Part shown: piece after piece, positions 1 through 64,000 of the stretch | Numbering within the stretch: position 1 is the first letter of the stretch | How the letters are laid out: each line of letters begins with the position of its first letter | NCBI RefSeq assembly: GCF_965363235.1 | Contig: NC_134842.1 | Coordinates: forward strand, 33,912,757-33,976,756 | DNA length: 64,000 nt | DNA from: Mytilus galloprovincialis | Taxonomy: Eukaryota | Direction: 5' to 3' | Translations under genes and position numbers: made by a program | Notes under the pieces: generated by a model | Told to the model about the DNA's origin: nothing | The model's input: the letters and a program-made list of their open reading frames with translations, nothing else | Database searches by the model: none

Positions 1-96
1 CATTTATTGTTACAAACAAAGGTGCAGAAAACATCGAACTTGTAAACAGAGAACGAGAGCTTGCCAAAAAAGAAAATATCACCATATATGTTATAG
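1..96 (+). CDS. Gene 1 exon (partial, frame 3): C-terminal end of a VWA domain (FIVTNKGAENIELVNRERELAKKENITIYVI), donor G|GTAAAA at 97
   Basis: Open frame 3 from window start; VWA-like C-terminal motif (ITIYVIG); GT donor followed by A-rich intron; phase 1 matches next exon. Confidence 0.5.
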
Positions 97-899
97 GTAA
101 AAAAAAAAAACAGTATACTAGTATGTTATGCATAAAATGTAAAATCACAAAAATACTGAACTCAGATAAGGATATTTAAGGATATTTTAGTACTAAAGTA
201 TTATTCAAGGAATACAAATTTATTTTTAATTAAATATGATGCCATTATCAATTTATAAACGTGTTTCTTACCAAAAATTAATATCATTTTACTTCAAAAC
301 AAAGAATGAATTGAAAAAAAAATTATTTTGCTTTCAAGGATTTAAACCGGATGTGACATTAGATCAACTGGTTGCGATAGCTGGATCTAATGATTTGGTT
401 TCGTACTATGAGAGCAGTAATAGACTCATCCAAATGTCTTCAAGATTTGTACAGCTGGTATCAGGTTAGTTTATCATTTATCAATCATGGTAATCAGCGG
501 CTGTTTCTGGGGAAATCCTTATTGACAATTTTTGAACTTTTGTAGATCTTGCCGATAAATTGTTACATGATATTCGAAAATGTTCAGTATTTCTCACAGT
601 CCAAATTATTTGTAACACATTTCTAAGCAAATTCGAAACTTAGAGACGTCTGCTTGTTAAAACTTTTGCCAAATTAAAAGTATAGACTACGTTATAACTG
701 TTTCGAAGTTCGGATAAATCAGGAATCAAACGAATAGGTTTTATAGGAAAAAGAGTCATGACAAAATTAAAAGAAAAAGTAAAAAAAGATTAACACAATT
801 GACAAAACAGAAATAAGTTTGTTATAAATCTAAAGTAAAAAAAAAACATAACTTTCTTATTTGTTTTAAAATAGTTTGTTTCGTTATTAATTGTTTCAG

Positions 900-1505
900 A
901 ATTTGGTAGTGACGCAAAACTAGCTTTTGCCATTTCTGGTACAGGAATGTCGGCCAATGCATTCAGTCATATGAGGAACGTCGTTGTCACAGCAGCCAAC
1001 TTGTATAAGCAGCTGTCGCAGCTTGGTAACAAAAATATAGAACTTGCAGCTGGCCTTATCGGGTATAACGGATTTTATTTAGTTCAGCCGCTTACTGCTG
1101 TAAGTAATATCAATCTGGTTCAACTGGAAAACAGCCTTGCTCAATTGGTAAATGAACCTCTAGCACAGTCAATGATGAATATGTACTTTACATTGTCTCA
1201 GCAGAAGGTAGCAGGAAGACCACAATACGCAGTGGTGTACTATTCCGGGGGTCTAGGCAGCAATAAAAATATGGTGTTGAAGATTGCACAAATGATGAGG
1301 GACAATGGTATAACAGTGATTCCATTTAATGTGGACGGGATCAGTACTGATGTTGAAAATTCTGCTGAGTATAAAGATGCAGTTCTCTTGGCTGGTGGTA
1401 ACGCAAATAACGTTATGTGGCTGTCCAGAAATTATATCAGAAATAACCAAACAAAAAACCCAATTGAACTGAGCGGATATCTGAAAAACAATATCATGAA
1501 CGTGG
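900..1505 (+). CDS. Gene 1 exon: VWA-like domain lacking the DxSxS MIDAS motif (…QYAVVYYSGGLGSNKNMVLKIAQMMRDNGITVIPFNVDG…)
   Basis: Acceptor ttgtttcAG at 898-899, donor G|GTATGT at 1506; contains ORF 947-1588 frame; phase 1 in / phase 1 out, consistent with flanking exons. Confidence 0.6.
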
Positions 1506-1971
1506 GTATGTCACCTTATGACAGTAAATTCATGCATGCTTACACATATGCATTTTTGAAAATTTTGTTAAAAAAAAACACTCAATGATGCGATTGCAAT
1601 GCAGGTCTGAAAGTTTAAAAGAAAAAAAAAACATATCATTTCTAGAAAGAGGCTGTGTATAGGTGTTTATTAGAATAGAAAATAATTGGCAACAAATATA
1701 AAGAGAGATAAATGGACCAAACAATAAAAACACAGAGAATATTAAGGAAATGAAACATAACAAATAATTGGCAAAAAATATAAAGCATGGAGAAAAATGG
1801 CATAACAATTAAAGAATACAAAAATGCAGATCCCCCATTTAGACCATCAGATACTCTTGTACTAGCAACTAAATACCAGAAGTTTTTATTTTATTTTATC
1901 AGGGAAATACAATTTTTTTTATCGAATTGTAGCATTATCGGTTCTGTATAGATGTTTAAATTCTTCTTTAG

Positions 1972-2541
1972 GTAATTATGGCTGTAATGTTGATGTCTCC
2001 ATGGGTCAAATGGGGGATCTAGATCCAAGTGCATTGAAGGAAGTTCGTAAAATTATAGCAGCTTTCATTGGAACGTCGGAACAAGATTGTAAAGGTCGAA
2101 TGAAAATGGGTGTGTTCGAATTCGACCAGACGACGTATGCTCCGTTGATACATTTCGGTCTACACAGTGACTATGCCAGCCTACAGAATGCTTTCCAGAC
2201 ACAAAGTGACATTCGAACCGCTTACCCTAGGGGATCAGCTGCTATACAGTATATTCTTAATTCACTTACTCAAAATCAACAATCAGATATGGTTAAAGCT
2301 GGCGTACTCCTTGTTGATGATGAAGTATATTCAAAATACGAGACATTGATAAAAGCGTACAACGCATATGCGAAAGGGATCCATGTAATTGTTATGAGCG
2401 TGTCACAGGCAGGGTCATTGCTTACACAACAAGACAAGGTCAACATGGCTAATGGTGTGGCAGCCAATACGTTTACAGTTAACAATATAGCAAGCTTAAA
2501 CACAGATGGCAAGGCGTATCTAATTAACATACTGGGCCAAT
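1972..2541 (+). CDS. Gene 1 exon: second degenerate VWA-like domain (…AGVLLVDDEVYSKYETLIKAYNAYAKGIHVIVMSV…)
   Basis: Acceptor ttcttctttAG at 1970-1971; donor T|GTAAGT at 2542; same frame as ORF 2001-2615; phase consistent. Confidence 0.6.
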
Positions 2542-2860
2542 GTAAGTTTTCGACGTTAGATTGGACATTTGCCAATTCCCGATTGGATTCTGTTATACCA
2601 CTCTTTTTAAGCTAGTAGCTTCCCTTTGTTATTCGTAGAATAGTTCTATAACAGACAAAATTGGCATTTTGCATATGCAAAGCATAATAAGTTGAAAGTT
2701 GTCAAAAGTAATTGGCTTAAAAACAATTTAAATGTAATCAAAAGATTTGGAAAACTTTTAAAAAGGTTACAAACATTAAGCATATATCATTTTGCTCTTT
2801 CCGTTAACTCTCCATTCCTAATAAAAACTGACATGCCTAACTTGAAAAAGAATATCTAAT

Positions 2861-3260
2861 TTAAGGATGTACTTAGGTGAAATTTGAAAAATCAAGAAAT
2901 TGAAATTGATACTACATGTTGAATGAGCACCAGCTATGGAACAAAATAAGCTAAAAATATTGATAGGTCATGGAGCTCCTTTTCGAGTTATTTGAGTTTT
3001 AAAAATTGGCGGGAAAAGGCTGACTCGGACTTTTACCTTACATTTGCATTGGTATTATTTGGGTCTCAAATCGAAAGAACAAAAATTAAGAATCTGCTTA
3101 AATTTTGGAAAATGGCCTTTTATGAGCTATTGAAGTCATTTATGAAAAGAAAAATGGGTGTTATGGGGCAAAATATTTAACCCTGTATTGATGGAAAAAA
3201 ACCCAAGGAGTCCGAACATCTGACACCAATTTCCAAAACCTCACCTAAGTACATTCTTAA
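2861..3260. mobile_element. MITE copy 1 (~392 bp) with 20-bp terminal inverted repeats TTAAGGATGTACTTAGGTGA / TCACCTAAGTACATTCTTAA, flanked by TTAA
   Basis: Near-identical second copy at 31405-31816; TIRs read directly; no internal ORF; sits in a gene 1 intron. Confidence 0.7.
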
Positions 3261-3550
3261 AGGTCAATAACGGGAATGATCAAACAGATTATTAATGACG
3301 CTAATTCTTTTAGCAAATTCATAATTGTGACGTAATGATATTGTAAAACGTATGTGATTTTGATTTGATATATTTTTGTTTCTATGATTAAAATAGCCAA
3401 TTGTACGACTAGAGTATCACCACAATGTTATATATATTCTGATTTTGCTAGATACATTTTATGTGCATTTTATAAAAGTTAAATGTAATTATTATCAGTT
3501 GCATAAAACATCTACATTTGAAGCAGTAATATTTTGGCTTTATTTTGCAG

Positions 3551-3682
3551 TAAATACATTTAATCCAACAACAACTGCTGCAGCAACAACTTCCTTGGCA
3601 ACAACAACGACAACGACGACACAAGCACCAACAACTACCACCATCAAAACAACAACGCGCGACTATAACACAGGTTTAACAG
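3551..3682 (+). CDS. Gene 1 exon: Thr-rich mucin-like linker (NTFNPTTTAAATTSLATTTTTTTQAPTTTTIKTTTRDYNTGLT)
   Basis: Acceptor ttattttgcAG 3549-3550; donor CAG|GTAGGT at 3683; phase 1/1; Thr-rich low-complexity coding typical of O-glycosylated linkers. Confidence 0.55.
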
Positions 3683-3699
3683 GTAGGTGAATACCGGGC

Positions 3700-4500
3700 A
3701 CGTGATCGAAACGCCATTATACAATCCTGTATACGTGAGAGATCAAAACGTCATTATACAATCCTGTATACGTGATCAAAACATCATGAAACAATCCTAA
3801 CACGCGATAAAAACATCATTAAACCATTATGTATACGTGATCAAAACGTCATTATACAATCATGTACACGTGATCAAAACGTCATTATACAATCCTAACA
3901 CGTGATCAAAAAATCATGAAACAATCCTAACACGCGATCAAAACATCGATAAACTATTATGTATACGTGATCAAAACGTCATTATACAATCATGTACACG
4001 TGATCAGAATGTCATTATACAATACTAACACGTAATCAAAACGTCATTAAACAATCCTGAATACGTAATCATAACGTCATTATGCAATCCTGTATACGTG
4101 ATCAAAACGTTATTATACAATTCTATATATACGTGATCTAAACGTCATTATGCAATTTTATATATACGTGATAAAAACGTCATCATGCAATCCTGTTTAC
4201 GTGATCAAAACGTTATTATACAATTCTGTATACGTGATTAAAACGTCATTATCCAATCATGAACACGTGATCAAAACGTCATTATAAAATCATATTCACG
4301 TGATCAAAAACGTCATTATACAATCCTAACATGTGATCAAAACATCATTAAACAATCCTGTATACGTGATCAAAACATTATTAAACAATCCTGTATACGT
4401 GAACAAAACGTCATTGTACAATCCTCACCCGTAATCAAAACGTCATTAAACAATCCTGAACACGTGATCAAAACGTCATTATATAAATCATGTTCATGTG
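3700..4500. repeat. Minisatellite: ~40-bp unit (acgtgatcaaaacgtcattatacaatcctgtat) × ~20, immediately downstream of the Thr-linker exon
   Basis: Tandem periodicity read directly; unit variants carry small indels. Confidence 0.85.
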
Positions 4501-4788
4501 AAATTTGTGTTCCTAATAATTAACGCTTTTTGATATTTTTCTCCTCAGTAGTAAAGTTATAAAACAGGATTTGAGTAAGAAATACCATATCTACTTTATA
4601 AAAGCTTCCCTCTCGTGTTCTCTTTGTGTGTGTAAAAGTCTCAATAGTTTATACGAGAAAAAACAACATCTAAATCTAACAACAGTGGTATACTACTGTT
4701 GCCTTTACTGAACACTTTAAAAGTCACTGTAAAAACATACTGGCACATATTATTTCATTTGGCCTAATGAACACATTTTATTTTTCAG

Positions 4789-5364
4789 AATGCCTTGGTC
4801 CTGCTGATATTGCAATTGCGCTAGATTCTTCTGACAGTCTACAAATACCAGATTTCCAAAACTCGAAGGATTTTGTTAATACATTAGTTGCCAACATGCG
4901 TATAGGAGTCAATAACATTCGACTTCGATCTGTTTTTACTTTCAGCACAACCATAAAAGATATAGTTGATGATGTGTACGACAAAAATATTATAAGAGCA
5001 TTATTGCAAGCAGCAACTATGCTGAAAATAGGTACCAATACACATTTGGCTATTCAAGAAATCAGATTGAGATTACAGAGGGCTCCACAAATATCTACCA
5101 ATCCACAATTCGGTATTATTATCACTGATGGTAAATCGGCCTATCCCGCTCTAACGAAAGATGAGGCTGATTTGGCATATAACCAAGGCATCACTATGTT
5201 CGTTGTTGGAATTGTCAGTCCGAAATATTCGATTAGCGAACGACAGACAATGATAGACGAATTATATAGAATAGCTGCTAATATTATTACCAATGTTATT
5301 GTTGTAAAAGACTTCGAAGAAATGTTGACTGCTCTGCCAATATTGAATACTTTAATTTGTAATC
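4789..5364 (+). CDS. Gene 1 exon: canonical VWA domain with intact MIDAS (DIAIALDSSDSL … GTNTHLAIQ … IIITDGKS … GITMFVVGI)
   Basis: Acceptor ttatttttcAG 4787-4788; donor C|GTAAGT at 5365; DxSxS, T-x-G and TDG motifs; whole domain in one exon. Confidence 0.75.
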
Positions 5365-5504
5365 GTAAGTATCTACAATTATCAGTTACATTTTAAGTAT
5401 TTAATAAATTTGTCTATATGTCATTTTCTTTTCTTTCCCAAAATTGTTATTTGTTTTTAAAGTGATAAAGATTATAAAACATTGTCGACTGCTGTACTCC
5501 AACT

Positions 5505-5720
5505 TTTGTCTTGTAATGACATTGTATTCAATGAAATTGTATTCAACTGTCATACAAGTGAGAGATTTAGCTAGCTATAAACGAGGTTTAATCCAACTTT
5601 TTCGAAGTAAGACAATGCATGTACGAAATGGAATATGACAGTTGTTTTCCATTCGCTTGATGTATTTGAGGTTTTAATTTTATCATTTGATAATGGATTT
5701 TCCGTTTTGAATATTTTCTT
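5505..5720. mobile_element. Interspersed repeat family D (actgtcatacaagtgagagatttagctagctat…gatggattttccgttttgaat)
   Basis: Copies at 7430-7625 and 23100-23220, all in gene introns or intergenic DNA. Confidence 0.5.
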
Positions 5721-5823
5721 TTCTATTCAAGTAGTATAATTTCAGTTGCCACGACGACCATTAATTATCTGAACTATGGAGTATTTTTCTTTTCATATTT
5801 TAAAATATTGATTATAATTTCAG

Positions 5824-5868
5824 TTGCCACGACGACCACAACTTCTACCACTGTCACCGTTCCTACAA
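5824..5868 (+). CDS. Gene 1 45-nt micro-exon: Thr-rich linker (ATTTTSTTVTVPT), phase 1/1
   Basis: Acceptor tataatttcAG 5822-5823; donor ACAA|GTAAGT at 5869; partial duplicate of its acceptor plus first 17 nt at 5738-5775 (pseudo-exon). Confidence 0.45.
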
Positions 5869-6839
5869 GTAAGTACCATCAACGTATCCTTACTAGGATT
5901 TAGATACTGTAAACCAATTTTTTTTTCGTGGATACTTTATTTCGCGTGAAGCTCTTACTAGCGAATTTCGCTACGACTTAAGTTCGTGATTATAAGTTTG
6001 CTTCGTTGATATGGAAAGAGCCCAATTTGACAAATTCTCGACGATTTATATATCCGCGTTATTGTTCTACTCGCGAAAGATGAGAAAAATAATGGAGGCT
6101 TCACTGGCCAAGTGGTCCAAGTAGTTACTACAGTAAAACACCCAAAATCAAATCAATATGGAAAAAGCCAAATTTGACATATTCGCGATGATTTATATTC
6201 GCGTTATTTTTCTACTCGCGAAAGACGCGCAAACAAATCGCTCCCGAAAATTATTTGGTGTATAGTATATTTATTAAGGGTTAACAGAGGAACTTCATTA
6301 CAGGGTTGTTGACAACTACTTGATGTTATAGTATGTATGTATCATTTTGAATACTTTTTTTACCTTGAATAGAATTGAGATAACAAACCTATAGGTTTCT
6401 ACTATTCAAAGAGTCTCAAATTAACATGACAGCAGTTTACCTATATTTTAATCTCATGTATTCGCACAGCTTACAATAAAATATATGTAGTCGTTCTTAA
6501 AATAAAAATTAGTTAGAGTTATTACTCTTTCTTCACAGTATCATTGGGCTTCTGCAATAAAACGCAGCCACCAGCTTTTTTTATTACACTTATAATTTGC
6601 AGTAATTTTAAAAAAGTGAATCTAATAAAATCAGCCTAAATTTCTTTATTAAACTCAGATACGGATCTATTTAACATGCGTTTCGACTATATTAACGTAT
6701 GTGTACAATTCTAAATATAGGGTCCAACAACCGTTTTCATTTCTTAATACTAAATAATTGCGAAAATAAGATTCCACTTGAACTTGAATAAACGCTATAG
6801 ATTTGTTAGCTATGATATGATTTGAATATGGAAATAAAT

Positions 6840-7095
6840 GACCATGATTACATATCTTATATACTACGCTTTAGATTGGTTAGTTTTGAGATAATTTGAT
6901 ATTGAAAATAAATTACCATGAATACATGTGTTATACTAATAAATACATGTGTTATACCATGCTTTCGATAGGTAAGCTATGAGATGATCTGATATTGAAA
7001 AAGGATGACCATGATTACATATCTTATACCACGCTTTATATTGGTTATAGCTATGAGATGATTTGATAGTGAAAATAAATGACTGTGATTACTTT
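6840..7095. repeat. Tandem repeat, ~75-bp unit × ~3.5 (…atgaccatgattacatatcttatac…ttgatattgaaaataaat…) ending ~15 nt before the ChtBD2 exon acceptor
   Basis: Direct reading. Confidence 0.7.
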
Positions 7096-7109
7096 CTTTA
7101 TAATACCAG

Positions 7110-7331
7110 CTACACCACAGTTTGCTACTGAATGTATAACCAGATGCGACCCAAATGCAATTCGGTGCTACGTTCCTCATCCAACAAACTGCAAGTATTA
7201 TTTGGACTGTATCAGAGAGGCAGGTGCTACCCAGTTTGTGCAGTACAGTATTCAAGAATGCGGGCTACACTACTTTTTCAATCCAGACACATCCAAATGT
7301 GATCATCTTGACGAATTCATTTGTAAACAAG
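7110..7331 (+). CDS. Gene 1 exon: chitin-binding domain type 2 / peritrophin-A (CITRCDPNAIRCYVPHPTNCKYYLDCIREAGATQFVQYSIQECGLHYFFNPDTSKCDHLDEFIC)
   Basis: Six-Cys ChtBD2 spacing with aromatic cluster; acceptor ctttctttataataccAG 7108-7109; donor CAAG|GTAAGA at 7332; phase 1/1. Confidence 0.7.
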
Positions 7332-8163
7332 GTAAGAGGTCTGATATACTAAGATCAGTCATTTAAAGGTTTCTCTAAGAAAAGTGACAAAACGAATGTA
7401 CTATGGTCAATATGATTGAATTTAAGTCGACTGTCATACAAGTAAGAGGTTTAGCTAGCTATTAATCCAGGTTTTATCTACCGTTTTCCACAAAAGGAAA
7501 TGTATGTACCAGAAAATCGAGATCATAATAGCTGTTTTCCATTTGTTTAATATGTTTGAACTTTTGCTATTTGATGATGGATTTTCCGTTTTGAATTTTC
7601 CTCGGAGCTTGGTATCTTTGTTATCTTACGTTTATGTACTGAATTTTATTCATTTAACCAAATTATTTCACTCATATTCAGTGTAACCAGGCATGCACGA
7701 TGCTTCACGACTTTCTTTTTATGAATGCATTGCTTAATCAATATCGTCTTCGTATATCATTGTTTATTTCTAATTATCATTTAAAGTTTTAATTGACCAA
7801 AATATTGTGAATAAAACCAAAGATATATTTTCTAGATGTCACTTCACGGTTTGTACCAAAAAACTAATTATAGATACCAGGATTGAAATTTTGTATTTGC
7901 GCTAGATGCGTAAAAAAATAATCACAGTGAAGCTCGAATGAAAAAAAGTTTAAAAAGCCAAATAAAGTACTACGTGGAAGAGCATTGAAGACCAATAAAC
8001 AGCTAAAGTAACATATTCCTATGGTAGAAAAGCCTAAGTATTTAACAAATTCAATGTTTTGTAAACAGATAATTTTTATAGTAAACGAATTCAGGAATAT
8101 GACAGTCATTATCCATTCTAATTCGTTTTGAATATTTTTGAAAGTTTTTTGTTTGTACTCCAG

Positions 8164-8403
8164 ATCCTTGTGTCATTAACAAATGGACAAATGGTACCAC
8201 GTATCCAGTACCTAACAGTTGTAATTTGTATTATAAGTGCCAACACACTGAAGATGGAATGATGATTCACACTAGACAAGCTTGTCAGTGTGAAAATAAG
8301 TTGAAGTACGACACCACCATCAGCGGAACTGACGATCATGATCACTGTATCAAAGATACAACTAATGCATGTAGTATCGTGGACAACAGTAGGACTACTC
8401 CAA
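8164..8403 (+). CDS. Gene 1 exon: second Cys-rich ChtBD2-like domain (DPCVINKW…CNLYYKCQHTEDGMMIHTRQACQCENKLKYD…HCIKDTTNAC)
   Basis: Acceptor tttgtactcCAG 8162-8163; donor CCAA|GTAAGA 8404; CxC-ENKLKYD resembles ChtBD2 C-terminal half; phase 1/1. Confidence 0.65.
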
Positions 8404-8972
8404 GTAAGAAGTCGTATTGATATATGTGGAAACCAAAGATATACTACGAAACAATAAGCATGCAGTCAAACCTGCTTAACAGACACATTGTATTAAGCAA
8501 AAATCTGTGTTAAACGACTATCAATTTCAGATACCTCCGTAGTACAATTTGTATAAATAGAATCTGTTTAAAAGACCACCTGTCTTAAAAGACCACATTT
8601 GCGCTCTCCCTGAAGTGGTCTTATAAAACACGTTTGACTGTACATGCTTATGTATGATAATATTGCATAACTTTTACAAATTTTACAAAGTGTAATTGTC
8701 TCTAAAACCAATTGTATAATATATTGTTTTAATGCATTATGACCATACTCAAGCAACTGAATATTTTTCATTTAGAAAACCATATTTCTTTAAATATGTT
8801 AAATTATTGAATTACCAGTTTAAATGAAATTCATAAACTCAACTCTCTTTCGAAAATGTTAGAGACGTTTATCGTATCTTATAGCATCGTGATAGATCAA
8901 CCGATTTTGAATTAATAAAATTTGTTCTAAACAAATTAGCTATTGCTTACAATCTTTTAATCCAAATTTTAG

Positions 8973-9146
8973 AACTAGAAAGATGTAAAAGGTTTAAGAT
9001 TGGGGATAATAAATATATTGAGGACGGGTCGGAAAAAGAATGTGCAACTGGACAAATATTTAAATCGGAGAGGTGCAGCTGTGTTTGGGGAGAACTTCCA
9101 ACAACCCCTACGGTCACAACAACAGTTCAGCCAACAAGTAATGGAG
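8973..9146 (+). CDS. Gene 1 exon: ChtBD2 C-terminal half (ERCKRFKIGDNKYIEDGSEKECATGQIFKSERCSCVWGELP) plus Thr/Pro linker (TTPTVTTTVQPTSNG)
   Basis: Acceptor ccaaattttAG 8971-8972; two candidate donors (A|GTAATG 9137 or G|GTAAAT 9147), both phase 1. Confidence 0.5.
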
Positions 9147-9189
9147 GTAAATATAACCTTATGACATGGGTAGTATGAAATGATAAAAT

Positions 9190-9425
9190 ATGACTTAGGC
9201 CAAATAAGATAAAAGGTGTGATTCCTATTGCTCCTTTGAAAAAAAATAAGGTAGGAAGGTAAAAATATTTTTTTTATTTTACAATTCATTTTTTCATTGA
9301 GTCTATGGGAGAGAAATTATGACTTTAACAGTGCTTATTGAAAAATTTAAGGAAGGCTATATCTATGCGTAAAATATAGGGTTGGTAGGGAAATAGGAAA
9401 CACACATATTTTTTTATTTGACCTT
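9190..9425. mobile_element. Second MITE-like element (~240 bp) with palindromic termini (ggccaaataa…ttatttgacc) and internal symmetry
   Basis: Second copy at 63650-63905 (…cattgagtctatgggagagaaat…tgactttaacagtgcttattgaaaaat…gggtaggtagggaaa…aggaaacacaca…). Confidence 0.55.
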
Positions 9426-10067
9426 TTTAGTTAATTTTGAAACCTAGCACTTCTGTTTTATTTTGCTTTCATCTTAATGGTGGTGATGTGTTATCATTTG
9501 TTTTCTTTTACTTTCAATTAGGAAGAATTATAGTCATTTTATGTTTTATCATCTTCCCGCGCATTAATTGTCTTTATATCTTTGTAGGAAAATATCCATG
9601 TTTTGATTTGTATTATATTCAGTTGACACATACATAACATGCGCTGCGAACTTTGTAGAAGTCACGTGTCTGTCGTTCATAATATTAAATCGTCACCGTT
9701 TTATTTTTCGGATAGGTTTTATTATTTACCAACTGCAAAAGACGGTGATCTGGTTTACGCCGCATCGTCCGACGATCAGAAAATACTTTGTCAAATTTCT
9801 CAAGGACTTTAAATCAGATCCTAAAATTGTATGTCACTTCTTGTGTGAGCATATTATACTTTGTAAGGCATTTTCAGATTATTCGGTCATCCCTGCTGAC
9901 CATTTACTTACGTATTCATTCACAAAATGGCCAAGATAAATTATCATCGAAGATTGAAAACTGAATTATGGCTTTCTGAAAATCAGAACCAATATAATCT
10001 TAGCTATATTTGGCAAAACTTTCAATGTTCTTCAACTTCGTACTTTATTTGGCCATTATTACTTTTT

Positions 10068-10260
10068 TGGATAGTTATCAAAAGTACCAGGATTATAATT
10101 TAGTACGCCAGACGCGCGTTTCGTCTTCATAAGACTCATCAGTGACGCTGATATCAAAATATTTATAAAGCCAAACAAGTACAAAGTTGAAGAGCATTGA
10201 GAATCCAAAATTCCAAAAAGTGTCAAATACGGCTAAGGTAATCTATGAGTCTTTGTAGCC
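10068..10260. mobile_element. Interspersed repeat family B (tRNA-head-like hairpin gacgcgcgtttcgtcttcataagactcatcagtgacgc … ggctaaggtaatctatg)
   Basis: Copies at 24236-24430, 24598-24800 (partial) and 23402-23515 (partial); fragment at 14325-14365. Confidence 0.55.
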
Positions 10261-10728
10261 GAAACAAAATTTAATCCTAGTATCTATGATGAGTTTATTT
10301 AATATACGCTTGTTATACTGTGTGCTACGTTTTCATATCATTCAATTGTTGTTTATCTGTTTGTTGAATACATACAGCTGGTATCATTTGTTAGAAATTG
10401 ATTACAATTAATTTGTTTTGCCTATTAGATTTATTTCATGATATAAAATGCGTGTCGTAATCACAAGTTCTACCCATTAAACAATTAAGGTGTGAACTCT
10501 GACATTTGCTGACATCCAAAATTTGTGACTAGAATGTTTTCACAATTCAAAGTTATTAGATATAGGAAGATGTGGTATGAGTGCCAATGATACAACTCTC
10601 CATCCAAGTCACAACTTATAAAAATAAACAATTTTTAATTGTTTTGTGATGTTCTTTTATCTTATAAAATATTTATTTATTTTAATCGACAATATGCTAT
10701 TTAAAGATAAAATGTATCTATTTTTTAG

Positions 10729-11081
10729 AATGTATTCCGAGCATCCATCTGGATTTCTCAACAATATTAAGCACTGACCCACAACTTCAAGGACAAGACA
10801 ATGTCCAAGTGGCGAACGGTAAAGGCTACTTTGGTGGACTCTCATTTATTGCCAATCCACAACTAAACAACAATATATTACCAATATTTATTGCAAAACT
10901 TAAACTGAAAATGGATACATCATTTAGTTTTGGGAGCAACTCTTTATTGAAGAGTTGTTCAGGAAATCCAATGGCATCTATTCAAATGTACGCAGAAAGA
11001 ACTAACACAAAGAATAAGCTTATTACAAAAGTGATGATAAGTGACTTCAGGGCAATAACTGTCTCTAATGATAAATATGAT
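10729..11081 (+). CDS. Gene 1 exon: unassigned ~117-aa module (ECIPSIHLDFSTILS…GKGYFGGLSFIANPQL…KSCSGNPMASIQMYAERTNTKNKLITKVMISDFRAITVSNDKYD)
   Basis: Acceptor ctattttttAG 10727-10728; donor GAT|GTAAGT 11082; homologous to minus-strand exon 28817-29175 (CxPxIxLD… / …SNCADNELGAVEIALAPRNKEVI). Confidence 0.55.
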
Positions 11082-12191
11082 GTAAGTATTGTTTTTACCT
11101 TTTAAATTGTAACTAACAAATTGAACACAATGTTATTTTCATATGTACAACTCGTATAAAAATCAACCCAACAAACTTAGATCTAAAAATTTGCTTTCGG
11201 AATTTTTTTGTTCCTCCCTCGCTGGGATTCGAACTCATGCTCCTGAGATATCGTGACACCAAATCGCCTGCATTGTTTCCGACACGCTTTTGTTTATCTT
11301 TAACTGTTTCCGACACGCTAGACCACTCGACCACCTTGGCTTCACAATAATAAAGCTTTCGATGGCTGGGTGTTACCTTTCCTCGTCAGTTTTAATCTAG
11401 CGTCGTAATACAGTACATTATCTATTAGGCATAAAGATTGAATTGTTACAGATCAGCTGAAATATTTATTGTGAAGGATCTTACAAATTAATGCAAGATA
11501 CAGTCACAGAAATAATTATATTTATAAGTACGTCTGAACCAGTGACAACTCTACAACAGATTTATCCATCGGTTCACCAGCAGTGATGGTGATACATGAC
11601 TGTGTACATTCTGTATATACAACTCGTCTAAAAATTAGCCCAACAATGTATATATATGTTAGGTGACATTACGATATTAGGGGAAACAAATAACTCTGAC
11701 ACTGTTAGCAATTTGTAGGTCACCGTATGGCTTCAACAATGTGCACAACTCATATCGTGCAGTAATTTTAAATGGCCCGATATGACAATATTTTAAAAAC
11801 AATTCAAACTAGAAAAACCAACGACCTGAGTTGTGCTTGAAAAAATAAACGATAAACGTTAGCAACCGACGACATTAACGGAAATATCAAGGTAAAATGT
11901 TTCCAAAATTTCAAATTATTCCGTATGTTGGTCAGACTTAATTATGTTTACTTGTTAATCTATTCACTTTTGTTTCTTGATTTCAATATATTGTCTCTGA
12001 GTTAATTCGCTTTGTTGGTTCGATATGTCAGAGGCGTTTACAAATTTAATTCATCTCTTTTATTCATATTTATATAATACAATTTTCTTTTTTTGGCAGT
12101 TACGTATGCATTACTGCTGTAAAACCTTCATGTTTAATATGCTTTGTGATAAAAAAATGTTTTTTATCTACTTATATAAAAAATGTAAAAC

Positions 12192-12462
12192 TACCTATTT
12201 TGATTCATTAGAAGTGTGAAAAATGTAAAACAACCTATTTTGATTCGTTAGAAGTGTGAAAAATGTAAAACAATCTTCTTTGATTCATTAGAAGTGTGAA
12301 AAATGTGTGATTCATTAGAAGTGTGAAAAATGTAAAACAACCTATTTTGATTCGTTAGAAGTGTGAAAAATGTAAAACAATCTTCTTTGATTCATTAGAA
12401 GTGTGAAAAATGTAAGACAACCTATTTTGATTCATTAGAAGTTTGAAGTTTAGACTCTAACA
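12192..12462. repeat. Minisatellite with higher-order structure: 40-bp unit (gaaaaatgtaaaacaacctattttgattcgttagaagtgt) × ~7, two alternating variants (80-bp higher-order repeat)
   Basis: Direct reading. Confidence 0.8.
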
Positions 12463-12963
12463 GAATAGAAAGGATATGAGTTATTCATTCATGACACAAA
12501 ATATGCCCAGAAACAACAATTTTATTGTTGTTCTTCGTCTCACCACAATAACAATTCTCAGTCTGGTATTTGTCCCGTTTTGGCATGGAAATCAATATTA
12601 AATGCCTTTCTGTTACTACTGTCACTTGTATGCTCATCATTCGTATACAAAATACAGAATTATGGGGGCACACTTAAAAATATTTTGGTTTGCCAAAACC
12701 CTACGTAGAGATAGAGACAGTTGGAAGGTAGACAGGCGTTCTATTCCAATTTTGTCAGCAGAGACATTAAAGTGTGATATGTTTTTTAGTCTTCATGCCT
12801 ATTTGATTAAAAATAAAATTTCAAATCAGGACAATAAATGAATTTAAGTAGGCAGCTCTTTTCTGGATATGTAATGATAGGGAAAACATTCATATTCTTA
12901 TTGGGCCATACCTTTCTACCTTTTACACGTGTCTTATTGTTGTTTTATTTGTTTCAATTTCAG

Positions 12964-13078
12964 ATTTATGACAACAAAGAAGTTACTATAACATTAGGTT
13001 TCAACAGAGAAATGGTGGCGGTTGAAGTTGCATTAAGTGCAGCAGAAACTGATCTTCAACAAGTAGCTTTCAGTAATG
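12964..13078 (+). CDS. Gene 1 exon: partial internal repeat of the C-terminal third of the preceding module (IYDNKEVTITLGFNREMVAVEVALSAAETDLQQVAFSN)
   Basis: Acceptor gtttcaatttCAG 12961-12963; donor G|GTAAGA 13079; phase 0 in / 1 out; similar to ELGAVEIALAPRNKEVIFRADTVASG of the minus-strand paralog. Confidence 0.45.
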
Positions 13079-13109
13079 GTAAGATAAAATGAATAGTATC
13101 GTCATCACT

Positions 13110-13625
13110 GAATCAGATATAAGAAGATGAGGTATGAGTGCCAATGAGACGTCAAAGTACGGTCTTCAACAAGGAGCCTCACACCAAGAATCAAGCTATA
13201 AAGGACCCCAAAAGGGCCAGTGTAAAACCATTCAAACGACAAAACTAACTGTCTAATATAATCTATATAAAAAATTAGAAACGAAAAACTCTTAGGAACC
13301 ACATGAACAAATGACAACTATTGAACATTAAATTCGAAAAATTTGAAACATTGCATGCATGTTCACGATGTATCCGATAATAAGACATATTGGTATACTA
13401 TTTATCTTACGTAATTATAAAGGAAAGAAATTGGTATGGTTACCAATGAGAAAACTCTTCAAAAGAGACCAAATGACACAGATATTAACAACCATAGGTC
13501 ACCGTATAGTCTTCAACAATAAACAAACATGACATCCTATAGTCAGCTAGAATAGGCCCCGAAATGACAAATGTGAAACAATTCAAACGAGAAAACTAAA
13601 GGTTTAATAGTAATGAATGTTTCAA
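13110..13625. mobile_element. Two adjacent family A SINE-like copies in a gene 1 intron
   Basis: 13110-13320 and 13436-13625 both contain the caaacgacaaaactaac / acaattcaaacgagaaaactaa core. Confidence 0.55.
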
Positions 13626-14034
13626 ACATAAATGAGTTTACATGGACATTGCAACGACTGTATATATATAAAATGTTAAACTGAAATTATATTAGTGGTA
13701 TCAGTTTACTGATGTGGATACACTTGTCGATTAGTAATCTCTTTGCTGAATGAAAAACACTACCTTTTTTCACGTCAACCTATTTAAATCAATGACGTTG
13801 GTCACAGCGATATTGTTTGCGTCTTAAGATTTCGGTGGTCCATCTTGTGTACTATTATTTGTGTTTCCTTTTTTTTTTGCCAATTGCGTTGTCTATGAGT
13901 TTGAATGTCTCTCTGGTATCTTTCGCCCCTCCTTTGATCAGATTAAAGAACATTTAGAGACGTCAATGACAAAGTTTTAATAATTTCTATGTGAACACAC
14001 TACCCTTACTAATACACGATTAATTTTATTATAG

Positions 14035-14123
14035 CTCCAAAAGATTTCCTTGCATGTAATGGGGCATTAAATGTTGGACAACCCTTTGGTGGAAATGGAC
14101 CATTTGTAGGCGATATTTATGAC
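14035..14123 (+). CDS. Gene 1 exon: (A)PKDFLACNGALNVGQPFGGNGPFVGDIYD
   Basis: Acceptor ttttattatAG 14033-14034; donor GAC|GTAAGT 14124; phase 1 in (matches 13078) / 0 out; homologous to minus exon 19632-19708 (MCNRRGYVGYIDD). Confidence 0.5.
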
Positions 14124-15811
14124 GTAAGTAAAGTTATTTTTGTAAATATTGATTAACTATTTTGGTGAAAATTTGAATGTTGAAATGAACGTGATTATGC
14201 ATTTTGATTTGTGTTTGTTGTACGCCACATCAGCGCATAAAGTCTATTTCGTGTTGAGACGTAAATAAACAGACAAGAACATGCTAGTTTGAAATAATTA
14301 TGAACCTTCTGGGAAGAAGTGAGAATGCATGTTTCGTCTTCATCAGACTCATTAGTGTCACTCAAATCATTTTTTTTTACAAGGTCTAATCAATTACATC
14401 GTTGAAGGGTCTTATTGTGTCATATTTTGCTATGACAATAAATGCTAGGGGTAAAAAATCCTAATAAAATGTTCAAATGAAAAATTTATAGAAAATGAAG
14501 AACAAATATGAGTGACAGAAATCAGTAAAAAACATTATATTATAGATTATTAATGTTGATCATGCACATACACATAATGTACCGGAGCTGTATATACTTG
14601 TGAGCACTCCATCCTGCTCTTAAGGGCATACGATACAGTTTTGATCCCGTATTTACAGTTTTATGAAAATTTCCATATAGGTTATTTTTTGCCTGATTAA
14701 ATCAAATATGTAATAAAAAATATACCTTCATGTGCTACTTTTTGAGTTAAATGAGGTCGAAATTTTGTATATTTGCTCAAAATTCGGATTGGTGGCCGTA
14801 TTTTCACTTTCGTAAGAAAGCCATAACTTTTTTGTTTTTTTAAAGATAAACCCAGATTGTTTTTTGTTAAATAATTTGTTATTTCTGCATTTTATAAGTA
14901 TTAAAAAAGATTATGCATTTTTTATTCAGAAATAACTCATATTTATCGATTGGTCATGAATTGAGAAAAAAACGTATTTTTTTGCTGTATATTTATCAAA
15001 ATTAAAAAAAATGCTCTATTTACAGTTTTATTAAATTTTGTCCACATAATCTCCCTGTAAAATGAAACAAAATGTCGTTTTAAAAAATAGGGGCTCATGC
15101 ACTCGTTTTCAAATTAAATCAGTTTGAATGATAAAAATCAGTCGAAAAATGCATCTTTTCCCGATATGTCATAGTTTGACGTCGTGAAAATAACATTTCA
15201 CGTAAGCAACGTAATTACCTCCCCTGTAACTGTATCGTATGCCCTTAAACAGATGCCGTGGTTTAACAACACAACATAATAACATGATAAGATAACAATA
15301 TCCCACAAACATTACACTCACAATCAGAAATCCACAGTATAAGATTAGATAACCTTAGTCGAATTTGTCAAAAACCACACGTACCAAACAAAGACTAGGT
15401 GTAACTTTAGCAGAAGGGTATGCGAACGTACATCTTTATTTGCACCCTGTAACGTGGTTAATTTCACAAGAAAAATATTCATTGCATTTCTTTTTATGGT
15501 TTTTGTCCCTGATTCTAACCGATATCGTAAAGCATCAAATTTCCATGTAGGACTTAGTACTTTAGCTACTTCACCTTAAAAATCTTTTTTAACACTTAAC
15601 CATTTAACCATTTGTTTCAGCCAGTATAAATCAACATTTGTTCTTTAGAAGTCATTCAACTCAAATCTTTACACACATTCTACTTTTTTGATAGCTTTTT
15701 TATTTGGATATTTTAACAAGTTCCTATATAAAATTAAGAATGAAAATGGGGTATGTTTCAAGGAGACAACACATCCTATATATTTTTTAATAAATCTTAT
15801 ATATATTTCAG

Positions 15812-15871
15812 TGGAAAGTCTGGAACGGATGCGACAACATTCCAGTCAGTATGGAATACTTATTCAATTAA
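15812..15871 (+). CDS. Gene 1 putative terminal exon with stop (WKVWNGCDNIPVSMEYLFN*)
   Basis: Acceptor atatatttCAG 15809-15811; phase 0; homologous to terminal minus exon 17769-17876 (LKVHRCVNIDYV…); AATAAA near 16813. Confidence 0.45.
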   Translation, partial: WKVWNGCDNIPVSMEYLFN

Positions 15872-17768
15872 ATATCTGCCAACCAAGCATTTTATCAACA
15901 GTATACAGGCACATATAAGTGTTTACACTCTCAAGAACTATATTTCATGATTATTTTCTTTCTCATCTTGGAATCCTACATACACACGTGTCATGTCATG
16001 TTTTCAAGTATTTACACAGTTGACATAAATGTATATTTAACTTTTAGTTCGCTAATTTAGAATCATATCAGACCTGAATGTTAACTGCAACCACAAATTA
16101 TATATACATGTGTTTTTGTTCTAAAATGTCGAATGTATGAAATACTTGCATGGTTAGTATTTGTTTATGTTTTTATAAGATAATCGATATCATTTGAGGA
16201 TATATTAAAATTGAAAAAAAAGATTAAATATTCAATTGAGCACAAGTTTTATAGATACTGCAGCATTTAATATCAAATCTCTCTCTTAAAATCCTATGCA
16301 AACCCTAATTTAGAATTTCATTTAACATGTTTGTAAATAATGCTCAAAACTTGTTTGTTTTGCTCTCGGTGATAAAAAAATATAATTGTACATACATTGT
16401 CTTTCTATTGTTTTCAGATTTTAATTTTAAATACAAATTTGTTGTAAACCTCGTAGGACACAGGAACTTACAATTAATATGTCTTTTGTCAAAGACTTGC
16501 ATAATATGATATAAATATAATTTCAAAAAAATATTGTGACTATGGTAACATGATGTTTTTACCATACTTGTTTTGTTCTTTTTATTTTGTTATTCGTTTT
16601 CTCTGTGGTAACTGTAAACAGATCGCAATAAATTTGGGTCACACATTTTTTTTTTATACTTTTCTATGTATTTTTTTGTTTCGTTTGAGATTACTGTTTG
16701 CTTTTTTTGCCTTTTACTAAAAATATGTATTGTTTTATGTCGTTGTTTGTATTTTTTTATAAATGTTATTAATTCATTTACACTTTATTCACCACTGGTA
16801 TAACATATTTCAAATAAAGATTAAGTCATCTTTTTCGGTGAAATATATTCGGAATAAAAACAAAATTACATGCAGCTACCGATAAATATTAACATTTAAT
16901 TGATATATTATTATTCTTTTCAATTTACGGTAACTATGTTTATACTTCGAAAAACAAAAACAATGATTCAGTAACATTATTATTATATTGAGAAACATTC
17001 TAAAGCTGTACTAACATTTCTACAAAATACATAATTGGTATGCACTAGGTATTATATGTTCAACATAATTTTGATCATAATGATATATATTCATGTGTAA
17101 ACGGATTTTATTATTTTTGTACATGCAATCACAAGAATCAGTGGTATTAAACTAATATGACATCTAACTCGTTGTTTTCTAATTTTTTTGTCTGTAAATT
17201 TTATTTGCTATATATATATATCTTTTATATGTTTTATAAGGGAATTCAAAAATACCTTTGGTAACAAAGAAAGCTAAAATTGAAAGTAATATAAGTGGTG
17301 TGATTAAACTGCATTACTCCGTTTGTTAGTGTTTGTCTACTTTTATCCCTGCCATTTTAATGTTTTCATTGCTCACCTTCATCGCCCATGTAATTGATCC
17401 TTTGGGTAGGTAATTGAGCATTGTTACAATTTCTGATGAACTTGAACAAAGAGACAAATAACTGCTGGTGCTGTAAATTAAATTTTCGAAATAACAGAGT
17501 TTATATCTATTCCAATGTCAAACAGTATATACCAAGTTAAAATTTTTGCTCGTTTTATCCTCTTTTCTACTTTGTTTTAATTTTTCTGGTGTTCAATCCC
17601 TATATTGGTCACATCTAAATAAGTGGTATATATTTCATAGTCCCGTTGAAATAAAATTTCAAAATTCAAGTACTCTCGCAGACAGACCTAGCAGAGAAAC
17701 GTACATGTGATTTTCAAAATAAGATTTACAGAAAAGAATATCAAAATGTTTTAGTTGTGAAGTAATTT

Positions 17769-17876
17769 TCAAGGTCCACCAATATCTAGGTTAGAGTCCC
17801 TAGCATCATATGGACTAAGTGGTCCTTTTCCATTTCCAATAACATAGTCTATATTTACACAACGATGAACCTTCAA
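17769..17876 (-). CDS. Gene 2 terminal exon with stop (LKVHRCVNIDYVIGNGKGPLSPYDARDSNLDIGGP*)
   Basis: Minus-strand acceptor ttttttgCAG (plus 17877-17880); stop TGA at plus 17769-17771; paralogous to gene 1 terminal exon; AATAAA on minus near plus 17193. Confidence 0.5.
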   Translation of the reverse strand: MKVHRCVNIDYVIGNGKGPLSPYDARDSNLDIGGP

Positions 17877-19631
17877 CTGCAAAAAAAGAAATATGTTTAG
17901 TAAGCAATGTTCAAGAAGAATAAAAAATGTAAGTGGGGAAAGTTTACAAACACAAAAATGAGCGATTCAAACAATAGAACAACAGAACAATTAAAACAGA
18001 TTATGAACAAAAACACAGATAATGACCCCCCCAAAAAATAAGTGTTATTGAATTTTTGCCATTAGAAAACCGTGTATGTATGAATTTTAAAAACGATAAC
18101 GATAAAATTTCATTAATTCAGTACCATAGGATGGGATCAAGTTAACAAGCAAAGAGCAGATTGCTCTGAGGGATACGATAGCCATTGTTTTCATTGATAC
18201 ATGTATTAGTATTATTTTCAAAAAGAAGTGTAAAATACTCGTAAAATGTAATTTACGTAATCTGAATTGTTATTCAACTTTAAAAATAGCCAATCCTTGA
18301 TACAAGTGTATGAACAATGTACTAATGGTGTATTATGTTTGTGCTATCAATTCCACGTTCACTTTCCACAGTAGTCACTGAGAGTGAGAGAAGGTATTTC
18401 ACTTCGTACCTTATCACCTATTTTCCTACGCGAATTCTAGGTGGAACCCCATTCCTAACTCTTTAAATATTTAATTTCCTTTGGGTCAGTGGGCATGGCT
18501 CCTTTCCGCACACATTCCTCTGTTTAAATTGCGATCGGTTTTAATGTAATATCTATCGACAGAACGAGTTAATTTTTCTCGACGTATCGTCGTTTGACGA
18601 AAGTTACTTACGGAAGGGAGACAACTCGAAGCGATAATATGGAAGACTCTATTTTGGCTGAAGGGGTTTTCTAGTTACACCTTTACGTTGTTTATTATAT
18701 TTATTTTCATTTAAATAATGCATATGATTTAAAATTATGCAACAACAATAATCCTCAATAGCAGACAGACATAGAAAGGATCTCGTAAGTTTCAAATTAG
18801 TCAATGAAGTGGGGAATCCAGAGCAGCCATTCAGTCTGATAACCCTTCAAGTCAAGAAAACTATACGCATGCGCATTATTACCTAACCAAACCCTAGACT
18901 TGTGATTTGTAGCAAGGACGTATTTTAAATGTTAATTAAACGACCTCCATTTCTTTATGGAAGTTAAATATCAAATATATCAGCAGTTTCATAACGGTGA
19001 CATATAAGAAAACTCCACTTCAGTTCTTATATGACAGAAATAGATTTATCGATCGGAATTCAGACAACTCTCGCATGTTATCAAAACTGGTGAATTCCCT
19101 CTGACGTGTTTCTAAATTTATAAAAACACTAAATATAAATACTGCTTATTTCTGATTTTCCGTGTTGTAAAAAACACACATACAAGTCGAGGGAAATATC
19201 GAAACATAAAGATTATGAGAAGAAAATTATAGGACAGTTGTTTAAATTCAATCCTTTTGTTTTTTATACCATTTAAAGCAAGACAATCTCAAGAATCTGA
19301 GATGTTCTTTGATGTTTAGAATAAAACGGACGTGAGGGTATGGCCCTCAGTCAATGGTATTAGTCTACAGATTAATTAAAAGCAATCGTATCCCAAAAAG
19401 TCATTCCTATCACAATTACTACTAGTATGTGCAATGCAAATTGTGTCATTTAAACAAAGACATTTTCTATGCAAAGTATTGTAACTGCTCTGAAAGACCA
19501 AAGATCACTTCTAAACATTGCAGTACGGCGTAGCTAATTCCAAAGATGTAGTCCGTCAAATAAAAGAGTTTACAAGATATTAGAAATAATATAAACTTTA
19601 AGATTCTAAAATGGTATGAGTACACACTTAC

Positions 19632-19708
19632 ATCATCAATATATCCAACATATCCACGTCTATTACACATCCCTATCTCAAATCCCCCTGATCGTGTATC
19701 TAAATGTC
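19632..19708 (-). CDS. Gene 2 exon ((G)HLDTRSGGFEIGMCNRRGYVGYIDD)
   Basis: Minus acceptor ttgttttacAG; donor GAT|GTAAGT (plus acttac 19626-19631); phase 1 in / 0 out; homolog of gene 1 exon 14035-14123. Confidence 0.5.
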
Positions 19709-21399
19709 CTGTAAAACAAGGAGATATTGAAATAAGCTATAGACACCAGTGATTATTATGGAGTTTTTAGCATGATATATACACAAAAACAGAATCAATT
19801 ACACTCAAACACACATTCAGATTATGTAACAGTTGTTATATAAAGAGATGAATAATATATTTTCGTTTTATTGTGTTGAACACATATTCGTAGAATCAGC
19901 ACAATATTTGTATTAAACGGCAATTTGTACATCCCCTTTGAAGTTACTGCCTAAAATTTTAATAGCATTGACCAGTCTTGAAAATCCAACATGTAAGACA
20001 ATGACGTAATTTATCAGAGCAGCAAGGGCATGTGTACATGTTAATCCGCTTCAATATGTTAATAAAATGCACGCGACTTCATTCATACAACCGAATAAAG
20101 ATCCCAATGTTCTGCGTTTTAAAAATGTCGATAACAAGGATAATGGCACTTTTTTTTTACTGACTTTATCAGCTCAAGTATCAGATCGGCTTAGCGGGCT
20201 CGCTTGATGTTCTTATGTATAAAGTCAGTATCAAAATCAAAATCATCATATTATTCAATATATCTCAGAATTTACCTGGATAGGAATATCATTATGAATA
20301 ATGAGAAAATAATTGTCAATGAGACAAAAAGAGATACAAAAAAAGCTGATGTGTTTTTTACTGGCAAAACAGAAGTGATTGCCATTATTATCACACGTCG
20401 AAAGAGATACCTTTCACTTGCAATATAAACAGACCAAATACCTATATATATATATATATAAAAGATTGGATCACGCACAAATGCCCTTTTGAATTATGTC
20501 TTGCACTCACACCATACGATAAGTTTACAAGTATTCTTTCAATAGATATACTAATTCACATACAAACAAAAATAATCCAGAAGTATTTTAATGGATTTAC
20601 TATGTATCAGTACATTATTTTTATTTTTAAATAATGTAGCAATAAGAGAGAAAATAGATAATTGTAATATGTCCTTTCTGTTTTTGTATGTTCATTTTAA
20701 TACCTCAATAATAAAGCTTCATTTTTGAGGTCAAACTGATATTCATATTTTATGAAATATTGTGAAAGTTGTTGATTAAATTTTCAAGTTTTGGAGGTGA
20801 ATGACATTAATTAAAAAACACAGGAAAAAAATCAATAAGGGAGGCATTTTTTTTTTTATATTTTAAAATTAAAACTTTTAAAGAGAACAAAACGGAGATT
20901 ATTTGTTTTATATATGATGTACGAGTGCCAATGAGACAACTCTCCATCCAATTCACAATTTATAAAAGTAAACCATTATAGGTCAAAGTATGCTTTCAAC
21001 ATAGAGCTTTGGTTCACACCAAACATCAAGCTATAAAGTACTCCAAAAAAAAATTCAAGTGTAAAACCGTTCAAAGTAGAAACCCAATGGCCTAATCTAT
21101 ATAAAAACGAAAACGAGAAACACATATGAACCACATCAACAAATGGCAACTACTGAACATCAGATCCCTATGATAGTATATTTAGCTTTAGTTGGAAACA
21201 AACAAGTGTGTTGAAAATAAATATGCAATCCTTTCTTTCAAAGGATTACGCGTTTCAAAATTAATTAATGGATTGTTTTCAATTTACTAGCACTCGGTCG
21301 AAGAATAATGTTAGTTCTTGTATTGTCAGTCTTCAACTATATTATCGGCTAACTCGCCTTTTCAGAGTCTAAAGAATTATGGGTAATTGCATTGTTCGT

Positions 21400-22330
21400 C
21401 CACAAAAATGAAAATAAGGTCACGTCATTGGTTGAATTTCCATTGTTATGACATTTTTAACCAATACGACGTTTTGATGTACACTTTTGAAAATATTACC
21501 CAGGATGCATTAAATTCTGAAAAAGGCGAATTAATCAAATCTTCGATTTATAGCAATCGTTTGCCAATTTCTTCGTTCATAGATACAAATTATCAAGACA
21601 CTTCGCTTTTAACTCCCTCAGACAAATTTTATCTGAGCTGACTTTGACTATTTATTGGTTTCTTGTTATCATTAAGTAGGAAAACAGTCAAATTGAAGGG
21701 AAAAAAAAAACAGTCTGAAATCATTTCTATTCAAAATTTATTATAAATCGTTAAAAAGAGGATTTCGAACGTATAGGTGAATCATGAACTTTAGAATTTC
21801 AACGAATGTACAATTTGTTATACGCCCGTTTACGGGACGCATTATAGTGAACCGTTGTTCGGCTGTCCGCCAGCTACATGCCGGACTTTAACTCAAAAAC
21901 TCTTCAACCTATTTGCATACAACTTTGGTGAATTGTTTATATCTATTGACGTGAGCTCCCTTTCGTTTTTTATAAATTTTAGATTTTATTTTTTCGAGTC
22001 TTGGCTTTTATTCATTACAATAACAGGGATTTTCCAGTTTTCTGAGAATCACTGAAAAAAAAGGCTTTCACCAATTTGCAAGAAACTTAAATGAATAATT
22101 TATATATATTGACATATCTTTCAATTTTTACAAATTTTAGATTTTACATTTCCAAATAATGGCTTTATTCATTACAAGAGACAAGATTTTCTAGTTTCGG
22201 ACATTAACTCAAAAAAGCTTTGAAAAGTTTTCCTAACATTAACTTTACGTTAAGTGTACATCAAAACGTCGTATTGGTTAAAAATGTCATAAACAATGGA
22301 AATTCAACCAATGACGTGACCTTATCTATT
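21400..22330. mobile_element. Second foldback-like structure: ~90-bp inverted repeats (21400-21500 vs 22240-22330) enclosing an internal ~200-bp tandem duplication (21860-22060 / 22080-22210)
   Basis: Reverse-complement match aaaataaggtcacgtcattggttgaatttccattgttatgacatttttaaccaatacgacgttttgatgtacac. Confidence 0.5.
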
Positions 22331-24235
22331 GCTGTAAGTTCCAATTCGATTGTGTTATTTTCAAGTTTTCGGCCAATATTCTCAAAGTGTTATGAGAAGT
22401 TTTCATCAAACTTAGATGACTGATTTATATCTATTAAGTTAACCTGCCTTTTGATTTTTATAAATTTCTGATATGACATCGAGAAGTTATCGAATTTTGT
22501 TCTTAGAAAACATGACGGGCGTATCATGCAATCATAAGTGTCAAAAGCACCAAAAATAGTTTTTGCTCTTTTGTAAGTGTATTTGAAATTTGAAAAGTCC
22601 ATTCGAAAATGATGTCTGTTTAAAAATACATGTTTAAAAGTCAATTTGATAGATCATGACAACGAATAGATAATCATTATTAAGTTTAAGATCAAGAGAT
22701 CAAATAAAAATGAATATGTCAGTCTTTTAAATGTTTTTTAACGAGCGAACCTTGCTCATTAAGTACTGCCATAAATCCTTTTTTATTTTGTTGGTGCCTT
22801 TACTTAACTCAGAGATCCTAGAAAAACTTGAAACATGAATCGAATAAGTTACTAAATATTGACTGTTGTACCCCTATTTTTAACATGTGTACTTTTTATG
22901 ACTATTTGTTTGGTTTTTTTTCGCACATTTTTTGTAAATGTAATGGAATTTAATGCAACTGTCTTCTGACAATTATGAGGATAGCTCAATTGTATGACTG
23001 TTGCATATTTTTCTTTAAGTAAAAAATAGTGGATGAAACCAGGGTTTTTAAGCTAAAAGATCCTTGTATATTCAACTATTTTCTACTTTCATAAATGCCT
23101 ATACCAAGACTGGAATATGACAGTTGTTATCCGTTCGTCTGATGTCTTTGAGCTTTTGATTTTGCGATTTGACTAGAAACTTTTCGTTCTGAGTTTTCCT
23201 CGGAGTTGGGTATTTTAGTTATTTTAACTTTTTACTAAGATAAATCAAGTGTTCCAGAAACACAGATACTTGGAAATACTTATTAATGACAATCACTGGA
23301 TGTGTAATTATTTAACATTTATCTTGTGATTGGTCCCTTTAAAAGAGAAGGCGTTTTGTTACTATATCATAATCCTAGTTATTATTTCTGAGTATTTTGA
23401 GGGTTTTTGTTTTGTTAATAGTTATCAAATGTACGAGGCTTATAAGTTAGACGCGTGTTTGGTCTACATAAGACCAAAATAGTAAGAAGGCCAAAATGCG
23501 AAGAGTCCGATAACATCTTACGATATTCCTGACTAATGTTATAATGTAATACATGATATGTTAGTAAAAAAACAAAAAAGTATTAGACTATCTAATTACA
23601 TTCCATTATGTAGCTTTAAACCTTATAATGTCGAATAAAGATGGATGATTATAGCGACAGGTTACATGAGTTGTCACTTTATGCTTCATTAGAGATGGTT
23701 TATAGGTAGGACAAGTTAGTATACCATGGGAAATTGTATTTATGTTTCCTCTTGTTTTCCGTTACATCATGAATGATCTCGATTAGTATTTTCTTAGTTA
23801 GATTGATTTTCAATGTTACACAATCTTGTATGTGATAGATTTAATTTTCATTTGATAATATATTTGTTTTATTTTTTTTTTCATCTTTGTTTAATTCCTA
23901 CTATTGTTTTATTGAAAAAAAACATTTCTATCTAAACACAGTACCTCGTGGCTAAAAAGTAAATAACATAAAAATGTCTTTAACTTCGAAATATTCCAAA
24001 AACTTTAAGCCTATGGCAACGAGGGTCCATTTTGATAATTTTAGTTCAAGTGTTATACCACTGTTTTATTAGATTGGTTGACTGATTCTTGGTTGCTGTA
24101 TAACCTTTATACTGGAGAATGGAGGTAAAGTTGTTATAATTAAAGTACATTAGCATATAAAATAGTAAATACCGCTACCTTCTATCGACATAAAGTTTGC
24201 TTCATATTTTAAAGCAATGTTCATGAATGGTTTTT

Positions 24236-24800
24236 TAATCTTTAATTAGTTATCAAAGGTACCAGGATTATAATTTAGTACGCCAGACGCGCATTTCGTC
24301 TACATAAGACTCACCAGTGACGCTCATATCAAAGTATTTATAAAGCCAAACAAGTACAAAGTTGAAGAGCATTGAGGATCCAAAATTCCCAAAAGTTGTG
24401 CCAAATACGGCTAAGGTAATCTATGCCTGGGATAAGAAAATCCTTAGTTTTTCGAAAAATTTAAAGTTTTGTAAACAGGAAATTTATAAAAATGACCACA
24501 TTATTGATATTCATGTCAACACCGAAATGTTGACTACTGGGTTGGTGATACCCTCGGGGACGAAACGTCCACCAGCAGTGGCATCGACCCAGTGGTGTAA
24601 ATAGTTATCAAAGGTACCAGGATTATAATTTAAAATATGTGTTATCATCTTTTACTCATTATCGATACAAGGCATTAAATCATGCACGCTGAACGCCCGT
24701 TTTGTCTTCGATTAATTCATATGTGACGCTCAATTTGAAAAAGGTCAATGAAAGTTGAAGAGCATACAAGACATACAATTCCAAAAGGTTTTGAAACATT
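24236..24800. mobile_element. Two family B copies in tandem (24236-24430 and 24598-24800)
   Basis: Both start with agttatcaaaggtaccaggattataatt; track ORF 24362-24604 lies inside the repeat. Confidence 0.55.
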
Positions 24801-25739
24801 CAGCTAAGGTAATCTATTCATTGGGTAGAACCTCAAATAATTCCGAAATATGCAAAATTTGGAAACAGTTAATCTATTATTATGATATAAAGATTTAAAA
24901 ACACCAGCTTATTACTTATTATTGAAAACGTATTGGTCTGCATGTATACTTGCACATATTCAATCTCACACCCTTTGGTGTTTTGTTGATTATAATCTCA
25001 AGGTTAACATCCTAAAACACAGAAAGAGGTCAAGTGATGGCTAACTATCAGATTAGCAACGTCATATGACGTGGCCGAAAATTTACAACAGCATTGACAA
25101 TCACTTACAAGAATTGTGTTCTTTTGAAATACTATTCTCGTTAAACAGAAATGTCATGCAAAGTATCACCGTACGCAATAAATATATTCAACTGTAGACT
25201 GGGAATCGATTCGGTAGAGTATTTCAAATCTTCACCGAATTCTTTAATCAGCAACCTCAGTCTTTGCTCTCTTTGTTTTCATTGAGTGTAATAACAAGGA
25301 TATATAAGCTACTGGTCACCAGTAGGACTACGGCCACCTCAAGAAAAATCATGTGTGCGATTATTTATTGTATAGAATGTCTACTGTATAGGATGTAAAT
25401 CCATCTACAGAGTTGAACCCATAGAAAATTAAGCAGTTGATGATGGATTTCCTTAAAGATAACACAAATTATACAGAAATTTAGCGTAATGACATAATGA
25501 TACGACCCTATTTAGATATATTGAATGCAAAATAAAACAGTGTGTCGTGATATTTAAGGGATAAAAATAAGTTGACATAATACACAAAGTACACAGTAAC
25601 GTCACTCAGTGACACAGTGGTATCTTCAAACTTTGATGTGATTTGACTTATTTCATCATATATGAAACTGAAACTAAGTTCTATAATCTGCTACAGAATC
25701 TTAATAATTTCTATACACAATATAAAACTTTGATGTTAC

Positions 25740-25830
25740 CTTTCATTGAAACAGCCTGCTCTTCATCATCAACCTTTGCCCTTAATGCTGTTCCATCATA
25801 TACGTATGTTACATTTTTCCATGCTTTATC
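25740..25830 (-). CDS. Gene 2 exon (DKAWKNVTYVYDGTALRAKVDDEEQAVSMK), phase 0/1
   Basis: Minus acceptor ttatgtcaacAG; donor AAAG|GTAACA; phase links 28817 exon (phase 0) to 19708 exon (needs 1 nt); positional equivalent of gene 1 exon 12964-13078. Confidence 0.4.
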
Positions 25831-26249
25831 CTGTTGACATAAAAAAAAAAAAAAAAACAATTCTTAATTGTATTTAGCTTCAAACATTTTTGTGTAAACT
25901 ATATCATTTGATTCATGGATATCTGATCTATATGTATTGTAATGCTAAATAATGTATGTATCGAAGAATAATATGTTGAGGGCAAATTTCACTTAGACGT
26001 GTACTTGCCATGAATTACAAACAAGTGTCGCCAGTTAAACCGGAATTCATTTCACTTTGGGTTCAGATGAGTTAAATACCGAGTTTTTGTGAGGTTAGTG
26101 AAGCTCAAATTTAATCGTCTGTGTAGTGTTGTCTGTTTGTCTGTCTTTTTCCTTTGACCATGGTGTAGTTTTTTTCTACCTATATATCTTCTTTCTTTTT
26201 TGCCATTACAAGTTCAATAAGTTTTGAAGTATTTATATATTTAAGGAAT

Positions 26250-26500
26250 GACTGTAATATTTTTTCTGTCTATGAAGAAATAACATTAAAAATTTGGTGC
26301 ACACTGAATAACATTTTTTATGTTATTTCGAATAGACAGAAAAAATATTACACTCATTTCTTATAATTTAATTCTAAATTCCATTTTAAACCGTAGAAAA
26401 CCATGAAAAAAACGTTGATGACGTCACGGTCACATGACTAAATTATGTCTATGGGCTCATAACAAAATAACGTCAGCCAATCAGAAGACGTGTTACATCC
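26250..26500. repeat. Interspersed repeat family E with internal hairpin (tctgtctatgaagaaataacat / atgttatttcgaatagacaga)
   Basis: Second copy at 34120-34345 in the same orientation. Confidence 0.5.
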
Positions 26501-28816
26501 AAAATTAAATTATATATATATATTTGGCTTTCATTGTATTGGTTTGAGTGTTTCTGGTGAAGGGTAACCAAGAACAATGCTTCAAGTGAACGACATTTAT
26601 CACTAAAACAGTTATTTCATTTAAAGGGAAATGTAGTTGTTTTCACTTGTTAAATTGATAAATAATGTTTGATTTTGTAAGTTGTTATAGACTTCCCCTT
26701 TGTGAATTTACACACGAGTTTAGAATTATTGTTATACTTTTTTAAACGTTTTATGGGCCATGAGACTGAAATAGCAATAAAGTAATTTAAAAATAAAATT
26801 TACTTCAAGTTTAACACATACGGTTTATTATCTATAAGATAACAAAACAAATTAACAGTCCAGACTTATTTTGAGAATGTTAAACAATCTATAATACTAA
26901 AATAACGAGGTCCAATTTGTCAGCCGTCATCGGGTAAAAAAGACAAATCAAAGAATTCAACTTTGTATATAACTAATATAGGACAATGGTGTAGATTAAA
27001 AATTACACCACTCCACACCCTTTTGTTTTCCACATAAATAATATTGCCAATAATAAACAAGTTCCGGGTCGAATCCGATACCGATACCAATAGTATATTC
27101 ACCTGTTACCTATTACCTTATCTGTACGTTCCGCATCTGACAAGCGCACCACCAAACGGTGTAGTTAGGATTTTGCTGGTCATAATCACAGGGTTGACAC
27201 TACTAAATTAAATCATTGTCAATTTGTTCCCTATTGTAGTATTTTAATCAGTAAGACTTTCTAAGATAACAATACGAATACTAAAAATCTGGACTTAAAA
27301 TAAGGCGTATAGGTACTGATTTCAATTTGTTAGCGGGCATGACGTAAAACAGAGAATAAAAAAATTCAACTTTATTTACAATGCTGTTGATTAAAAATTA
27401 CTCCATTCCAGGACCTTTTGTTTTCCAAATAATTAATATTACCAATAATTAATAAGTTCCAGGTCGACGGGTTCAAACAGAAAGATTTTGAAAGCAGAGA
27501 AAACTATGTATCTTATAATCGGCATGACTTTATCAGATTACAATACCAATACTTAAATAAGGCTTACGCATAGTTATATACTTTAATTCAGTCACGGACC
27601 CGCGATATCACGGGTGTGTTCTAGTGTTAACTTAAAAAGCGACAGAAATTAAGTTTTGGCTACCGAGGTAGTCAGTAAAATCACAAATTTAAAATAACAT
27701 CATTCGAATAGAAATAGAAGTGATACGATTATAATACCGTGGGAAGAATTCATGATTGCTCCTATTTAGTGTTGACTTAAATACGTTAAAGCGGTTTTGG
27801 TGGTGACAGTCATTAAAACTACTAAAACCGGACCATGAATGATTCCTCTGAACGTTACTTATAAAAAACCACAAATGATTGATACCAACATGACTAAAGC
27901 AATAGTTATCGTACATTGTTTATGACTTACAAAGAAATGCGGGCTTATCATATAAACAAGAAGTTATTTACGTAAAAAACAGCAAAACATATGTTACTAT
28001 TCTAGAAATTTCAATTTAAACCCCTATATAAACAATACAGCTATAGACTTCGCATAAACAACAACAAAAACATCAAACAACCTATTCATCTATTTGTTCG
28101 GAAAATACTACATTTTTCCTAACAAAAAAGTCTTCACAAGTGCAAACATTTGACAGGAAAATGTAAGTAATTGTCAGGAGGTTAAAGTTTTAAATGTGAC
28201 GACTTGTAAATTTAGGAGGGTAATGACTTAAAACAAAAGGCTTTACTGAAATTAGGGTTTGAGTACGTGTTGTGGGAAATGTCAAGAACATGAGAACAAA
28301 CACTCACAAAATATAAAAAGTAAAATCACAAATATACTGAGCTCTGAGAAAAATTTAAAACGGAAAGTCCCCAATTAAATAGCAAAACACTATACATGTC
28401 AATCCGACGAAAACTACTTTCGGGAAATTTTCTGAGGACACATTGCTAACAACAGGTGTGCTCGCAATTTCGCACTGTTTGGCATTGATAGGGTGATAAG
28501 GCTGTCTGCTTGTATGTTCAAGGTCTTTATTCAAAATATTTAAATTTCGGTTACGTTTTTTATTATAATAGTTTGCATAATGATAAATATAAATATATAT
28601 AAACGTTCTAATTTAAAATTTGAGTAAAAGCAACCTTCATCTTTTAAGGCTATTTTACATAAGTCTAGTGTGATCACTTCTTCAGATTATTTTCATAAAA
28701 AAAAAACCTGACATTTGCCTCTGTTATTACATAGAGTCCCATAAATAGCAACTTTCACTGAATGTTAAAAATAGTTGCCAATATATGTAAACCTTAATTT
28801 CTTGTTGCTTGCTTAC

Positions 28817-29175
28817 CTTATATGGTAATCGGATTTCAGCAGGTCCACTAGCAACTGTATCTGCTCTAAAAATAACTTCTTTATTTCTTGGCGCTAATGC
28901 AATTTCAACCGCACCTAATTCATTATCCGCACAATTAGAAACTAATACTTGTTCATCCGGGCCTCCTGGGAAATCGTAGAAACGCAAACTTATTGTCAAT
29001 TTTTGTCCGAAGTCAATATTTTTATACATCCATATTGTTAACTGTCCGATACCGTTAAATCTACCAGCGTTAGCAACAGAATCCACGTGACCATTATTAC
29101 CAATGGCAATGTGTGTGCCGCCATTATCTATAAGTGGTTTACTATCATAGTCTAAATATATTTCTGGTCTGCAAT
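28817..29175 (-). CDS. Gene 2 exon: unassigned ~119-aa module ((Y)CRPEIYLDYDSKPLIDNGGTHIAIGNNGHVDSVANAGRFNGIGQLTIWMYKNIDFGQKLTISLRFYDFPGGPDEQVLVSNCADNELGAVEIALAPRNKEVIFRADTVASGPAEIRLPYK)
   Basis: Minus acceptor cttcaatttCAG (plus 29176-29178); donor AAG|GTAAGC (plus 28815-28816); contains ORF 28727-29086; paralog of gene 1 exon 10729-11081. Confidence 0.6.
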
Positions 29176-29922
29176 CTGAAATTGAAGAACTGATTTAAGA
29201 ATTTCAAACCAAACAAAATATAAAATTATTAAATGAGATGTGGGAATACGTCAATTAAACTACAACTCGATGTCAACATAAACTGACACTTTTAGAGGTC
29301 AACAAAACGTGTTTACAAAAAGATATGTCTATACAATATGCCAAGGTCTACGCTGTGACTTCTATATGTCTTGTTGGTTCTATTTTTTGAGGTTGATGAT
29401 GCCTCATTCAATAAACGTCTCATCTCCTTTTATTCATATCTGTATATTATATTACAACAGAACAATATCAGATATATGCAACTTGCTTTTAAACATACAT
29501 CGGAATATCATCATTATTTTGGCAAAAATTAAAACAGAACATTACTGATTCAATTTCGATATAATAATAATGATATCAAACAGCAAGTGAGTTCTCTTCA
29601 GTGATATCACCTGTCATAGAGCCAAATGGCGGCATCAATACAAGGAAATGCTCTGGATACATTAAGCCAACAGTATTTAACTGAAGTTAAAATCTCGTAG
29701 ATCGATACACCTAAGCTTACAAACAAAATTAAATAAATTAGATAAACGTCATAAGAAGCGCTACCGGGTGCGCTGAAACGGTAAGTATCTCGTCTCATTC
29801 CTGCTTTGTATGTATCATCCGTCATCCGAATTCACCGAGTCAAATTATCAATAACATTAAGTCGTTTTCTCTGGGTTGATCATATAGTTCATTTATATGT
29901 ATTACAACTCATCCATACTTAC

Positions 29923-30069
29923 AAATACTTGTTACAGGTGCTAAATCAATACAGCCGCATTCTCTGTCATTGTAAAGGGTACCAATTGGACAACGTCGTC
30001 TTATTGTACCATATCCATGGATATATTGGGAGAAATAATTTCTGTCGGCGTCTGGTGACGTTAAACAAG
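29923..30069 (-). CDS. Gene 2 exon: ChtBD2 C-terminal half (CLTSPDADRNYFSQYIHGYGTIRRRCPIGTLYNDRECGCIDLAPVTSI)
   Basis: Minus acceptor ttgcctttCAG; perfect donor T|GTAAGT (plus acttac 29917-29922); CPxGxxYNxxxxxCxC pattern; phase 1/1 joins the 29175 exon in frame. Confidence 0.55.
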
Positions 30070-30149
30070 CTGAAAGGCAACTTCAGTTTATTCTCAAGAC
30101 AAAATAAGCTTAATACATTTTTGTTTTAAAAATTTGATATTTAGTTTGG

Positions 30150-30330
30150 CGAAACGGTTTTGATTTTGGTGGGGTTCGTGTTGTTTATTATTTAGTTTTC
30201 TATTTTGTGTCATGTGTACTATTGTTTGTCTGTTTGTCCTTTTCATTTTTAGCCATGGCGTTGTCAGTTTATTTTCGATTTATGAATTTGACTGTCTCTC
30301 TGGTATCTTTCGTCCCCCTTTTATGGAAGA
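30150..30330. mobile_element. Interspersed repeat family C (ttttggtggggttcgtgt…ccatggcgttgtcagtttattttcgatttatgaatttgactgtctctctggtatctttcg)
   Basis: Copies at 48393-48500, 13845-13935, 26100-26170, 56595-56680. Confidence 0.55.
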
Positions 30331-31404
30331 GTAAGTGATCGGCATTAAATAGTAAATAGAGTAAACTAAACATAAAAATAAACACCGCTGCAGATGCACA
30401 TCAATCAAGTTGAGCGACTTCGATTCTTTAGAGTCTGTTATTTTTCATTTTTAGCCAAAACTATGGAAAATAAAGTAAAATTACATGCTGTGAAAATGAG
30501 CAGTAGGACAAGATCAGCAAATATATTTTATGGACGATACTGTCAGTCTACTTCTTATAAAAGTTGTTTTCCTTTTATGATGGCGATCCTTATTTTTTTG
30601 TTTATTTTGCAAATCCTACACTAGAAAAAGAATGACTATAAACTGCAAAAATGACCAGTAATAAGACATCGACAAAATTTGTATTTTGGCAAATGCTATA
30701 ATAAAGAGAAACATGACATATAAAAAATTATCTACAATAAAAGATCAGTTAAAAGGATATCTTAGTCATTTTCTTATTTCAGTGTTCAGATTTGGAAATG
30801 CACACAGAAAAGACACATGTTTTTAAAAGTCTCTAGTTATGTCATGTGTTAGCTTGCTTTTCACATTTTCCATGTAACAGTTATCGTAAAATAAGCTGTG
30901 GGTTACAAATTTTCGCTTTTATATAGCTTTGTAAGTATTTTTAAAAACATTTTTAGTTTGTGTACTTTTATTTGTTTACCTCCATGTTTAATTTTTTCCT
31001 ATGAAAGAAAATGTGTGAGGTAAATGTCAACAAAACCGCAATCAGACATAATTAATCAGTGTATTTTCTTTTCACTTATTGTTTTTGGGAAAACACTGGG
31101 GTTGTTATCTCCCTTTTTAGGTTTTGATTACCGTTTTTCTCCCCTTTACATTATAATCAACAAAATCATCTTAATCTTGTGTACACTTTTTCCTAATGGG
31201 AGTCAAAATTGATAAATACAATTAGTTGGTTTGTTTGCTAGACAGGTTTTAGAGAAGTCTAAATGAGTGGCAGAAAATACCAAAGGCACATGAAGTTAGT
31301 TGCAATTATTTTTCTTTATTATTATCAATCAAAGTTACGGAAATGAATTAAACCTCTACAAAGAGCATTCTACCACTGGTAAAGTTTCTCTCAATTACAG
31401 TAAT

Positions 31405-31816
31405 TTAAGGATGTACTTAGGTGAGGTAAGGTAAAAATTATAAAATCAAGAATTTAAAATTGATAGTATAAGCTGGTAACTCATTCGTTAAGGATAAAAA
31501 TAAGCTAAAAATATTGATAGGTCATGGACCTCTTTTTCGAGATATTTGAGATTTAAAATATGGCGGGAAAAGGCTGACTCGGACTTTTACCTTATATTTG
31601 CATTGGTATTATTTGGGTCTCAAAACAAAAAAAAAAAGAAAATCAAGAATCTTCTAAAACTTTGGTAAATGACGCTTCATGAACTATTTAGTCTTATATG
31701 AAAAAATAAATGGGTGTTATGGGGCAAAATATTTTACCGTGTGTTGTATGAAAAAAACACCAAGGAGTCCGAACATTTGACACAAATTCCAAAACCTCAC
31801 CTAAGTACATCCTTAA
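31405..31816. mobile_element. MITE copy 2 with perfect 20-bp TIRs, TTAA at both ends
   Basis: Aligns along its length with 2861-3260 (aaggctgactcggacttttacctta…ggggcaaaatatt…ccaaggagtccgaacat); sits in a gene 2 intron. Confidence 0.7.
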
Positions 31817-31869
31817 GACGTGATGCTACTGTTACCTGTATTTGAATTAAACAGTGAACAGTTACTTAC

Positions 31870-32016
31870 GCCCTCTAGTTGTAGATTCGAATGGTCTAAA
31901 TCCAGGTCTCTGCTCTCCAGGAAGCCTAATTGGGTCCAACGGTCTTGTATTTCCATTTCCTGGTCTATTGATAGGTTCAGTAGTTGGTCTAGGTCTTGTT
32001 GGAAAAGTAGCTGTAG
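31870..32016 (-). CDS. Gene 2 exon: Pro/Thr/Arg-rich linker (ATATFPTRPRPTTEPINRPGNGNTRPLDPIRLPGEQRPGFRPFESTTRG)
   Basis: Minus tandem acceptors tttgAG/ctacAG (start 32016 or 32010); donor C|GTAAGT (plus 31864-31869); phase 1/1. Confidence 0.45.
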
Positions 32017-32545
32017 CTCAAAGATAAATAAGACAGTTCACATATAAATTTCTAAAAAACCGTAATTTTGAGTTGATATTAAACATATTTTGCCTTTATT
32101 GCAGTGAGACATTTTCAAAGCAAGATTCCTAATACTTTAACCATTATGTTGTGTTAAGCAATATTGACGTTCCCTTTTCAATCATATGTTTCATATTTTT
32201 AGATGTTCCGTTTAAGTTGTGAAAGAAGCACAAAGCAGGAGAGATCAATATTAAAGAGAAGGAAAACAAGCATTTGAGTAGGAAGTATAGAAAGATTGAA
32301 GTAAGTTTAGAAGAGACAATCTTATTTGAACCTATTTATCCGATCACATCGGATGGTGGTAAAACTAAACATTTTCGGACGATGATTTTGTTTTAATTTC
32401 GCTCCCATTTCTATGATATAAAATGATATCAGCTGCTTTATTCTTCTATGTATAAATCCGATCACGATGGTGATAAACATAAAATTAACGTCAAGATGTT
32501 TTTCAATTTTTCGCGCTTATTCTAATAGTTAATATAATATATCAC

Positions 32546-32701
32546 CTGAATTATTATTTCTTGGTGGCCAATCACATAAACATTTTTCCTGATTAAAATG
32601 TGTTCCATCAGCGCATCTAAATTCACCGGAAGCACGTGATGAGGTTAAATAAACTTTGTATTTTGTTGTATCCCCTTCTACAGGACGTAATACACAACTT
32701 C
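32546..32701 (-). CDS. Gene 2 exon: ChtBD2 C-terminal half (SCVLRPVEGDTTKYKVYLTSSRASGEFRCADGTHFNQEKCLCDWPPRNNNS)
   Basis: Minus acceptor ctttttacAG (plus 32702-32705); donor CAG|GTGATA; CxDGxxFNxxxCxCDWP is the diagnostic ChtBD2 ending; contains ORF 32529-32750. Confidence 0.55.
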
Positions 32702-35406
32702 CTGTAAAAAGTACACATTTTTTGTACAGGAAGAGCCTTCGATTTTTCATTTATTTGTGTTAAGAAGCTATAATTCAAGCAAAGCTGTTGCCATCATTTG
32801 TCTACTGAAAATTCAGAATGTCTTTCGTTCGAGTTTTTTTTTATTGCGAATACTGTAATTTGATTAAAACGCGTAAATAAGAGACATAATATTTTTCAAA
32901 GTGCGAATGCATTTTTGTATGCTGCATTTTCTAAAATTTGATTGATTAAAACCACTTTGTGTTCTTTAAGCATAAATGTGCGCGCTGCCTTTGTTAGTCT
33001 GGTGTTAATTTTAGTTTCTTGTGTATAATTTGGAGTTTAGTATGGCGTCGTTCATTATCACTGAACATTGCCATTCTCAATTTTAGCGTGCAATCATTTC
33101 TGAATTTACAGTCTTTACAAACAATTGCCAAATAAGCATTACGTGCGGTTATTCTAGAAACGTTAAATATTATAAGAGTTTTAGCCATGAGCCTTTGTCG
33201 ATAAACATGTACATCAGACGTCTAAAGCAGAAAGAAGTATAAAGCGTCTAAGAAATCTCAAGCAGACTGGAGTACCATAAAGACAAAAGTGGTTAGAAAG
33301 TAAGAAACAGAGAGCATAGTTACGCTTAAAAGCTCAGTAGTATATACACGCTCACATAAGCATTTATCAAAAGTAAATCATTTAAAGTACTATACAAATA
33401 TTTTTTTTAAATTTGCACTTTATTAGCAAATTGAGCTAATTCTTTACAATACAACAATTACGTATGTCTGGGTTTTTTTGGTTTTTTTTGTTTTTTTTTT
33501 TAATATTTAGAGTTCTTTTGTAATGGCTAACAAATATAAAAAAAAAATCTTTTTTCTGTTTGCGTGAGCATTAAAAGTCTCTGCTATGTCGTAAGTTTCT
33601 GTATAGCTGCACCATTCATTTTTCAAAATGTTAATCAGGGTAATACATTTCTGTTGAACATAATTTTCATTCGATGTCTTAATTTTTACGTGTATAGGTA
33701 AAATGTTACATCATCGAATGGCATCCTTAGTAAGCTAGCATGAATTGATATGATTCTGTTATACCATTACATAGCTTTGCTTCCGATAAATGTACTTTTA
33801 CCCAAAAAATATTAATAACGATAATATGCGTAACTGTTGCTATTTCATGAATTTCTTTGGACTTAGACTATGTGTTTTAAATATGGTTGAATATGTTATC
33901 AGTTCAGAAAATGTACTATTTTACTATAATATATATAGTTGATGGATGGATTTTTTAAGATATTATATGCCCGTCTAAAAATGACAGTCATTAAATTCAG
34001 AAAATGCACTATAAACTAAAATTGATGGACCCCATATTTCAAATATGTGATAGATTGTTATATATGATATGTGACACCAATTCCAGAATTTGGGCTATTT
34101 AAGAATCGAAATACATCTTTTGTCTATGAAGAAAAACCATCAAAAATGTGATGTACACTGAATAACTCGTTGGTATTTTGAATATACAGAAACATTATTA
34201 CAGCGATTCCTTGTAGTTTAATTCTAAATTCCCTTTTCAAGGAGTAAAGCATGAAAAAACGTTCATGACATCACAGTCACGTAAAAAATGTCTATGAGCT
34301 GGTAGACAAAACACTTTCAGCCATAAGAAGACGTGTTACTTCTAAAATGAAAGTAGCATTGGCTTGGCTTAAATGTACTGTTAATTTGTCAGTATAAAAA
34401 TCGTCTGTATCGCCGAATAGTTCAACACAAAGTACTGTGGATTCATTTTTTTTCGTGGGTATCAATTTTCGGGGATTGCTGAAAACTTGCATATTCGTGG
34501 ATATTTGATTTCGTGGTTTTGCAAATTTCTGTATACAAAGCCTATTGAAAATATGTTATTCGTTGAACATTTGAATTCGTGGTTTATCCGTACCCACGAA
34601 ACCCACGAAAATTGTTATCCAGCGAATAATAATGAATCAATAGTATTTTAAAATTGCTATACAACTTGTTAAGATAGATTATGATATTCTTACTGGACAA
34701 AAAAAAATGTATACGACATGCAAACTAAGCAGACTAAAGTGGTACCAAATGCTTTAAGTAAAATCAATTTACCTCGTTTAATTTTCCTCAAATTTGTACG
34801 AAATATTTTACTTTGTCCCTTTGACAAAAATATAAATTACAAATGTTCATTTTATTGGCACAAATTAGGTTTATTTCAAATATTATCAATAGTTCTAGTT
34901 TAAATACCGTCTTTTGTTTTGGTTGTGTTGCTACTGATTATATATTTGCCTATTCCATACTATACATGAAGTATAATAGACGAGAAAAGGGACAACCCTG
35001 TGGTATTGCTATATTTACAATTGATTAACTACTTTATAGTTTTTTCGTTTAAAAGGGTACCAAACACATTGGCTAAAATTAATTTCGCTCGTTAAGTTTT
35101 CATTAAATTTTGACAAAAATATCAAAATAATCTCATAAAACGCTCCCCACAAACTTTATCGGAAAAATTTCATTTGATATATAACAGTTTGACAAACATT
35201 AATGTTGATCAATGAGAAACTTTTAAATATTTCCTAAACAATAGAATGTGATTTAAACGTTCAGCTGATTTTTACAAAGGAATATAAATGTAGTGATAGC
35301 TTGCATGTTTATTAATACCTGCTAGTTTTTTTTTTTCTTATTTTCCATTACTTTTAAATGTTCATGCAGGGTTGGTGGGGGTTGTAAGTGGGGGTTGTTT
35401 GGTGTT

Positions 35407-35440
35407 TTTTTTTTTTTTTTTTTTTTTTGGGGGGGGGGGG
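35407..35440. repeat. T27 followed by G13 homopolymer pair
   Basis: Direct reading. Confidence 0.8.
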
Positions 35441-38329
35441 GTAATCACGCTGTATAGTTTGGTTTTTCTGTCTTTTTTTTTTTTGTTATAAGTAATTCGG
35501 GATTACTGTTTGTTTTTACTTTAATAGCATGTTTTTGTCTGTTTTGTACATTCAAACTATTTTTAATTTTGGGGATAAAAATCATAAAATCTCCCTAACA
35601 ATTTGCTTTCGAATTAATTGAGTTTTTTTTCATATCAAAATAAAATGGAAATTAAAAAATCAAGAATATCTTGCACATTCCAAAAAGTGGTCAATAAATA
35701 AATTTGACAAAAATGAATCATTAAAATTAGTTATGCATGATAAAAAAAAAATCAGTTTTCTTCATTAGCTTTGAAATTCTTCATATACAAATGGGGAACT
35801 ACAAAACCAACAAACTATATTTTATGTGAATAAACTCAACAGGTACCATCCACAAGCATCAATAGACACCAAATACATCAATGGACAAAAACGCAAGCAT
35901 AACTACGAAAGATTTATAAATACTGGTTTTTTTCTACTTACAAAATTGGTACTGTTAATGTTATTATCTGTGCTAATTTTTATTTAAAGAAATTCTTATT
36001 TATCATTCACGAATATCTCGTTCTTCGTCATATCGTGCTAATCGTATGAGCATGAGAAATATATCATAAATCTATTTTTACATTATTGAAAAATATTTCT
36101 GAAGGGGAATTTTTTTAAATGATATAAATACTTACTCATTCTTTGTGATATGCATGTGTGTAAGTACGATGATATGACAATACAAACAGATAAAAATAGT
36201 CCCTGCATACTTCTGAAATTAAACAATTTACACGTTTAATTCTTTAACGACAATTTCGTTAAATAGTTGTGTCAGATATAAATATACGTCATCCTGTATA
36301 TATAATTGTAAAGTGGTATCTTATATGAAATTCATAACTTCTTCTTGTAGAGGCCTTCATATTGGAGAATTTACCCTATTAATACTGCCGATACAACAGG
36401 AAAACAAAAGATTTTGTGTTTAGGACGTCACTATACAAAAATATTTCTTTTTTATCCACTTTTGCTGACAAATTGAAAAAAAAAAATCATGTTTATGTAG
36501 GCTTACTGTAAACTACCGGTTTGAGAAATACCGTTTCCAGTACACTAAAGTGTCTCAGTGATGTGTATTGACCTATTAATAGCGTACTCATATGCATTAA
36601 GGTCGTTGCCAGAGGTGCGGTTTTGTTTTAGGGTGATGAATCAAGACAATCACACAGGTGTTTCGTTTTATCCTATCAAATAAATCTTTGAATGAAAGTT
36701 TTTGCCTTTCGATTTACATTGATCTTCGGACTATAAATAACTAACAGTTTTAACATCTGATTTACGAGAAAATGGTACATTCTGGTACAAATGACTTAAA
36801 TACATTGTAAATTAACGTTTAATTCAATCGATACGTGTTTGGTTTTTTTAATCATATTTCATCAAATACTTAGTAAGATAGCAGGATATTATTGTGTAGA
36901 CTGTATATGGGAACCCATCCTTAGCCATTTTTCCTTGTTAAATTCTTTCAAGAACACAAGAATGTTGTTTCTGAATCCGATTTGTGAATGTGAATTTATA
37001 TTGTAATTTATAAAGTTCACAAGAATGAATGTATTTTTTTATTATATAATTCAAAATGACTTCTTAAAGTACGGTAAATGCATAAATAAGAACAACTTAC
37101 ATAATTATACACAAAAGAAATTAATAAAATATGCAAATTAGATATTACATAATTGATGAATGGTACATTTTTCGTTTTTCAGCCTGTTGTTCAAGGTACG
37201 AGGTGTAAGTCAACGGTAATTACACTAAACCTTAGCAAATGTTTTATTACTTTCACTCACAAAAACAAACATAAATGGGTACCAGTTGGCCTGAGAACAT
37301 GGTTGTTTCGACGTGCAAATAAATTACAAATAAATTCAAATTATACAAAAATCGCACTCTTAAAGTTACCTTACCATTCATCACCCAAAGTTTTATAGCA
37401 TGTTATTTCATTCCTCTACTTCATTTTTCAAGTATAGAATATAAAAAAGTAATTTTTTAGAGCGAATGAAAAAATGTAAGCGTTTATCAAAGGCCGACGA
37501 TAACTGTGTCTTCGGATCAGGAGATGCAAATTTGAGATAGAAATTACATTGATAAAACAAACGATCCCACTTTGAATAGACGTGGTTGATATTCTCAGAA
37601 ACTTATATTATATAAATAACGTCATAAGCAAGTAACAACAAAGATTTTAAAACAATATAAGACACCACTACTGTTATCAGAAGACTGAAAAAATAGTGTA
37701 AACATGGAGTAAAAAAAATATATCATCAATAAATAAGTGGGTTTTTTTCTTTTGACGTTTCTATAGTTTTAGTTTTATCCCTATTGATGATATGGCTATT
37801 CAATATTATACATTTGATCACATTAGTTACATGAGTATAATAGTCGGAGAAATGGATAACCCTGTGGTATCACCATCCGTATAACTTACATACAGTAGAT
37901 GGAAAATATACGGATAATAATACAACAAGGCTGTCCCTTTCCTCGTCTATTTATTGGTCCGAAGGACTTCAATAGCATTAATAAGAATTAATTACATGGA
38001 CGCAATATTTGATTCAAGACAAAAGCTTTTTATATTTAGGCATATATCAAATTACGAATAATTTATAATTCTAACATAACTTACATTTGTACTTTATTGT
38101 TTGCAAAATGGTGTGTACAATATTTCTGTAAAATTATCGTATTCTTGAAGATTAGTATTTACATGACATATATTAGTTTATTTATATGTATAAGTATAAA
38201 AAAAATAGACGTATTGGTAATAAGACAAGTTTCTACCAAAGACCACATGACGTGGATGGTGGTAGCAGGTCTTGTTACGATATCTGGATTTCTACATACT
38301 AAAGTTTTTGTTTAAAGGTATGCAATCAC

Positions 38330-38545
38330 TCAATCAAACAAAAAATATTTTTAACATTTTGTGTGGTATGAAACCTTTATTCGCCAAGAAGATTTAGTGT
38401 TTGTAAAATTTACCTCATGTTGATAATAACATGCTAAAAATACAAAAAATACTTTTAACATCTTTGTGTGGTATGAAATGAAACATTTATTCGCCAAGAA
38501 GGTGTATTGTTTGTAAAGTTTACCTAATGTTGACTATAACATGTT
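38330..38545. repeat. Tandem duplication of a ~105-bp unit (…tgtgtggtatgaaa…cattattcgccaagaag…tgtttgtaaa…tttacct…atgttga…)
   Basis: Direct reading. Confidence 0.6.
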
Positions 38546-38924
38546 ATACTACAAATGTCAAAATATAAAAATGACATGTAAAGGCGTCGAGTACAATACA
38601 ACATATTTATGTTCATATTGTTACATCTACAAGTGCCACATAATTATATACAGAATATTTCTGATCGTAAAAATAATGACGAGAAAAAAACATCAAACAA
38701 TAAATCATTGATTGCTTATCCATTTACCTTTCACAAAATATACTGCAAGTATGATATAAAATTAGTATAATCAAATCTCTTCCGTGTTCTATGGTCGAAT
38801 AGATGGATGTGTAATTAGTCGTATGAATAACAATAATATTTGCTAGCATTTCTATTGGGGATAGTTATGCTCGTTAAATTCCACAAAAGTCCCCCCTTTT
38901 TTTTATCTTTATAATTTTTTTATT

Positions 38925-39625
38925 ATTTTTTTTTGTAATGCTATGTACGTTATTATGGTCATCAAAACACTGTCAAGTATATTATATAGGGAGTTCGAGT
39001 GTCTAATACAAATTGATTCCCATAGTGCAAAATAGAAGCACAAGTTAGAGGTCTGTTAACTACCCCTTTCGTCAGATAACAGATCTTGAGACATATATTT
39101 TATAATTTGTTATATCATAGTTCGTTTCTGTGTGTGTAACATTTTTACGTTGTGTTTCCGTTGTGTCGTTTGTTTTCTCCTATATTTGAGTGTACTATAA
39201 GACGTGTCACGGTACTTTTCTATCCCAAATTCATGTATTTGGTTTTGATGTTATATTGGTTATTCTCATCGGATTTTGTATAGTCCGTTGCTGTGTGTGT
39301 TACATTTTAATGTTGTGTCGTTGTTCCCCTCAGTTTTAGTTTGTTACCCCGATTTTGTTTTTTTGTCCATAGATTTATGAGTTTTGAACAGCGGTATACT
39401 ACTGTTGCCTTTATTACGACAGTTTAAAGGCTGTTTTTTGTAATGCTATGTACGTTATTATGGTAATCAAAACACTGTCAAGTATATTATATAGTGAGTT
39501 CGAGTGTCTAATACAAATTGATCCCCATAGTGCCAAATCGAAGCACAAGTTATATAATTAGAGGTTTACTAACTATCCCTTTCGTCAGATAACAGATCGG
39601 TTGAGACATACATTTTATAATTTGT
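38925..39625. repeat. Pair of ~190-bp direct repeats (38925-39115, 39424-39625) flanking ~300 bp that holds another short duplication
   Basis: Direct reading (ttgtaatgctatgtacgttattatggtcatcaaaacactgtcaagtatattatatag…). Confidence 0.6.
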
Positions 39626-42600
39626 TACGACAGTTTAAAGACTGTCAAAACGACATACAGTCATTATTATTTACGACTAGAATTAGGCGCTCATCTCTTT
39701 ATATACGTTAAAATAGATCTGAAAAGATCAATTAACTTTGACCCAAATATCAAATTTTGACAGATTTATATTTTTCGTTGTCACATCCATCCATTTTAAA
39801 TTTAGAAATTTAATATATCAATTTCTATTCTGTAAAGAGGTTAAGTAAATTAAAACATGAGGTTGCTTAAAATGACAAGCGTAGTTTTCCAAATTGTCCC
39901 TTCTCTGTAGAGACTCAGCGTCCATATAATTTTACGTCAAATAAAACTGGAATCACTGGTCATTTAATTAAAGCAATGGCATATGATTTTCAATAAAAGT
40001 TTGTCAAAATTTGACAAAAACCAATAAATTATTATTTAGTTAAAGTTTCAATCTCAATAATTGATTCAATAATTGACATGTGCGATTTAGAAATATAATT
40101 TATCAGAAAGAATTCTTAAGAAAAGGTGTTTTGAAACATTTGTTAGCTAGCAAGAGCTAGCGTACAGATTGAACAATGTAATATGTTACGGAAAAATTCG
40201 ATTCGAATAAACGGAGGAAAGAGTGAATGGCTAATATCAAATACTGAACAAATTGGTTGTGGTACTTTAGATTATATATATTCTATCTATGGCGTATATT
40301 AATCGTCCTTGTGAATGAACCACAAAAGTGTGTCTTAAAGAAGAAAAAAACATGGACAAGTTGAGCTAAAAATTATACCAAAAGAAATTACAGTAACCGC
40401 TTAATGATGTCATGTTTATGTATATACAAAAAAATGTATTAAAAAAGGTTATTATTTTCCTGTGGTGGACGTTATCAGTCAAATTGAAGAAAACAAACAG
40501 CATGTTGTTCGGTGTGGTTTTTCTGAATGAGTGTCTACGAATTTCAATACTTATGCAAATGAATAATCTCGTATAAGACATGTACATTTAACATTAATTA
40601 ATCTTAAAACATTACCTTACATTTTTAATCCTTTTCGTTATTTATTGCGTAATACAGACATTTGAATGTTAAAAGAAGGGTTTTCAACATACTGAAAAAT
40701 TTAAAACAAATTGAGCAAAGACTATCTTTTCAGAATTATAAATAAAACAAAATGCAATCATTACAGTTACTTATTATGTACATGTACAATGCAATAATTT
40801 TAGGTAATAAAAAAAGCAAAATATATACATAGTTCGATGGTGTTAAGGAATTAAAAATGAAACAGAACGAAATTATACGAAATAAACGATGTACATAATT
40901 GAAAAATAGTGCAAATACAGATAAATTTAATAGTAAAATATTTTACATGTTAATTTACAGAATTAGATAAGGAAATGGCAAAAACAAAGTAAAAAATAAG
41001 AAAATGTTGAACCACTAACTAGACCTTCATAAAATGCAATTACACGAACAATTTTATATAAAAAAAATTATAACTGTTATCGGCATCATGCTATATGGAT
41101 ACAAGAAGATGTGGTATAAATGCCAAAAAAAACAACTCTCTATCCAAGTCACAATTTGTAAAAGTAAACCATTATAGGTCAAAGTACGGTCTTCGGCACG
41201 GAGTCTTAGCTTGCACCGAACATCATATATTCTTATGAAGTCATAAAGAGTATCAATTTCACCAAAGACAAATTTAAATTATATATTTTCGATTCGTTAC
41301 TGACGCAAGCGAATGATATGAAACATATTTGGCAAGGTTAAGCTAAATTAGAATATTAATATAAACATAAAATTTGAATATCATGATGTTCATAATTGCA
41401 TCTATATGTCATTGACGTCTTAATCGTGTATTAAAACAAAAGTAAAAACAGTATATAAAGTTGACAAGTATTAGCATTTGAAATTAATTTGTTTGATAGC
41501 GACCTGCCGTACCAAATGACGCCCTTTTATATTTTTTTGTTTTATTGCGTAACATAAGATGTCGTCTTTGTTTACCGAAGAAAAAAAATCGAATTATCTC
41601 GAACTAATTTTCAACTGTGGATAGGTTTTCACCGCGTAATGCAAAGAACAAATTAAAAAGACTCTTATTTAGCATTAATCTTTGTAGATTATTTGCAAGG
41701 GCTTCGGTGGTTACTAGAACGCGTGGAAAGGAACGTAAAAAGAAGTTAAATCAGATAGAGTGGCGATTTCCGAGTTCTCATGCATATATTTAGTGCATCG
41801 TATAAGAAATGCATGTAAACATCTAAAAATAAAATAACATTCAAAATGTTTATATTTTCTTTATTTCAAATTTTTACCCTGTTAATGCATATTAATATAA
41901 AACCTTCACCATAAAATGACAAAAAGTTAAATAATTTCTTTACCTGATTATTTAGTAAAATCCCAATACATATAGAAAATGATCAATATATTTTTTTTGG
42001 TGAATGACAGATACTCCTAGTAAGTAATAATAGATAGTCTGACTATGCGTGACAATAGTGTCTTGATATGTAAATGTCAACTCTTGTCATGTTTGAGGGA
42101 AGACAATGTTATTACCGCATTATACTACTGTATATGCAGGTAGATGTGCACATTGTGAAATAAAATATATGTACCGAGAGTATAAATGTGTTAAACTGAC
42201 TTAACGGGAGACAAATCTGTCATTATTTACTGCGGAATCGTAACACAATATGAATAAACATTACATGTCAAGGATTTTATTTGATTTTAGCAAGCGAACA
42301 CCTCGAAATTATAAGGTCAGATTTTATATGGTGTAACCTTATTTGTTATGATTTATTGGATACTAATTTTTTATTTCATAATATCATTTTAGATCTTTTT
42401 TTCTAATATCAAAAATAAAAGGGTTTTTTTTTTTTAATATAGTCTTATTTTTATTTATTTTTATTTATTTTTATTTATTTTTATTTGCCCAAAGCTTCAT
42501 TTTAAGTATTGGATGTTCGAATACATATTTTCTTGCTGGGTACGTCGCTTTTAATTTGCTCCTTTCTTATATTTACCTCGAGATTTTGATATTTTATTAT

Positions 42601-45600
42601 GCAATTTGACAATTTGTATCAATATATGACCTCAACACCAATTTTTATCCAAGCTAAAATAACTGAGAGCAGTCAACATTCTATGTAAAGATACCATAAA
42701 CATTCATACATTCTGGCAAGATCAACATAAGGTCATTTGTTTTGTTCAACATTAATTTCATTATAAGTATGGATTTTGCTCATTATATAATGCTGTGTCA
42801 ATTTATGTACTTAAAACCTTTCGCCATCATGCTTGTGTCAAACCTAAAAACGACAACACTACAAGAGGGCGGATGGAAGTAAATGTCTTATAACAACAAT
42901 GTTTCTTTCTTTAAAGTCAACATGAACAGCAGTTGAGTTAAACACTTAACTTTCGGTCATCACAAGTTGATAAAGTTTAACTATGATGATATAGTCTGAT
43001 AGTTTTCCTTTTTTTTAAATACACGAATTGTATCAAGCTGCTTTAAGAATTTAAGGCAAAGATTTTTAAATTCTATCCAAGAAAACAAATCTCTATCGTT
43101 TACCGAATATTTTTTCCCGATTTTGTGGTTTGTACAGTGGACCTGCCAAAGAATATGTGAACAGCTTTACTTAATTTAATGTGGTACAAAACACTACATG
43201 GATATAACTCTATAAAATCAGCTGAACGTTTTCAACACGTTAGATATTGTTTATGAAATATTAAGATCTCGATTATGAAAAAAAGTGTTCGCCAAACTAC
43301 TATATATCCAAATGAATTTTTTTTTCAGACAAAATGTGTGGTTCATTTTTTTAAAATATTTTTGTCAAATGGTCAAAGTATAAATACTTTGTCAATATTT
43401 TAAGAAAATTAAACGAGCCAAATTAATTTTAGTTACGATTACGGGTAAACTGTCATATAAAAAGAGCAACCGTCCAAACAACTTAAAAGATTAAAAGGCA
43501 TATGCCCATAGTGTTTGGAGCGCAAATGTCCTTTCGTGTAACAGGTTAAAAAGCACAAACGTCCCAGACCCTTTATATACCTGTCCAATATCACGAACCT
43601 GTATGTCAGTGGTTGTCCTTGCTTCTTGTCTGTGATATTTGCAAATCCTAAACAAATTTTGGTTGTAAATCAGGTACTACGATGGATTTCTAAACTTAAG
43701 TAGTTTTATGCATACGGGCCCTGGCTCTTAGTTTTCGCAATTGAATTATTTCATTTTTTTCTTGTCAGGACGTTTACAGCCAACTATACTGTATGTTTTT
43801 TTTTCTTATTGTTGAAGGCCGTACAGTTCCCCATTATTACTTCCCTCACTCTATTTGAACTTTGATGGGTAGTTGTCTCATTGGCGCAAACATACCACAT
43901 CTCCATATTTTTACATGTGTGTATAACATTAAAATTTAGGTAGGTTTTAATTTATTAATAACAAAATTAACACTCATACCGATGAAAATAATATTCAAAG
44001 ATATAATTACAGTGTTGAATTTTGTGACTTTTTAAAATAAGTTTATTGAAATGTTCAATAAATTTACCAAGATTGTATCTAAGTTTATGTACTCGGTAAA
44101 CAATATCACCGTATAATTAAAGTATGTGCTATGCCGTTACAATAATTTTTCTATAGGTAGTACCAAACGTCCAAACCAAACCTGTGTACTTATTAAATAA
44201 TTTATCAAGGGTTTTAAGTAATTTGTACTTTCTCTTCTTGCCTTAATAATTTACCAGTAATGCCTAGATTATGTTCGAAACTGTTCGAAACGTCACAGTG
44301 ACTATAGACCGAGTTGGGATATATAAATTTCTGGCGCCGAACAAACATACTTGTCCCAAAAAGGAAAATAAGTCCGGCATACTATACATCGGTGTGTGTC
44401 AATTTGACTCTTATCATGTTTTATTTAAATTCAAATGCTTGGCAATTTTCTGAAATTCTTATCTTAGTGTTGTTTACATAGGGTTTTTTTATTATTCATT
44501 TTGCTAAGAAGAGTTTCAACAGAAGAAATTGTATCAGTAAAATATTTTAGTCATTATTAATTCGGAAGTCACTCAGTTTCTCCTGTTTGCCAAAATTATT
44601 GAAGATTCTCCGGAAAGATAATCAGTACGGGTTACTTATGAGAGAGGTCATTGACCTTACACAAGTCATTGATTATTCAGTTACTGGAAAGACAAACATC
44701 AAATAATAGTAGATTTGTTAAAATATCCTGTCTATCCCGAAGACATTTCGAAATTCAATAAATCACAATAACTGAAAACAGGGGAACTTAAACAATAGAA
44801 TAACAAAAAGACCGAACTCCATGGAAAATTCAAAAAGGGAAATCCTTTATCAAATGGCAAATTAAAAAACTCAAACACATCATACGAATGGAAAACTACT
44901 GTTAAAATCTTTACTTGATACAGGCATTTCCTTGTCTTAATAATGGTGGATTGAACCTGGTTTTATACTAGCTTAACCTCTCACTATAAATCGCTGTGGA
45001 TGAACACTGTAATTGAGAATTAATATAAGTAATTCCGTCTTTAATTGTGAAACTCTTCATGTTATTTATTGTATTTAAACAGGGGATAAGTACTTTTAAA
45101 ATCCTATGCTTTTATTTTTACAAATTATATTTTCTTTTTTTAATATACTTTATTTTAACAGAGAACAGTAAACAAATTACTAGAAAGCCTGTGCAACTAA
45201 AGATAACACATCTCTTTAAATTTTGGCCTCCGATATATTAATATTTTTACCCTAAAAAAATGTCTAGTGATTTTCTTGCAATTTGTAGGTTTTTTTTTAA
45301 ATTTTAAACGTGATTGCAGTTTTATTGAAGATGTTGGTGGCCAATCTGTGTCTTTACTAAAGTTAGAAAACGTTTTACATTTTTGCTTTCCGAAGTAAAG
45401 TCTTGAGCATTCATGGTGACGGTTTAACAAGCTCTTCAGCGCTTATGTTTGTAATTGTATTGCTTATACCGACTCTAAATAACACTTTAAACATGTCTTA
45501 TGTCTGCGCCTGTCTTAATATGATGACACCAGTCTATTCAATAACTGTAGTGTCTTGTTTTATAGCATCAGCTCTTCTTAAATCAGTCATAGTCATATAT

Positions 45601-48600
45601 AATTGACTAATTAGTTTCACTAATTATATTCACCAAATCTAATTAGATTTTACCGGAATAATTTAGTGATTTTTCTTACCTTTGATCTTTGAAATTTTCT
45701 TTCCCCGTCACTGGAAATTAAACTCTTTCCTTGAAGTCTATAATGTGTGACTGTTCATCGTTGCATTTGCGAACATGGTGCTTTCGTCTTAACTGTAGTA
45801 CAACCGTTTGTATACTTTGTATAAGTCGTTATTTGCAATGGGGCGAAATGCTGCATTAAAGTTGGGACTAAAATAGTGTAGATCTCTAACTGCTGCCATC
45901 TGATTACTTTGCGTCCGTCGCTTTATTTTGCTTATATCGGACACATTTCTGAATCCATTTATTAGCCTAGGATGTCACCATAATCCACGATTTAAACCAA
46001 CAACGTGACAGTATCCTCTTAATTTATGGTTATAATTGTTAATGCATGATCCAAAAGAATTAAGTAGTTTTTAAGTTCACGAATAATAAGATATGATAAA
46101 AAAAAAATAACTAAATTAGAAAAACACTTCACAATAATATTTTATGACAAACAGACAATTACTTAGCATTAATTCGTTTTCGTAAAAAAGAAAGCATTCA
46201 CATTCCAGGCTCATGGTATCTTTTAAACGAATGTATCTTTTTCACAGAAACAGATGTTATCCGCATGGAAATCCGATTCACTTTTGCATCACAAAGGTAA
46301 AATCTATTTACCTTCGACTCAATAAAATGCCTTGGTCAATAACATTTAAAGGAAACTCCAGAACATACTGAAATGCCACAAGTAGACAGTCGTGCATTTC
46401 CAAGTTCTCTTATTTATTTATTATTTGGTTGGTCTCCCTAAAATTACTAAATTTCACTGTGAAAGTCATCTTTTTAATCCCTTCTGATATATATCTGATG
46501 AATTTTATTTCAGAAACACGAGTCATGACATATGAAGAAAAACATATCATGTTTGGTAGACAGCAACCCAACACCACAAATAGACAAAATTATCTGAAGA
46601 ACAACATAAAAAGACTTCACTCAAAACACGCAAGAAGTCTCCGAAAACTCAAAACACTCAAGAGGACACCGACAACTAAAAACACTCAATAAGACTCCGA
46701 TATCTTGAAACACTCAAGACCCAGATAACCCAAAGCACTAAGAACAACAACGACAATTTAAAGCATTTAACAAGACTCAGACAACTAAAAACACCCAACA
46801 AGACTCAGACAACTAAAACACCCAACAAGACTCAGACAACTCAAATAAAGACGATGATAAATGTGATTCAATGTGATAATTTCAATCTTAAAAATTGAGA
46901 ATGGAAATGGGGACTATATTAAAGAGACAACAACCCGACAAAAGTGCAAACAAGTCGGAGGCCACCAATGGGTCTTCACCGCAGCGAGAAAAATTCCCAC
47001 ACCCGGAAGATGTCATCAGCTGGCCCCTAAATAAAATTGTGTACTAGTTCATGATCAGTGAAAATGGACGTCACACTTAAATCCAAAATATATATAAATG
47101 AACTAATTAAAAATTAAAACACATACAAGACTTACAAAGTCCAGAGGCTTCTAACTTGGGACAGGCGCAAAATAGCGGCGAGGTTAAACATGTTTTTTGA
47201 GATCCAAACCCCCTTCCCCTATACCCCTAGCCAATGTAGAATAAAGAAACACATAACAATATAATAATTTACATATTCTCTAATGAATCATCTGACTGAG
47301 ATACGATTCTTCATTACTTTGATAAGAACAGGGGATGTAAGTGTTCATTGCAAGTCAAACTTTGACTTCTGAATAAGGGTTGTGCTCAGTTTTTAAGTAT
47401 TTAGTCTGCAATGACTTTCTGTGACACCTAGGAATATGAAAACATGGAAAACATATCAAACACTGTCGACCTTGCGTTCTGTACTGAGATTTTTGTTGTG
47501 TGCGTTTTTAATGGAATGAACAATCAACAATTACGCACTAAATAAGTCCGTTAGTTTTCTCGTTTAAATTGTTTTACATTGTCATTTCGGGGTCTTTTAT
47601 AGCTGACTATGCGGTATTGGCTTTGCTCATTGTTGAAGACCGTACGGTGACCTGTAGTTGTTAATTTCTGTGTCATTTTGGTCTCTTGTGGAGAGTTATC
47701 TCATTTGCAATCATACCACATCTTCTATTTTTATAAGCAAGTATTATTATAATTTACATTTACGTATTGGGCTACATCGTTGTATGTTTAACTGAACTAA
47801 GTACATATGAACCAAGTATGTTTATGACGAACTGTTTTAATCTGTATTTTGTATGATGTATTGATCTCTTAAATTAAGTTTTGGATGATTAAGTAAAATG
47901 TATCTTTTCGTATTTTTCAATTCATAATAATTATGCTAATAATGTAAAGTATGCCTTTGTGTATGCTTATTCATTTGAAAAAAAAAAACACGCTATAAAA
48001 ATGTTTTATTCCATAAGAGCAACCAAGCATGTTTCTAATTATGCGTCAATAATTAATCGAAACAATTTGAAATGATACATCTAAAATTATAACTGCATTT
48101 GTCCCACTTTCACTTTCCTGATTGTCCCTAATTCTTTTATCATTACATCGTTTTCGTGCCACCCTATTCAGTTCTGGATATTCAATTTATAGTAAAGATA
48201 ACATTAAAACAAGAAATGGTTAATACAAAAATTATTTAAAGATTTTCAAGCCGGGGGGTTTGGGTTGCGAACCACTCCAAAAAAAAAACTAAATCCGCTA
48301 GTGTGTTTGACTATTGACGAAGATAACAAAGGAAGATTAACATGTTTGTGATTCACAAAATCTTTACTCTTAGGTCCAAAATAAACTCACTGTATTTTCT
48401 TTGGTTTTGGTGGGGTTCGTGTAGCTCCGTCTTTATAGTTTTGTCAAGCCATTGTCAGTTTGTTTTCGAATTATGAGTTTGAATATTCCTTTGGTAATTT
48501 TATATACATTGAGTTTATTTTGGACTTCTAAGAGTAAAGATTTTATGCGAACATCGATGTAGGAGAAATTCAAACCTTTGTTCATGTTATTTATAAATAA

Positions 48601-49387
48601 TTTCATTTTTCCATGTGAAGGGAGATAATTCTTGTCTAACATGTATACTTTTTGTCATTTGGTTTGTCCGAAGTGATTTATGCAGTGATTGCTTAAACGA
48701 CGTGTAACTTCCGTGTAAACTTGGGATTTGTCATTGATGCCTTTCCTGTCTATAAAAAATCACGATAGCTAGCTGTCATTGTGACAAAAAAATGATTTTA
48801 CAGGCGTTATTCATTGATTTTATTGAGGAACAAATTATCTGAACAATAAAATTGTCAATCTCTACCGTAAAATTGACCAGTCCAGTTCAAGTCGTAGATA
48901 CGACAATACATTACATATATATATATACAATGTTTAATAGACTAAGTATAAAATTGCACATTTAATATGGCATTTATAATTGTTTTTCCTATGCGGGTAC
49001 ATTTCATAAACCATTTTTTATACTTGAGAGGGCGAAGTATGTAATTTTCATATAATACGAGTGTCTACATATAAAAAAAGATGTGGTACGGTATGATTGC
49101 AAAAATACAGTTGATTATGTTCAGTAAGATCAAGTAACCATTTGTTTGCTGTGTGACTTACGTCGCTAGGAATCTGACGAAATTTTATTTTACTAATATT
49201 TATGTTCTTTTTTTGTATTTCAGAGTTGTTGGTCTTTTGGGATTGGAATATTAAAGGATCATAGAATTGCTATGTACATAACAGTTGCCGGCGTCAGGAT
49301 GTGACTTAGCCATGGCAAATATTGTTTTACGATCAGCAAAACTATGTTTTCGACCGTCAAATGTCCGATTGATACCGACACAGTGGC

Positions 49388-49660
49388 GGATCCAGGGGGG
49401 GGGGGGGGGGGTTCCGGGGGTGCGCACCCCCCCCTTTATTTTTGCCGATCAATGCATTTGTATCGGGACATATGTTTTGCACCCCCCCTTTGCCCTGGGT
49501 GCCCTGGGTTAGCACCCCCCCCCCTTTCGAAAATTCCTGCATCCGCCCCTGCGACAGATCCTTCATGTTTTTATCCTCCATTTATGGGCATTGTGTTTTC
49601 TGGTCTGTGCGTCCGTTCGTTCGTTTGTTCGTCCGTTCGTCCGTCTGTCCCGCTTCAGAT
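49388..49660. repeat. Homopolymer-rich GC island: G18 tract, several C8-C11 runs, then a (GTYC)n microsatellite (gtccgttcgttcgtttgttcgtccgttcgtccgtctgtcc)
   Basis: Direct reading; highly atypical composition for this AT-rich window. Confidence 0.8.
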
Positions 49661-49959
49661 TAAAGTTTTTGGTCGAGGTAGTGTTGTATCGGAAGTTGAA
49701 ATCCAATCAACTTGAAACTTAGTATATATGTTCCCTATGATATGATATTAAAAAATCAGACATTTTGTCCCATTTTTTTTTATTTGTATTAATTATTGAG
49801 AACTAATTGTTGCATTAAAAAAAAACATAATAGTTAACAAAACGAAGTAATAAAAACTGGTGTAACATGTTCAAAACACATGTATGCTACATTCAATCAA
49901 AACCCGGCACAAAATTATTTTAAATTAAAGCTTTCAGGTTGTACCAATATGATAAACAA

Positions 49960-50800
49960 AGCAAGTTGAACATATCACTGATAAACAAAGCAACATAACT
50001 CTGATGCATTGATAAACAAAGCAACATAACACTGATACACTGATAAACAAAGCATCATAACACTGATACACTGATAAACAAAGCAACATAACACTGATAT
50101 ACTGATAAACAAAGCATCATAACACTGATATCACTGATAAACAAAGCAACATAACACTGATACACTGATAAACAAAGCAACATAACACTAATACACTGAT
50201 AAACAAAGCAACATAATACTGATACACTGATAAACAAAGCAACATAACACTGATACACTGATAAACAAAGCAACATAACACTGATACACTGATAAACAAA
50301 GCAACATAACACTGATATACTGATAAACAAATCAACATAACACTGACACACTGATAAACAAAGCAACATAACACTGATATACTGATAAACAAAGCATCAT
50401 AACACTGATATCACTGATAAACAAAGCAACATACATATAACACTGATACACTGATAAACAAAGCAACTTAACACTGATACACTGATAAGCAAAGCAACAT
50501 AACACTGATATACTAATAAACAAAGCCACATAACACTGATATACTGATAAACAAATCAACATAACACTGATACACTGATAAACAAAGCAACATAACACTG
50601 ATACACTGATAAACAAAGCATCATAACACTGATACACTGATAAACAAAGCAACATAACACTGATACACTGATAAACAAAGCAACATAACACTGATATACT
50701 GATAAACAAAGCAACATAACACTGATACACTGATAAACAAAGCAACATAACACTGATACACTGATAAACAAAGCATCATAACACTGATACACTAAGTACC
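49960..50800. repeat. Satellite: 36-bp unit (ctgataaacaaagcaacataacactgatacact) × ~23
   Basis: Direct reading; a degenerate older array of a related unit (cactgacacataaagcagtataaca) continues 50800-51150; track ORFs 50055-51144 are repeat artefacts. Confidence 0.85.
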
Positions 50801-51852
50801 TAACACTGACACACAGAGCAACCTAGCACTGATACACAAGGCGGTATACCACTGACACAAGAGGAGTATAACACTGAAACAAAAAGCAGTATAACACTGA
50901 AACAAAAAGCAGTATAACACTGGCACTCAAAACAACATAACATTGACACACAAAGCAGTATAACACTGACACATAAAGCGGTATACCACTGACACAAAAG
51001 GATTATAACACTGAAACAGAAAGCAGTATAACACCGACACTCAAAACAACATAAAGTTGACACATAAAGCAACATCACACTGACACTCGAGGCAACATAA
51101 TACTGACCCACACAGCAACAAAACACTGACACATAACGCAACATAACACGGACACATGAAGCTATTGATCACTGAATATACCATTGCCCAAGGTTATAGG
51201 ACCTTTTACATTATATGCATGTCTATCTCGTCAGTAGCCTCTGATTCAGTGGTTGTTGTTTGTTGCTGACTGTTGTATATGTGCTGGTTGATTGTTTTAT
51301 TATTGTTTAGTCCGTTTGTTTTTTGTTTTGTTTTGGTTTTTTTATTAAATGCTGTATTATATCATGTCGAGGAGTTATAAGACTGACTGTACATTATTGG
51401 TTTGGCTCATTGATGAAGGCCGTACCATGACTTTTTAGTTCTTAAATGCATAATATTTGGACTCTGTTCGATGGTTGTTTCAATATAAATCATACCGGTA
51501 TTACATCTCCTTATTTTATATAACTTGCTGATAAAGAAAGCAACATACCGCTGATTAACAGATAAACATAACTACTTATTGCTGATAAACAAAACAAAAT
51601 TTTGTTGATAAGCAAAACCATTCTCAACAGCTTTATGCAACGGATTAAAACATCAAATTCAAAATTACAGACACTCGTCAGGGGAGATAATGTTTAACAG
51701 TCATGCAACGCAATGTTATTGTAACATTTGAGAATTGGTTAAAACATATTTCAACCTCATTGCTTATGAGCAGCCACAAGCTACATATCAGTTATTTATT
51801 TTCAGACATTTTTTAATACTTTTGCATATAAATAACAATTCTTATACTACAA

Positions 51853-51858
51853 TTTATT
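51853..51858 (-). terminator. Polyadenylation signal AATAAA (minus) ~210 nt downstream of gene 3 stop
   Basis: Plus-strand tttatt at 51853-51858, downstream of stop at 52070 on minus. Confidence 0.35.
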
Positions 51859-52069
51859 TAGCACTAGGCTGACAACATCTCACTATTTGTTCTCCTCATA
51901 CAAAGTAAGTTTTCTGAAATTTCTCATCCATTTACCGACATTCTCCGAATGGACTCAGTTTTTGTGTTAAAGGCAAATTTGAAATTTCATATATTCAGGA
52001 TTTCGATATCTTAGTTTGTAATACATTATCCCTTCAAAGGTCATAAAACGGACGGTTTGATTTGTCTTC

Positions 52070-52437
52070 TCAGTGAAATATGCAATTAACTTTGTACTCT
52101 TCCTCGCAGATTTTGGTTTCATTATTAAAATACAGATCACGTGGACACTTTTGAACATATGGAATATTGTCGAAACAATTTAAAAACTTTTTGCAGGTTT
52201 CTGGATGCGGAAACAGACCCATGTGACTTGGACACGTGATCATTGAGTAACATGGAACTGCATCTTTATGATTGCAAGCTTTAATAGAGTTGTCAAAGAG
52301 CATCCCTGTTGGACATCTTTCACGAGCAGGAATATTCAAATCACATTTAAATAGGTAGGCACAATTATAAGGATCCTGAAATATTGCATTTAGGGAGGGG
52401 CAAATAACTGGTGGGTTCGGACTTGGTTTCCAAAATT
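52070..52437 (-). CDS. Gene 3 last exon: two tandem ChtBD2 domains plus stop (…PPVICPSLNAIFQDPYNCAYLFKCDLNIPARERCPTGMLFDNSIKACNHKDAVPCYSMITCPSHMGLFPHPETCKKFLNCFDNIPYVQKCPRDLYFNNETKICEEEYKVNCIFH*)
   Basis: Minus acceptor ttttctttacAG (plus 52438-52445); stop at plus 52070-52072; two complete 6-Cys ChtBD2 patterns; the track's M at 52339 is a TTG codon, not a real start. Confidence 0.7.
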
Positions 52438-53756
52438 CTGTAAAGAAAAAAATGAATTAGCATGTATTGTAAAGGTTCGACAGAATACCGAATACCAAAA
52501 ACGCTAACCGGTTAACCGGTCTTTTTTTCAATTTTGATAGATTTGATATAAATTTGTATTGAAATGAACAAATAGTTATGGTTTTTTTTTTAAATGTCGT
52601 CGTGGTAATTAATTTGACAGATAAATTGTCCAGTATATTGATTGCTATTGTTAATCCTAAAAACATAAAATTAATTAGAGCAAGGGGCAGGATCTTAAAG
52701 AAACATAATTAGTATATATGTTTTTTTAACAGTAATTTTAAATCAGTAATGCAATTAAATTTTACTAATTACTTCATTATTTTGTTTTTTATCTAAAATT
52801 GTGTAAACCTACATCTAAATGTGCAACCTCCGTAGTGCAAGGCTTAGTATTACTTTAAACGAAATGCTAACTCAAAAATTGTGATTTGCAAACCAGTGTG
52901 AATGTACCCAATGTATACGTGATAGTACGAGTTGCATGCTAAAATAAACAAGCAAACAAAGTAAAGAAACATGTCGTACGGTGACCTATAGTTGTTCATT
53001 TCTGTGTCATTTTGGTCTCTTGTGAAGAATTGTCTCATTGGCAATCATACCATATCTTCCTTTTAATAATAAATCATTTCAAATTGAAACACTCAACATT
53101 ATTTTCGGAGACAACAAGAGAAAGGGAAAGAATAATCGGTTTCAGACAAATTCAGTTCAACGAGCTCAAGAAGATTTTTTTTTCATTTTTCAATCTGAAG
53201 TTGGTACAAACGCTATAGATACGGTGTATTCGATTATTAAAAGTCAAACTTCCCCAGGAATCCTCACAGACAAGCCTTATAATGCCAAAGGACAATCTTC
53301 AATTTCATAAGCGTAAATTCATTACTTGGATGAAATGTTGTCAAATTGACACTCATACCACATTATCTATGTGTAGGTACTATTGATAAAGCTTTCAAAC
53401 ACCAACTTAAACTACCGGTTAACCGGTTGATCAGTCGAACGATTATCCGAGTAACCGGTTAGGAAAAAGTGTACAATTTGACAACACTAATTTATTTACA
53501 TGTCTGTATAAATAAAATACAACGTAGATTTTATTTAATTTTACGTAAAGAAATAAAATGCCGCTGTTTCCGTTTTCTTGATGTTCAGCAAATTTCGGGT
53601 TAACAGATATATGATGTTTTCCAACATTTCTTTGTATTAAATGGTATTTAGACGAAAAGTCTGTGTTGCACACAATACACATGTACTACGATCAAACCGC
53701 CATCATTGACACGACGAAAGTGTTTAGTATATACTAGATTAATTTATAATATGTAG

Positions 53757-54757
53757 CACTGAACATTTTACGTTCCGTTCAATGTTGTTCATACGTTGTT
53801 ATAATTTTGACAATCAAAGGGAGGTTATATGTGAATTTGTGTTTGAAATGAAATTAATGTCCTGTACACATTAAAATGGAGTCAATAAATTAAAAATGGG
53901 GAAACACTAGATAGTGGATTGTTAACTTCCGGTCATTTTGAGGCAAGCCCTGAACGATCTTTCATACTAACGTTACAAAAGCGTACATTTTCAAGGTTCA
54001 AAACTCTGAAATACAGTGGAGATAACTTCTAACCTCTCATTAGAACTGTCAAAATAATTTGTCATAGAACTGTTTTAGATAAACTGTCATAGAACAGTTC
54101 TAACTACAAACGTAGAACAGTGCTACCCTAGAACTGTTCTAAGTATAACTGTCAGAATCAGTTCTAGCTATAGAACTGACCAAATCAGTTCTAGGTAGAA
54201 CTTTCAGGATCAGTTCTATGGTAGAACTGTCCAAATCAGTTGTAACCATAGAACTGCCAACAGAACTGACAAGACAGTTCTAACCGTGGAATTGTCAGGA
54301 TGGTTGAACAGTTCTAAATGACGTCACTGCAGTTAGAGAAATGTAAAAAGAGTGCTGTGATGATTTTTTTTTTAATATATATTATATTCTTTTGACTTGT
54401 TTATATTTAAGACAAAGAGTTCTAAAAACTGTTCTATGGAGAGAAATGAATAAATCAATTAGTCAGTCCTAATAGAACTGACCAAATCAGTTCTAATCGT
54501 AGAACTGTCTAATACTGTTCTAGGGTAGAACTGTCAAGATCAGTTATAGGTAAGAACTGTCTAAAAGGTGTCAGGATGACAGTCCTACATACTTTTCTAG
54601 AACAGTTCTCCTGACATATTGTGACATATTTGATGAGAGGTAAGAAGTTATCTCCACTGTAGCACTGAAAATTCTACATTCCGTTCTACTCCTTTCAGTG
54701 TTGCTTAAACGTTGTAATAATTTTGACAATTAAACGGAGCTTAAGTTTACTTACTTG
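53757..54757. mobile_element. Foldback-type element: ~80-bp direct flanks, ~30-bp inverted repeats (cagtggagataacttctaacctctcatta / taatgagaggtaagaagttatctccactg), internal arrays of palindromic ~22-bp units (CAGTTCTA…TAGAACTG)
   Basis: Direct reading of 54017-54046 vs 54633-54665 and arrays 54040-54320 and 54410-54610; lies in the gene 3 intron. Confidence 0.6.
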
Positions 54758-54799
54758 GAAAACAATTGTCAGCTGTAACATTTACAACATCTTCTATTG
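54755..54799 (-). CDS. Gene 3 candidate 45-nt micro-exon (AIEDVVNVTADNCFP), phase 1/1; may be skipped
   Basis: Minus acceptor ttccctttCAG; donor CCAA|GTAAGT; phase-compatible, but direct VWA-to-last-exon splicing is equally in frame; lies at the edge of a foldback repeat. Confidence 0.3.
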
Positions 54800-55394
54800 C
54801 TGAAAGGGAAACACTTTAGGTCAGTAATTGGACTCAAGACAAATATAACAATTTAAATCATACATGTATGCAATTCAGTCTTTGTTTTCAATCTAACTTA
54901 TAGGACAGGATGAGAGTACTTGTTCTATGTAAAGAACAATAACTCTTGATATCAAACAACTGTTGAATTTTTTTTTTTTACTTTGATCAAAACGACTGAT
55001 GCCATATGTGAGGCACGATATGTATATCCTAGCGGAGATCACCCTCGGTTTTTTGTTGGAGTTCATCTTGCTTAGTCTTTAGTTTTTTTTATATAGCGTC
55101 TTGTAAACTATTGATTTAACACACTTTTTTTCTGTTTATTCTGAATTTGTTGTTTGAATCAAATATTAATTATACAATTTAACAAAAAACTGTTTGGATA
55201 AAGGGGAAAACAAAAAACACAAAATGTATAATTCAGATTGAATTTCCGTTGATGAACGAAAAAATATTAAGATATATAGTTTATAACAGTACAGATTCAT
55301 AGCAACAAAAAAAGGGATTTTTACCAGATGTTTGATTTGTGTAATTTTTCATATGTGTATAATCAATTTGAAATACATGCAAAAAGAAACGAAC

Positions 55395-55991
55395 CTGTGC
55401 ATATACTGCTCCCGATATAAGGTAGAAGACCTCTTAGACCTTCCGAGTAACTTTCCATTGAGAAAACATTACATTTATGAGAGGCTATCTCTGGAAACCA
55501 TTCACCATTCGGCATTCGTCCAACTGAATACATGTCGATTCCAGCTTCCTTAAACTGTTTTGTAGCTGCAATGATATCGGGAATCATATCTGCCTGAACT
55601 GAGCCATAGGTGAACATTACTCCAATTTGTTTGGTGTCGGGTCTAGGTAATACCAGAGGATAACCGGATGGATTTCTGAACATTTGTCGCATTAAGTAAA
55701 GTGCCGCTTTGACATCTGCTGCTCCTTTTAGTTTTCCATTGTATAATTCTCTTTGCGCAAGAAGGCTTATTCTGGTATTGGTTTGTGTTTGATCCTTCAT
55801 TGGTTGCGGCCAACTGATTGCCACAGCTTCTCTTCCGTATAATATCAGACCAATATTTACATTATCTCTGTCGATTTGAAAATAATCTGTAAGCATGGTT
55901 AAAAATCGTTCAAACGGAAAGAATTCTTCCCCCGGAATGTCTGCGTTCCCAGGAATAGCAAATATTATATCTGCCTTCCCTCCACAATCGG
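55395..55991 (-). CDS. Gene 3 exon: VWA domain, MIDAS degenerate (ADCGGKADIIFAIPGNADIP…IGLILYGREAVAIS…LVLPRPDTKQIGVMFTYGSVQADMIPDIIAATKQFKEAGIDMYSVGRMPNGE…ICT)
   Basis: Minus acceptor ctatttttAG (plus 55992-55993); donor CAG|GTTCGT (plus 55393-55394); contains ORF 55363-55896; phase 1 in matches exon 1. Confidence 0.7.
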
Positions 55992-57334
55992 CTAAAAATA
56001 GAAATATCAGTATAGATGTTAATTACGACAGTTAAACAGACATCTAGAGAGGATACTTTAACCTTCGATACTGACATGATTCCTAACAATCCTATCTTAC
56101 ATTTTCTTTTTTAATAAATTTTGAAACGATTGAGAAACGTCGGCTTGTATAATCTTTTAATGTCCCTTTTGGTTACAAACAGCTCATCGCATACATCCTT
56201 GATTTACTGAGAAACTTTGACTAAATTTCCCTTTAATGAATTTGCATATTCTTTTATTGTATTTTTCTGTTCTTTAAAACGACGAATTTTGACAACATGA
56301 AATTTTAAACTCATTGATGCTTTATCACCCAAAATAGTGACGACGGGTGTGCTCTAAACATGTCGTAATGTCAATCCCGTCCTCTTTTCCTTGAATCATG
56401 TGACCAGCTGAATAAGACTTATAACCGAGTTTGTACTTGCTTTAGCAACACGATGGGTTCAACATGTGGAGCAGGATCTGCTTACCCATCCGGAGCACTA
56501 GAGATCATCCCGGTTTTTAGTTGGATCCGTGTGACTCAGCATTTGGTTTTCTCTGTTTTGTTTTGTAGATTTTCTTTTTGATTTTTTTTTTTTTTTTTTT
56601 TTGTCGTTTTTTCTTGCCATGTACGTCATTGTTATAGTTCATTTTCGACTTATGAGTTTAAATATCCCTTTGGTATTTTCCTGCAGTCTTTAACAATTCC
56701 AATATCCAATATTGAATATACTATAGAGCATTGTACTATACAGTTACAAAATGAATTGGCGTAGGACAGGGTTATCTAATTATACATCTTCTATTTACTC
56801 TGTTAAATGACATCATCGTGTTGTTGCGTTTTTGTCTCAATGGAAAACTTTTTCTTTGTGATATCATGTTCTTGATTGACTTATGATTATGCCGACCAGT
56901 TGTTTATATCTATTATTTATAATTAAAATTGCCTTCAAAACTGTCGTCAAATATCCATGCATTTATCTAGTTTATTTTGCACATGAGCCATCATGTATAG
57001 GGCGGCGTTTAAAGTCAAAGTTTTCGTATATGAATATTATATACCAACTATTTATGACATTGTACTAAGAGATTACACAAATGCTTCTTATTTAATATGT
57101 TTTTCAAACTTTTCAGTAAATTTGATTTTTCACTGAATGTAAAAAAAATAATTAATAAAACATTCAAAGAGGAGAATAATTTGACTCTCGGCAAAATAGA
57201 ACGTTCTACCGGTTTGTAAGTGGATTTTCTAATACGTTTGTCCAAACCACTATATTGATTTTTTTCAATTAATTATGTTTGGTTGTTATGTAAGCAATAA
57301 TTACGTTTAAAGATAGCCAATAAAAAGAACTTAC

Positions 57335-57392
57335 CTTGTGCTTTGTTGAATATAACCACAGAAGAGACAATGTATAAGAAAGTAAACAACAT
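57335..57392 (-). CDS. Gene 3 exon 1: start codon and signal peptide (MLFTFLYIVSSVVIFNKAQ|A)
   Basis: True ATG (plus 57390-57392 complement) followed by a hydrophobic stretch; donor CAAG|GTAAGT (plus 57333-57334); joins VWA exon in phase to give …NKAQADCGGK. Confidence 0.55.
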
Positions 57393-57437
57393 CTTGGCTC
57401 TGCAAACAAAACAAGTTTTTTGGTTATAAACAAATTA

Positions 57438-57445
57438 TTTATAAA
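57438..57445 (-). promoter_or_regulatory. TATA box (TATAAATA on minus) ~46 nt upstream of gene 3 ATG
   Basis: Minus-strand sequence cctttataaataatttg…gtttgcagagccaagATG. Confidence 0.35.
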
Positions 57446-60279
57446 GGTTATCTAAGGTGGTCAGAGTGATTCGATTTGACAAAATATATGAGTGTCTGGA
57501 TGGGATTTTCAGAAAAGTAAATAATGACTAAATGAGCAAGAAATAAATAATGAAGAATTAAAACGTAATGAATTGATAAAATAAGTAAAAACAAATATGA
57601 CAATAAAGAATAATGGGGTGTTCAAATGTCGATTAATAAGGAAAATCCACCAACAAATTAAAGAACATAATATACCAATGACTTGAGAAATTAAAGAATA
57701 CAGAAAGGAAAGAACCCCCATTCGGACCCTCATATATGGCAATAAAACAATTAATTTGCAACACGTTTTTTTTTTTTATTTGTGTATTGTCTGACAATAA
57801 AATGTAGATTTGTGACATTATGTTACGTTAAAAGCATTTTTATGGTTTTGATCTCGTCTTGTTACATTTGTTGACTCATAATTTTGACCATGCCGTAGAT
57901 CAGAAACATTCTCAATTTTAAAAGTCGCATGTTCTCTGGGACACGTATTTGTACCAAAAATTTCGGTTTTGATGATTTAATTTAAACAAAATTATAAACA
58001 TTATGCCGACTTTCAGAGAAGAATTAAATGGTTTAAAATTACACTTATTCTTTCAAGAATTACACCTAATACACTATGAAATAGTGTCAATTTAATCGAA
58101 TTTTATTCGAATTAATTCAAAGTTTCAATGCAAAAAGAAGTACATGCAAGTGGGTTTTTTTTTTAGAAAAAAAGCTGTAAAATGTAAAAAATACAAGTCT
58201 TCATTTCACTTACCTTTCGAAGAATAATAGGTTTTTAATATTATTATAATCATCAATTTTCCTTTTAACAAAAACTCAAAAGGTTAACATTTCCAAGTAA
58301 GAATTGTGGCGTTTTCTTTTTGGAAAGTAAGAAAACTGGCACAATGAAATATAATGTCTCGTTCAGTTAACCGTAAAAAATGGTCAGATCGTGTTGCCTT
58401 CATATGTTAATTTAACACAATAAATACCTCATTGATATATCATAATGATTATTTTGTCACTAATTTATATATATTAACGATGACCAGGTCGAGAATTTAT
58501 GACTATTTCACGATCAAATTAATTTATTCATATGTTTTTAGTATAACCTGTCTGCAAAAGCGAAATATATATATTAATATATTAAATGCATTTTTCCAAA
58601 AAGATATAGTCTTGCATTTTTGTTTCACGAAAGTGAATACAGAGAAATAGAGTTCGAAAGGATACTTTGAAGCTTGTTTTAGGTATATACATGACTTAAT
58701 CATATTACAAAGTGTGAGTAAAAGGTCTAGACATAAAAAAGACACATCAAACACCTACATAAAAAATGGAAAGACCTAGTCTTGACTGAAATATTTCACA
58801 TTCTAGGAAATGACTGGTTATCTGTGACATTAAGCATCAAACTTAATTGACTAGACAGTAATTACATTTCCTGTTTTTATATCTATTCATTCTGGTATAT
58901 TTACGGGCACTGAATCATATGAATATAACCTATTGACGAATGAATATCAGTTAAAAGACATGTTCCCACTAGTTTTTTGTTTTTGTTTTTATCATCTCAC
59001 TAGTGATAAGCCCCCGCACAATAATCATCTCAGCTTAACATAAATGTCAACGAAATTAAAACAAAAAACAGGTAGACTTTTGAATAAAACAATTGTTGTT
59101 TATGAAGGCCCCCTTTTTGTTTAGGTGGTGGGGATACGGGAGGGTACTATTTCGACGGATAAGTAAGTCTACATTGGTAGACAATAGTCGTATTATAGTC
59201 GGGTATGAAAAGCAACTACATGTACATGGCAAAATTTGATTTAAAACAATTCAAAGGAAGACTGAGATAAACAATGATATGATCTATAGCAAAACAATGA
59301 ACGAAAAACATGCATTACAGACAGCAACCATGCAACAACAAAAACTGAATCACCTGATCCTCACCCAAGTTATATTAAGTTCAAATTACAGCCAATTAAT
59401 TCATGTATGATCATGACACTGTTCTCCCAGACTAAAATATGATTAAATACACGTCTTTTTTTTTATCCAAAGAGTGTATAAACAGAAGTTTAGATATAAA
59501 ATAGTTTGATTACTATTGAACCACAATCGGGCTTAGGAGCATTAACCGTGAGCTGAAGGAGATAAAATCCAAATATCTCGATTGCTCTTTGTTCGTTGTC
59601 CCATACATGCACACATACAGACGGCTGTTTATAGTATTACTGGAGACATTGGCATCGTGAACAATGACCAACTTAAAAAGTTGTAAGGCAAAAGCCCGAA
59701 ATAAGGCATTACCCGGCTTATCAACTAGAAGTAGGATACACAGGCACTTGTTTCTGTCAATGTGGGGTTTACTATCCATACCAGTACAAAAAAAAAAACA
59801 CACGGTAGCTAACGGAAATTTTCAATGTGTTCGCTTCAACCAATATTTTCTTAATTTCCCTTGATTTTTTCACAAATAAAAGTACACCAGTCTGTCGGTA
59901 ATTGATTTATCTTTACAATGAAACAACTTTCACGTACCTTGAGAATACCCCTCAAACAGAATAACACACTTCAGATGAGAATTATTGACCTTTTTCCAGA
60001 CCATTGAATTTGTAAGGACTTAATTTCCGGTAAACTTAGGAAGTTAATATAACTGTGCAATCCCATTGGTTTAATTCATCTGGTTACCTGTTTATTTATA
60101 CTAGTTACCAGTAACCAGAAAAATGTGACCAATGGGATTATGTGTCTATTTCAATTGATTCAATTAGTTAATGTGGAAGATTTTAACTTAATAAGTCATT
60201 TAAAACGCCCCGATTCAAGCTTAAATATGAAAAATCTATCAAATATGCCAAAAATCGTCACTTTTCAGATGGTTTTTGT

Positions 60280-60405
60280 CAAAAATGAAAGTGGCCGCAT
60301 CCGCGTTCATCCTCAACCTTTATATATATTATGTAATATCATCAAATACAACTTATATTTCAATATTATGAATGAACACGAATGCGGCCACTTTCATTTC
60401 AGACG
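60280..60405. repeat. GC-rich 28-bp inverted repeat (aaatgaaagtggccgcatccgcgttcat / atgaacgaatgcggccactttcatt) separated by ~65 bp of AT-rich spacer
   Basis: Direct reading; potential hairpin. Confidence 0.55.
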
Positions 60406-61059
60406 GAAACCGTCTAAAATTTAACTAAAATGCTACAATTGTGAAGAGTAAGTAGCATGACTTAATGATGCTAGTACCCGATATATGTGCATTGTGTTGT
60501 CAAAAACAGCCCATATTTATGTAGCAGAAGCATTCTACTTTGCAATAAATATCTAAACGATTACATTTTCACAATTTTCTAAAACTGCTATATTTTAAGG
60601 CCAAAAAGGGGTCTTACTGAACCTACTCCTTTATAATATATGGATTTTGGTGTTTAAAAAAAAGCAGTGATACACACCACCATATAATTGTTATTCAATG
60701 ACCATACAGTTCATATTATTTACAAAATACAAACATAGTTTATCATTCGTTTGAGCAGGTGAGTGTATTATGGCATCGGCAATTGCAATTTTTGACTTTC
60801 ACATTTATCTCTTCTTCAACACTTTGCAACGGCTAATTACTTTGAGTTCAATTGCTTTAATAAGTTGTCCAAGCTATATAACCTGGTTATTATTATTTAC
60901 ACTATTTAAGTCATTTCCTCAGTTGATGTAAAAAAAAAATACAAGAGTGCACACGCTGAAATGTTTTGCCTTCTTTACTAATCATTGATATTATGTTGAT
61001 AGTCCTAAATATAAAGCTTTATTATAACTGTCACATAAACTTAACCAAGCAAACTTAAC

Positions 61060-62140
61060 ATTGACTAATGAACCATGAAAATGAGGTCAAGGTCAGATGA
61101 ACCATATCAGACATTCATGTACAGCTAACAATTCTTCCATAAAACAAATATAGTTGACCTATTGCATATAGTTTAAGAAAAATAGACCAAATACACTAAA
61201 ACTTAGCACTGAGTAATGAACAGTGAAAATGAGGTCAAGGTCAAATAAAACCTTATTGTTTTGGACTAAACCCATCTGGTTTCAAGGAACGCTTTGGTTT
61301 AACTTCTATCCAAGTACTTTTAACGTCCAGCATGCGACTTCAATGATTTTACAGATGATTTAACAGATGTCCATGATGTTGTTATCAGATGAACCATATC
61401 AGGCAGGCATGTACAGCCAACAATTCTTCCATAAAACAAATATAGTTGACCTATTGTATATAGAAAAACAGACTAAAACACTAAACCTTAACACTGAGCA
61501 ATGAACCGTGAAAATGAGGTCAAGGTCAAATAAAACCTGTGCGACTGACAAATAGATCATAAAATATTTCCATACACCAAATATAGTTGACCTATTACAA
61601 TTAGTATAAGAAAAAAAATCAAAACTCAGACAACTGAACCATGAAAATGAGGTCAAGGTCAGCTGACACCTGCCAGCTAAACATGTACAATCAATCAATC
61701 ATTCCATACACCAAATATAGTAGATCTATTGCATACAGTACAATAAAAACAGATCAAAACAAAAAAACACTTAACTATAACCACTGAACCATGAAAATGA
61801 GGTCAAGGTCAGATGACACCTGCCAGTTGGACATATACAACTTACAGTCCTTCCATACACCGAATATACTAGACCTATTGCTTATAGTATCTGAGATATG
61901 GACTTGACCATCAAAACTTAACCTTGTTCACTGATCCATAAAATGAGGTCGAGGTCAAGTGAAAACTGTTTAACGGGCATGAGGACCTTGCAGGGTACAT
62001 ACATACCAAATATAGTTATCCTATTACTCATAATAAGAGAGAATCAAGTTAAAATTACAAAAAATCTTAACTTTTTTTCAAGTAGTCACTGAACCATGAA
62101 AATGAGGTCAAGGACTTTGGACATGTGACTGACGAAAACT
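61060..62140. repeat. Satellite-like array of ~145-bp units × ~7, each containing tgaaaatgaggtcaaggtca (AGGTCAAGGTCA direct repeat)
   Basis: Recurring blocks at ~61070, 61215, 61490, 61635, 61780, 61925, 62090. Confidence 0.65.
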
Positions 62141-62685
62141 TCGTAACATGAGGCATCCAAATACAAAGTATGAAGCATCCAGGTATTCCATCTTCTTAAA
62201 TATAAAGCTTTTTAGAAGTAAGCTAACGCCTCCGCCGCCGGATCACCATCCCTATGTCGAGCTTCCGGCAACAAAAGTTGCATGCAGGCTCGACAAAATC
62301 AAATACTGAACTCCGAGGAAAATTCAAAACGGAAAGACCCTAATCAAATGGCAAAATCAAATGATAAAACACATCAAACGAGCGATCAACAACTGTTATA
62401 TTCCTGACTTGGTACAGGCATTTTCAAATGTAGAAAATGGTGGATTGAACATATAGTTTTAAAGCGCTAAACCTCTCACTTGTACGACAGTCGCATCAAA
62501 TTCAATTTTATTTTATGTCACAAATAGGGGTACAACCACACGAATCCCATCCAAAACTAGGGCTGATTTCAGGAGATCCAGAAGGGTTAGCAGATTGTAC
62601 TCCTCATGTAGCACATGTCATATTGCTCGTGTTATTACAAAGCCGGTTAATAGTGTAAACATTTAATATAAAAAAACAAGATGTG

Positions 62686-63000
62686 GTATGATTGCCAATG
62701 AGACAACTATCCACAAAAGACCAAAATGACACGATAGGTCACCGTACGGCCTTCAACAATGAGCAAAGCCCATACCGCATAGTGAGCTATAAAAGGCCCC
62801 GATAAGACAATGTAAAACAATTCAAACGAGAAAACTAACGGCCTTATTAATGTAAAAAAATGAACGAAAAACAAATATGTAACATATAAACAAACGACAA
62901 CCACTGAATTACAGGCTCCTGACTTGGGACAGGCACATACATAAATAATGTGGCGGGGTTAAACATGTTAGCGGGATCCCAACCCTCCCCCTAACCTGGG
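62686..63000. mobile_element. SINE-like interspersed repeat family A, most complete copy (…ggtcaccgtacggccttcaacaatgagcaaagcccataccgcatagt…acaattcaaacgagaaaactaacggcc…)
   Basis: Further copies or fragments, in both orientations, at 10560-10640, 13110-13320, 13436-13625, 20918-21135, 41100-41225, 47570-47660, 51370-51425, 52975-53045. Confidence 0.65.
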
Positions 63001-63649
63001 ACAGTGGTATAACAGTACAACATAAGAACGAACTATAAAAATCAGTTGAAAAAGGCTTAACTCATCAGATGGACAAAAATATAAGTTGACGACATTGTTG
63101 ATCAGACGGAGAATTTTATCCAAAACGAGGCTGAACCTAGCAGGGAATTATAAACCGGAAAAAATCATGTGCACACCAAGGACAAGCAAATTGGGCTAAT
63201 AGTTAAATTGACTTATAGAGTATGACACAGACATTGAAACATTATTCATTCGAATTCTTGTTAGGAATCGTGCCGTTTGTGTGGACAATAGAAACAAGAC
63301 TAATATCTTACCAAGTAAACGAGACAGTAACTATCAGAACTTGTTGTTTGGAGTTGATGTCATTAAACATCATTACATGTTCCTCGGTTTGATCGTGTCG
63401 AGGCCAGTCCTCGAATTATCATTGGCAAAGTTGTTGAATCTGGAGATTTTGGGTACCAAATTGGAAAAAATTGTATGAATTTTAACAAGATACATTTAAA
63501 ATTGAGAATGGAAATGGGGAATGTGCCAAAGAAACAACAACCTGACCATAAAGCAGACAACAGCAGAAGGTCTCCAACAGGTCTTCAATGTCTATTTATG
63601 TCTTAAAGTTGAATTAAAGCTCTGAAAGGCACATGTTTATTCACAGCAA

Positions 63650-63905
63650 CGGTTTTTGAGCTTTCACTTAGGCCAAATAAAATAATATGTGTGTTTCCTG
63701 TTTCATCTTTGAAAAAAATAGGGTAGGTAGGTAGGGATTTTTTTTTATTTTACCATTTTTTTTACATTGAGTCTATGGGAGAGAAATCCTGACTTTAACA
63801 GTGCTTATTGAAAAATGACCAAAAAAACTTTAGGGTAGGCTATTTCTAAGCTTAAAATATAGGGTAGGTAGGGAAACAGGAAACACACATGCTTTTTTAT
63901 TTGGC
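63650..63905. mobile_element. Copy 2 of the second MITE-like element
   Basis: Shares >200 bp of near-identity with 9190-9425. Confidence 0.55.
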
Positions 63906-64000
63906 CTTATGCTACCTGAAGCTGTTAAACAGCCTTTAAAACAGATTGTACTGGTTTTCCTGCATGTCAATACATAGGTAGGTACAGCACTGCTACATGT

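What the first reader, a model, noticed from the sequence alone, without database searches (positions are those of the whole stretch)
1..32701. Two convergent paralogous VWA + chitin-binding (Pif/BMSP-like) genes sharing a conserved C-terminal exon set
Gene 1 (+, exons 1…15871) and gene 2 (-, exons 32701…17769) each end with the same ordered exon series: ChtBD2 half-domain, a ~118-aa module, a ~30-38-aa exon, a ~25-29-aa exon, and a short terminal exon. Pairwise similarity is readable by eye, for example CIPSIHLDF / CRPEIYLDY, SNCADNELGAVEIALAPRNKEVI / KSCSGNPMASIQMYAERTNTKNKLI, ACNGALNVGQPFGGNGPFVGDIYD / MCNRRGYVGYIDD, and WKVWNGCDNIPV / LKVHRCVNIDYV. Splice phases agree throughout. The two stop codons face each other about 1.9 kb apart (15871 vs 17769). 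This looks like an inverted duplication of a biomineralisation-type gene, with gene 1 carrying four or more VWA domains upstream.
Basis: partly seen in the sequence, partly recalled or inferred. Interest (0 to 1): 0.65.

Follow-up and report, generated by a model that had tools for sequence, protein, structure and literature searches.

The report
Two tail-to-tail mussel shell-matrix-type genes
Two real mussel genes face each other tail to tail and both end in the same ancient four-exon laminin-G module of the known Pif/BMSP shell-protein family, but they are already annotated distant relatives (one has no VWA domain), not a fresh inverted duplication.

Summary
Every quoted peptide, the exon order, the splice phases and the two facing stop codons (15871 and 17769) are present.

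The window is Mytilus galloprovincialis, and both genes are already RefSeq models that map to it at 100% identity.
- **Gene 1 (+ strand):** the last 14 exons of LOC143075666, a 2190-aa secreted protein with multiple VWA domains, two CBM_14 domains, a 4-Cys module and a laminin-G (LG) domain.
- **Gene 2 (- strand):** 'shell matrix protein-like', 385 aa. It starts at 36208, not 32701, and has no VWA domain. Its layout is signal peptide, 4-Cys module, Pro/Thr linker, 4-Cys module, LG.

The shared exon series is a '4-Cys + LG' cassette. Its intron positions and phases are the same in scallop, another Mytilus paralogue and the limpet Lottia, so it is a family-wide ancestral structure.

The two cassettes are only about 21-23% identical. 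Each is closer to other family members than to the other, and gene 2 has orthologues in scallops and a unionid. No inverted DNA repeat remains between the genes. A recent or local inverted duplication is therefore not supported.

Both genes are under purifying selection. The gene 2 orthologue in Perna is reported from nacre. This is an ordinary gene cluster of a known family.

The parts
1..15871 (+). Gene 1, 3' part: last 14 coding exons of M. galloprovincialis LOC143075666 (XP_076107298, 2190 aa; residues ~1059-2190). Exons: 1-96 (cut by the window start), 339-464, 900-1505, 1972-2541, 3551-3682, 4789-5364, 5824-5868, 7110-7331, 8164-8403, 8973-9146, 10729-11081, 12964-13078, 14035-14123, 15812-15871 (with stop).
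   Evidence: Exact threading of P0044 on the window, all introns GT-AG. Protein identity and names; sequence.
1..464 (+). C-terminal half of a VWA domain of gene 1 (two exons), cut by the window start.
   Evidence: Pfam VWA E=3.9e-8 on the corresponding P0044 segment.
900..2541 (+). Two single-exon modules of about 190-200 aa (900-1505 and 1972-2541). They are VWA-sized and sit between VWA domains, but are not recognisable as VWA by sequence.
   Evidence: No VWA hit in Pfam at E<=10. No PDB sequence hit. Only weak internal similarity to the VWA at 4789-5364 (E=0.13-0.18).
3551..3682 (+). Thr-rich linker exon of gene 1 (NTFNPTTTAAATTSLATTTTTTTQAPTTTTIKTTT). A second short Thr-rich linker exon lies at 5824-5868.
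   Evidence: Exon map. Thr-rich low-complexity linkers between VWA domains and between VWA and CB are described for BMSP/PifN subfamilies (PMC11291548).
4789..5364 (+). VWA domain exon of gene 1 with an intact DxSxS (DSSDS) MIDAS motif.
   Evidence: Pfam VWA E=8.5e-19, VWA_2 E=2.2e-6.
7110..8403 (+). Two chitin-binding peritrophin-A (CBM_14 / ChtBD2) exons of gene 1: 7110-7331 and 8164-8403, both phase 1-1.
   Evidence: Pfam CBM_14 E=2.4e-5 on the first. P0013 carries a precomputed PF01607 hit. The second exon encodes a Cys-rich module that aligns with the second CB domain of the homologues. Exon map.
8973..9146 (+). It is followed by a Thr/Pro-rich tail.
   Evidence: Exon map. phmmer similarity to the gene 2 4-Cys exon, E=0.016. 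The same module precedes LG in every family member examined.
10729..15871 (+). Laminin-G / ConA-like domain of gene 1, split over four exons: 10729-11081, 12964-13078, 14035-14123, 15812-15871 (with stop). Intron phases 0, 1, 0.
   Evidence: No Pfam hit. The AlphaFold2 model of P0013 (pLDDT about 70-90 over this region) matches neurexin LNS2, agrin LG3, pikachurin LG3, laminin alpha2 LG5 and NEL (Foldseek E 3e-8 to 4e-6, TM-target 0.55-0.62). dN/dS versus M. coruscus is 0.385.
15872..17768 (.). 1897-bp AT-rich (26.5% GC) spacer between the two facing stop codons. It must hold both 3' UTRs; several AATAAA/ATTAAA signals occur on each strand.
   Evidence: The same tail-to-tail spacing (about 1.8 kb) is annotated in M. 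coruscus.
17769..36208 (-). Gene 2: complete CDS of 'shell matrix protein-like' (XP_076107300, 385 aa). Exons: 36208-36136 (ATG + signal peptide), 32701-32546 (4-Cys), 32016 or 32010-31870 (Pro/Thr/Arg linker, tandem acceptor), 30069-29923 (4-Cys), 29175-28817, 25830-25740, 19708-19632, 17876-17769 (LG exons, with stop).
   Evidence: Exact threading of P0063, P0070, P0066 and P0067. Names. Orthologues. dN/dS versus M. coruscus is 0.22.
17769..29175 (-). Laminin-G / ConA-like domain of gene 2 in four exons, intron phases 0, 1, 0.
   Evidence: Pfam Laminin_G_3 E=3.5e-5 / 1.4e-4, below the gathering score (22-24 bits against 27.6). Orthologues P0011 and P0012 carry PF13385. The AlphaFold2 model of the 97% identical P0001 (pLDDT 80-95 over the domain) matches ConA-like jelly rolls: BoNT HCN subdomains and NEL LamG, E about 5e-9.
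52073..56013 (-). Gene 3, outside the finding and only partly resolved: a VWA exon (about 56013-55392) and an exon encoding two CBM_14 domains (52438-52073) that ends in a stop codon. A third member of the VWA-CB family, upstream of gene 2 on the same strand.
   Evidence: Sequence reading. Pfam VWA E=3.2e-11 and 2 x CBM_14 E=5.7e-19. No LG-type exon was found between 36.2 and 52 kb.

Best explanation
The region holds two real, convergently transcribed Mytilus galloprovincialis genes. Both belong to the molluscan VWA / chitin-binding / laminin-G (Pif/BMSP-type) shell-matrix protein superfamily.

**Gene 1** is the 3' half of LOC143075666. It encodes a 2190-aa secreted protein with about ten VWA-sized modules (seven recognisable), Thr-rich linkers, two CBM_14 domains, one 4-Cys CBM_14-like module and a compact C-terminal LG domain.

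**Gene 2** is 'shell matrix protein-like'. It encodes a 385-aa secreted protein with no VWA: signal peptide, 4-Cys module, Pro/Thr linker, 4-Cys module, LG domain.

**The shared exon series.** Its exon structure is a phase-1 module exon followed by an LG domain cut by phase 0/1/0 introns at fixed positions. That structure predates the bivalve-gastropod split. The two genes are deep paralogues from different subfamilies that lie tail to tail, not the product of a recent inverted duplication.

**Function (inferred from the family, not shown here).** Both are probably secreted matrix proteins.
- The CBM_14 and 4-Cys modules would anchor them to chitin.
- The VWA repeats of gene 1 would cross-link other matrix proteins.
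- The LG domain would provide a mineral- or glycan-binding face.
For: **Gene models**
- Exact RefSeq models map at 100% identity with canonical splice sites.
- Gene 1 is supported as a single gene by the M. galloprovincialis, M. edulis and M. trossulus RefSeq models (2190-2199 aa), and by a 2197-aa M. coruscus model ending 1.8 kb from the gene 2 orthologue.

**Domains**
- Pfam finds 7 VWA stretches (E=5.7e-76) plus CBM_14 in P0044, and a partial CBM_14 plus Laminin_G_3 with no VWA in P0063.
- Both predicted structures show an LG fold.

**Family-wide cassette**
- Identical intron positions and phases occur in gene 1, gene 2, the Pecten orthologue, the M. californianus 1812-aa paralogue and Lottia 236718. 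LG exon sizes are 353-380 / 91 (115 in gene 1) / 77-89 nt.

**Deep divergence**
- Gene 1 versus gene 2 cassettes score 24-29 bits. Each scores 42-100 bits to other members. The neighbour-joining clade of gene 2 + Mcal1812 + Airr871 has 100% bootstrap and excludes gene 1.
- Gene 2 orthologues exist in scallops and a unionid.
- There is no DNA-level inverted repeat; only intronic repeat copies are shared.

**Both genes functional**
- dN/dS is 0.32 for gene 1 and 0.22 for gene 2 against M. coruscus.

**Literature**
- VWA + CB + LG defines Pif/BMSP proteins, and the Pif97 VWA domain pulls down other matrix proteins (PMC11291548; PMC7747718).
- The Perna viridis nacre proteome contains a protein whose best hit is XP_021364733.1, the scallop orthologue of gene 2 (PMC6641155; cluster membership).
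Against: - No transcript or proteome data for these two Mytilus loci were examined directly. RefSeq models are predictions, although normally RNA-seq guided.
- An older M. galloprovincialis annotation splits gene 1's CB-LG part into a separate 427-aa model (P0013).
- One M. edulis assembly carries a 2-bp deletion in gene 1's first LG exon.
- Gene 1's LG is not detected by Pfam, and the Pif LG motifs do not match it.
- Gene 1's cassette sits on a long branch (dN about 3 times that of gene 2). A distance tree could therefore misplace it, and an old local duplication followed by acceleration cannot be strictly excluded.
- Membership of gene 1's VWA domains in the Pif/BMSP VWA clade was not tested.
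Confidence: 0.85

Rival explanations
1. One reading: the pair arose by an inverted duplication at this locus of a single VWA + chitin-binding biomineralisation gene. Gene 2 would be the truncated or diverged copy.
For: - Tail-to-tail orientation with only 1.9 kb between the stops.
- Same cassette order and phases.
- Weak direct similarity, E=0.003-0.01.
- Such inverted duplications do happen in this family. In Lottia two convergent VWA-CB-LG genes lie about 1 kb apart and are 59% identical in the first LG exon.
Against: - Gene 1 and gene 2 are the least similar pair among all cassettes compared.
- Gene 2 clusters with proteins from other loci and species at 100% bootstrap.
- Gene 2 orthologues with the same VWA-less architecture exist in Pecten, Argopecten and Sinanodonta, so any duplication predates the divergence of these bivalve orders.
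- The exon structure is family-wide.
- No inverted DNA repeat is present.
- In Pecten no convergent partner is annotated, and no family exon is detectable, in the 10 kb downstream of the orthologue.
Confidence: 0.08
2. The CB-LG exons of gene 1 (7110-15871) form a separate gene or a decaying pseudogene, and are not the C-terminus of the multi-VWA protein.
For: - The 2020 M. galloprovincialis annotation has a stand-alone 427-aa model for exactly these exons (P0013 / VDI00741).
- Lottia's equivalent is also annotated as two models: 390 aa with VWA x2, and 360 aa with CB-LG.
- One M. edulis assembly has a frameshifting 2-bp deletion in the first LG exon, and its model stops there.
- Gene 1's LG evolves about 3 times faster than gene 2's.
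Against: - P0013's N-terminus (MTVITFFIKP...) is read from intron sequence and has no signal peptide.
- All exon junctions from the VWA exons into the CB exons are phase-1 compatible with strong splice sites.
- RefSeq models in three Mytilus species, a second M. galloprovincialis haplotype and the M. coruscus model all join them into 2190-2199 aa proteins.
- The reading frame is intact in M. galloprovincialis and M. coruscus, with dN/dS 0.32.
Confidence: 0.05
3. Gene 3 (VWA-CB-CB, then stop) and gene 2 (signal peptide-4Cys-linker-4Cys-LG), adjacent on the same strand, are the two halves of a formerly single Pif-type gene that underwent fission. This would be a genomic counterpart of the proteolytic Pif97/Pif80 split. 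The tail-to-tail pair with gene 1 would then mirror the Lottia convergent pair.
For: - On the minus strand the order VWA, CB, CB | 4-Cys, LG reproduces the canonical family architecture, with no other LG exon in between.
- Lottia has a convergent pair of full-length family genes.
Against: - Gene 2 orthologues with their own signal peptide exist in scallops and a unionid.
- In Pecten the upstream same-strand neighbour seems to keep its own LG-type exon: one 33-aa tblastn match, E=8e-4.
- Gene 3's CB domains resemble Lottia and Potamilus members rather than the Mcal1812/Airr871 clade to which gene 2's cassette belongs.
- The Lottia pair are close paralogues of each other (59% identity), which indicates an independent duplication.
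Confidence: 0.07

Closest known systems
BMSP (blue mussel shell protein, M. galloprovincialis) and the Pif/BMSP family of VWA-CB-LG shell matrix proteins (Suzuki 2009, 2011, 2013; Shimizu 2024, PMC11291548; Zhao 2020, PMC7747718)
   Same: Gene 1 has a signal peptide, tandem VWA domains, Thr-rich linkers between VWA domains and before the CB domains, two CBM_14 domains, a further CBM_14-like module and a C-terminal LG domain. It comes from the same species as BMSP. Its CB-4Cys-LG region is homologous to Lottia 236718, which is encoded directly downstream of a two-VWA model. Lottia 236718 matches the published Pif LG motif at 60% identity.
   Different: - Gene 1 has about ten VWA-sized modules, not four.
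- Its LG domain is compact, without the long low-complexity (Pif80 / BMSP100-type) insert. After LG only about 15 residues remain, so there is no acidic mineral-binding region.
- Its LG is too divergent for Pfam or the published Pif LG motifs.
- Placement of its VWA domains in the family's VWA clade was not tested.
'Shell matrix protein-like' / 'asparagine-rich protein-like' proteins of scallops and mussels (e.g. XP_033747646 Pecten maximus, XP_021364733 Mizuhopecten yessoensis), and Perna viridis nacre protein Unigene2638
   Same: Gene 2 is the Mytilus orthologue. It is 54-61% identical over the full length, has the same signal peptide / 4-Cys / linker / 4-Cys / LG layout, and has the same eight-exon structure. 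The Perna counterpart was identified in nacre (PMC6641155).
   Different: Nothing substantial. These proteins are named by automatic annotation and have no experimental characterisation that I could find. They lack the VWA domain and the full six-Cys CBM_14 domains of Pif/BMSP proper.
Laminin-G / LNS / ConA-like lectin jelly-roll domains (neurexin LNS, agrin LG3, laminin alpha LG, NEL/thrombospondin N-terminal domain, BoNT HCN subdomain)
   Same: Predicted fold of the C-terminal ~200 aa of both genes. The typical C-terminal 'F/Y-x-G-x-I/M-D-D/E + hydrophobic' strand motif is present in both (sequence reading).
   Different: Sequence identity to solved LG domains is only 8-17%. Ligand-binding or Ca2+-site residues were not examined. 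In these mollusc proteins the domain always follows a 4-Cys module and starts with a conserved 'C-x-P-x-[IVL]-x-L-x-F' strand.

Membership tests
Pif/BMSP family (VWA-CB-LG shell matrix proteins) | One or more N-terminal VWA domains | tested here: met
   Gene 1: Pfam VWA, 7 stretches, E=5.7e-76 on the full RefSeq protein. Two of these lie in the window. Gene 2 fails this feature (see the separate row).
Pif/BMSP family (VWA-CB-LG shell matrix proteins) | VWA domain present (tested for gene 2) | tested here: not met
   The complete 385-aa product (P0063) has no VWA hit and no room for one: signal peptide, two 4-Cys modules, a linker and LG account for the whole length. Gene 2 should therefore not be filed as a Pif/BMSP protein in the strict sense, only as a carrier of the family's C-terminal cassette.
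Pif/BMSP family (VWA-CB-LG shell matrix proteins) | CBM_14 (peritrophin-A) chitin-binding domain(s) downstream of VWA, often followed by degenerate CBM_14-like modules | tested here: met
   Gene 1: CBM_14 E=2.4e-5 on exon 7110-7331, a second CB exon at 8164-8403, and a 4-Cys CBM_14-like module at 8973-9146. Gene 2 has only partial CBM_14 matches (profile positions 24/25-48 of 53; E=4.2e-4 and 8.1e-5). That corresponds to the 'CBM_14L' class of PMC11291548.
Pif/BMSP family (VWA-CB-LG shell matrix proteins) | Laminin-G region downstream of the CB domains | tested here: met
   Gene 2: Laminin_G_3 is sub-threshold (22-24 bits against 27.6), supported by a predicted ConA-like fold. The published Pif LG C-terminal motif matches only weakly (46% over 24 aa, E=1.4; the Pecten orthologue gives E=6.5e-4). 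Gene 1: no Pfam hit and no match to the Pif LG motifs, but a predicted LG fold and homology to Laminin_G_3-positive proteins P0024 and P0027.
Pif/BMSP family (VWA-CB-LG shell matrix proteins) | VWA domain falls inside the Pif/BMSP clade in a VWA phylogeny, or BLASTP E<1e-10 to the PfuPif VWA (criterion of Shimizu 2024) | not tested
Pif/BMSP family (VWA-CB-LG shell matrix proteins) | Long low-complexity (acidic / Gly / Ser-rich) insert between the N- and C-terminal LG blocks (Pif80 / BMSP100-type mineral-binding region; typical of Pif and BMSP subfamilies) | tested here: not met
   In both genes the LG domain is a contiguous ~200 aa with no low-complexity insert. This resembles the few members reported with a 'complete' LG domain.
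BMSP subfamily | Four tandem VWA domains in bivalves | tested here: not met
   Gene 1's protein has 7 Pfam-detectable VWA stretches, and I count about ten VWA-sized modules in 2190 aa. It is not BMSP itself.
Shell matrix protein (operational definition) | Product detected in shell extracts, or expressed in mantle epithelium | not testable with these tools
   No expression or proteome data can be queried. Indirect evidence only: the Perna viridis nacre proteome lists a protein whose best hit is the scallop orthologue of gene 2 (PMC6641155). Searches for the Mytilus accessions in papers found nothing.
Laminin-G / ConA-like lectin superfamily | ~180-200 aa beta-sandwich jelly roll | tested here: met
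   Foldseek against PDB. Gene 1 model: neurexin LNS2, agrin LG3 and laminin alpha2 LG5, TM-target 0.55-0.62, E 1e-6 to 3e-8. Gene 2 model: BoNT HCN subdomains and NEL, E about 5e-9. These are predictions, with pLDDT 70-95 over the domain.

The most novel reading that the evidence does not exclude
The tail-to-tail pairing of LG-cassette genes could be a recurrent or conserved feature of this family's genomic organisation, since it occurs in both Mytilus and Lottia. In addition, the same-strand neighbours gene 3 (VWA-CB-CB) and gene 2 (4Cys-LG) could record a fission of a Pif-type gene into separately secreted 'Pif97-like' and 'Pif80-like' halves. That would be a genomic equivalent of the proteolytic split known for Pif and BMSP.
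Probability: 0.1. Interest if true: 0.45.

Novelty: new member of a known kind. Interest (0 to 1): 0.22.

Why it matters
For a genome scan this is a correct call of real genes but not a discovery. Both genes are already in RefSeq, and the VWA-CB-LG architecture is well described for molluscan shell matrix proteins.

Three modest points add value:
1. The '4-Cys + LG' cassette has a fixed exon/phase structure shared by bivalves and a gastropod. I did not see this described in the papers I read. It is a useful marker for annotating and correcting fragmented Pif/BMSP-type gene models, which are split in the M. galloprovincialis 2020, M. edulis and Lottia annotations.
2. A VWA-less '4-Cys + LG' protein family, conserved across bivalve orders and found in Perna nacre, carries the Pif-type C-terminal cassette on its own.
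3. At least three family members cluster within 56 kb in Mytilus.

Tried and rejected
- **Six-frame BLASTP, gene 1 region against gene 2 region.** The top hits were intronic repeat noise, and the LG modules did not surface. Direct similarity is too weak for a blind scan.
- **phmmer of each domain exon against all six-frame ORFs.** It found no significant cross-hits between the paralogous domains.
- **First homologous-protein search with a 746-aa concatenation of gene 1 exons.** It returned nothing, although exact matches exist in the database. The word prefilter apparently saturated at 8000 candidates. Shorter C-terminal queries worked.
- **A putative signal-peptide ORF at 33317-33261.** I considered it as gene 2's first exon and rejected it because its only donor site is in the wrong phase. 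The true first exon is 36208-36136.
- **Gene 3's CB exon as the 5' part of gene 2.** Rejected: the CB exon ends in a stop codon, has no phase-1 donor, and gene 2 has its own start codon and signal peptide.
- **BMSP itself as the identity of gene 1.** Rejected on VWA number and the missing low-complexity insert.
- **Pfam and PDB sequence searches on exons 900-1505 and 1972-2541.** No VWA hit was found; their fold remains unverified.
- **Paper searches for the Mytilus accession numbers.** Nothing was found.
- **'Asparagine-rich protein' search.** It led to an unrelated abalone protein.

Full report
**1. Source of the window**

The window is AT-rich eukaryotic DNA at about 31% GC. Two M. galloprovincialis proteins returned by homology searches (P0004, P0013) are identical to its exon translations. 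The RefSeq M. galloprovincialis proteins XP_076107298 (P0044, 2190 aa) and XP_076107300 (P0063, 385 aa) thread onto it at 100% identity with canonical GT-AG introns. The window is therefore Mytilus galloprovincialis, and both genes of the finding are already annotated.

**2. Checking the observation**

Reading the exon borders and then threading the proteins exactly gives these exon maps.

| Gene | Strand | Exons |
|---|---|---|
| Gene 1 | + | 1-96, 339-464, 900-1505, 1972-2541, 3551-3682, 4789-5364, 5824-5868, 7110-7331, 8164-8403, 8973-9146, 10729-11081, 12964-13078, 14035-14123, 15812-15871 (with stop) |
| Gene 2 | - | 36208-36136, 32701-32546, 32016/32010-31870, 30069-29923, 29175-28817, 25830-25740, 19708-19632, 17876-17769 (with stop) |

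- The intron phases are 1/0/1/0 in both genes.
- The stop codons face each other 1897 bp apart.

**3. Is the similarity more than chance?**

Direct similarity is weak.
- The large exons are 23% identical, E=0.003. Whole cassettes give E=0.011.
- phmmer against the six-frame ORF set is not significant.
- An hhalign comparison of small orthologue alignments gives E=1.3e-4, probability 54%.

Homology is nevertheless secure, for three reasons.
1. **Shared third-party hits.** Both cassettes hit the same proteins: Lottia LOTGIDRAFT_236718, an M. californianus 1812-aa protein, an Argopecten 871-aa protein, a Potamilus 535-aa protein and a 388-aa ENA protein. Gene 1's cassette scores E=1e-4 to 1e-9 against them, and gene 2's scores E=1e-15 to 6e-29.
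2. **Coinciding introns.** The intron positions and phases coincide.
3. **Same predicted fold.** AlphaFold2 models of both C-termini match laminin-G / ConA-like jelly rolls. Gene 1's model matches neurexin LNS2, agrin LG3, pikachurin LG3, laminin alpha2 LG5 and NEL. Gene 2's matches BoNT HCN subdomains and NEL. Several PDB hits are shared.

The 'exon set' is thus one domain, a laminin-G (LG) domain split by three introns, preceded by a 4-Cys module.

**4. What the genes are**

*Gene 1.* The window holds residues ~1059-2190 of a 2190-aa secreted protein.
- Pfam finds seven VWA stretches (E=5.7e-76) and CBM_14.
- Within the window, the VWA cut by the window start (E=3.9e-8) and the VWA at 4789-5364 (E=8.5e-19, intact DSSDS motif) are clear.
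- The two 190-200-aa exons between them are not recognisable as VWA by Pfam or by PDB sequence search.
- Two CBM_14 exons, a 4-Cys module and the LG domain follow.
- Three RefSeq species models, a second M. galloprovincialis haplotype model and the M. coruscus model (2190-2199 aa) join all of these into one gene. An older annotation splits off the last 427 aa (P0013).

*Gene 2.* It encodes a 385-aa protein: signal peptide, 4-Cys module, Pro/Thr/Arg linker, 4-Cys module, LG.
- It has no VWA.
- RefSeq names it 'shell matrix protein-like', or 'asparagine-rich protein-like' in M. trossulus. Isoforms use a 6-nt tandem acceptor or skip the first 4-Cys exon.
- Orthologues with the same layout and the same exon structure exist in Pecten (54-61% identical). 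A further orthologue exists in Sinanodonta (46-56% identical), although its exon structure could not be threaded. Shorter paralogues occur in scallops.

*Selection.* Both genes are under purifying selection against M. coruscus.

| Region | dN/dS |
|---|---|
| Gene 1 C-terminal exons | 0.32 |
| Gene 1 LG only | 0.385 |
| Gene 2 whole CDS | 0.22 |

Gene 1's LG accumulates amino-acid changes about three times faster than gene 2's (dN 0.117 against 0.036).

**5. Is it an inverted duplication?**

The evidence is against a local or recent one.
- **The exon structure is family-wide.** Threading Pecten P0005, M. californianus P0026 and Lottia P0024 onto their loci gives the same phase-1 4-Cys exon, followed by LG exons of 353-380, 91 and 77-80 nt with phases 0/1/0. 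These map to the same alignment columns.
- **Gene 1 and gene 2 are the most distant pair.** In cassette-only comparisons they score 24-29 bits. Gene 1's best matches are Lottia 236718 (47-58 bits), Mcal1812 and Potamilus. Gene 2's best matches are Mcal1812 (100 bits) and Airr871 (91 bits). A neighbour-joining tree unites the gene 2 family with Mcal1812 and Airr871 at 100% bootstrap and excludes gene 1. Gene 1 sits on a long branch, so this topology needs a better phylogeny.
- **Gene 2's family is old.** It has orthologues in scallops and in a freshwater unionid mussel, so it is older than the divergence of those lineages.
- **No DNA trace remains.** There is no inverted DNA repeat between the two genes. 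The only shared DNA is intronic interspersed repeats, mostly in direct orientation.
- **Synteny is limited to Mytilus.** The tail-to-tail layout is conserved in M. edulis and M. coruscus. In Pecten the 10 kb downstream of the orthologue contains no family exon. Its upstream same-strand neighbour is a 1027-aa CBM_14 protein whose 3' end gives one LG-type match.

**6. Comparison with known families**

The literature defines the Pif/BMSP family by VWA + chitin-binding (CBM_14 and degenerate CBM_14-like) + LG. Features described include Thr-rich linkers, and usually a long low-complexity insert inside LG in the Pif and BMSP subfamilies. The Pif97 VWA domain was shown to bind other matrix proteins (PMC11291548; PMC7747718).

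- **Gene 1** has this architecture, but with about ten VWA-sized modules (BMSP has four) and a compact LG without the insert. Whether its VWA domains fall in the family's VWA clade was not tested.
- **Gene 2** carries only the C-terminal cassette and fails the VWA criterion. The published Pif LG motifs match Lottia 236718 at 60% identity. They match gene 2's scallop orthologue moderately (E=6.5e-4), gene 2 itself only weakly (E=1.4), and gene 1 not at all.
- **Shell evidence** is indirect. The Perna viridis nacre proteome lists a protein whose best hit (7e-123) is XP_021364733.1 (PMC6641155). That protein belongs to the 90%-identity cluster of the Pecten orthologue of gene 2.

**7. Mechanism (inferred, not shown)**

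Both products are probably secreted. P0044 and P0063 both start with hydrophobic leader sequences, judged by reading the sequences; no predictor was run.
- By analogy with the family, the CBM_14 and 4-Cys modules would tether them to chitin.
- Gene 1's VWA array would multimerise or cross-link matrix proteins.
- The LG domains would offer a glycan or mineral interaction surface.
- Neither gene has the acidic low-complexity region thought to bind CaCO3 in Pif80/BMSP100. A scaffolding or adaptor role is therefore more likely than direct control of crystal growth.

**8. Wider context and speculation**

A third family gene lies upstream of gene 2 on the same strand. It has a VWA exon (56013-55392) and two CBM_14 domains (52438-52073), and it ends in a stop codon. 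No LG exon lies between it and gene 2.

In Lottia, two full VWA-CB-4Cys-LG genes lie tail to tail about 1 kb apart and are 59% identical in the first LG exon. That looks like a comparatively recent inverted duplication, apparently independent of the Mytilus arrangement.

A gene-fission origin for gene 3 plus gene 2, or an ancient conserved tail-to-tail pair, cannot be excluded. The Pecten neighbour and the domain affinities argue against both.

**9. Verdict**

Both genes are real, annotated, distant paralogues of a known shell-matrix protein superfamily that share its ancestral LG cassette. One of them lacks VWA, and a local inverted duplication is not supported. Interest is low to moderate.

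Noticed in passing
window 52073-56013 (- strand): A third family gene lies upstream of gene 2 on the same strand. It has a VWA exon (Pfam E=3.2e-11) and an exon with two CBM_14 domains (E=5.7e-19) that runs straight into a stop codon three residues after the last Cys. Its 5' exons (the VWA exon starts in phase 1) were not located, and no LG exon follows it.
   Followed up: partly
L006 (Lottia gigantea KB203738.1) 6888-21696: Lottia has a convergent pair of VWA-CB-4Cys-LG genes with stops about 1 kb apart. The + strand copy is annotated as two models: 390 aa with VWA x2, and LOTGIDRAFT_236718 with CB-LG. The - strand copy is 1260 aa. Their first LG exons are 59% identical, which suggests a comparatively recent inverted duplication and a split gene model.
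   Followed up: partly
L001 (M. edulis GCA_905397895.1) ~35378-35380, equivalent to window ~11020: This M. edulis assembly has a 2-bp deletion in gene 1's first LG exon. It frameshifts the exon, and the assembly's 563-aa gene model ends there. The RefSeq M. edulis model from another assembly is intact (2194 aa). This is either an assembly error or a segregating null allele.
   Followed up: partly
window 3700-4483: A 33-bp minisatellite (about 24 copies, 80% matches; also scored as 65- and 98-bp periods) lies in the gene 1 intron between the Thr-linker exon and the VWA exon. It produces long spurious ORFs in several frames.
   Followed up: no
window 49950-51156: Two adjacent minisatellites lie in the gene 3 - gene 2 intergenic region: 31 bp x 27 copies at 92% matches, then 23/114-bp units. 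The strand asymmetry is strong (GC skew -0.22, AT skew +0.23). They generate long Cys/Val/Leu-rich pseudo-ORFs on the - strand.
   Followed up: no
window 49250-49720: A short GC-richer patch carries overlapping Pro/Gly-rich ORFs on both strands, unlike the surrounding DNA. It is possibly a fragment of a mobile element.
   Followed up: no
window 32016/32010 and 32701-32546 (- strand): Gene 2 has a tandem acceptor 6 nt apart, giving 385- and 383-aa isoforms. The first 4-Cys exon can also be skipped, giving 333- and 331-aa isoforms. All four variants are RefSeq models and thread exactly onto the window.
   Followed up: yes
window 2857-3260 vs 31401-31816; 10072-10247 vs 24247-24425; 13151-13328 vs 20982-21160: Interspersed repeat copies (74-93% identical, same orientation on the + strand) sit in introns of both genes. 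These are the only nucleotide-level similarities between the two gene regions.
   Followed up: partly
L003 (Pecten maximus LR736845.1) 1-490: In Pecten, the gene upstream of the gene 2 orthologue on the same strand is a 1027-aa CBM_14 protein. Its last visible exon gives one weak LG-type match (33 aa, E=8e-4). Family members may therefore be clustered in tandem there rather than tail to tail.
   Followed up: partly
window 900-1505 and 1972-2541 (+ strand): Two single-exon, phase 1-1 modules of about 200 aa sit between bona fide VWA domains of gene 1. They have lost any detectable VWA signature: the DxSxS position reads AISGTG and DVSMGQ. They may be degenerate VWA folds, but this was not verified.
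   Followed up: partly

What the first reader, a model, noticed from the sequence alone, without database searches (positions are those of the whole stretch)
10729..15871. Unassigned conserved C-terminal module of ~200 aa; a domain candidate
The module (10729-11081 plus following exons in gene 1; 28817-29175 plus following exons in gene 2) fits no domain signature I can recognise from the sequence. Conserved features are CxPxIxLD(F/Y) at the N-terminus, G-rich β-strand-like segments, (S/K)(N/S)C(A/S)(D/G)N…A(V/S)(E/I)(I/Q)…(R/T)N(K/T)(E/K)(V/L)I, a C-N-(G/R)…G(Y/F)(V/G)(G/D)(Y/I)(I/Y)DD motif and a (W/L)KV…C(D/V)NI tail. It could be a LamG/ConA-like β-sandwich, as has been reported for some Pif-like proteins, or an undescribed fold. 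Gene 1 also carries a partial internal repeat of its C-terminal third (exon 12964-13078).
Basis: inference. Interest (0 to 1): 0.6.

Follow-up and report, generated by a model that had tools for sequence, protein, structure and literature searches.

The report
Laminin-G domain of mussel shell-matrix genes
The "unassigned" 200-residue C-terminal module is the laminin-G-type beta-sandwich already described at the end of mollusc Pif/BMSP shell-matrix proteins: this is clearly shown for the second gene and inferred by paralogy for the first, so it is ordinary.

Summary
Both modules exist at the stated coordinates, with canonical splice sites and one open frame across four exons.

**Context.** The window is Mytilus DNA; one public M. 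galloprovincialis protein is identical over the exons it shares. It carries two tail-to-tail genes with VWA, chitin-binding (CBM_14) and module exons.

**Gene 2 module (29175-17769, minus strand): a laminin G / LNS domain.**
- Pfam Laminin_G_3: E 3.5e-5, just under the cut-off.
- Scallop and unionid homologues are named "shell matrix protein-like" and carry PF13385.
- A spliced transcript from a related mussel joins all four exons.
- The literature already describes LG domains in Pif/BMSP proteins and a Laminin_G_3 shell protein in M. galloprovincialis.

**Gene 1 module (10729-15871, the finding itself): a much more divergent copy.**
- It has no Pfam hit, its only relatives come from unidentified samples, and structure prediction failed.
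- Four lines tie it to gene 2: global alignment (z 5.5), four introns with identical phases, a collinear four-cysteine framework, and the same place in the architecture.
- I read it as a divergent LamG domain (about 0.75).

The claimed internal repeat is not supported. Novelty and interest are low.

The parts
10729..11081 (+). Gene 1 module, exon A. The first 2 nt complete a split codon, then it encodes CIPSIHLDF...SNDKYD (117 aa), the N-terminal ~60% of the domain.
   Evidence: Acceptor ttttag|AA and donor GAT|gtaagt. Conserved at 45-51% identity in P0011 and P0013. Global alignment to gene 2 exon A gives z 5.7, 0/3000 shuffles.
12964..13078 (+). Gene 1 module, exon B: IYDNKEVTITLGFNREMVAVEVALSAAETDLQQVAFSN plus 1 nt (ends in phase 1).
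   Evidence: Boundaries tttcag|ATT and AATG|gtaaga. A homologous exon, FFDNERVTVILGFNKNVIAVD..., ends in the same phase on L002 at 5717-5826. P0014 shows the same exon sequence in another assembly. It is not an internal repeat.
14035..14123 (+). Gene 1 module, exon C: (A)PKDFLACNGALNVGQPFGGNGPFVGDIYD. It holds the third Cys and the G-F-V-G-x-I-x-D strand motif.
   Evidence: Boundaries tatag|CTCC and GAC|gtaagt, with the frame continuous from exon B. There is no cross-species or transcript support for this exon.
15812..15871 (+). Gene 1 module, exon D: WKVWNGCDNIPVSMEYLFN plus the TAA stop. It holds the fourth Cys.
   Evidence: Acceptor tttcag|TGG; stop at 15869-15871.
28817..29175 (-). Gene 2 module, exon A: CRPEIYLDYD...EIRLPYK (119 aa).
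   Evidence: Identical in P0001, M. galloprovincialis. Transcript L003 maps to 29177-28806.
25740..25830 (-). Gene 2 module, exon B: DKAWKNVTYVYDGTALRAKVDDEEQAVSMK plus 1 nt. It carries the classic LamG 'W..V...YDG..L...VD' strands.
   Evidence: Transcript L003 maps to 25832-25739. The public model P0001 skips this exon.
19632..19708 (-). Gene 2 module, exon C: GHLDTRSGGFEIGMCNRRGYVGYIDD.
   Evidence: Transcript L003 maps to 19710-19633. The public model P0001 skips this exon.
17769..17876 (-). Gene 2 module, exon D: LKVHRCVNIDYVIGNGKGPLSPYDARDSNLDIGGP plus the TGA stop. It encodes the last strand and a low-confidence tail.
   Evidence: Present in P0001 and P0002. Model residues 183-210 have pLDDT below 50.
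4680..5393 (+). Gene 1 context: VWA domain exon.
   Evidence: Pfam PF00092, E 1.5e-18.
7079..7363 (+). Gene 1 context: chitin-binding CBM_14 exon. Two further Cys-rich exons follow at 8142-8417 (CBM_14-like) and 8885-9175 (no Pfam hit).
   Evidence: Pfam PF01607, E 3.2e-5. Exon 8142-8417 gives CBM_14 at E 0.18 only, and 8885-9175 gives no hit. Homologous exons lie on L002.
55366..56022 (-). Upstream of gene 2, same strand: VWA domain exon. Whether it belongs to the same transcript was not shown.
   Evidence: Pfam PF00092, E 1e-11.
52073..52456 (-). Upstream of gene 2, same strand: two CBM_14 chitin-binding domains.
   Evidence: Pfam PF01607, E 3.8e-20, two stretches.
32532..32750 (-). Gene 2: Cys-rich CBM_14-like exon that precedes the module. 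It is part of public protein P0001.
   Evidence: Pfam CBM_14, E 4.2e-4, below the cut-off. Identical in P0001.

Best explanation
Both modules are C-terminal laminin-G-type (LG/LNS; Pfam Laminin_G_3; concanavalin-A-like) beta-sandwich domains. They belong to two convergently oriented Pif/BMSP-family shell-matrix genes of a Mytilus mussel.

**What is shown**
- Gene 2's module has the LG fold.
- It belongs to the bivalve 'shell matrix protein' / Laminin-G3 Pif-like group.

**What is inferred**
- Gene 1's module is a fast-diverged paralogue of the same domain. It keeps the exon structure, the four-cysteine framework (probably two disulfides) and the terminal G-[FY]-V-G-x-I-x-D-[WL]-K-V strand.
- How it works is inferred from the family. 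The protein is secreted by the mantle. The CBM_14 domains anchor it to chitin and the VWA domains bind other matrix proteins. The LG sandwich is then a further binding surface, probably Ca2+-assisted, for acidic or sulfated glycans, matrix proteins or the carbonate mineral.
For: **Gene 2**
- Pfam Laminin_G_3 matches at E 3.5e-5 and covers profile positions 14-142 of 151.
- All 5 of the gene-2 family's longer members scanned hit Laminin_G_3, best E 2.3e-6.
- Homologues at 42-60% identity are named 'shell matrix protein-like' and carry precomputed PF13385.
- The AlphaFold model has pTM 0.65, with an all-beta core at pLDDT 57-87.
- Foldseek's top hits are laminin alpha2 LG4-5 (E 3.7e-8), agrin, neurexin and perlecan LG3.
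- It matches the published Pif LG consensus fragments (z 12.8 and 4.65).
- Spliced transcript L003 joins all four exons.

**Literature**
- LG domains lie downstream of the chitin-binding domain in Pif/BMSP proteins (PMC11291548).
- A 'Laminin G3/Pif-like' group is described (bioRxiv 10.1101/2021.07.10.451900).
- A Laminin_G_3 'Shell matrix protein-1' was found in M. galloprovincialis shell (PMC4517812).

**Gene 1**
- Global alignment to gene 2 gives z 5.5, 0/3000 shuffles.
- The gene-2 family HMM hits P0013, g1 and P0011 at P = 6e-6, 0.003 and 0.005. The reciprocal search gives P = 4e-4 to 0.03.
- hhalign in global mode aligns the two modules end to end.
- Intron phases are identical (1, 0, 1, 0). 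The first and last introns sit exactly at the shared motifs.
- Each module has exactly four Cys, at 1/76/163/192 against 1/81/164/181. Random placement reaches this at P about 0.005.
- It holds the same C-terminal place after VWA and CBM_14 exons.
Against: **Gene 1**
- No Pfam Laminin_G hit even at E <= 10.
- No significant match to the published LG fragments (z 0.99 and -0.34).
- AlphaFold with 3 sequences failed (pLDDT 30), and the fold search on that model was meaningless.
- Exons B, C and D are not individually similar to gene 2.
- Local profile alignments prefer a shifted register at E 0.005, against 0.15 for the collinear one.
- No transcript or annotated protein spans gene 1's junctions.

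**Gene 2**
- The window sequence itself scores 24.4 bits, below Pfam's 27.6 cut-off.
- Mean pLDDT is only 57.8.

**Function**
- No ligand or Ca2+ site was tested.
Confidence: 0.78

Rival explanations
1. Gene 1's module is a different, undescribed fold. It would share with gene 2 only a cysteine framework and short terminal motifs, through exon shuffling or convergence, and would not be a LamG sandwich.
For: - No Pfam or PDB sequence hit.
- AlphaFold gave no confident model.
- An exhaustive phmmer search of 1.84 billion representatives found only two real relatives plus a near-identical copy of exon B.
- Exons B-D show no significant similarity to gene 2.
Against: - Exon A, about 60% of the module, aligns collinearly with the LamG core of gene 2 at z 5.7.
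- All four intron phases and all four Cys positions correspond.
- The C-terminal FVGDIYDWKVW matches the LG hallmark strand, YVGYIDDLKVH in gene 2.
- Gene 2's family also has no sequence hit in the PDB although its fold is clearly LG. Failure to hit therefore says little.
Confidence: 0.1
2. Gene 1's module is a decaying or partial LG remnant. This could be a pseudogene tail, or 'partial LG' halves as reported for many Pif/BMSPs. It would no longer fold as a complete sandwich and might not be expressed as predicted.
For: - No protein or transcript covering its exon junctions exists in a 5.8-billion-sequence database, although gene 2's public model is there.
- PMC11291548 reports that only 2 of 34 Pif/BMSPs have a complete LG domain by HMM.
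- The tryptophan of the 'W..V' strand is lost in exon B.
Against: - The 204-codon frame stays open across four exons with canonical splice sites.
- Exons A and B are conserved at protein level in divergent genomes, and L002 keeps the phase.
- All four cysteines are retained.
- No low-complexity insert splits the domain.
Confidence: 0.1
3. The similarity between the two modules is chance, and the gene 1 exons are not coding.
For: BLASTP gives E of only 0.018 at 23% identity.
Against: - Global z 5.5.
- Exon A homologues at E 6e-20 and 1e-15.
- A 139-codon open frame in DNA of 32% GC.
- The exon order CBM_14, CBM_14-like, Cys-rich exon, exon A, exon B is conserved on L002.
Confidence: 0.02

Closest known systems
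Bivalve 'shell matrix protein' / Laminin-G3 Pif-like proteins. Examples are the scallop 'shell matrix protein-like' P0009, P0010, P0017 and P0018, Sinanodonta P0003, and M. galloprovincialis Shell matrix protein-1 of PMC4517812.
   Same: Gene 2's module is 42-60% identical over the whole domain. It has the same CxPxLxhxF start, the same four Cys, the same preceding Cys-rich CBM_14-like motifs, and Pfam PF13385.
   Different: Those homologues are short (236-366 aa). Four of the six full-length ones (P0003, P0010, P0017, P0018) begin with a signal-peptide-like hydrophobic N-terminus. In the window, VWA and CBM_14 exons lie 20 kb upstream on the same strand, and whether they join the same transcript is unknown. 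Gene 1's module shares only about 20-25% identity with this group.
[quoted passage not shown] 2013 as cited in PMC11291548)
   Same: The architecture is the same: VWA, then CBM_14, then a C-terminal LG. Gene 2 matches the published N- and C-terminal LG consensus fragments (z 4.65 and 12.8).
   Different: In 32 of the 34 Pif/BMSPs with LG sequence, only the two LG halves are recognised and they are separated by inserts of 138-1438 aa (PMC11291548). Both window modules are compact and uninterrupted. Gene 1 does not match the published fragments significantly.
Metazoan LG/LNS domains with solved structures (laminin alpha2 LG5 1qu0, neurexin-1alpha LNS4 2r16, agrin 1pz7, perlecan LG3 3sh5)
   Different: Sequence identity is only 17-20%. 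The four-cysteine pattern with an N-terminal Cys is particular to the mollusc group. The Ca2+ site was not examined.

Membership tests
Laminin G / LNS (Pfam PF13385 Laminin_G_3, ConA-like clan) - gene 2 module | Match to the family HMM at or above the curated cut-off | tested here: inconclusive
   24.4 bits against a 27.6 cut-off, at E 3.5e-5, covering profile positions 14-142 of 151. Homologues P0009, P0010, P0018 and P0019 carry precomputed PF13385. Best member E is 2.3e-6.
Laminin G / LNS - gene 2 module | Two-sheet beta-sandwich (jelly roll) that superposes on solved LG/LNS domains | tested here: met
Laminin G / LNS - gene 1 module | Match to the family HMM | tested here: not met
   No Laminin_G hit at E <= 10 for g1, P0011 or P0013.
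Laminin G / LNS - gene 1 module | Beta-sandwich fold that superposes on solved LG domains | tested here: inconclusive
   AlphaFold with a 3-sequence alignment gave pLDDT 30. The Foldseek search on that model gave only E >= 1.2.
Laminin G / LNS - gene 1 module | Homology to a domain shown to be LG (gene 2 family) | tested here: met
   Global z 5.5, 0/3000 shuffles. HMM P-values of 6e-6 to 0.005. Identical intron phases. Collinear four-Cys framework, P about 0.005. Caveat: the register is ambiguous in local profile alignments.
Laminin G / LNS - both modules | C-terminal strand motif: hydrophobic-G-x-hydrophobic-D-x-hydrophobic-[KR]-hydrophobic | tested here: met
   FVGDIYDWKVW in gene 1 and YVGYIDDLKVH in gene 2, read directly from the sequence. 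The published Pif LG C-fragment reads FKGYMDEVYIY (PMC11291548).
Laminin G / LNS - both modules | Ca2+ site at the sandwich rim used for ligand binding (present in many LG domains, not all) | not tested
   The tools do not return model coordinates, so no residue mapping was done.
Pif/BMSP family (VWA + CBM_14 + LG shell-matrix proteins) | VWA and CBM_14 domains upstream of the LG domain in the same gene | tested here: met
   Gene 1: VWA 4680-5393 (E 1.5e-18) and CBM_14 7079-7363 (E 3.2e-5). Gene 2 strand: VWA 55366-56022 (E 1e-11) and 2 x CBM_14 52073-52456 (E 3.8e-20). For gene 2, whether these lie on one transcript was not shown.
Pif/BMSP family | Similarity to the published conserved LG fragments (Suzuki 2013, quoted in PMC11291548) | tested here: inconclusive
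   Gene 2 is met (z 4.65 and 12.8). Gene 1 is not met (z 0.99 and -0.34).
Pif/BMSP family | VWA domain falls inside the Pif/BMSP clade in a phylogeny, which is how the family is defined in PMC11291548 | not tested
Pif/BMSP family | Mantle expression and presence in the shell matrix | not testable with these tools
   Literature only: a Laminin_G_3 'Shell matrix protein-1' was detected in all three shell layers of M. galloprovincialis (PMC4517812). Its identity with gene 2 was not checked.

The most novel reading that the evidence does not exclude
Gene 1's module could be a narrowly distributed, very fast-evolving derivative that has left the recognisable LamG sequence space, or has even remodelled the fold, while keeping the four-cysteine framework. 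That would make it a distinct, unannotated domain subfamily of BMSP-like shell proteins. Only two real relatives appeared among 1.84 billion representatives, both from unidentified samples. There is no Pfam hit and no confident AlphaFold model.
Probability: 0.12. Interest if true: 0.35.

Novelty: new member of a known kind. Interest (0 to 1): 0.15.

Why it matters
- **Annotation.** The result removes a supposed new domain. It also shows that the public M. galloprovincialis model for gene 2 (P0001) skips two exons and so loses its Laminin_G_3 annotation.
- **Locus structure.** Two Pif/BMSP-type genes sit tail to tail, and one of them has an LG domain too divergent for Pfam. This is useful to people cataloguing shell-matrix gene families, because HMM-based surveys report most LG domains in this family as 'partial' and may undercount them.
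- **Scope.** It opens no new biology.

Tried and rejected
- **Word-indexed homologue search with gene 1's module.** Nothing found.
- **Exhaustive phmmer search.** It gave two real relatives and one near-identical exon-B copy. The other three hits were repeat proteins that I judged spurious.
- **AlphaFold on gene 1 with 3 sequences.** It gave pLDDT 30, and Foldseek on that model returned noise.
- **PDB profile search with the gene 1 family.**
  - The first search gave weak concanavalin A hits at E 0.14-1.3.
  - These vanished when exon B of L002 was added, so I reject them as noise.
- **PDB profile search with the gene 2 family.** No hits even at E 10. Sequence-only PDB searches are therefore uninformative here.
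- **Automatic MAFFT and local hhalign alignments.**
  - They put gene 1's exon B against gene 2's 'VLVSNC...AVEIAL' segment, a shifted register.
  - I rejected that register for two reasons. It needs a ~60-aa insertion and a ~50-aa deletion. It also breaks the correspondence of introns and cysteines.
- **Internal repeat in gene 1.** Not significant.
- **JGI metagenome scan for more gene 1 relatives.** None found.
- **Supplement of PMC11291548.** It holds none of these sequences.
- **Look-up of P0001's contig.** Not on record.
- **The afdb50 fold library.** Unavailable.
- **Exon C on L002.** I found none before the scaffold ends.


Full report
**What the window is**

The DNA is AT-rich (GC about 0.31) and clearly eukaryotic, with many introns. 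A public Mytilus galloprovincialis protein, P0001, is identical to several minus-strand exons. The window is therefore from that mussel or a very close relative.

Two genes converge on each other:
- Gene 1 runs on the + strand to a stop at 15871.
- Gene 2 runs on the - strand to a stop at 17769.

Pfam finds the following on the exons:

| Exon | Strand | Pfam result |
|---|---|---|
| 4680-5393 | + | VWA, E 1.5e-18 |
| 7079-7363 | + | CBM_14, E 3.2e-5 |
| 55366-56022 | - | VWA, E 1e-11 |
| 52073-52456 | - | two CBM_14, E 3.8e-20 |
| 32532-32750 | - | CBM_14-like, E 4e-4 |

VWA, then a chitin-binding domain, then a C-terminal module is the published architecture of the Pif/BMSP shell-matrix family (PMC11291548).

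**Checking the observation**

The module exons are real.

- Gene 1:
  - Its exons are 10729-11081, 12964-13078, 14035-14123 and 15812-15871.
  - All have AG/GT boundaries and give one 204-aa frame.
- Gene 2:
  - Its exons are 29175-28817, 25830-25740, 19708-19632 and 17876-17769.
  - They give a 210-aa frame.
- Intron phases are identical in the two genes (1, 0, 1, 0).

Similarity between the two modules is weak but real:
- BLASTP gives E 0.018.
- Global alignment gives z 5.5 with 0 of 3000 shuffles reaching it. Nearly all the signal lies in exon A, where z is 5.7.

Gene 1's exons are also conserved elsewhere:
- Exon A is found at 45-51% identity in two foreign sequences.
- One of these lies on a 6.5-kb metagenome scaffold, L002. 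That scaffold also carries the homologous CBM_14 exon, CBM_14-like exon, Cys-rich exon and exon B, with exon B ending in the same phase.

The claimed internal repeat fails. Exon B resembles the rest of gene 1's module no better than shuffled sequence does (z -0.58 and 1.46).

**Gene 2's module is a laminin G domain**

Sequence evidence:
- Pfam Laminin_G_3 matches at E 3.5e-5 over almost the whole profile. The score is 24.4 bits, just under the 27.6 cut-off.
- All 5 of its family's longer members scanned hit the same model.
- Homologues in scallops, in a unionid and in an unidentified sample are 42-60% identical. The scallop ones are named 'shell matrix protein-like', and four of the homologues carry PF13385.

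Structure evidence:
- An AlphaFold model from a six-sequence alignment is all-beta. It has pTM 0.65 and core pLDDT 57-87.
- Foldseek ranks laminin alpha2 LG4-5 first at E 3.7e-8, followed by agrin, neurexin and perlecan LG domains.

Agreement with published work:
- The module matches the published Pif LG consensus fragments (z 12.8 and 4.65).
- A Laminin_G_3 'Shell matrix protein-1' has already been found in all three layers of the M. galloprovincialis shell (PMC4517812).
- A 'Laminin G3/Pif-like' group has been described across molluscs (bioRxiv 10.1101/2021.07.10.451900).

Transcript evidence:
- A 1444-nt contig, L003, from sequencing runs of an unidentified organism (about 73% nucleotide identity, presumably another mussel) carries all four exons in one ORF.
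- The break points fall at my predicted splice sites. The exons therefore do form a contiguous ORF in a transcript.

**Gene 1's module**

This is the copy at the finding's coordinates, and it is much harder to assign. Direct tests gave nothing:
- No Pfam hit.
- No significant match to the published LG fragments.
- No robust PDB sequence hit. Weak concanavalin A hits disappeared with an improved profile.
- AlphaFold failed for lack of homologues (pLDDT 30).

The assignment rests on homology to gene 2's family, through independent lines:
1. The global alignment statistic.
2. HMM scores of the gene 2 family against P0013, g1 and P0011 (P = 6e-6, 0.003, 0.005), and the reciprocal search.
3. Four introns with identical phases. 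The first lies one codon before the shared CxPxIxLD motif, and the last lies exactly between [IY]D and [WL]KV.
4. Exactly four cysteines in every full-length module of both families, at collinear positions: 1/76/163/192 against 1/81/164/181. A random-placement test gives P about 0.005.
5. The LG hallmark strand FVGDIYDWKVW.
6. The same place in the same domain architecture.

One caveat applies. Local profile alignments prefer a shifted register. I reject it because it requires large indels and breaks the intron and cysteine correspondence. hhalign in global mode returns the collinear register end to end.

Gene 2's family also has no PDB sequence hit despite its clear LG fold. Gene 1's silence in such searches therefore carries little weight.

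**Mechanism**

- *Shown:* domain identities and gene 2's fold.
- *Inferred from established knowledge of the families:*
  - These are secreted matrix proteins.
  - CBM_14 binds chitin and VWA binds partner proteins. PMC11291548 reports that recombinant Pif VWA pulls down Pif 80.
  - The LG sandwich supplies a further, probably Ca2+-assisted, binding surface for acidic glycans, matrix proteins or mineral.
  - The four conserved cysteines probably form two disulfides.
- None of the ligand statements was tested here.

**Novelty**

- Gene 2's module is already known.
- Gene 1's is a divergent new member of a known kind.
- The residual novel reading is that gene 1's module has left the LamG fold or forms a distinct subfamily. 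I put this at about 0.12.
- Overall interest is low.

Noticed in passing
window 17769-32750 (-), exons 25830-25740 and 19708-19632: The public M. galloprovincialis model P0001 ('Hypothetical predicted protein') joins ...RLPYK directly to LKVHRC.... It skips two exons and so truncates the LamG domain, which probably explains why it has no Pfam annotation. Spliced contig L003 from a related species contains both exons.
   Followed up: yes
window 32750-52073 (-): It is unclear whether the LamG-bearing part of gene 2 is one transcript with the VWA and 2 x CBM_14 exons 20 kb upstream. Homologues P0003, P0010, P0017 and P0018 are short stand-alone proteins that begin with a signal-peptide-like hydrophobic N-terminus.
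   Followed up: partly
window 875-1585 and 1866-2612 (+): Two long open exons of gene 1 (237 and 249 aa) have no Pfam hit. The second shows only 32% identity over 83 aa (E 0.05) to the VWA exon at 4680-5393. They may be very divergent VWA domains, as in four-VWA BMSPs, but remain unassigned.
   Followed up: partly
window 49950-51156: A satellite of 31-nt units (27 copies, 92% matches) and 23-nt units. It produces long spurious cysteine-rich ORFs on the minus strand (50058-51168).
   Followed up: partly
window 12179-12447 and 3700-4483: Intronic tandem repeats: about 7 copies of a 40-nt unit inside the module's first intron, and about 24 copies of a 33-nt unit in an upstream intron of gene 1.
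   Followed up: no
window 11205-11340 (intron after exon A): A tRNA-like / SINE-like stretch (...ggttcctccctcgctgggattcgaactcatgctcctgag...). ARAGORN calls no tRNA anywhere in the window. Related dispersed repeat pieces (ggtatgagtgccaatga..., ggtcaccgtat.gcttcaacaa) recur at about 10575, 11717, 13130 and 13497.
   Followed up: partly
window 3560-3687 (+): A threonine-rich, mucin-like linker (TTTAAATTSLATTTTTTTQAPTTTTIKTTT) lies between the upstream exons of gene 1 and its VWA exon.
   Followed up: no
L002 3354-3900: A Tc1/mariner-like transposase remnant (…FSDESRFMLQKRDRRTRVYRRHNERF…MMWGAISY) sits in an intron of the gene 1 homologue on a metagenome scaffold. The scaffold also contains a run of N at about 2150-2250.
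   Followed up: no
window 49282-49712 (+): A locally GC-rich open frame with Gly/Pro runs (…PGGGGGGSGGAHPPLYF…PPPLSKIPASAPA…). Its nature is unknown, and it lies next to the satellite.
   Followed up: no
window 15871-17769: The two Pif/BMSP-type genes are convergent, and their stop codons are only 1.9 kb apart.
   Followed up: no

Follow-up and report, generated by a model that had tools for sequence, protein, structure and literature searches.

The window, which is the whole 64-kb stretch of Mytilus galloprovincialis DNA that was analysed, contains on its minus strand a functional and already annotated gene, not a new system, for a protein combining a single VWA domain that has lost its MIDAS metal site with two C-terminal CBM_14 (ChtBD2) domains. 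This gene is orthologous to major shell-matrix proteins of the limpet Lottia gigantea and the abalone Haliotis laevigata, with which it belongs to a distinct orthogroup, and as these relatives are insoluble components found in abundance in the shell matrix, it is an ordinary example of an already known type. We somewhat favour the reading that its product is fixed to chitin and acts in the shell framework as an adaptor that binds proteins without a metal ion.

Gene structure and purifying selection

The coding sequence is divided among four exons, all on the minus strand. The ATG exon (57335..57392) contributes 58 coding nt, corresponding to the signal peptide MLFTFLYIVSSVVIFNKAQ and the first base of Ala20, and is followed by a GTAAGT donor at 57334. 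The 597-nt VWA exon (55395..55991) covers the whole VWA domain (residues 20-219), without a MIDAS site, and the 45-nt micro-exon (54755..54799, phase 1/1) encodes (A)IEDVVNVTADNCFP(K). The last coding exon (52070..52437), composed of 365 nt and the TGA stop at 52072-52070, specifies a Pro-rich linker and two complete six-Cys CBM_14/ChtBD2 domains. All four exons have AG/GT borders at the positions that the initial annotation had given, and their in-frame join of 1068 nt yields a 355-aa product matching the M. galloprovincialis RefSeq protein XP_076107305.1 with 100% identity. A repeat origin of the ATG exon had been considered as a possible objection to the model, and this exon was found as one copy within the window.

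Comparison with M. californianus reveals purifying selection, with a dN/dS of 0.15 for the whole coding sequence and values below 0.18 in the VWA domain, the linker (0.11) and each CBM_14 region (0.05-0.06), while the 20 codons of the signal peptide have no ratio because they contain zero synonymous differences.

Two further elements were observed in the window. Intron 3 harbours a MITE-like insertion (54012..54661) with 45-nt terminal inverted repeats and internal 25-27-nt repeats, lying outside the gene product. A second gene with VWA and CBM_14 domains is located on the plus strand (947-7366), whose VWA domain retains DxSxS and TDG and has 23% identity to that of the minus-strand gene.

Predicted secretion signal, chitin-binding domains and cysteines

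The N-terminus has a hydrophobic core of 14 residues, none of them charged, with an A-x-A motif (Ala at -3 and -1) preceding Asp21, a like N-terminus is present in 12 of 12 family members, and in the AlphaFold model of the protein (pLDDT 73.5, pTM 0.74) it forms an isolated helix of low confidence. On such heuristics, and given the recovery of orthologues from shells, it looks like a signal peptide of a secreted protein, in agreement with what had been proposed for exon 1, with a predicted cleavage between Ala20 and Asp21. The mature protein of 335 aa has a mass of ~38 kDa and a pI of 5.6, and is probably N-glycosylated.

The proposed architecture of one VWA and two ChtBD2 domains was recovered by Pfam, with PF00092 VWA at residues 27-203 (E=4e-11, 43.9 bits vs a cut-off of 23.8) and PF01607 CBM_14 in two stretches downstream of it (E=5e-19). 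Each CBM_14 domain contains six Cys (residues 246-296 and 302-352), the region matches solved CBM_14 proteins, and the protein ends three residues past the last Cys of the second domain. Outside these domains, the invariant cysteines are C22, C193, C217 and C231, the last contributed by the micro-exon, and two disulfides between them probably lock the VWA domain to its linker, in a pairing that we infer.

Loss of the MIDAS in the VWA domain

The MIDAS had been described as degenerate, and alignments establish that its loss is real, with all five of its five positions lost. In alignments with collagen VI, DxSxS reads PGNAD, due to the replacement of Asp by P33 and of Ser by N35, and Tyr148 takes the place of the TDG Asp in the window. 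By our reading of the alignments, the second Ser of DxSxS corresponds to D37, and the MIDAS Thr position is occupied by Ala and is variable among orthologues. Across bivalves and gastropods, the key MIDAS Asp is replaced by Pro in 12 of 12 aligned members of the family, and the location of the metal site is taken by a family-specific loop/helix, PGEEFFPFERFL.

Searching solved VWA domains with Foldseek gave E values down to 1.6e-10 with a probability of 1.00, the VWA part of the AlphaFold model matching structures of PTMP1, integrin I, collagen VI and VWF A1. Metal-dependent VWA domains of the integrin-I type need an intact DxSxS, Thr and Asp, which the mussel protein lacks. The VWF A1/A3 domains and the N-terminal VWA domains of collagen VI share with it the Rossmann-like VWA fold and bind their ligands without a functional MIDAS, the mussel metal site being likewise not intact. 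Collagen VI alpha3 is the closest solved sequence match to the mussel domain, and VWF A domains have, like it, a Cys at either domain end. However, VWF and collagen VI are vertebrate multidomain proteins without chitin-binding domains, and the homology is at the domain level, with ~15-21% identity in structure alignments. The top Foldseek match (E=1.6e-10) is PTMP1 (PDB 4CN8), the proximal thread matrix protein of the byssus, which is also a secreted extracellular-matrix VWA protein of mussel but differs in its two VWA domains, the MIDAS of one being occupied by metal, in the lack of a CBM_14 domain and in a sequence identity of only 15-19%.

Orthologues in bivalves and among gastropod shell proteins

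Colinear relatives of 346-374 aa are present in Mytilus, Pecten, Crassostrea, Solemya, Mya, Dreissena and Haliotis, and the family alignment holds P33, C22, C193, C217, C231 and the CBM_14 cysteines invariant. With BLASTP, the mussel protein matches the Haliotis protein with 36% identity over 341 residues (E=2e-65) and the Lottia protein with 34% identity (E=3e-44). When 1.84 billion proteins were searched with the profile, P0001, P0062, P0064, P0069 and P0110 aligned to most of it in a single stretch (202-672 bits), the remaining single-stretch rows being VWA-only fragments and the rest multi-repeat proteins. For the oyster orthologue, contigs built from public sequencing runs contain a 1071-nt ORF without introns, and we read these contigs as cDNA.

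Both gastropod orthologues are major acid-insoluble shell-matrix proteins, namely Lotgi1|238400 of Lottia gigantea (PMC3374290) and CLC_4146 of Haliotis laevigata, annotated as 'similar to endochitinase' and possessing a signal peptide, a VWA and two chitin-bd_II domains (PMC6003135). CLC_4146 accounts for 1.96% and 1.45% of the acid-insoluble protein of the prismatic layer, and its peptides cover the VWA and CBM_14 domains alike (PMC6003135). Like the mussel protein, both have a signal peptide followed by VWA and then CBM_14 domains, and both carry the same Asp to Pro replacement in the MIDAS (AVPGS), the four extra cysteines and the CFP linker, while the 45-nt micro-exon is found in the H. 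rufescens gene as well. Differences concern the Lottia gene model, which is shorter (301 aa) and has one CBM_14 domain as compared to two in mussel, the second CBM_14 domain of Haliotis, where two of six Cys positions, read as Cys2 and Cys6, are lost, and the N-glycosylation sequon of the micro-exon, which bivalve members have and the three gastropod sequences do not. Moreover, the gastropod proteins are proven in shell, whereas the mussel protein is known here from its sequence.

Shell or another chitinous matrix

By analogy with these orthologues, we infer that the mussel protein is present in shell. A less likely, though substantial, alternative is that in bivalves the same chemistry serves a chitinous matrix other than shell, for example in the lining of the gut or the gastric shield, in a larval structure, or solely in periostracum or ligament, and that the shell role is specific to gastropods. 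This would be consistent with the absence of the family from the shell-proteome supplements of M. galloprovincialis (PMC4517812, EST-based) and Perna viridis (PMC6641155), these two mytilid supplements having yielded no bivalve shell-proteome record of the orthogroup. As far as we found, the literature makes no mention of the bivalve accessions or of the candidate oyster gene IDs. Bivalve proteins of this architecture are grouped there as 'non-SMP', and Zhao et al. 2018 report that shell-forming tissue of Pinctada shows no expression of half of the VWA-CB genes. Among the Logan contigs of the Mytilus clusters, none contained a full-length spliced copy. However, the proteome negative is weak evidence, since the protein would be chitin-bound, cross-linked and acid-insoluble, and more so with an EST database, and in two independent gastropod proteomes the orthologue ranks among the major insoluble proteins of the shell. 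Furthermore, the orthogroup is strongly constrained and maintains one architecture across both classes, which also speaks against the alternative.

Relation to Pif and BMSP

The protein had been regarded as a minimal version of the Pif/BMSP architecture, a comparison which holds for the domain order and for little beyond it. Pif of Pinctada fucata (Pif97/Pif80) likewise begins with a signal peptide and one VWA domain, followed by peritrophin-A chitin-binding domains, and its proposed role is alike, that is, a chitin anchor and protein-protein adaptor in the shell framework. According to Shimizu et al. 2024 (PMC11291548), the VWA domain of Pif97 pulls down other shell-matrix proteins. BMSP, which is found in M. 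galloprovincialis itself, shares the shell-type architecture of VWA and ChtBD2 domains. However, C-terminal to the CBM_14 domains of the mussel protein no laminin-G (LG) or ConA-like region was detected, with no other Pfam matches at E<=1, and the protein contains no R-x-K/R-R processing site, its composition being unremarkable (pI 5.6). It thus has no acidic or low-complexity CaCO3-binding part of the Pif80/BMSP100 type, and differs from BMSP, according to its description a preproprotein from which BMSP 120 and BMSP 100 derive. Bivalve BMSPs also contain four tandem VWA domains (Shimizu et al. 2024, PMC11291548), as compared to the single one in the mussel protein.

Shimizu et al. 2024 selected VWA domains by BLASTP to the PfuPif VWA at E<1e-10 and then by phylogeny (PMC11291548). 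The Lottia orthologue, as Lgi_238400, is included in their tables S2/S3 of all VWA proteins and is missing from S4 (BLAST-selected VWAs) and from S5 (50 Pif/BMSP members). Four candidate oyster IDs are also listed in S2/S3 only, the true orthologue among them not being established. On the basis of the listing of the Lottia orthologue, we lean towards placing the mussel VWA domain outside the Pif/BMSP clade. Its Pfam E value of 4e-11 is much weaker than the 1e-21 to 1e-31 of the listed Pif/BMSP members.

Transcript ends and the micro-exon

The initial annotation described the gene as complete, with a TATA box, TATAAATA, 46 nt upstream of the ATG, with the ATG exon as exon 1 and with an optional micro-exon. 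Taken literally, transcription would start ~25 nt after the TATA box, and skipping of the micro-exon would give a 340-aa isoform. This exact model is improbable. The motif is indeed present on the minus strand (57436..57443), separated from the ATG by 43 nt, and is found in both M. galloprovincialis assemblies. However, 24 copies of it occur in the AT-rich window vs 14.4 expected, little or no better than chance, and M. californianus has a 28-nt gap at its place. A pyrimidine tract with CAG (ttgttttgtttgcag, 57400..57415, minus) constitutes in the window a strong splice acceptor, ending 7 nt 5' of the ATG, and is probably the 3' splice site of a 5'-UTR intron. A comparable acceptor lies near the ATG in M. 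californianus, Pecten, Haliotis and Crassostrea, 7-24 nt upstream over the five species, and oyster isoforms and the M. coruscus model have differing upstream exons spliced exactly at this site. A further 5' non-coding exon is therefore probable, which renders both the TATA box and the completeness of the 5' end doubtful, and TATAAATA may be intronic.

Skipping of the micro-exon would preserve the frame, since the 45-nt exon is phase-symmetric, and the M. edulis model CAG2185679.1 (340 aa) corresponds exactly to the skipped form. Against this, the micro-exon is an ancient exon, conserved as an exon of its own with AG/GT borders in the window and in loci L002, L001, L003 (Pecten) and L004 (Haliotis rufescens), with equal size and phase in Mytilus, Pecten and Haliotis. 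Its Cys231 is invariant across the family, and its N-x-S/T sequon is kept in all bivalve members and absent in three of three gastropod members. If Cys193 and Cys231 are partners, skipping would leave Cys193 unpaired. Since the exon is ancient and every RefSeq orthologue model, like the oyster cDNA contigs, contains it, the label 'optional' is unsupported.

At the 3' end, the UTR up to the first AATAAA spans 51853..52069 (minus), with the hexamer at 51858-51853. The polyA signal announced ~210 nt past the stop is matched by this AATAAA, located 211 nt beyond it and within a stretch conserved in M. californianus. The block 52451-51919 has 84.5% identity to that species. Taken by itself, the hexamer is present in the window at chance frequency (243 occurrences).

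Proposed role in the shell matrix

CBM_14 domains are found in immune-related chitin-binding proteins and VWA domains in complement-type factors. A secreted immune or pattern-recognition lectin, binding fungal or parasite chitin and recruiting effector proteins through its VWA domain, would draw on this occurrence of both domains in immune-type proteins and on the immune-related domains noted among shell-matrix proteins in shell proteome papers, but it is highly improbable for a single-copy, slowly evolving gene (dN/dS 0.15), when mussel immune genes typically expand and diversify, and for one whose orthologues are abundant structural shell-matrix components.

The initial proposal of a chitin-anchoring, protein-binding matrix component is supported by the gastropod relatives (PMC3374290, PMC6003135). 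In Mytilus the protein may be located in the shell, and both binding activities would follow from the domain families. In the somewhat favoured reading as an adaptor of the shell framework, the signal peptide would be removed between Ala20 and Asp21, and the two C-terminal CBM_14 domains would anchor the protein to chitin fibres of the extracellular matrix. The VWA domain, clamped to its linker by two disulfides formed from C22, C193, C217 and C231, would bind partner matrix proteins in a metal-free manner like that of VWF A1/A3. As with the gastropod orthologues, the protein would be secreted by the mantle, and its likeliest matrix would be the insoluble organic framework of the shell.

Gene structure and coding constraint

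The coding part of the gene is composed of four exons on the minus strand, namely an ATG exon of 58 nt at 57392-57335 followed by GTAAGT, a VWA exon of 597 nt at 55991-55395 preceded by tatttttag, a micro-exon of 45 nt at 54799-54755 with cag/GTAAGT borders, and a last coding exon at 52437-52070, which comprises 365 nt plus TGA and is preceded by ctttacag. All four are located where the initial annotation had placed them and are joined in frame to give 1068 nt encoding 355 aa; skipping of the 45-nt exon keeps the frame and gives 340 aa. The ATG exon, for which a repeat origin had been considered, lies outside any repeat within the window. The 355-aa product is 99% identical to VDI12459.1, and Pfam recognizes in it a VWA domain at residues 27-203 (E=4e-11) and two CBM_14 domains (E=5e-19). 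The coding model is correct and already present in public annotation, with doubt attached to its 5' end.

The gene is under constraint. Comparison with M. californianus gives dS=0.50, dN=0.076 and a dN/dS of 0.15, with values below 0.18 in each of the VWA, linker and both CBM_14 regions. In the 20-codon signal peptide seven non-synonymous and no synonymous differences are found, and hence no ratio can be given there. Non-exon DNA of the two species is alignable in patches only, with 72-79% identity. When the region 51244-59713 is aligned to a second M. galloprovincialis assembly (UYJE01002633.1), non-coding DNA is 75-92% identical with large indels, and the alignment is lost upstream of 59713; such non-coding divergence amounts to a very high within-species haplotype divergence at this locus.

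Several repeats were also observed in and around the gene. Intron 3 contains a MITE-like element of about 650 bp (54012-54661) with 45-nt terminal inverted repeats that are 87% complementary and with internal repeats of 25-27 nt (TAGAACTG...CAGTTCTA), and a stretch of about 86 nt at 54658-54743, just past the micro-exon donor, has a second copy at 53752-53827. A dispersed repeat of about 95 nt is present in four copies in the window, 85-90% identical (52975-53074, 47641-47736, 13414-13506 and 62661-62732), one of them in intron 3.

Domain features of the encoded protein

At the N-terminus, an uncharged hydrophobic core of 14 residues is present, and Asp21 is preceded by Ala at -3 and -1. Similar N-termini are present in 12 of 12 family members and stop a few residues short of the first conserved Cys; these features are in line with the earlier assignment of exon 1 to a signal peptide. 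The predicted mature protein has 335 aa, a mass of 37.9 kDa, a pI of 5.6 and two N-glycosylation sequons, and neither a low-complexity or acidic region nor an R-x-K/R-R site is found in it. An AlphaFold model built from nine orthologues (pLDDT 73.5, pTM 0.74) was compared by Foldseek, and its VWA part matches the mussel byssus protein PTMP1, integrin I domains, collagen VI N domains and VWF A1, with E down to 1.6e-10.

The metal site of the VWA domain (MIDAS), described as degenerate in the initial annotation, is lost at every position. Alignments to collagen VI and to the VWA of a neighbouring gene place P33-G-N35-A-D37 at the position of DxSxS and Y148 at that of the TDG Asp, and by our own reading of the alignments the Thr position is occupied by Ala here and is variable among orthologues. 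All 12 family members have Pro at the position of P33. The loop and helix after the MIDAS position (PGEEFFPFERFL) are nearly invariant in bivalves and could constitute a metal-independent binding face. Outside the CBM_14 domains four cysteines are invariant (C22, C193, C217 and C231). Like VWF A domains, which carry a cysteine at each domain end, the protein has C22 and C217 at the ends of its VWA, and C193 is probably paired with C231, the micro-exon cysteine.

No full-length orthologue lacks the micro-exon peptide (A)IEDVVNVTADNCFP(K), which carries an invariant Cys together with an N-x-S/T sequon that is found in all bivalve members and is absent from the three gastropod members. An exon of its own, 45 nt long, in phase 1 and with AG/GT borders, encodes this peptide in the window, the second M. 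galloprovincialis assembly, M. californianus, Pecten maximus and Haliotis rufescens. Because the same 45-nt exon occurs in mussels, Pecten and a gastropod, the micro-exon is older than the bivalve-gastropod split. In oysters an uninterrupted 1071-nt ORF including the micro-exon segment is found on contigs assembled from public sequencing runs, for which the index gives 41 blocks of the collection and which we read as cDNA. The sole skipped form found is the 340-aa M. edulis annotation CAG2185679.1, and the earlier description of the micro-exon as optional does not fit this conservation.

The 5' end and flanking signals

The start codon is directly preceded by ttgttttgtttgcag/AGCCAAG-ATG, a strong 3' splice site 7 nt from the ATG. 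A pyrimidine tract with YAG 7-24 nt before the ATG is also found in M. californianus, Pecten maximus, Haliotis rufescens and Crassostrea. Three annotated or assembled oyster forms (MKIK-GERM, LIYT-GERM and a read-through form) diverge upstream of the common GERM, and a M. coruscus model reads ...SENR-VKM at the same point; since these forms differ upstream of the acceptor, different upstream exons are spliced exactly there. Because of the conserved acceptor and the alternative upstream exons, the ATG exon is probably exon 2, with a further exon upstream, and the TATA-like 8-mer TATAAATA at 57443-57436 (minus strand), separated from the ATG by 43 nt, may be intronic. The motif to which the initial annotation had pointed as a TATA box is present, and its role as a promoter element is questionable, given also that it occurs in 24 copies in the AT-rich window against about 14 expected and that, kept in the second M. 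galloprovincialis assembly, it falls within a 28-nt gap in M. californianus. Likewise, the claim of a complete 5' end is made doubtful by the conserved acceptor.

No counterpart of the upstream exon of the M. coruscus annotation was found in the window. This exon (…VFQRSNILIVSENR) matches three tandem copies at 6271-7067 of the M. californianus locus, spaced by about 335 bp and about 3 kb upstream of the M. californianus ATG. It represents either an artefact of annotation or a lineage-specific 5' exon lying in a tandem repeat.

Downstream of the stop codon, the first AATAAA (51858-51853, minus strand), the proposed polyA signal, is reached after 211 nt. It lies within a conserved stretch, the 3' UTR block 52451-51919 being 84.5% identical to M. 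californianus; the hexamer by itself, with 243 copies in the window, is at chance frequency. Both flanking signals, TATAAATA and AATAAA, are weak evidence. About 0.7 kb further downstream lies a large minisatellite block (49950-51156) in which a 31-nt unit occurs in 27 copies (92% matches); arrays with periods of 23 nt and 114 nt come next, and these repeats give rise to spurious ORFs of 114-138 aa.

Distribution of the family and its relation to Pif/BMSP

Colinear relatives of 346-374 aa are found in Mytilus species, pectinids, oysters, Solemya, Mya, Dreissena and Haliotis, and the Lottia model is shorter, with 301 aa and one CBM_14 domain. In a profile search covering 1.84 billion representative proteins, single-stretch matches over most of the profile were obtained with five proteins (P0001, P0062, P0064, P0069 and P0110; 202-672 bits), other single-stretch matches being VWA-only fragments. 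The remaining matches are long multi-repeat proteins, and ten of them, when looked up, proved to be collagen VI/XII-type chains of vertebrates or entries without a name. An identity as BMSP was considered for the matches of about 2200-2300 aa with six or seven matched stretches and was discarded, those looked up being vertebrate collagen VI chains. A wider search with a bivalve and gastropod alignment added only pectinid paralogues.

Scallops have a second family member, a paralogue (P0069 and P0216-P0218) that has 374 aa and is 31-35% identical to the mussel protein; in Pecten maximus it resides together with the orthologue on the 46-Mb record LR736845.1. In place of PG(S/N) it has PRT following the conserved Pro, and its MIDAS-equivalent loop carries an insertion. 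In the second CBM_14 of the Haliotis members P0064 and CLC_4146 (columns ~345-395 of the family alignment), two of six cysteines, equivalent to C315 and C352 of the mussel protein, are missing and the other four are kept; we take the two lost positions to be Cys2 and Cys6, which would amount to a coordinated loss of one disulfide.

The gene belongs to the known molluscan class of VWA and chitin-binding matrix proteins. The domain order is common to both, and its description as a minimal version of Pif/BMSP holds to that extent only, but the defining features of the Pif/BMSP family, namely the LG-like C-terminus, the acidic or low-complexity half, the processing site and the tandem VWAs, are all missing from the mussel protein, which has a single VWA. 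Shimizu et al. 2024 tabulate the Lottia orthologue among all VWA proteins, and it is absent from the Pif-VWA-similar selection and from the 50 family members; the most likely oyster candidates, among which the orthologue is not established, follow the same pattern (PMC11291548). The balance leans against membership in the Pif/BMSP clade.

A second VWA and CBM_14 gene (947-7366, plus strand) is located at the start of the window and runs off its 5' end. It has three exon-sized ORFs of about 200 aa, of which those at 947-1588 and 2001-2615 are VWA-like by eye without a Pfam VWA and the one at 4767-5396 is recognized by Pfam as VWA (1e-18) with an intact DxSxS/TDG metal site, and a CBM_14 exon at 7079-7366 (E=3e-5). 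A homology search returned one unnamed match, 56% identical, and the gene looks BMSP- or Pif-like. That the gene under study is a recent tandem copy of this neighbour can be dismissed, because identity between the two VWAs is only 23% and the neighbour has an intact MIDAS. Between the two genes, an isolated 119-aa ORF (28727-29086, minus strand; …GRFNGIGQLTIWMYKNIDFGQKLTISLRFYDF…), for which Pfam gives no match at E<=0.1, may be one exon of a gene that has gone unrecognised.

Evidence on a proposed role in the shell

The gene falls into a conserved orthogroup of small MIDAS-less proteins, and the gastropod members of this orthogroup are major proteins of the insoluble shell fraction. For Lottia, Mann et al. 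list the member Lotgi1|238400 as a major acid-insoluble shell-matrix protein (PMC3374290). Among the major shell proteins of H. laevigata, Mann et al. 2018 report CLC_4146 ('similar to endochitinase'), with a signal peptide, a VWA and two chitin-bd_II domains, peptides from the VWA as well as from the CBM_14 domains, and an abundance of 1.96% and 1.45% in two acid-insoluble prismatic-layer samples as compared to <=0.06% elsewhere (PMC6003135). Its sequence, taken from the supplement of that paper, is 76% identical to the H. rufescens member and 36% identical to the mussel protein over 341 residues (E=2e-65). The earlier proposal of a chitin-anchoring matrix protein is thus supported, because the orthologues are major gastropod shell proteins.

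For bivalves, the shell-proteome comparison suggested earlier came out negative, as the supplements for M. galloprovincialis (PMC4517812) and Perna viridis (PMC6641155) contain no sequence of the orthogroup. Three entries with VWA or chitin-binding domains in the shell proteome of M. galloprovincialis, namely the BMSP-like protein, collagen-like protein-4 and collagen-like protein-5, are unrelated in sequence to the gene. A search of paper text for bivalve accessions, LOC numbers and candidate oyster CGI IDs gave no match, and family peptide motifs gave chance matches only in the main texts.

We consider it most likely, with moderate confidence, that the mussel protein would act as a chitin-anchored, metal-independent adaptor within the shell framework. 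A more far-reaching proposal, which we regard as rather doubtful, is that an overlooked ancient conchiferan orthogroup outside the Pif/BMSP clade provides a core chitin-to-protein linker in the outer shell framework of all shelled molluscs. Such an orthogroup, marked by a MIDAS-less VWA with the invariant Pro and by the 45-nt cysteine-bearing micro-exon, may predate the bivalve-gastropod split, the outer framework may be prismatic or periostracal, and its members may have been missed in bivalve proteomes because they are covalently or chitin-bound in the insoluble fraction. The main rival of the adaptor role in the shell is identical chemistry in a chitinous matrix other than the shell; set beside the negative mussel proteomes is the report that, of the VWA-CB genes of Pinctada, half are unexpressed in shell-forming tissue (Zhao et al. 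2018), and, with the gastropod shell proteins on the other side, we judge this rival unlikely.

Irrespective of a shell role, the main yield is a correct model for an annotated gene. Proteins combining VWA and chitin-binding domains are counted among the basic tools of shell formation in molluscs, with the focus so far on Pif and BMSP. The present gene belongs to a smaller, simpler and strongly conserved relative, with gastropod members abundant in the insoluble shell fraction. If the bivalve members are in the shell, this 38-kDa protein without repeats would be a tractable model and a system for chitin-to-matrix-protein coupling without a metal-dependent VWA site. It would also be one of the rare shell-matrix proteins for which orthology between classes is clearly one-to-one. 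If the bivalve members are outside the shell, the family would represent a clean case of one orthologue used in different matrices in two classes.

What the first reader, a model, noticed from the sequence alone, without database searches (positions are those of the whole stretch)
53757..54757. Foldback element with palindromic micro-tandem arrays inside the gene 3 intron
About 1 kb is bounded by ~80-bp direct repeats (53757-53830 vs 54665-54757) and ~30-bp inverted repeats (54017-54046 vs 54633-54665). Two internal arrays are built from ~22-bp units that are themselves palindromes (cagttctagctatagaactgac; tagaactg…cagttcta). The sequence would form extensive cruciform or hairpin structure. 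The candidate micro-exon 54755-54799 lies at its right edge, and its donor region sits partly within the right-hand direct repeat, so the element may have contributed splice signals.
Basis: seen in the sequence. Interest (0 to 1): 0.55.

Follow-up and report, generated by a model that had tools for sequence, protein, structure and literature searches.

The report
Decayed hairpin transposon in an intron
A roughly 650-base relic of a non-coding "cut-and-paste" transposon with inverted ends and an internal array of small palindromes sits in an intron of a VWA/chitin-binding gene, next to an old, conserved 45-base micro-exon whose splice signals it did not supply; this is ordinary genome furniture.

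Summary
The mobile-looking unit is 54012-54661 (650 bp), not about 1 kb. Its terminal inverted repeats are sharply bounded: the first 29 nt match 28/29, 45 nt match at 87%, and about 70 nt at 82%. Inside are two blocks of ~26-bp near-palindromic units (TAGAACTG-N7-CAGTTCTA) around an AT-rich middle. All 16 exact TAGAACTG 8-mers in the 64-kb window lie inside it. It folds far better than shuffles (z = -13 as DNA, -12 as RNA).

The two arrays are direct repeats of each other, not inverted, so this is not a canonical Foldback element.

The "~80-bp direct repeats" are not element ends. They belong to a ~170-bp local duplication of host sequence (53752-~53922, a decayed copy of 54658-~54831). That duplication includes the micro-exon and stops exactly at the element's right end.

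The micro-exon 54755-54799 (minus strand) is real. Three homologous loci from other assemblies have the same 45-nt length and phase and a GTAAGTA donor. The element therefore did not contribute splice signals.

The superfamily is unresolved. The candidates are Tc1/mariner-like (TA|CAGTG ends) and Mutator/Foldback-like (imperfect 9-bp target duplication, 7/9). I found no second copy anywhere I could search.

Low interest: a new member of a known kind.

The parts
54012..54661 (.). The TIR element itself (650 bp with the flanking TA; 646 bp if the ends are CAGTG...CACTG). It is non-coding; the longest stop-to-stop frame lying wholly inside it is 46 codons.
   Evidence: for the TIR bounds; for the lack of an ORF; for fold z-scores of -13 and -12.
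54012..54082 (+). Left terminal inverted repeat. The sequence TACAGTGGAGATAACTTCTAACCTCTCAT is followed by the first 25-bp units.
   Evidence: (I1), and the alignment (28/29 identical at the tip).
54593..54661 (-). Right terminal inverted repeat, the reverse complement of the left one.
54041..54316 (.). Left block of half-sites. It starts with 2.4 units of 25 bp (54041-54100) and continues with about 26-bp near-palindromic units TAGAACTG-N7-CAGTTCTA (54136-54260 and onward).
   Evidence: TRF; motif map.
54317..54416 (.). AT-rich middle region without the motif (T10, TA-rich).
   Evidence: sequence; no motif between 54316 and 54417.
54417..54610 (.). Right block of the same units. It is in direct orientation relative to the left block and 75-80% identical to it.
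   Evidence: (54463-54548 vs 54158-54244, 79.8%).
54003..54011 (.). Left flank ACTCTGAAA, the candidate left copy of an imperfect 9-bp target-site duplication. The alternative is that the TA at 54012-54013 is the duplicated target.
   Evidence: (P = 0.0036 for at least 7/9 matches between random 9-mers of the window).
54662..54670 (.). Right flank GCACTGAAA, the candidate right copy of the 9-bp duplication (7/9 match). The alternative is the TA at 54660-54661.
54658..54831 (-). Original host segment that was duplicated. It contains the first ~93 nt of the intron, the donor, the micro-exon, the acceptor and the polypyrimidine tract. It starts at the last 4 nt (TGTA) of the right TIR.
53752..53922 (-). 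Decayed direct copy of 54658-54831. It is a pseudo-copy of the micro-exon region with no AG/GT splice sites and no open frame. An 89-bp unique stretch (53923-54011) separates it from the left TIR.
   Evidence: whole alignment scores 319 against 104 +/- 16 for shuffles; the extension alone gives p = 0.025; no further extension.
54755..54799 (-). Conserved 45-nt micro-exon (phase 1 to 1) encoding (A)IEDVVNVTADNCFP(K). The acceptor is tttccctttcag| and the donor is CCAA|GTAAGTAAAC.
   Evidence: sequence; homologous 45-nt exons in L004, L010 and L006.
55395..56006 (-). Upstream VWA-domain exon of the host gene. The donor is ACAG|GTTCGT, phase 1. The 5' limit is approximate.
52073..52437 (-). Downstream exon with two chitin-binding (CBM_14-like) cysteine modules. 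The acceptor is ctttacag|AATTTTGG, phase 1. The 3' limit is approximate.

Best explanation
The interval 54012-54661 is an old, non-autonomous DNA transposon with terminal inverted repeats: a MITE-like element that can fold back on itself. It inserted into the 2.3-kb intron between a 45-nt micro-exon and the chitin-binding exon of a minus-strand VWA/CBM_14 gene, 93 nt downstream of the micro-exon's donor.

Inferred mechanism: a transposase supplied in trans by an autonomous relative recognises the ~29-nt conserved tips. It probably also recognises the repeated 8-bp half-site TAGAACTG, arranged as inverted pairs as expected for dimeric binding. It then cuts the element out and pastes it elsewhere.

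The internal 26-bp near-palindromic units form a minisatellite. I infer that it expanded by slippage inside the element, because the two blocks are direct repeats.

My preferred superfamily is Tc1/mariner. The ends read TA|CAGTG...CACTG|TA, and AACTTCTA sits at nt 11-18 from the CAGTG end. Counting the same way, AAGTTCTA sits at nt 11-18 of the Tc3 inverted repeat if the repeat begins CAG, which I recall rather than read. A Mutator/Foldback-like origin with an imperfect 9-bp target duplication is nearly as likely.

The flanking 'direct repeats' are a separate event: a ~170-bp copy of the host sequence to the right of the element, micro-exon included, deposited about 260 bp to the left. The copy starts exactly at the element's end and includes its last 4 nt. 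I infer that the duplication happened after the insertion, when repair or replication synthesis copying the flank stalled at the hairpin-forming end.

The element has no demonstrated function for the gene.
For: Shown:
- The TIRs are sharply bounded, with 28/29 identity at the tips, and similarity stops abruptly outside them.
- There is no coding capacity.
- All 16 TAGAACTG copies lie in the element, against 1.9 expected.
- The units are 26-bp near-palindromes.
- Fold z-scores are -13 and -12.
- The arrays are direct: 324 forward against 210 reverse-complemented, with spacers in the same orientation.
- TA flanks both ends, and the flanks ACTCTGAAA and GCACTGAAA match 7/9 (P = 0.0036 per random pair).
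- The published part of the Tc3 inverted repeat is TGTGGGAAAGTTCTATAGGACC. AAGTTCTA lies at nt 8-15 of that string, which is nt 11-18 only if the leading CAG (from memory) is added.
- The direct repeat extends collinearly through the micro-exon and acceptor. It shares TGTA with the TIR end and extends no further.
- The micro-exon is conserved with identical length and phase and a GTAAGTA donor in L004, L010 and L006.
- Several other TIR pairs in the same window show that such elements are common in this genome.
Against: - There is only one copy. Nothing else in the 64-kb window resembles the TIR, the units or the repeat. Exact-pattern scans of metagenome, prokaryote-genome and viral collections found only chance matches. 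A protein search with the element's spurious frames found nothing. Mobility is therefore inferred from anatomy alone.
- The target-site duplication is ambiguous. TA could simply be the outermost TIR bases, and the 9-bp match is imperfect. Both repeat copies agree on GCACTGAA, so both mismatches would have to lie in the left copy.
- The Tc3 resemblance is a post-hoc comparison of 8 nt.
- The divergence of the host duplication (15-24%) is not lower than that of the TIRs (13-18%), so the proposed order of events is not proven.
Confidence: 0.7

Rival explanations
1. It is a Foldback/Mutator-type element. The TIRs begin at TACAGTG, and insertion duplicated 9 bp of target (ACTCTGAAA / GCACTGAAA). 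The repeated units are the composite arms typical of Foldback-like families such as FB, Tetris and Tm1.
For: The flanks match 7/9 in register with the TIR ends, which has P = 0.0036 for random 9-mers. Foldback-like families have composite TIRs built of short tandem repeats, a non-coding middle domain and 8-10 bp (mostly 9 bp) duplications, and they include MITE-like members (PMC4079207; PMC3169594). This element has a middle AT-rich domain and strong fold-back potential.
Against: The repeat blocks of the two halves are direct, not inverted, and only about 70 nt are truly inverted. The 9-bp match is imperfect, and both mismatches must be placed on one copy, because both copies of the host duplication read GCACTGAA. 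The TA|CAGTG termini are classic Tc1-family ends (my knowledge; partial support).
Confidence: 0.28
2. One reading: a ~1-kb foldback element (53757-54757) bounded by 80-bp direct repeats, whose right edge supplied the donor splice site of a new micro-exon.
For: The direct repeats exist and bracket the inverted structure. The donor lies inside the right-hand repeat copy.
Against: The repeat continues through the micro-exon and its acceptor, so it is host sequence. The micro-exon, its phase and its GTAAGTA donor are conserved in three loci from other assemblies, and BLAST finds neither the element nor the repeat in the stretches held for them. The TIR similarity stops at 54012 / 54661, well inside the proposed bounds.
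Confidence: 0.04
3. It is not a mobile element. A palindromic minisatellite grew in place by slippage and hairpin-primed synthesis. A local inverted duplication then created the 70-nt inverted ends, in a genome that is already rich in minisatellites.
For: No second copy was found in the window or in any searchable collection. The window holds many 23-40-bp minisatellites. A local duplication certainly occurred next door.
Against: The tips are unique sequence, not units. They are the best-conserved part (28/29) and end abruptly with TA|CAGTG and duplication-like flanks. That pattern is what transposase-defined ends look like and is not expected from slippage. Other TIR elements are present in the window.
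Confidence: 0.13
4. It is a functional RNA or regulatory structure. An intronic long hairpin could yield small RNAs or be edited. Alternatively, the array of palindromic protein-binding sites could act as an enhancer or modulate inclusion of the neighbouring micro-exon.
For: The minus-strand (pre-mRNA) fold has z = -12. The structure begins 93 nt from the donor of a 45-nt exon whose skipping keeps the reading frame.
Against: No Rfam family matches at E <= 1. The homologous loci from other assemblies (L004, L010) show no trace of the element or hairpin although the exon is conserved there. The arms have decayed to 82-87% identity. The individual unit stems are only 8 bp. No expression data are available.
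Confidence: 0.05
5. It is an assembly artefact: collapsed or chimeric repeats.
For: Nothing specific. Repeat-rich, hairpin-forming regions are error-prone in assemblies.
Against: All repeat copies are diverged, at 64-90% between units, 82-87% between TIRs and 76% between direct repeats. The surrounding exons are intact, in phase and conserved.
Confidence: 0.02

Closest known systems
Tc1/mariner-derived MITEs and Tc3 / IR-DR type Tc1 elements
   Same: TA on both sides and 5'-CAGTG termini. The element is small, non-coding and AT-rich. An AA(G/C)TTCTA motif lies at nt 11-18 from the CAGTG end, as in the Tc3 inverted repeat (for the published part; the leading CAG is from memory). The Tc3 site GTTCTATAGGAC resembles the unit junction GTTCTA-N1-4-TAGAAC. 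Repeated transposase-site-like motifs lie inside the arms, as in IR-DR elements.
   Different: IR-DR elements carry two sites per arm, not about 17 half-sites in each orientation. The repeats here form a tandem palindromic minisatellite that is direct between the two halves. No transposase-encoding partner and no second copy were available.
Foldback-like elements (Drosophila FB, Tetris, Tm1; mostly Mutator superfamily)
   Same: Modular layout: unique outer tip, short tandem repeats, non-coding middle domain. Strong hairpin potential. A possible 9-bp duplication (7/9). Tm1 includes MITE-like members.
   Different: In Foldback-like elements the tandem repeats are part of the inverted arms. Here the two blocks are in the same orientation, and only about 70 nt are inverted. 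The 9-bp duplication is imperfect, and the termini look Tc1-like.
Galileo (P superfamily) with long, internally repetitive TIRs holding multiple transposase (THAP) binding sites
   Same: The idea that repeated short motifs in the arms are multiple transposase binding sites (title and abstract of PMC3688188, listed).
   Different: I recall Galileo making 7-bp duplications, but I did not check this in a paper. Here neither the 7-bp nor the 8-bp flanks match, as read. The TIRs here are far shorter.
Tandem-repeat-containing MITEs of bivalves (e.g. DTC84 of Donax trunculus)
   Same: A short non-autonomous element carrying an internal tandem array (abstract of PMC3879986, listed).
   Different: I recall those arrays being built of roughly 150-160-bp satellite-like monomers between distinct left and right arms; I did not read the paper for this. 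Here the unit is a 26-bp palindrome, and the element has clear TIRs.

Membership tests
MITE (structural class of non-autonomous TIR DNA transposons) | Small size (under about 800 bp) and no coding capacity | tested here: met
   The element is 650 bp. The longest stop-to-stop frame lying wholly inside it is 46 codons; two longer frames of 52 and 54 codons run out of its right end. No protein hits were found.
MITE (structural class of non-autonomous TIR DNA transposons) | Terminal inverted repeats with sharp outer boundaries | tested here: met
   The tips match 28/29, 45 nt match at 87%, and about 70 nt at 82%. Similarity ends at 54012 / 54661.
MITE (structural class of non-autonomous TIR DNA transposons) | Many copies with the same ends in different flanks | tested here: inconclusive
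   There is no other copy in the 64-kb window and none in the metagenome, prokaryote or viral collections. The source genome itself is not searchable with these tools.
Tc1/mariner superfamily (non-autonomous derivative) | TA target-site duplication | tested here: inconclusive
   TA is present at 54012-13 and 54660-61. Because TA is its own reverse complement, it could equally be the outermost TIR bases.
Tc1/mariner superfamily (non-autonomous derivative) | Tc1/Tc3-type termini (5'-CAGTG...) | tested here: met
   The ends read CAGTGGAGATAAC...GTTATCTCCACTG. The published part of the Tc3 ITR is TGTGGGAAAGTTCTATAGGACC. The leading CAG and the Tc1 terminus come from my own knowledge.
Tc1/mariner superfamily (non-autonomous derivative) | An autonomous relative with the same TIRs encoding a DD34E/D transposase | not testable with these tools
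   No transposase ORF was seen near the element or among the window's ORFs of at least 90 aa, of which eight were scanned against Pfam. The genome is not available.
Foldback-like / Mutator superfamily | Long TIRs composed largely of tandem subrepeats, so that the repeat blocks are inverted relative to each other | tested here: not met
   The blocks align better in direct orientation (324) than inverted (210), and the spacers have the same orientation. BLAST finds inverted similarity only for the outer ~70 nt.
Foldback-like / Mutator superfamily | 8-10 bp (mostly 9 bp) target-site duplication | tested here: inconclusive
   ACTCTGAAA and GCACTGAAA match 7/9, with a chance P of 0.0036 per pair.
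hAT / P superfamilies | 8-bp (hAT) or 7-8-bp (P) target-site duplication in register with the TIR ends | tested here: not met
   Read directly. With the ends at 54012 / 54661 the 8-mers CTCTGAAA and GCACTGAA match 2/8. With the CAGTG ends, CTGAAATA and TAGCACTG do not match.
Known structured RNA families (Rfam) | Match to a curated covariance model | tested here: not met
   No match at E <= 1 in 52000-56500 on either strand. No tRNA-like sequence was found.

The most novel reading that the evidence does not exclude
The element is the first-seen member of a Tc1/mariner-derived lineage that evolved a Foldback-like architecture. In this reading a Tc3-like transposase binding half-site was amplified into a palindromic minisatellite of multiple dimer sites. 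Its hairpin-forming end then acted as a barrier to repair or replication synthesis, which created a TE-bounded duplication of a neighbouring micro-exon. That would be a concrete route from intronic hairpin transposons to exon duplication.
Probability: 0.2. Interest if true: 0.4.

Novelty: new member of a known kind. Interest (0 to 1): 0.2.

Why it matters
Mostly for annotation. This prevents a wrong claim that a transposon created an exon.

Two points have modest wider interest. First, a non-Foldback element carries a palindromic minisatellite of putative transposase half-sites, which fits the published idea that foldback-like architecture evolves repeatedly in different superfamilies. Second, a flanking duplication starts exactly at a hairpin-forming transposon end, which hints at structure-induced template switching. 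Both points need the whole genome to be tested.

Tried and rejected
1. Searches for further copies, all negative.
- BLAST of 53700-54800 against the window returned only self-hits.
- Exact-pattern scans with the TIR tip and with a two-unit array pattern covered metagenome, prokaryotic-genome and viral collections. The three array-pattern hits (L007-L009) are chance matches with no arrays.
- A protein search with the concatenated spurious reading frames of the element, meant to catch mis-called ORFs in other copies, returned nothing at E <= 10.
- BLAST against the 10 fetched loci found only the micro-exon.

2. Literature string searches for the TIR and the unit returned only unrelated primers. 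Accession searches meant to identify the source organism found nothing.

3. The source taxon was not identified. Homologues of the VWA and CBM_14 exons exist only as unnamed ORF calls in ENA, Logan and JGI assemblies.

4. I tested whether the direct repeats are degenerate extra copies of the element's arm. Pairwise local alignments gave p of about 0.004-0.05 for some pairs and nothing for others, and the 4-way alignment is unconvincing. Part of the apparent match (ACTTAC) is the conserved splice donor. I rejected this as unproven.

5. I tested whether the duplication is a full tandem duplication with the element at the junction. There is no similarity between 53915-54011 and 54825-54960, nor between the left flanks.

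6. LTR/TRIM-like, SINE/tRNA-derived and steroid-receptor-element readings: no tRNA-like sequence, and by eye no primer-binding site or poly(A). The half-site is AGAACTG, not AGAACA.

7. Transib-like 5-bp and hAT/P 7-8-bp duplications do not fit the flanks (read).

Full report
**Context.** The window is AT-rich (31.6% G+C) eukaryotic DNA with spliced genes built of VWA and chitin-binding (CBM_14) exons. The finding lies in a minus-strand gene with three relevant exons.
- The VWA exon ends at 55395 with the donor ACAG|GTTCGT, phase 1.
- A 45-nt exon lies at 54799..54755.
- An exon with two chitin-binding modules begins at 52437 after ctttacag, phase 1.

Homologues of these exons appear only as unnamed ORF calls in ENA, Logan and JGI assemblies. 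I could not name the organism, and accession searches in the literature found nothing.

**Checking the observation.**
- The inverted repeat is 45 nt at 87% (54012-54056 / 54617-54661). It extends to about 70 nt at 82% (54012-54082 / 54593-54661, E = 8e-13).
- The alignment shows 28/29 identical bases at the tips, and similarity stops abruptly outside 54012 and 54661.
- The direct repeat is 53752-53827 vs 54658-54743 (76% with a 10-bp indel, E = 8e-13).
- The micro-arrays have a 25-27-bp period, not 22 bp.
- Each unit is a near-palindrome, TAGAACTG-N7-CAGTTCTA, joined to the next by 1-4 nt.
- All 16 exact TAGAACTG 8-mers of the window lie between 54041 and 54533, against 1.9 expected. With one mismatch allowed there are 17 sites in each orientation inside the element.
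- The 650-nt stretch folds with z = -13 as DNA and z = -12 as minus-strand RNA.
- The copies are all diverged, so nothing suggests an assembly collapse. Reads would be needed to prove this.

**What the element is.** The sharply bounded tips, the lack of any reading frame and the size are the anatomy of a non-autonomous TIR transposon. The layout is:
- a unique ~29-nt tip;
- 2-3 units of 25 bp;
- about seven 26-bp palindromic units;
- an AT-rich middle (54317-54416);
- a second block of units;
- the other tip.

The two unit blocks are direct repeats of each other. The forward local score is 324 against 210 for the reverse complement. The same 7-nt spacers occur in the same orientation (ACCAAAT in both, TCAGGAT / TCAAGAT). 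BLAST finds direct but not inverted similarity between the blocks. Only about 70 nt at each end are truly inverted. The rest pairs in a fold only because each unit is itself palindromic. This differs from canonical Foldback-like elements, whose tandem repeats form the inverted arms.

**Superfamily.** Two readings of the ends fit.
- (a) TA|CAGTGGAGATAAC...GTTATCTCCACTG|TA. This gives a TA duplication and CAGTG termini, as in Tc1 and Tc3. The Tc1 terminus and the leading CAG of Tc3 come from my own knowledge. The published part of the Tc3 repeat is TGTGGGAAAGTTCTATAGGACC. With the CAG added, AAGTTCTA falls at nt 11-18 in Tc3, the same offset at which this element has AACTTCTA. The Tc3 site GTTCTATAGGAC also resembles the unit junction GTTCTA-N1-4-TAGAAC. 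This is a post-hoc resemblance of a few bases: a lead, not a test.
- (b) The ends begin at TACAGTG, with a 9-bp duplication ACTCTGAAA / GCACTGAAA. These match 7/9, and random 9-mers of the window do as well in 0.36% of pairs. That would point to Mutator/Foldback-like elements. Both copies of the adjacent host duplication read GCACTGAA, so both mismatches would have to be on the left copy.

Flanks of 7 or 8 bp (P, hAT) do not match, as read. I put Tc1/mariner slightly ahead, but only more copies can decide.

**Search for other copies.** None was found.
- Nothing else in the window.
- Nothing in three public DNA collections. The three array-pattern hits are chance matches.
- No mis-called ORFs from other copies.
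- Nothing in the ten fetched loci.
- Nothing in the literature.

The source genome itself cannot be searched here, so mobility rests on anatomy alone. Six other TIR pairs in the window, one with ~73-nt perfect arms, show that such elements are common in this genome. So are 23-40-bp minisatellites.

**The direct repeats are host sequence.** Extending the alignment shows that the repeat continues collinearly to about 53922 / 54831. The whole alignment scores 319 against 104 +/- 16 for shuffles. The extension alone gives p = 0.025, and it contains the block GGGAAACAC..TAG.T.AGT..ATTG. The right-hand copy therefore contains the first 93 nt of the intron, the donor, the 45-nt exon and its acceptor with polypyrimidine tract. 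The left-hand copy is a decayed version without splice sites or an open frame.

Similarity goes no further on either side. An 89-bp unique stretch (53923-54011) separates the left copy from the left TIR. The repeat starts exactly at the right end of the element and shares its last four bases (TGTA, 53752-53755 = 54658-54661).

The simplest reading is that the copy was made from the right flank after the element was in place, with synthesis ending a few bases into the hairpin-forming end. This is inference. The similar divergence of the repeat and the TIRs neither supports nor excludes it. A weak similarity between the repeat and the element's arms did not hold up, in part because it rested on the conserved splice donor.

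**The micro-exon is real and old.** The exon AG|CAATAGAAGATGTTGTAAATGTTACAGCTGACAATTGTTTTCCAA|GTAAGTAAAC is open in the required phase. It encodes (A)IEDVVNVTADNCFP(K).

Three homologous loci from other assemblies each have a 45-nt exon in the same position and phase.
- L004 and L010 come from the same ENA assembly. Their VWA exons are 56% identical to the window's. The exon encodes LNESINATVNNCFP, and the donor is GTAAGTAAAC.
- L006 comes from a Logan assembly, and its VWA exon is 68% identical. The exon encodes AIENSTNITEENCFP, and the donor is GTAAGTATTA.

The local alignment scores are 45-55, against a background of 21 +/- 3 per kb. BLAST of the element and repeat against these loci finds only the exon itself. 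The splice signals therefore predate the element and the duplication, and the suggestion that the element contributed them is refuted.

Skipping the exon would also keep the frame (G+AA = Glu). An influence of the nearby hairpin on exon inclusion is conceivable but untested.

**Rivals.**
- A local, non-mobile origin (minisatellite plus inverted duplication) is kept at about 0.13, because only one copy is known.
- A functional hairpin RNA or regulatory array is unlikely. There is no Rfam match, no trace of the element in the homologous loci and the arms have decayed.
- An assembly artefact is unlikely because every repeat is diverged.

**Verdict.** This is an ordinary, old, non-autonomous TIR transposon with an unusual but not unprecedented internal palindromic minisatellite. 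Next to it lies a small TE-bounded host duplication. Novelty: a new member of a known kind. Interest: 0.2.

Noticed in passing
window 54755-54799 (minus strand); L004 11423-11467; L010 about 7331-7375; L006 1312-1356: A 45-nt, phase-1 micro-exon with an N-x-T glycosylation motif and a conserved NCFP lies between the VWA and chitin-binding exons. It has the same length and a GTAAGTA donor in homologous loci from other assemblies. ORF-based gene calls in those assemblies miss it.
   Followed up: yes
window 21414-21486 / 22252-22325: A pair of inverted repeats about 73 nt long and 100% complementary, about 765 nt apart. It looks like a young TIR element unrelated in sequence to the one studied.
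   Followed up: partly
window 2860-3261, 7942-10068, 26242-26363, 47704-49103, 63670-63907, 60263-60419: Further inverted-repeat pairs of 32-73 nt at 75-94% complementarity, probably other MITE-like elements or hairpins. TIR structures are common in this window.
   Followed up: no
window 49950-51156: A large minisatellite region: 31-bp unit x 27 copies at 92% identity, then 23/114-bp units. It has extreme strand asymmetry (GC skew -0.36, AT skew +0.48) and produces long spurious Cys/Leu/Val-rich ORFs on the minus strand.
   Followed up: no
window 3700-4483, 12179-12447, 46619-46845, 6792-7092: Further minisatellites: 33 bp x 24 copies, 40 bp x 7, 28 bp x 8, and 74-93 bp x 2. The 3700-4483 array lies in an intron of the plus-strand VWA gene.
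   Followed up: no
window 947-7366 (plus strand): A second, paralogous gene with VWA-like exons (947-1588, 2001-2615, 4767-5396) followed by a CBM_14 exon (7079-7366). This is the same exon order as the minus-strand gene and as locus L004. A clear counterpart of the micro-exon was not found in its intron; the best candidate is DSCFP at 5637-5651, which has no GT donor.
   Followed up: partly
window 53415-53460 and 52506-52520: The palindrome ACCGGTTAACCGGTT recurs within the same intron, in two copies about 30 bp apart and one copy about 900 bp away. It may be the remnant of another repeat family.
   Followed up: no
window 49344-49715: A 123-codon ORF rich in Gly and Pro (GGGGGGSGG, PPPL) in the locally most G+C-rich kilobase (38%). 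It has no Pfam match and may be low-complexity repeat sequence.
   Followed up: no
window 61069-62104: The same 15-mer recurs five times at spacings of about 133-433 bp on the minus strand, which suggests a dispersed or tandem repeat in that region.
   Followed up: no
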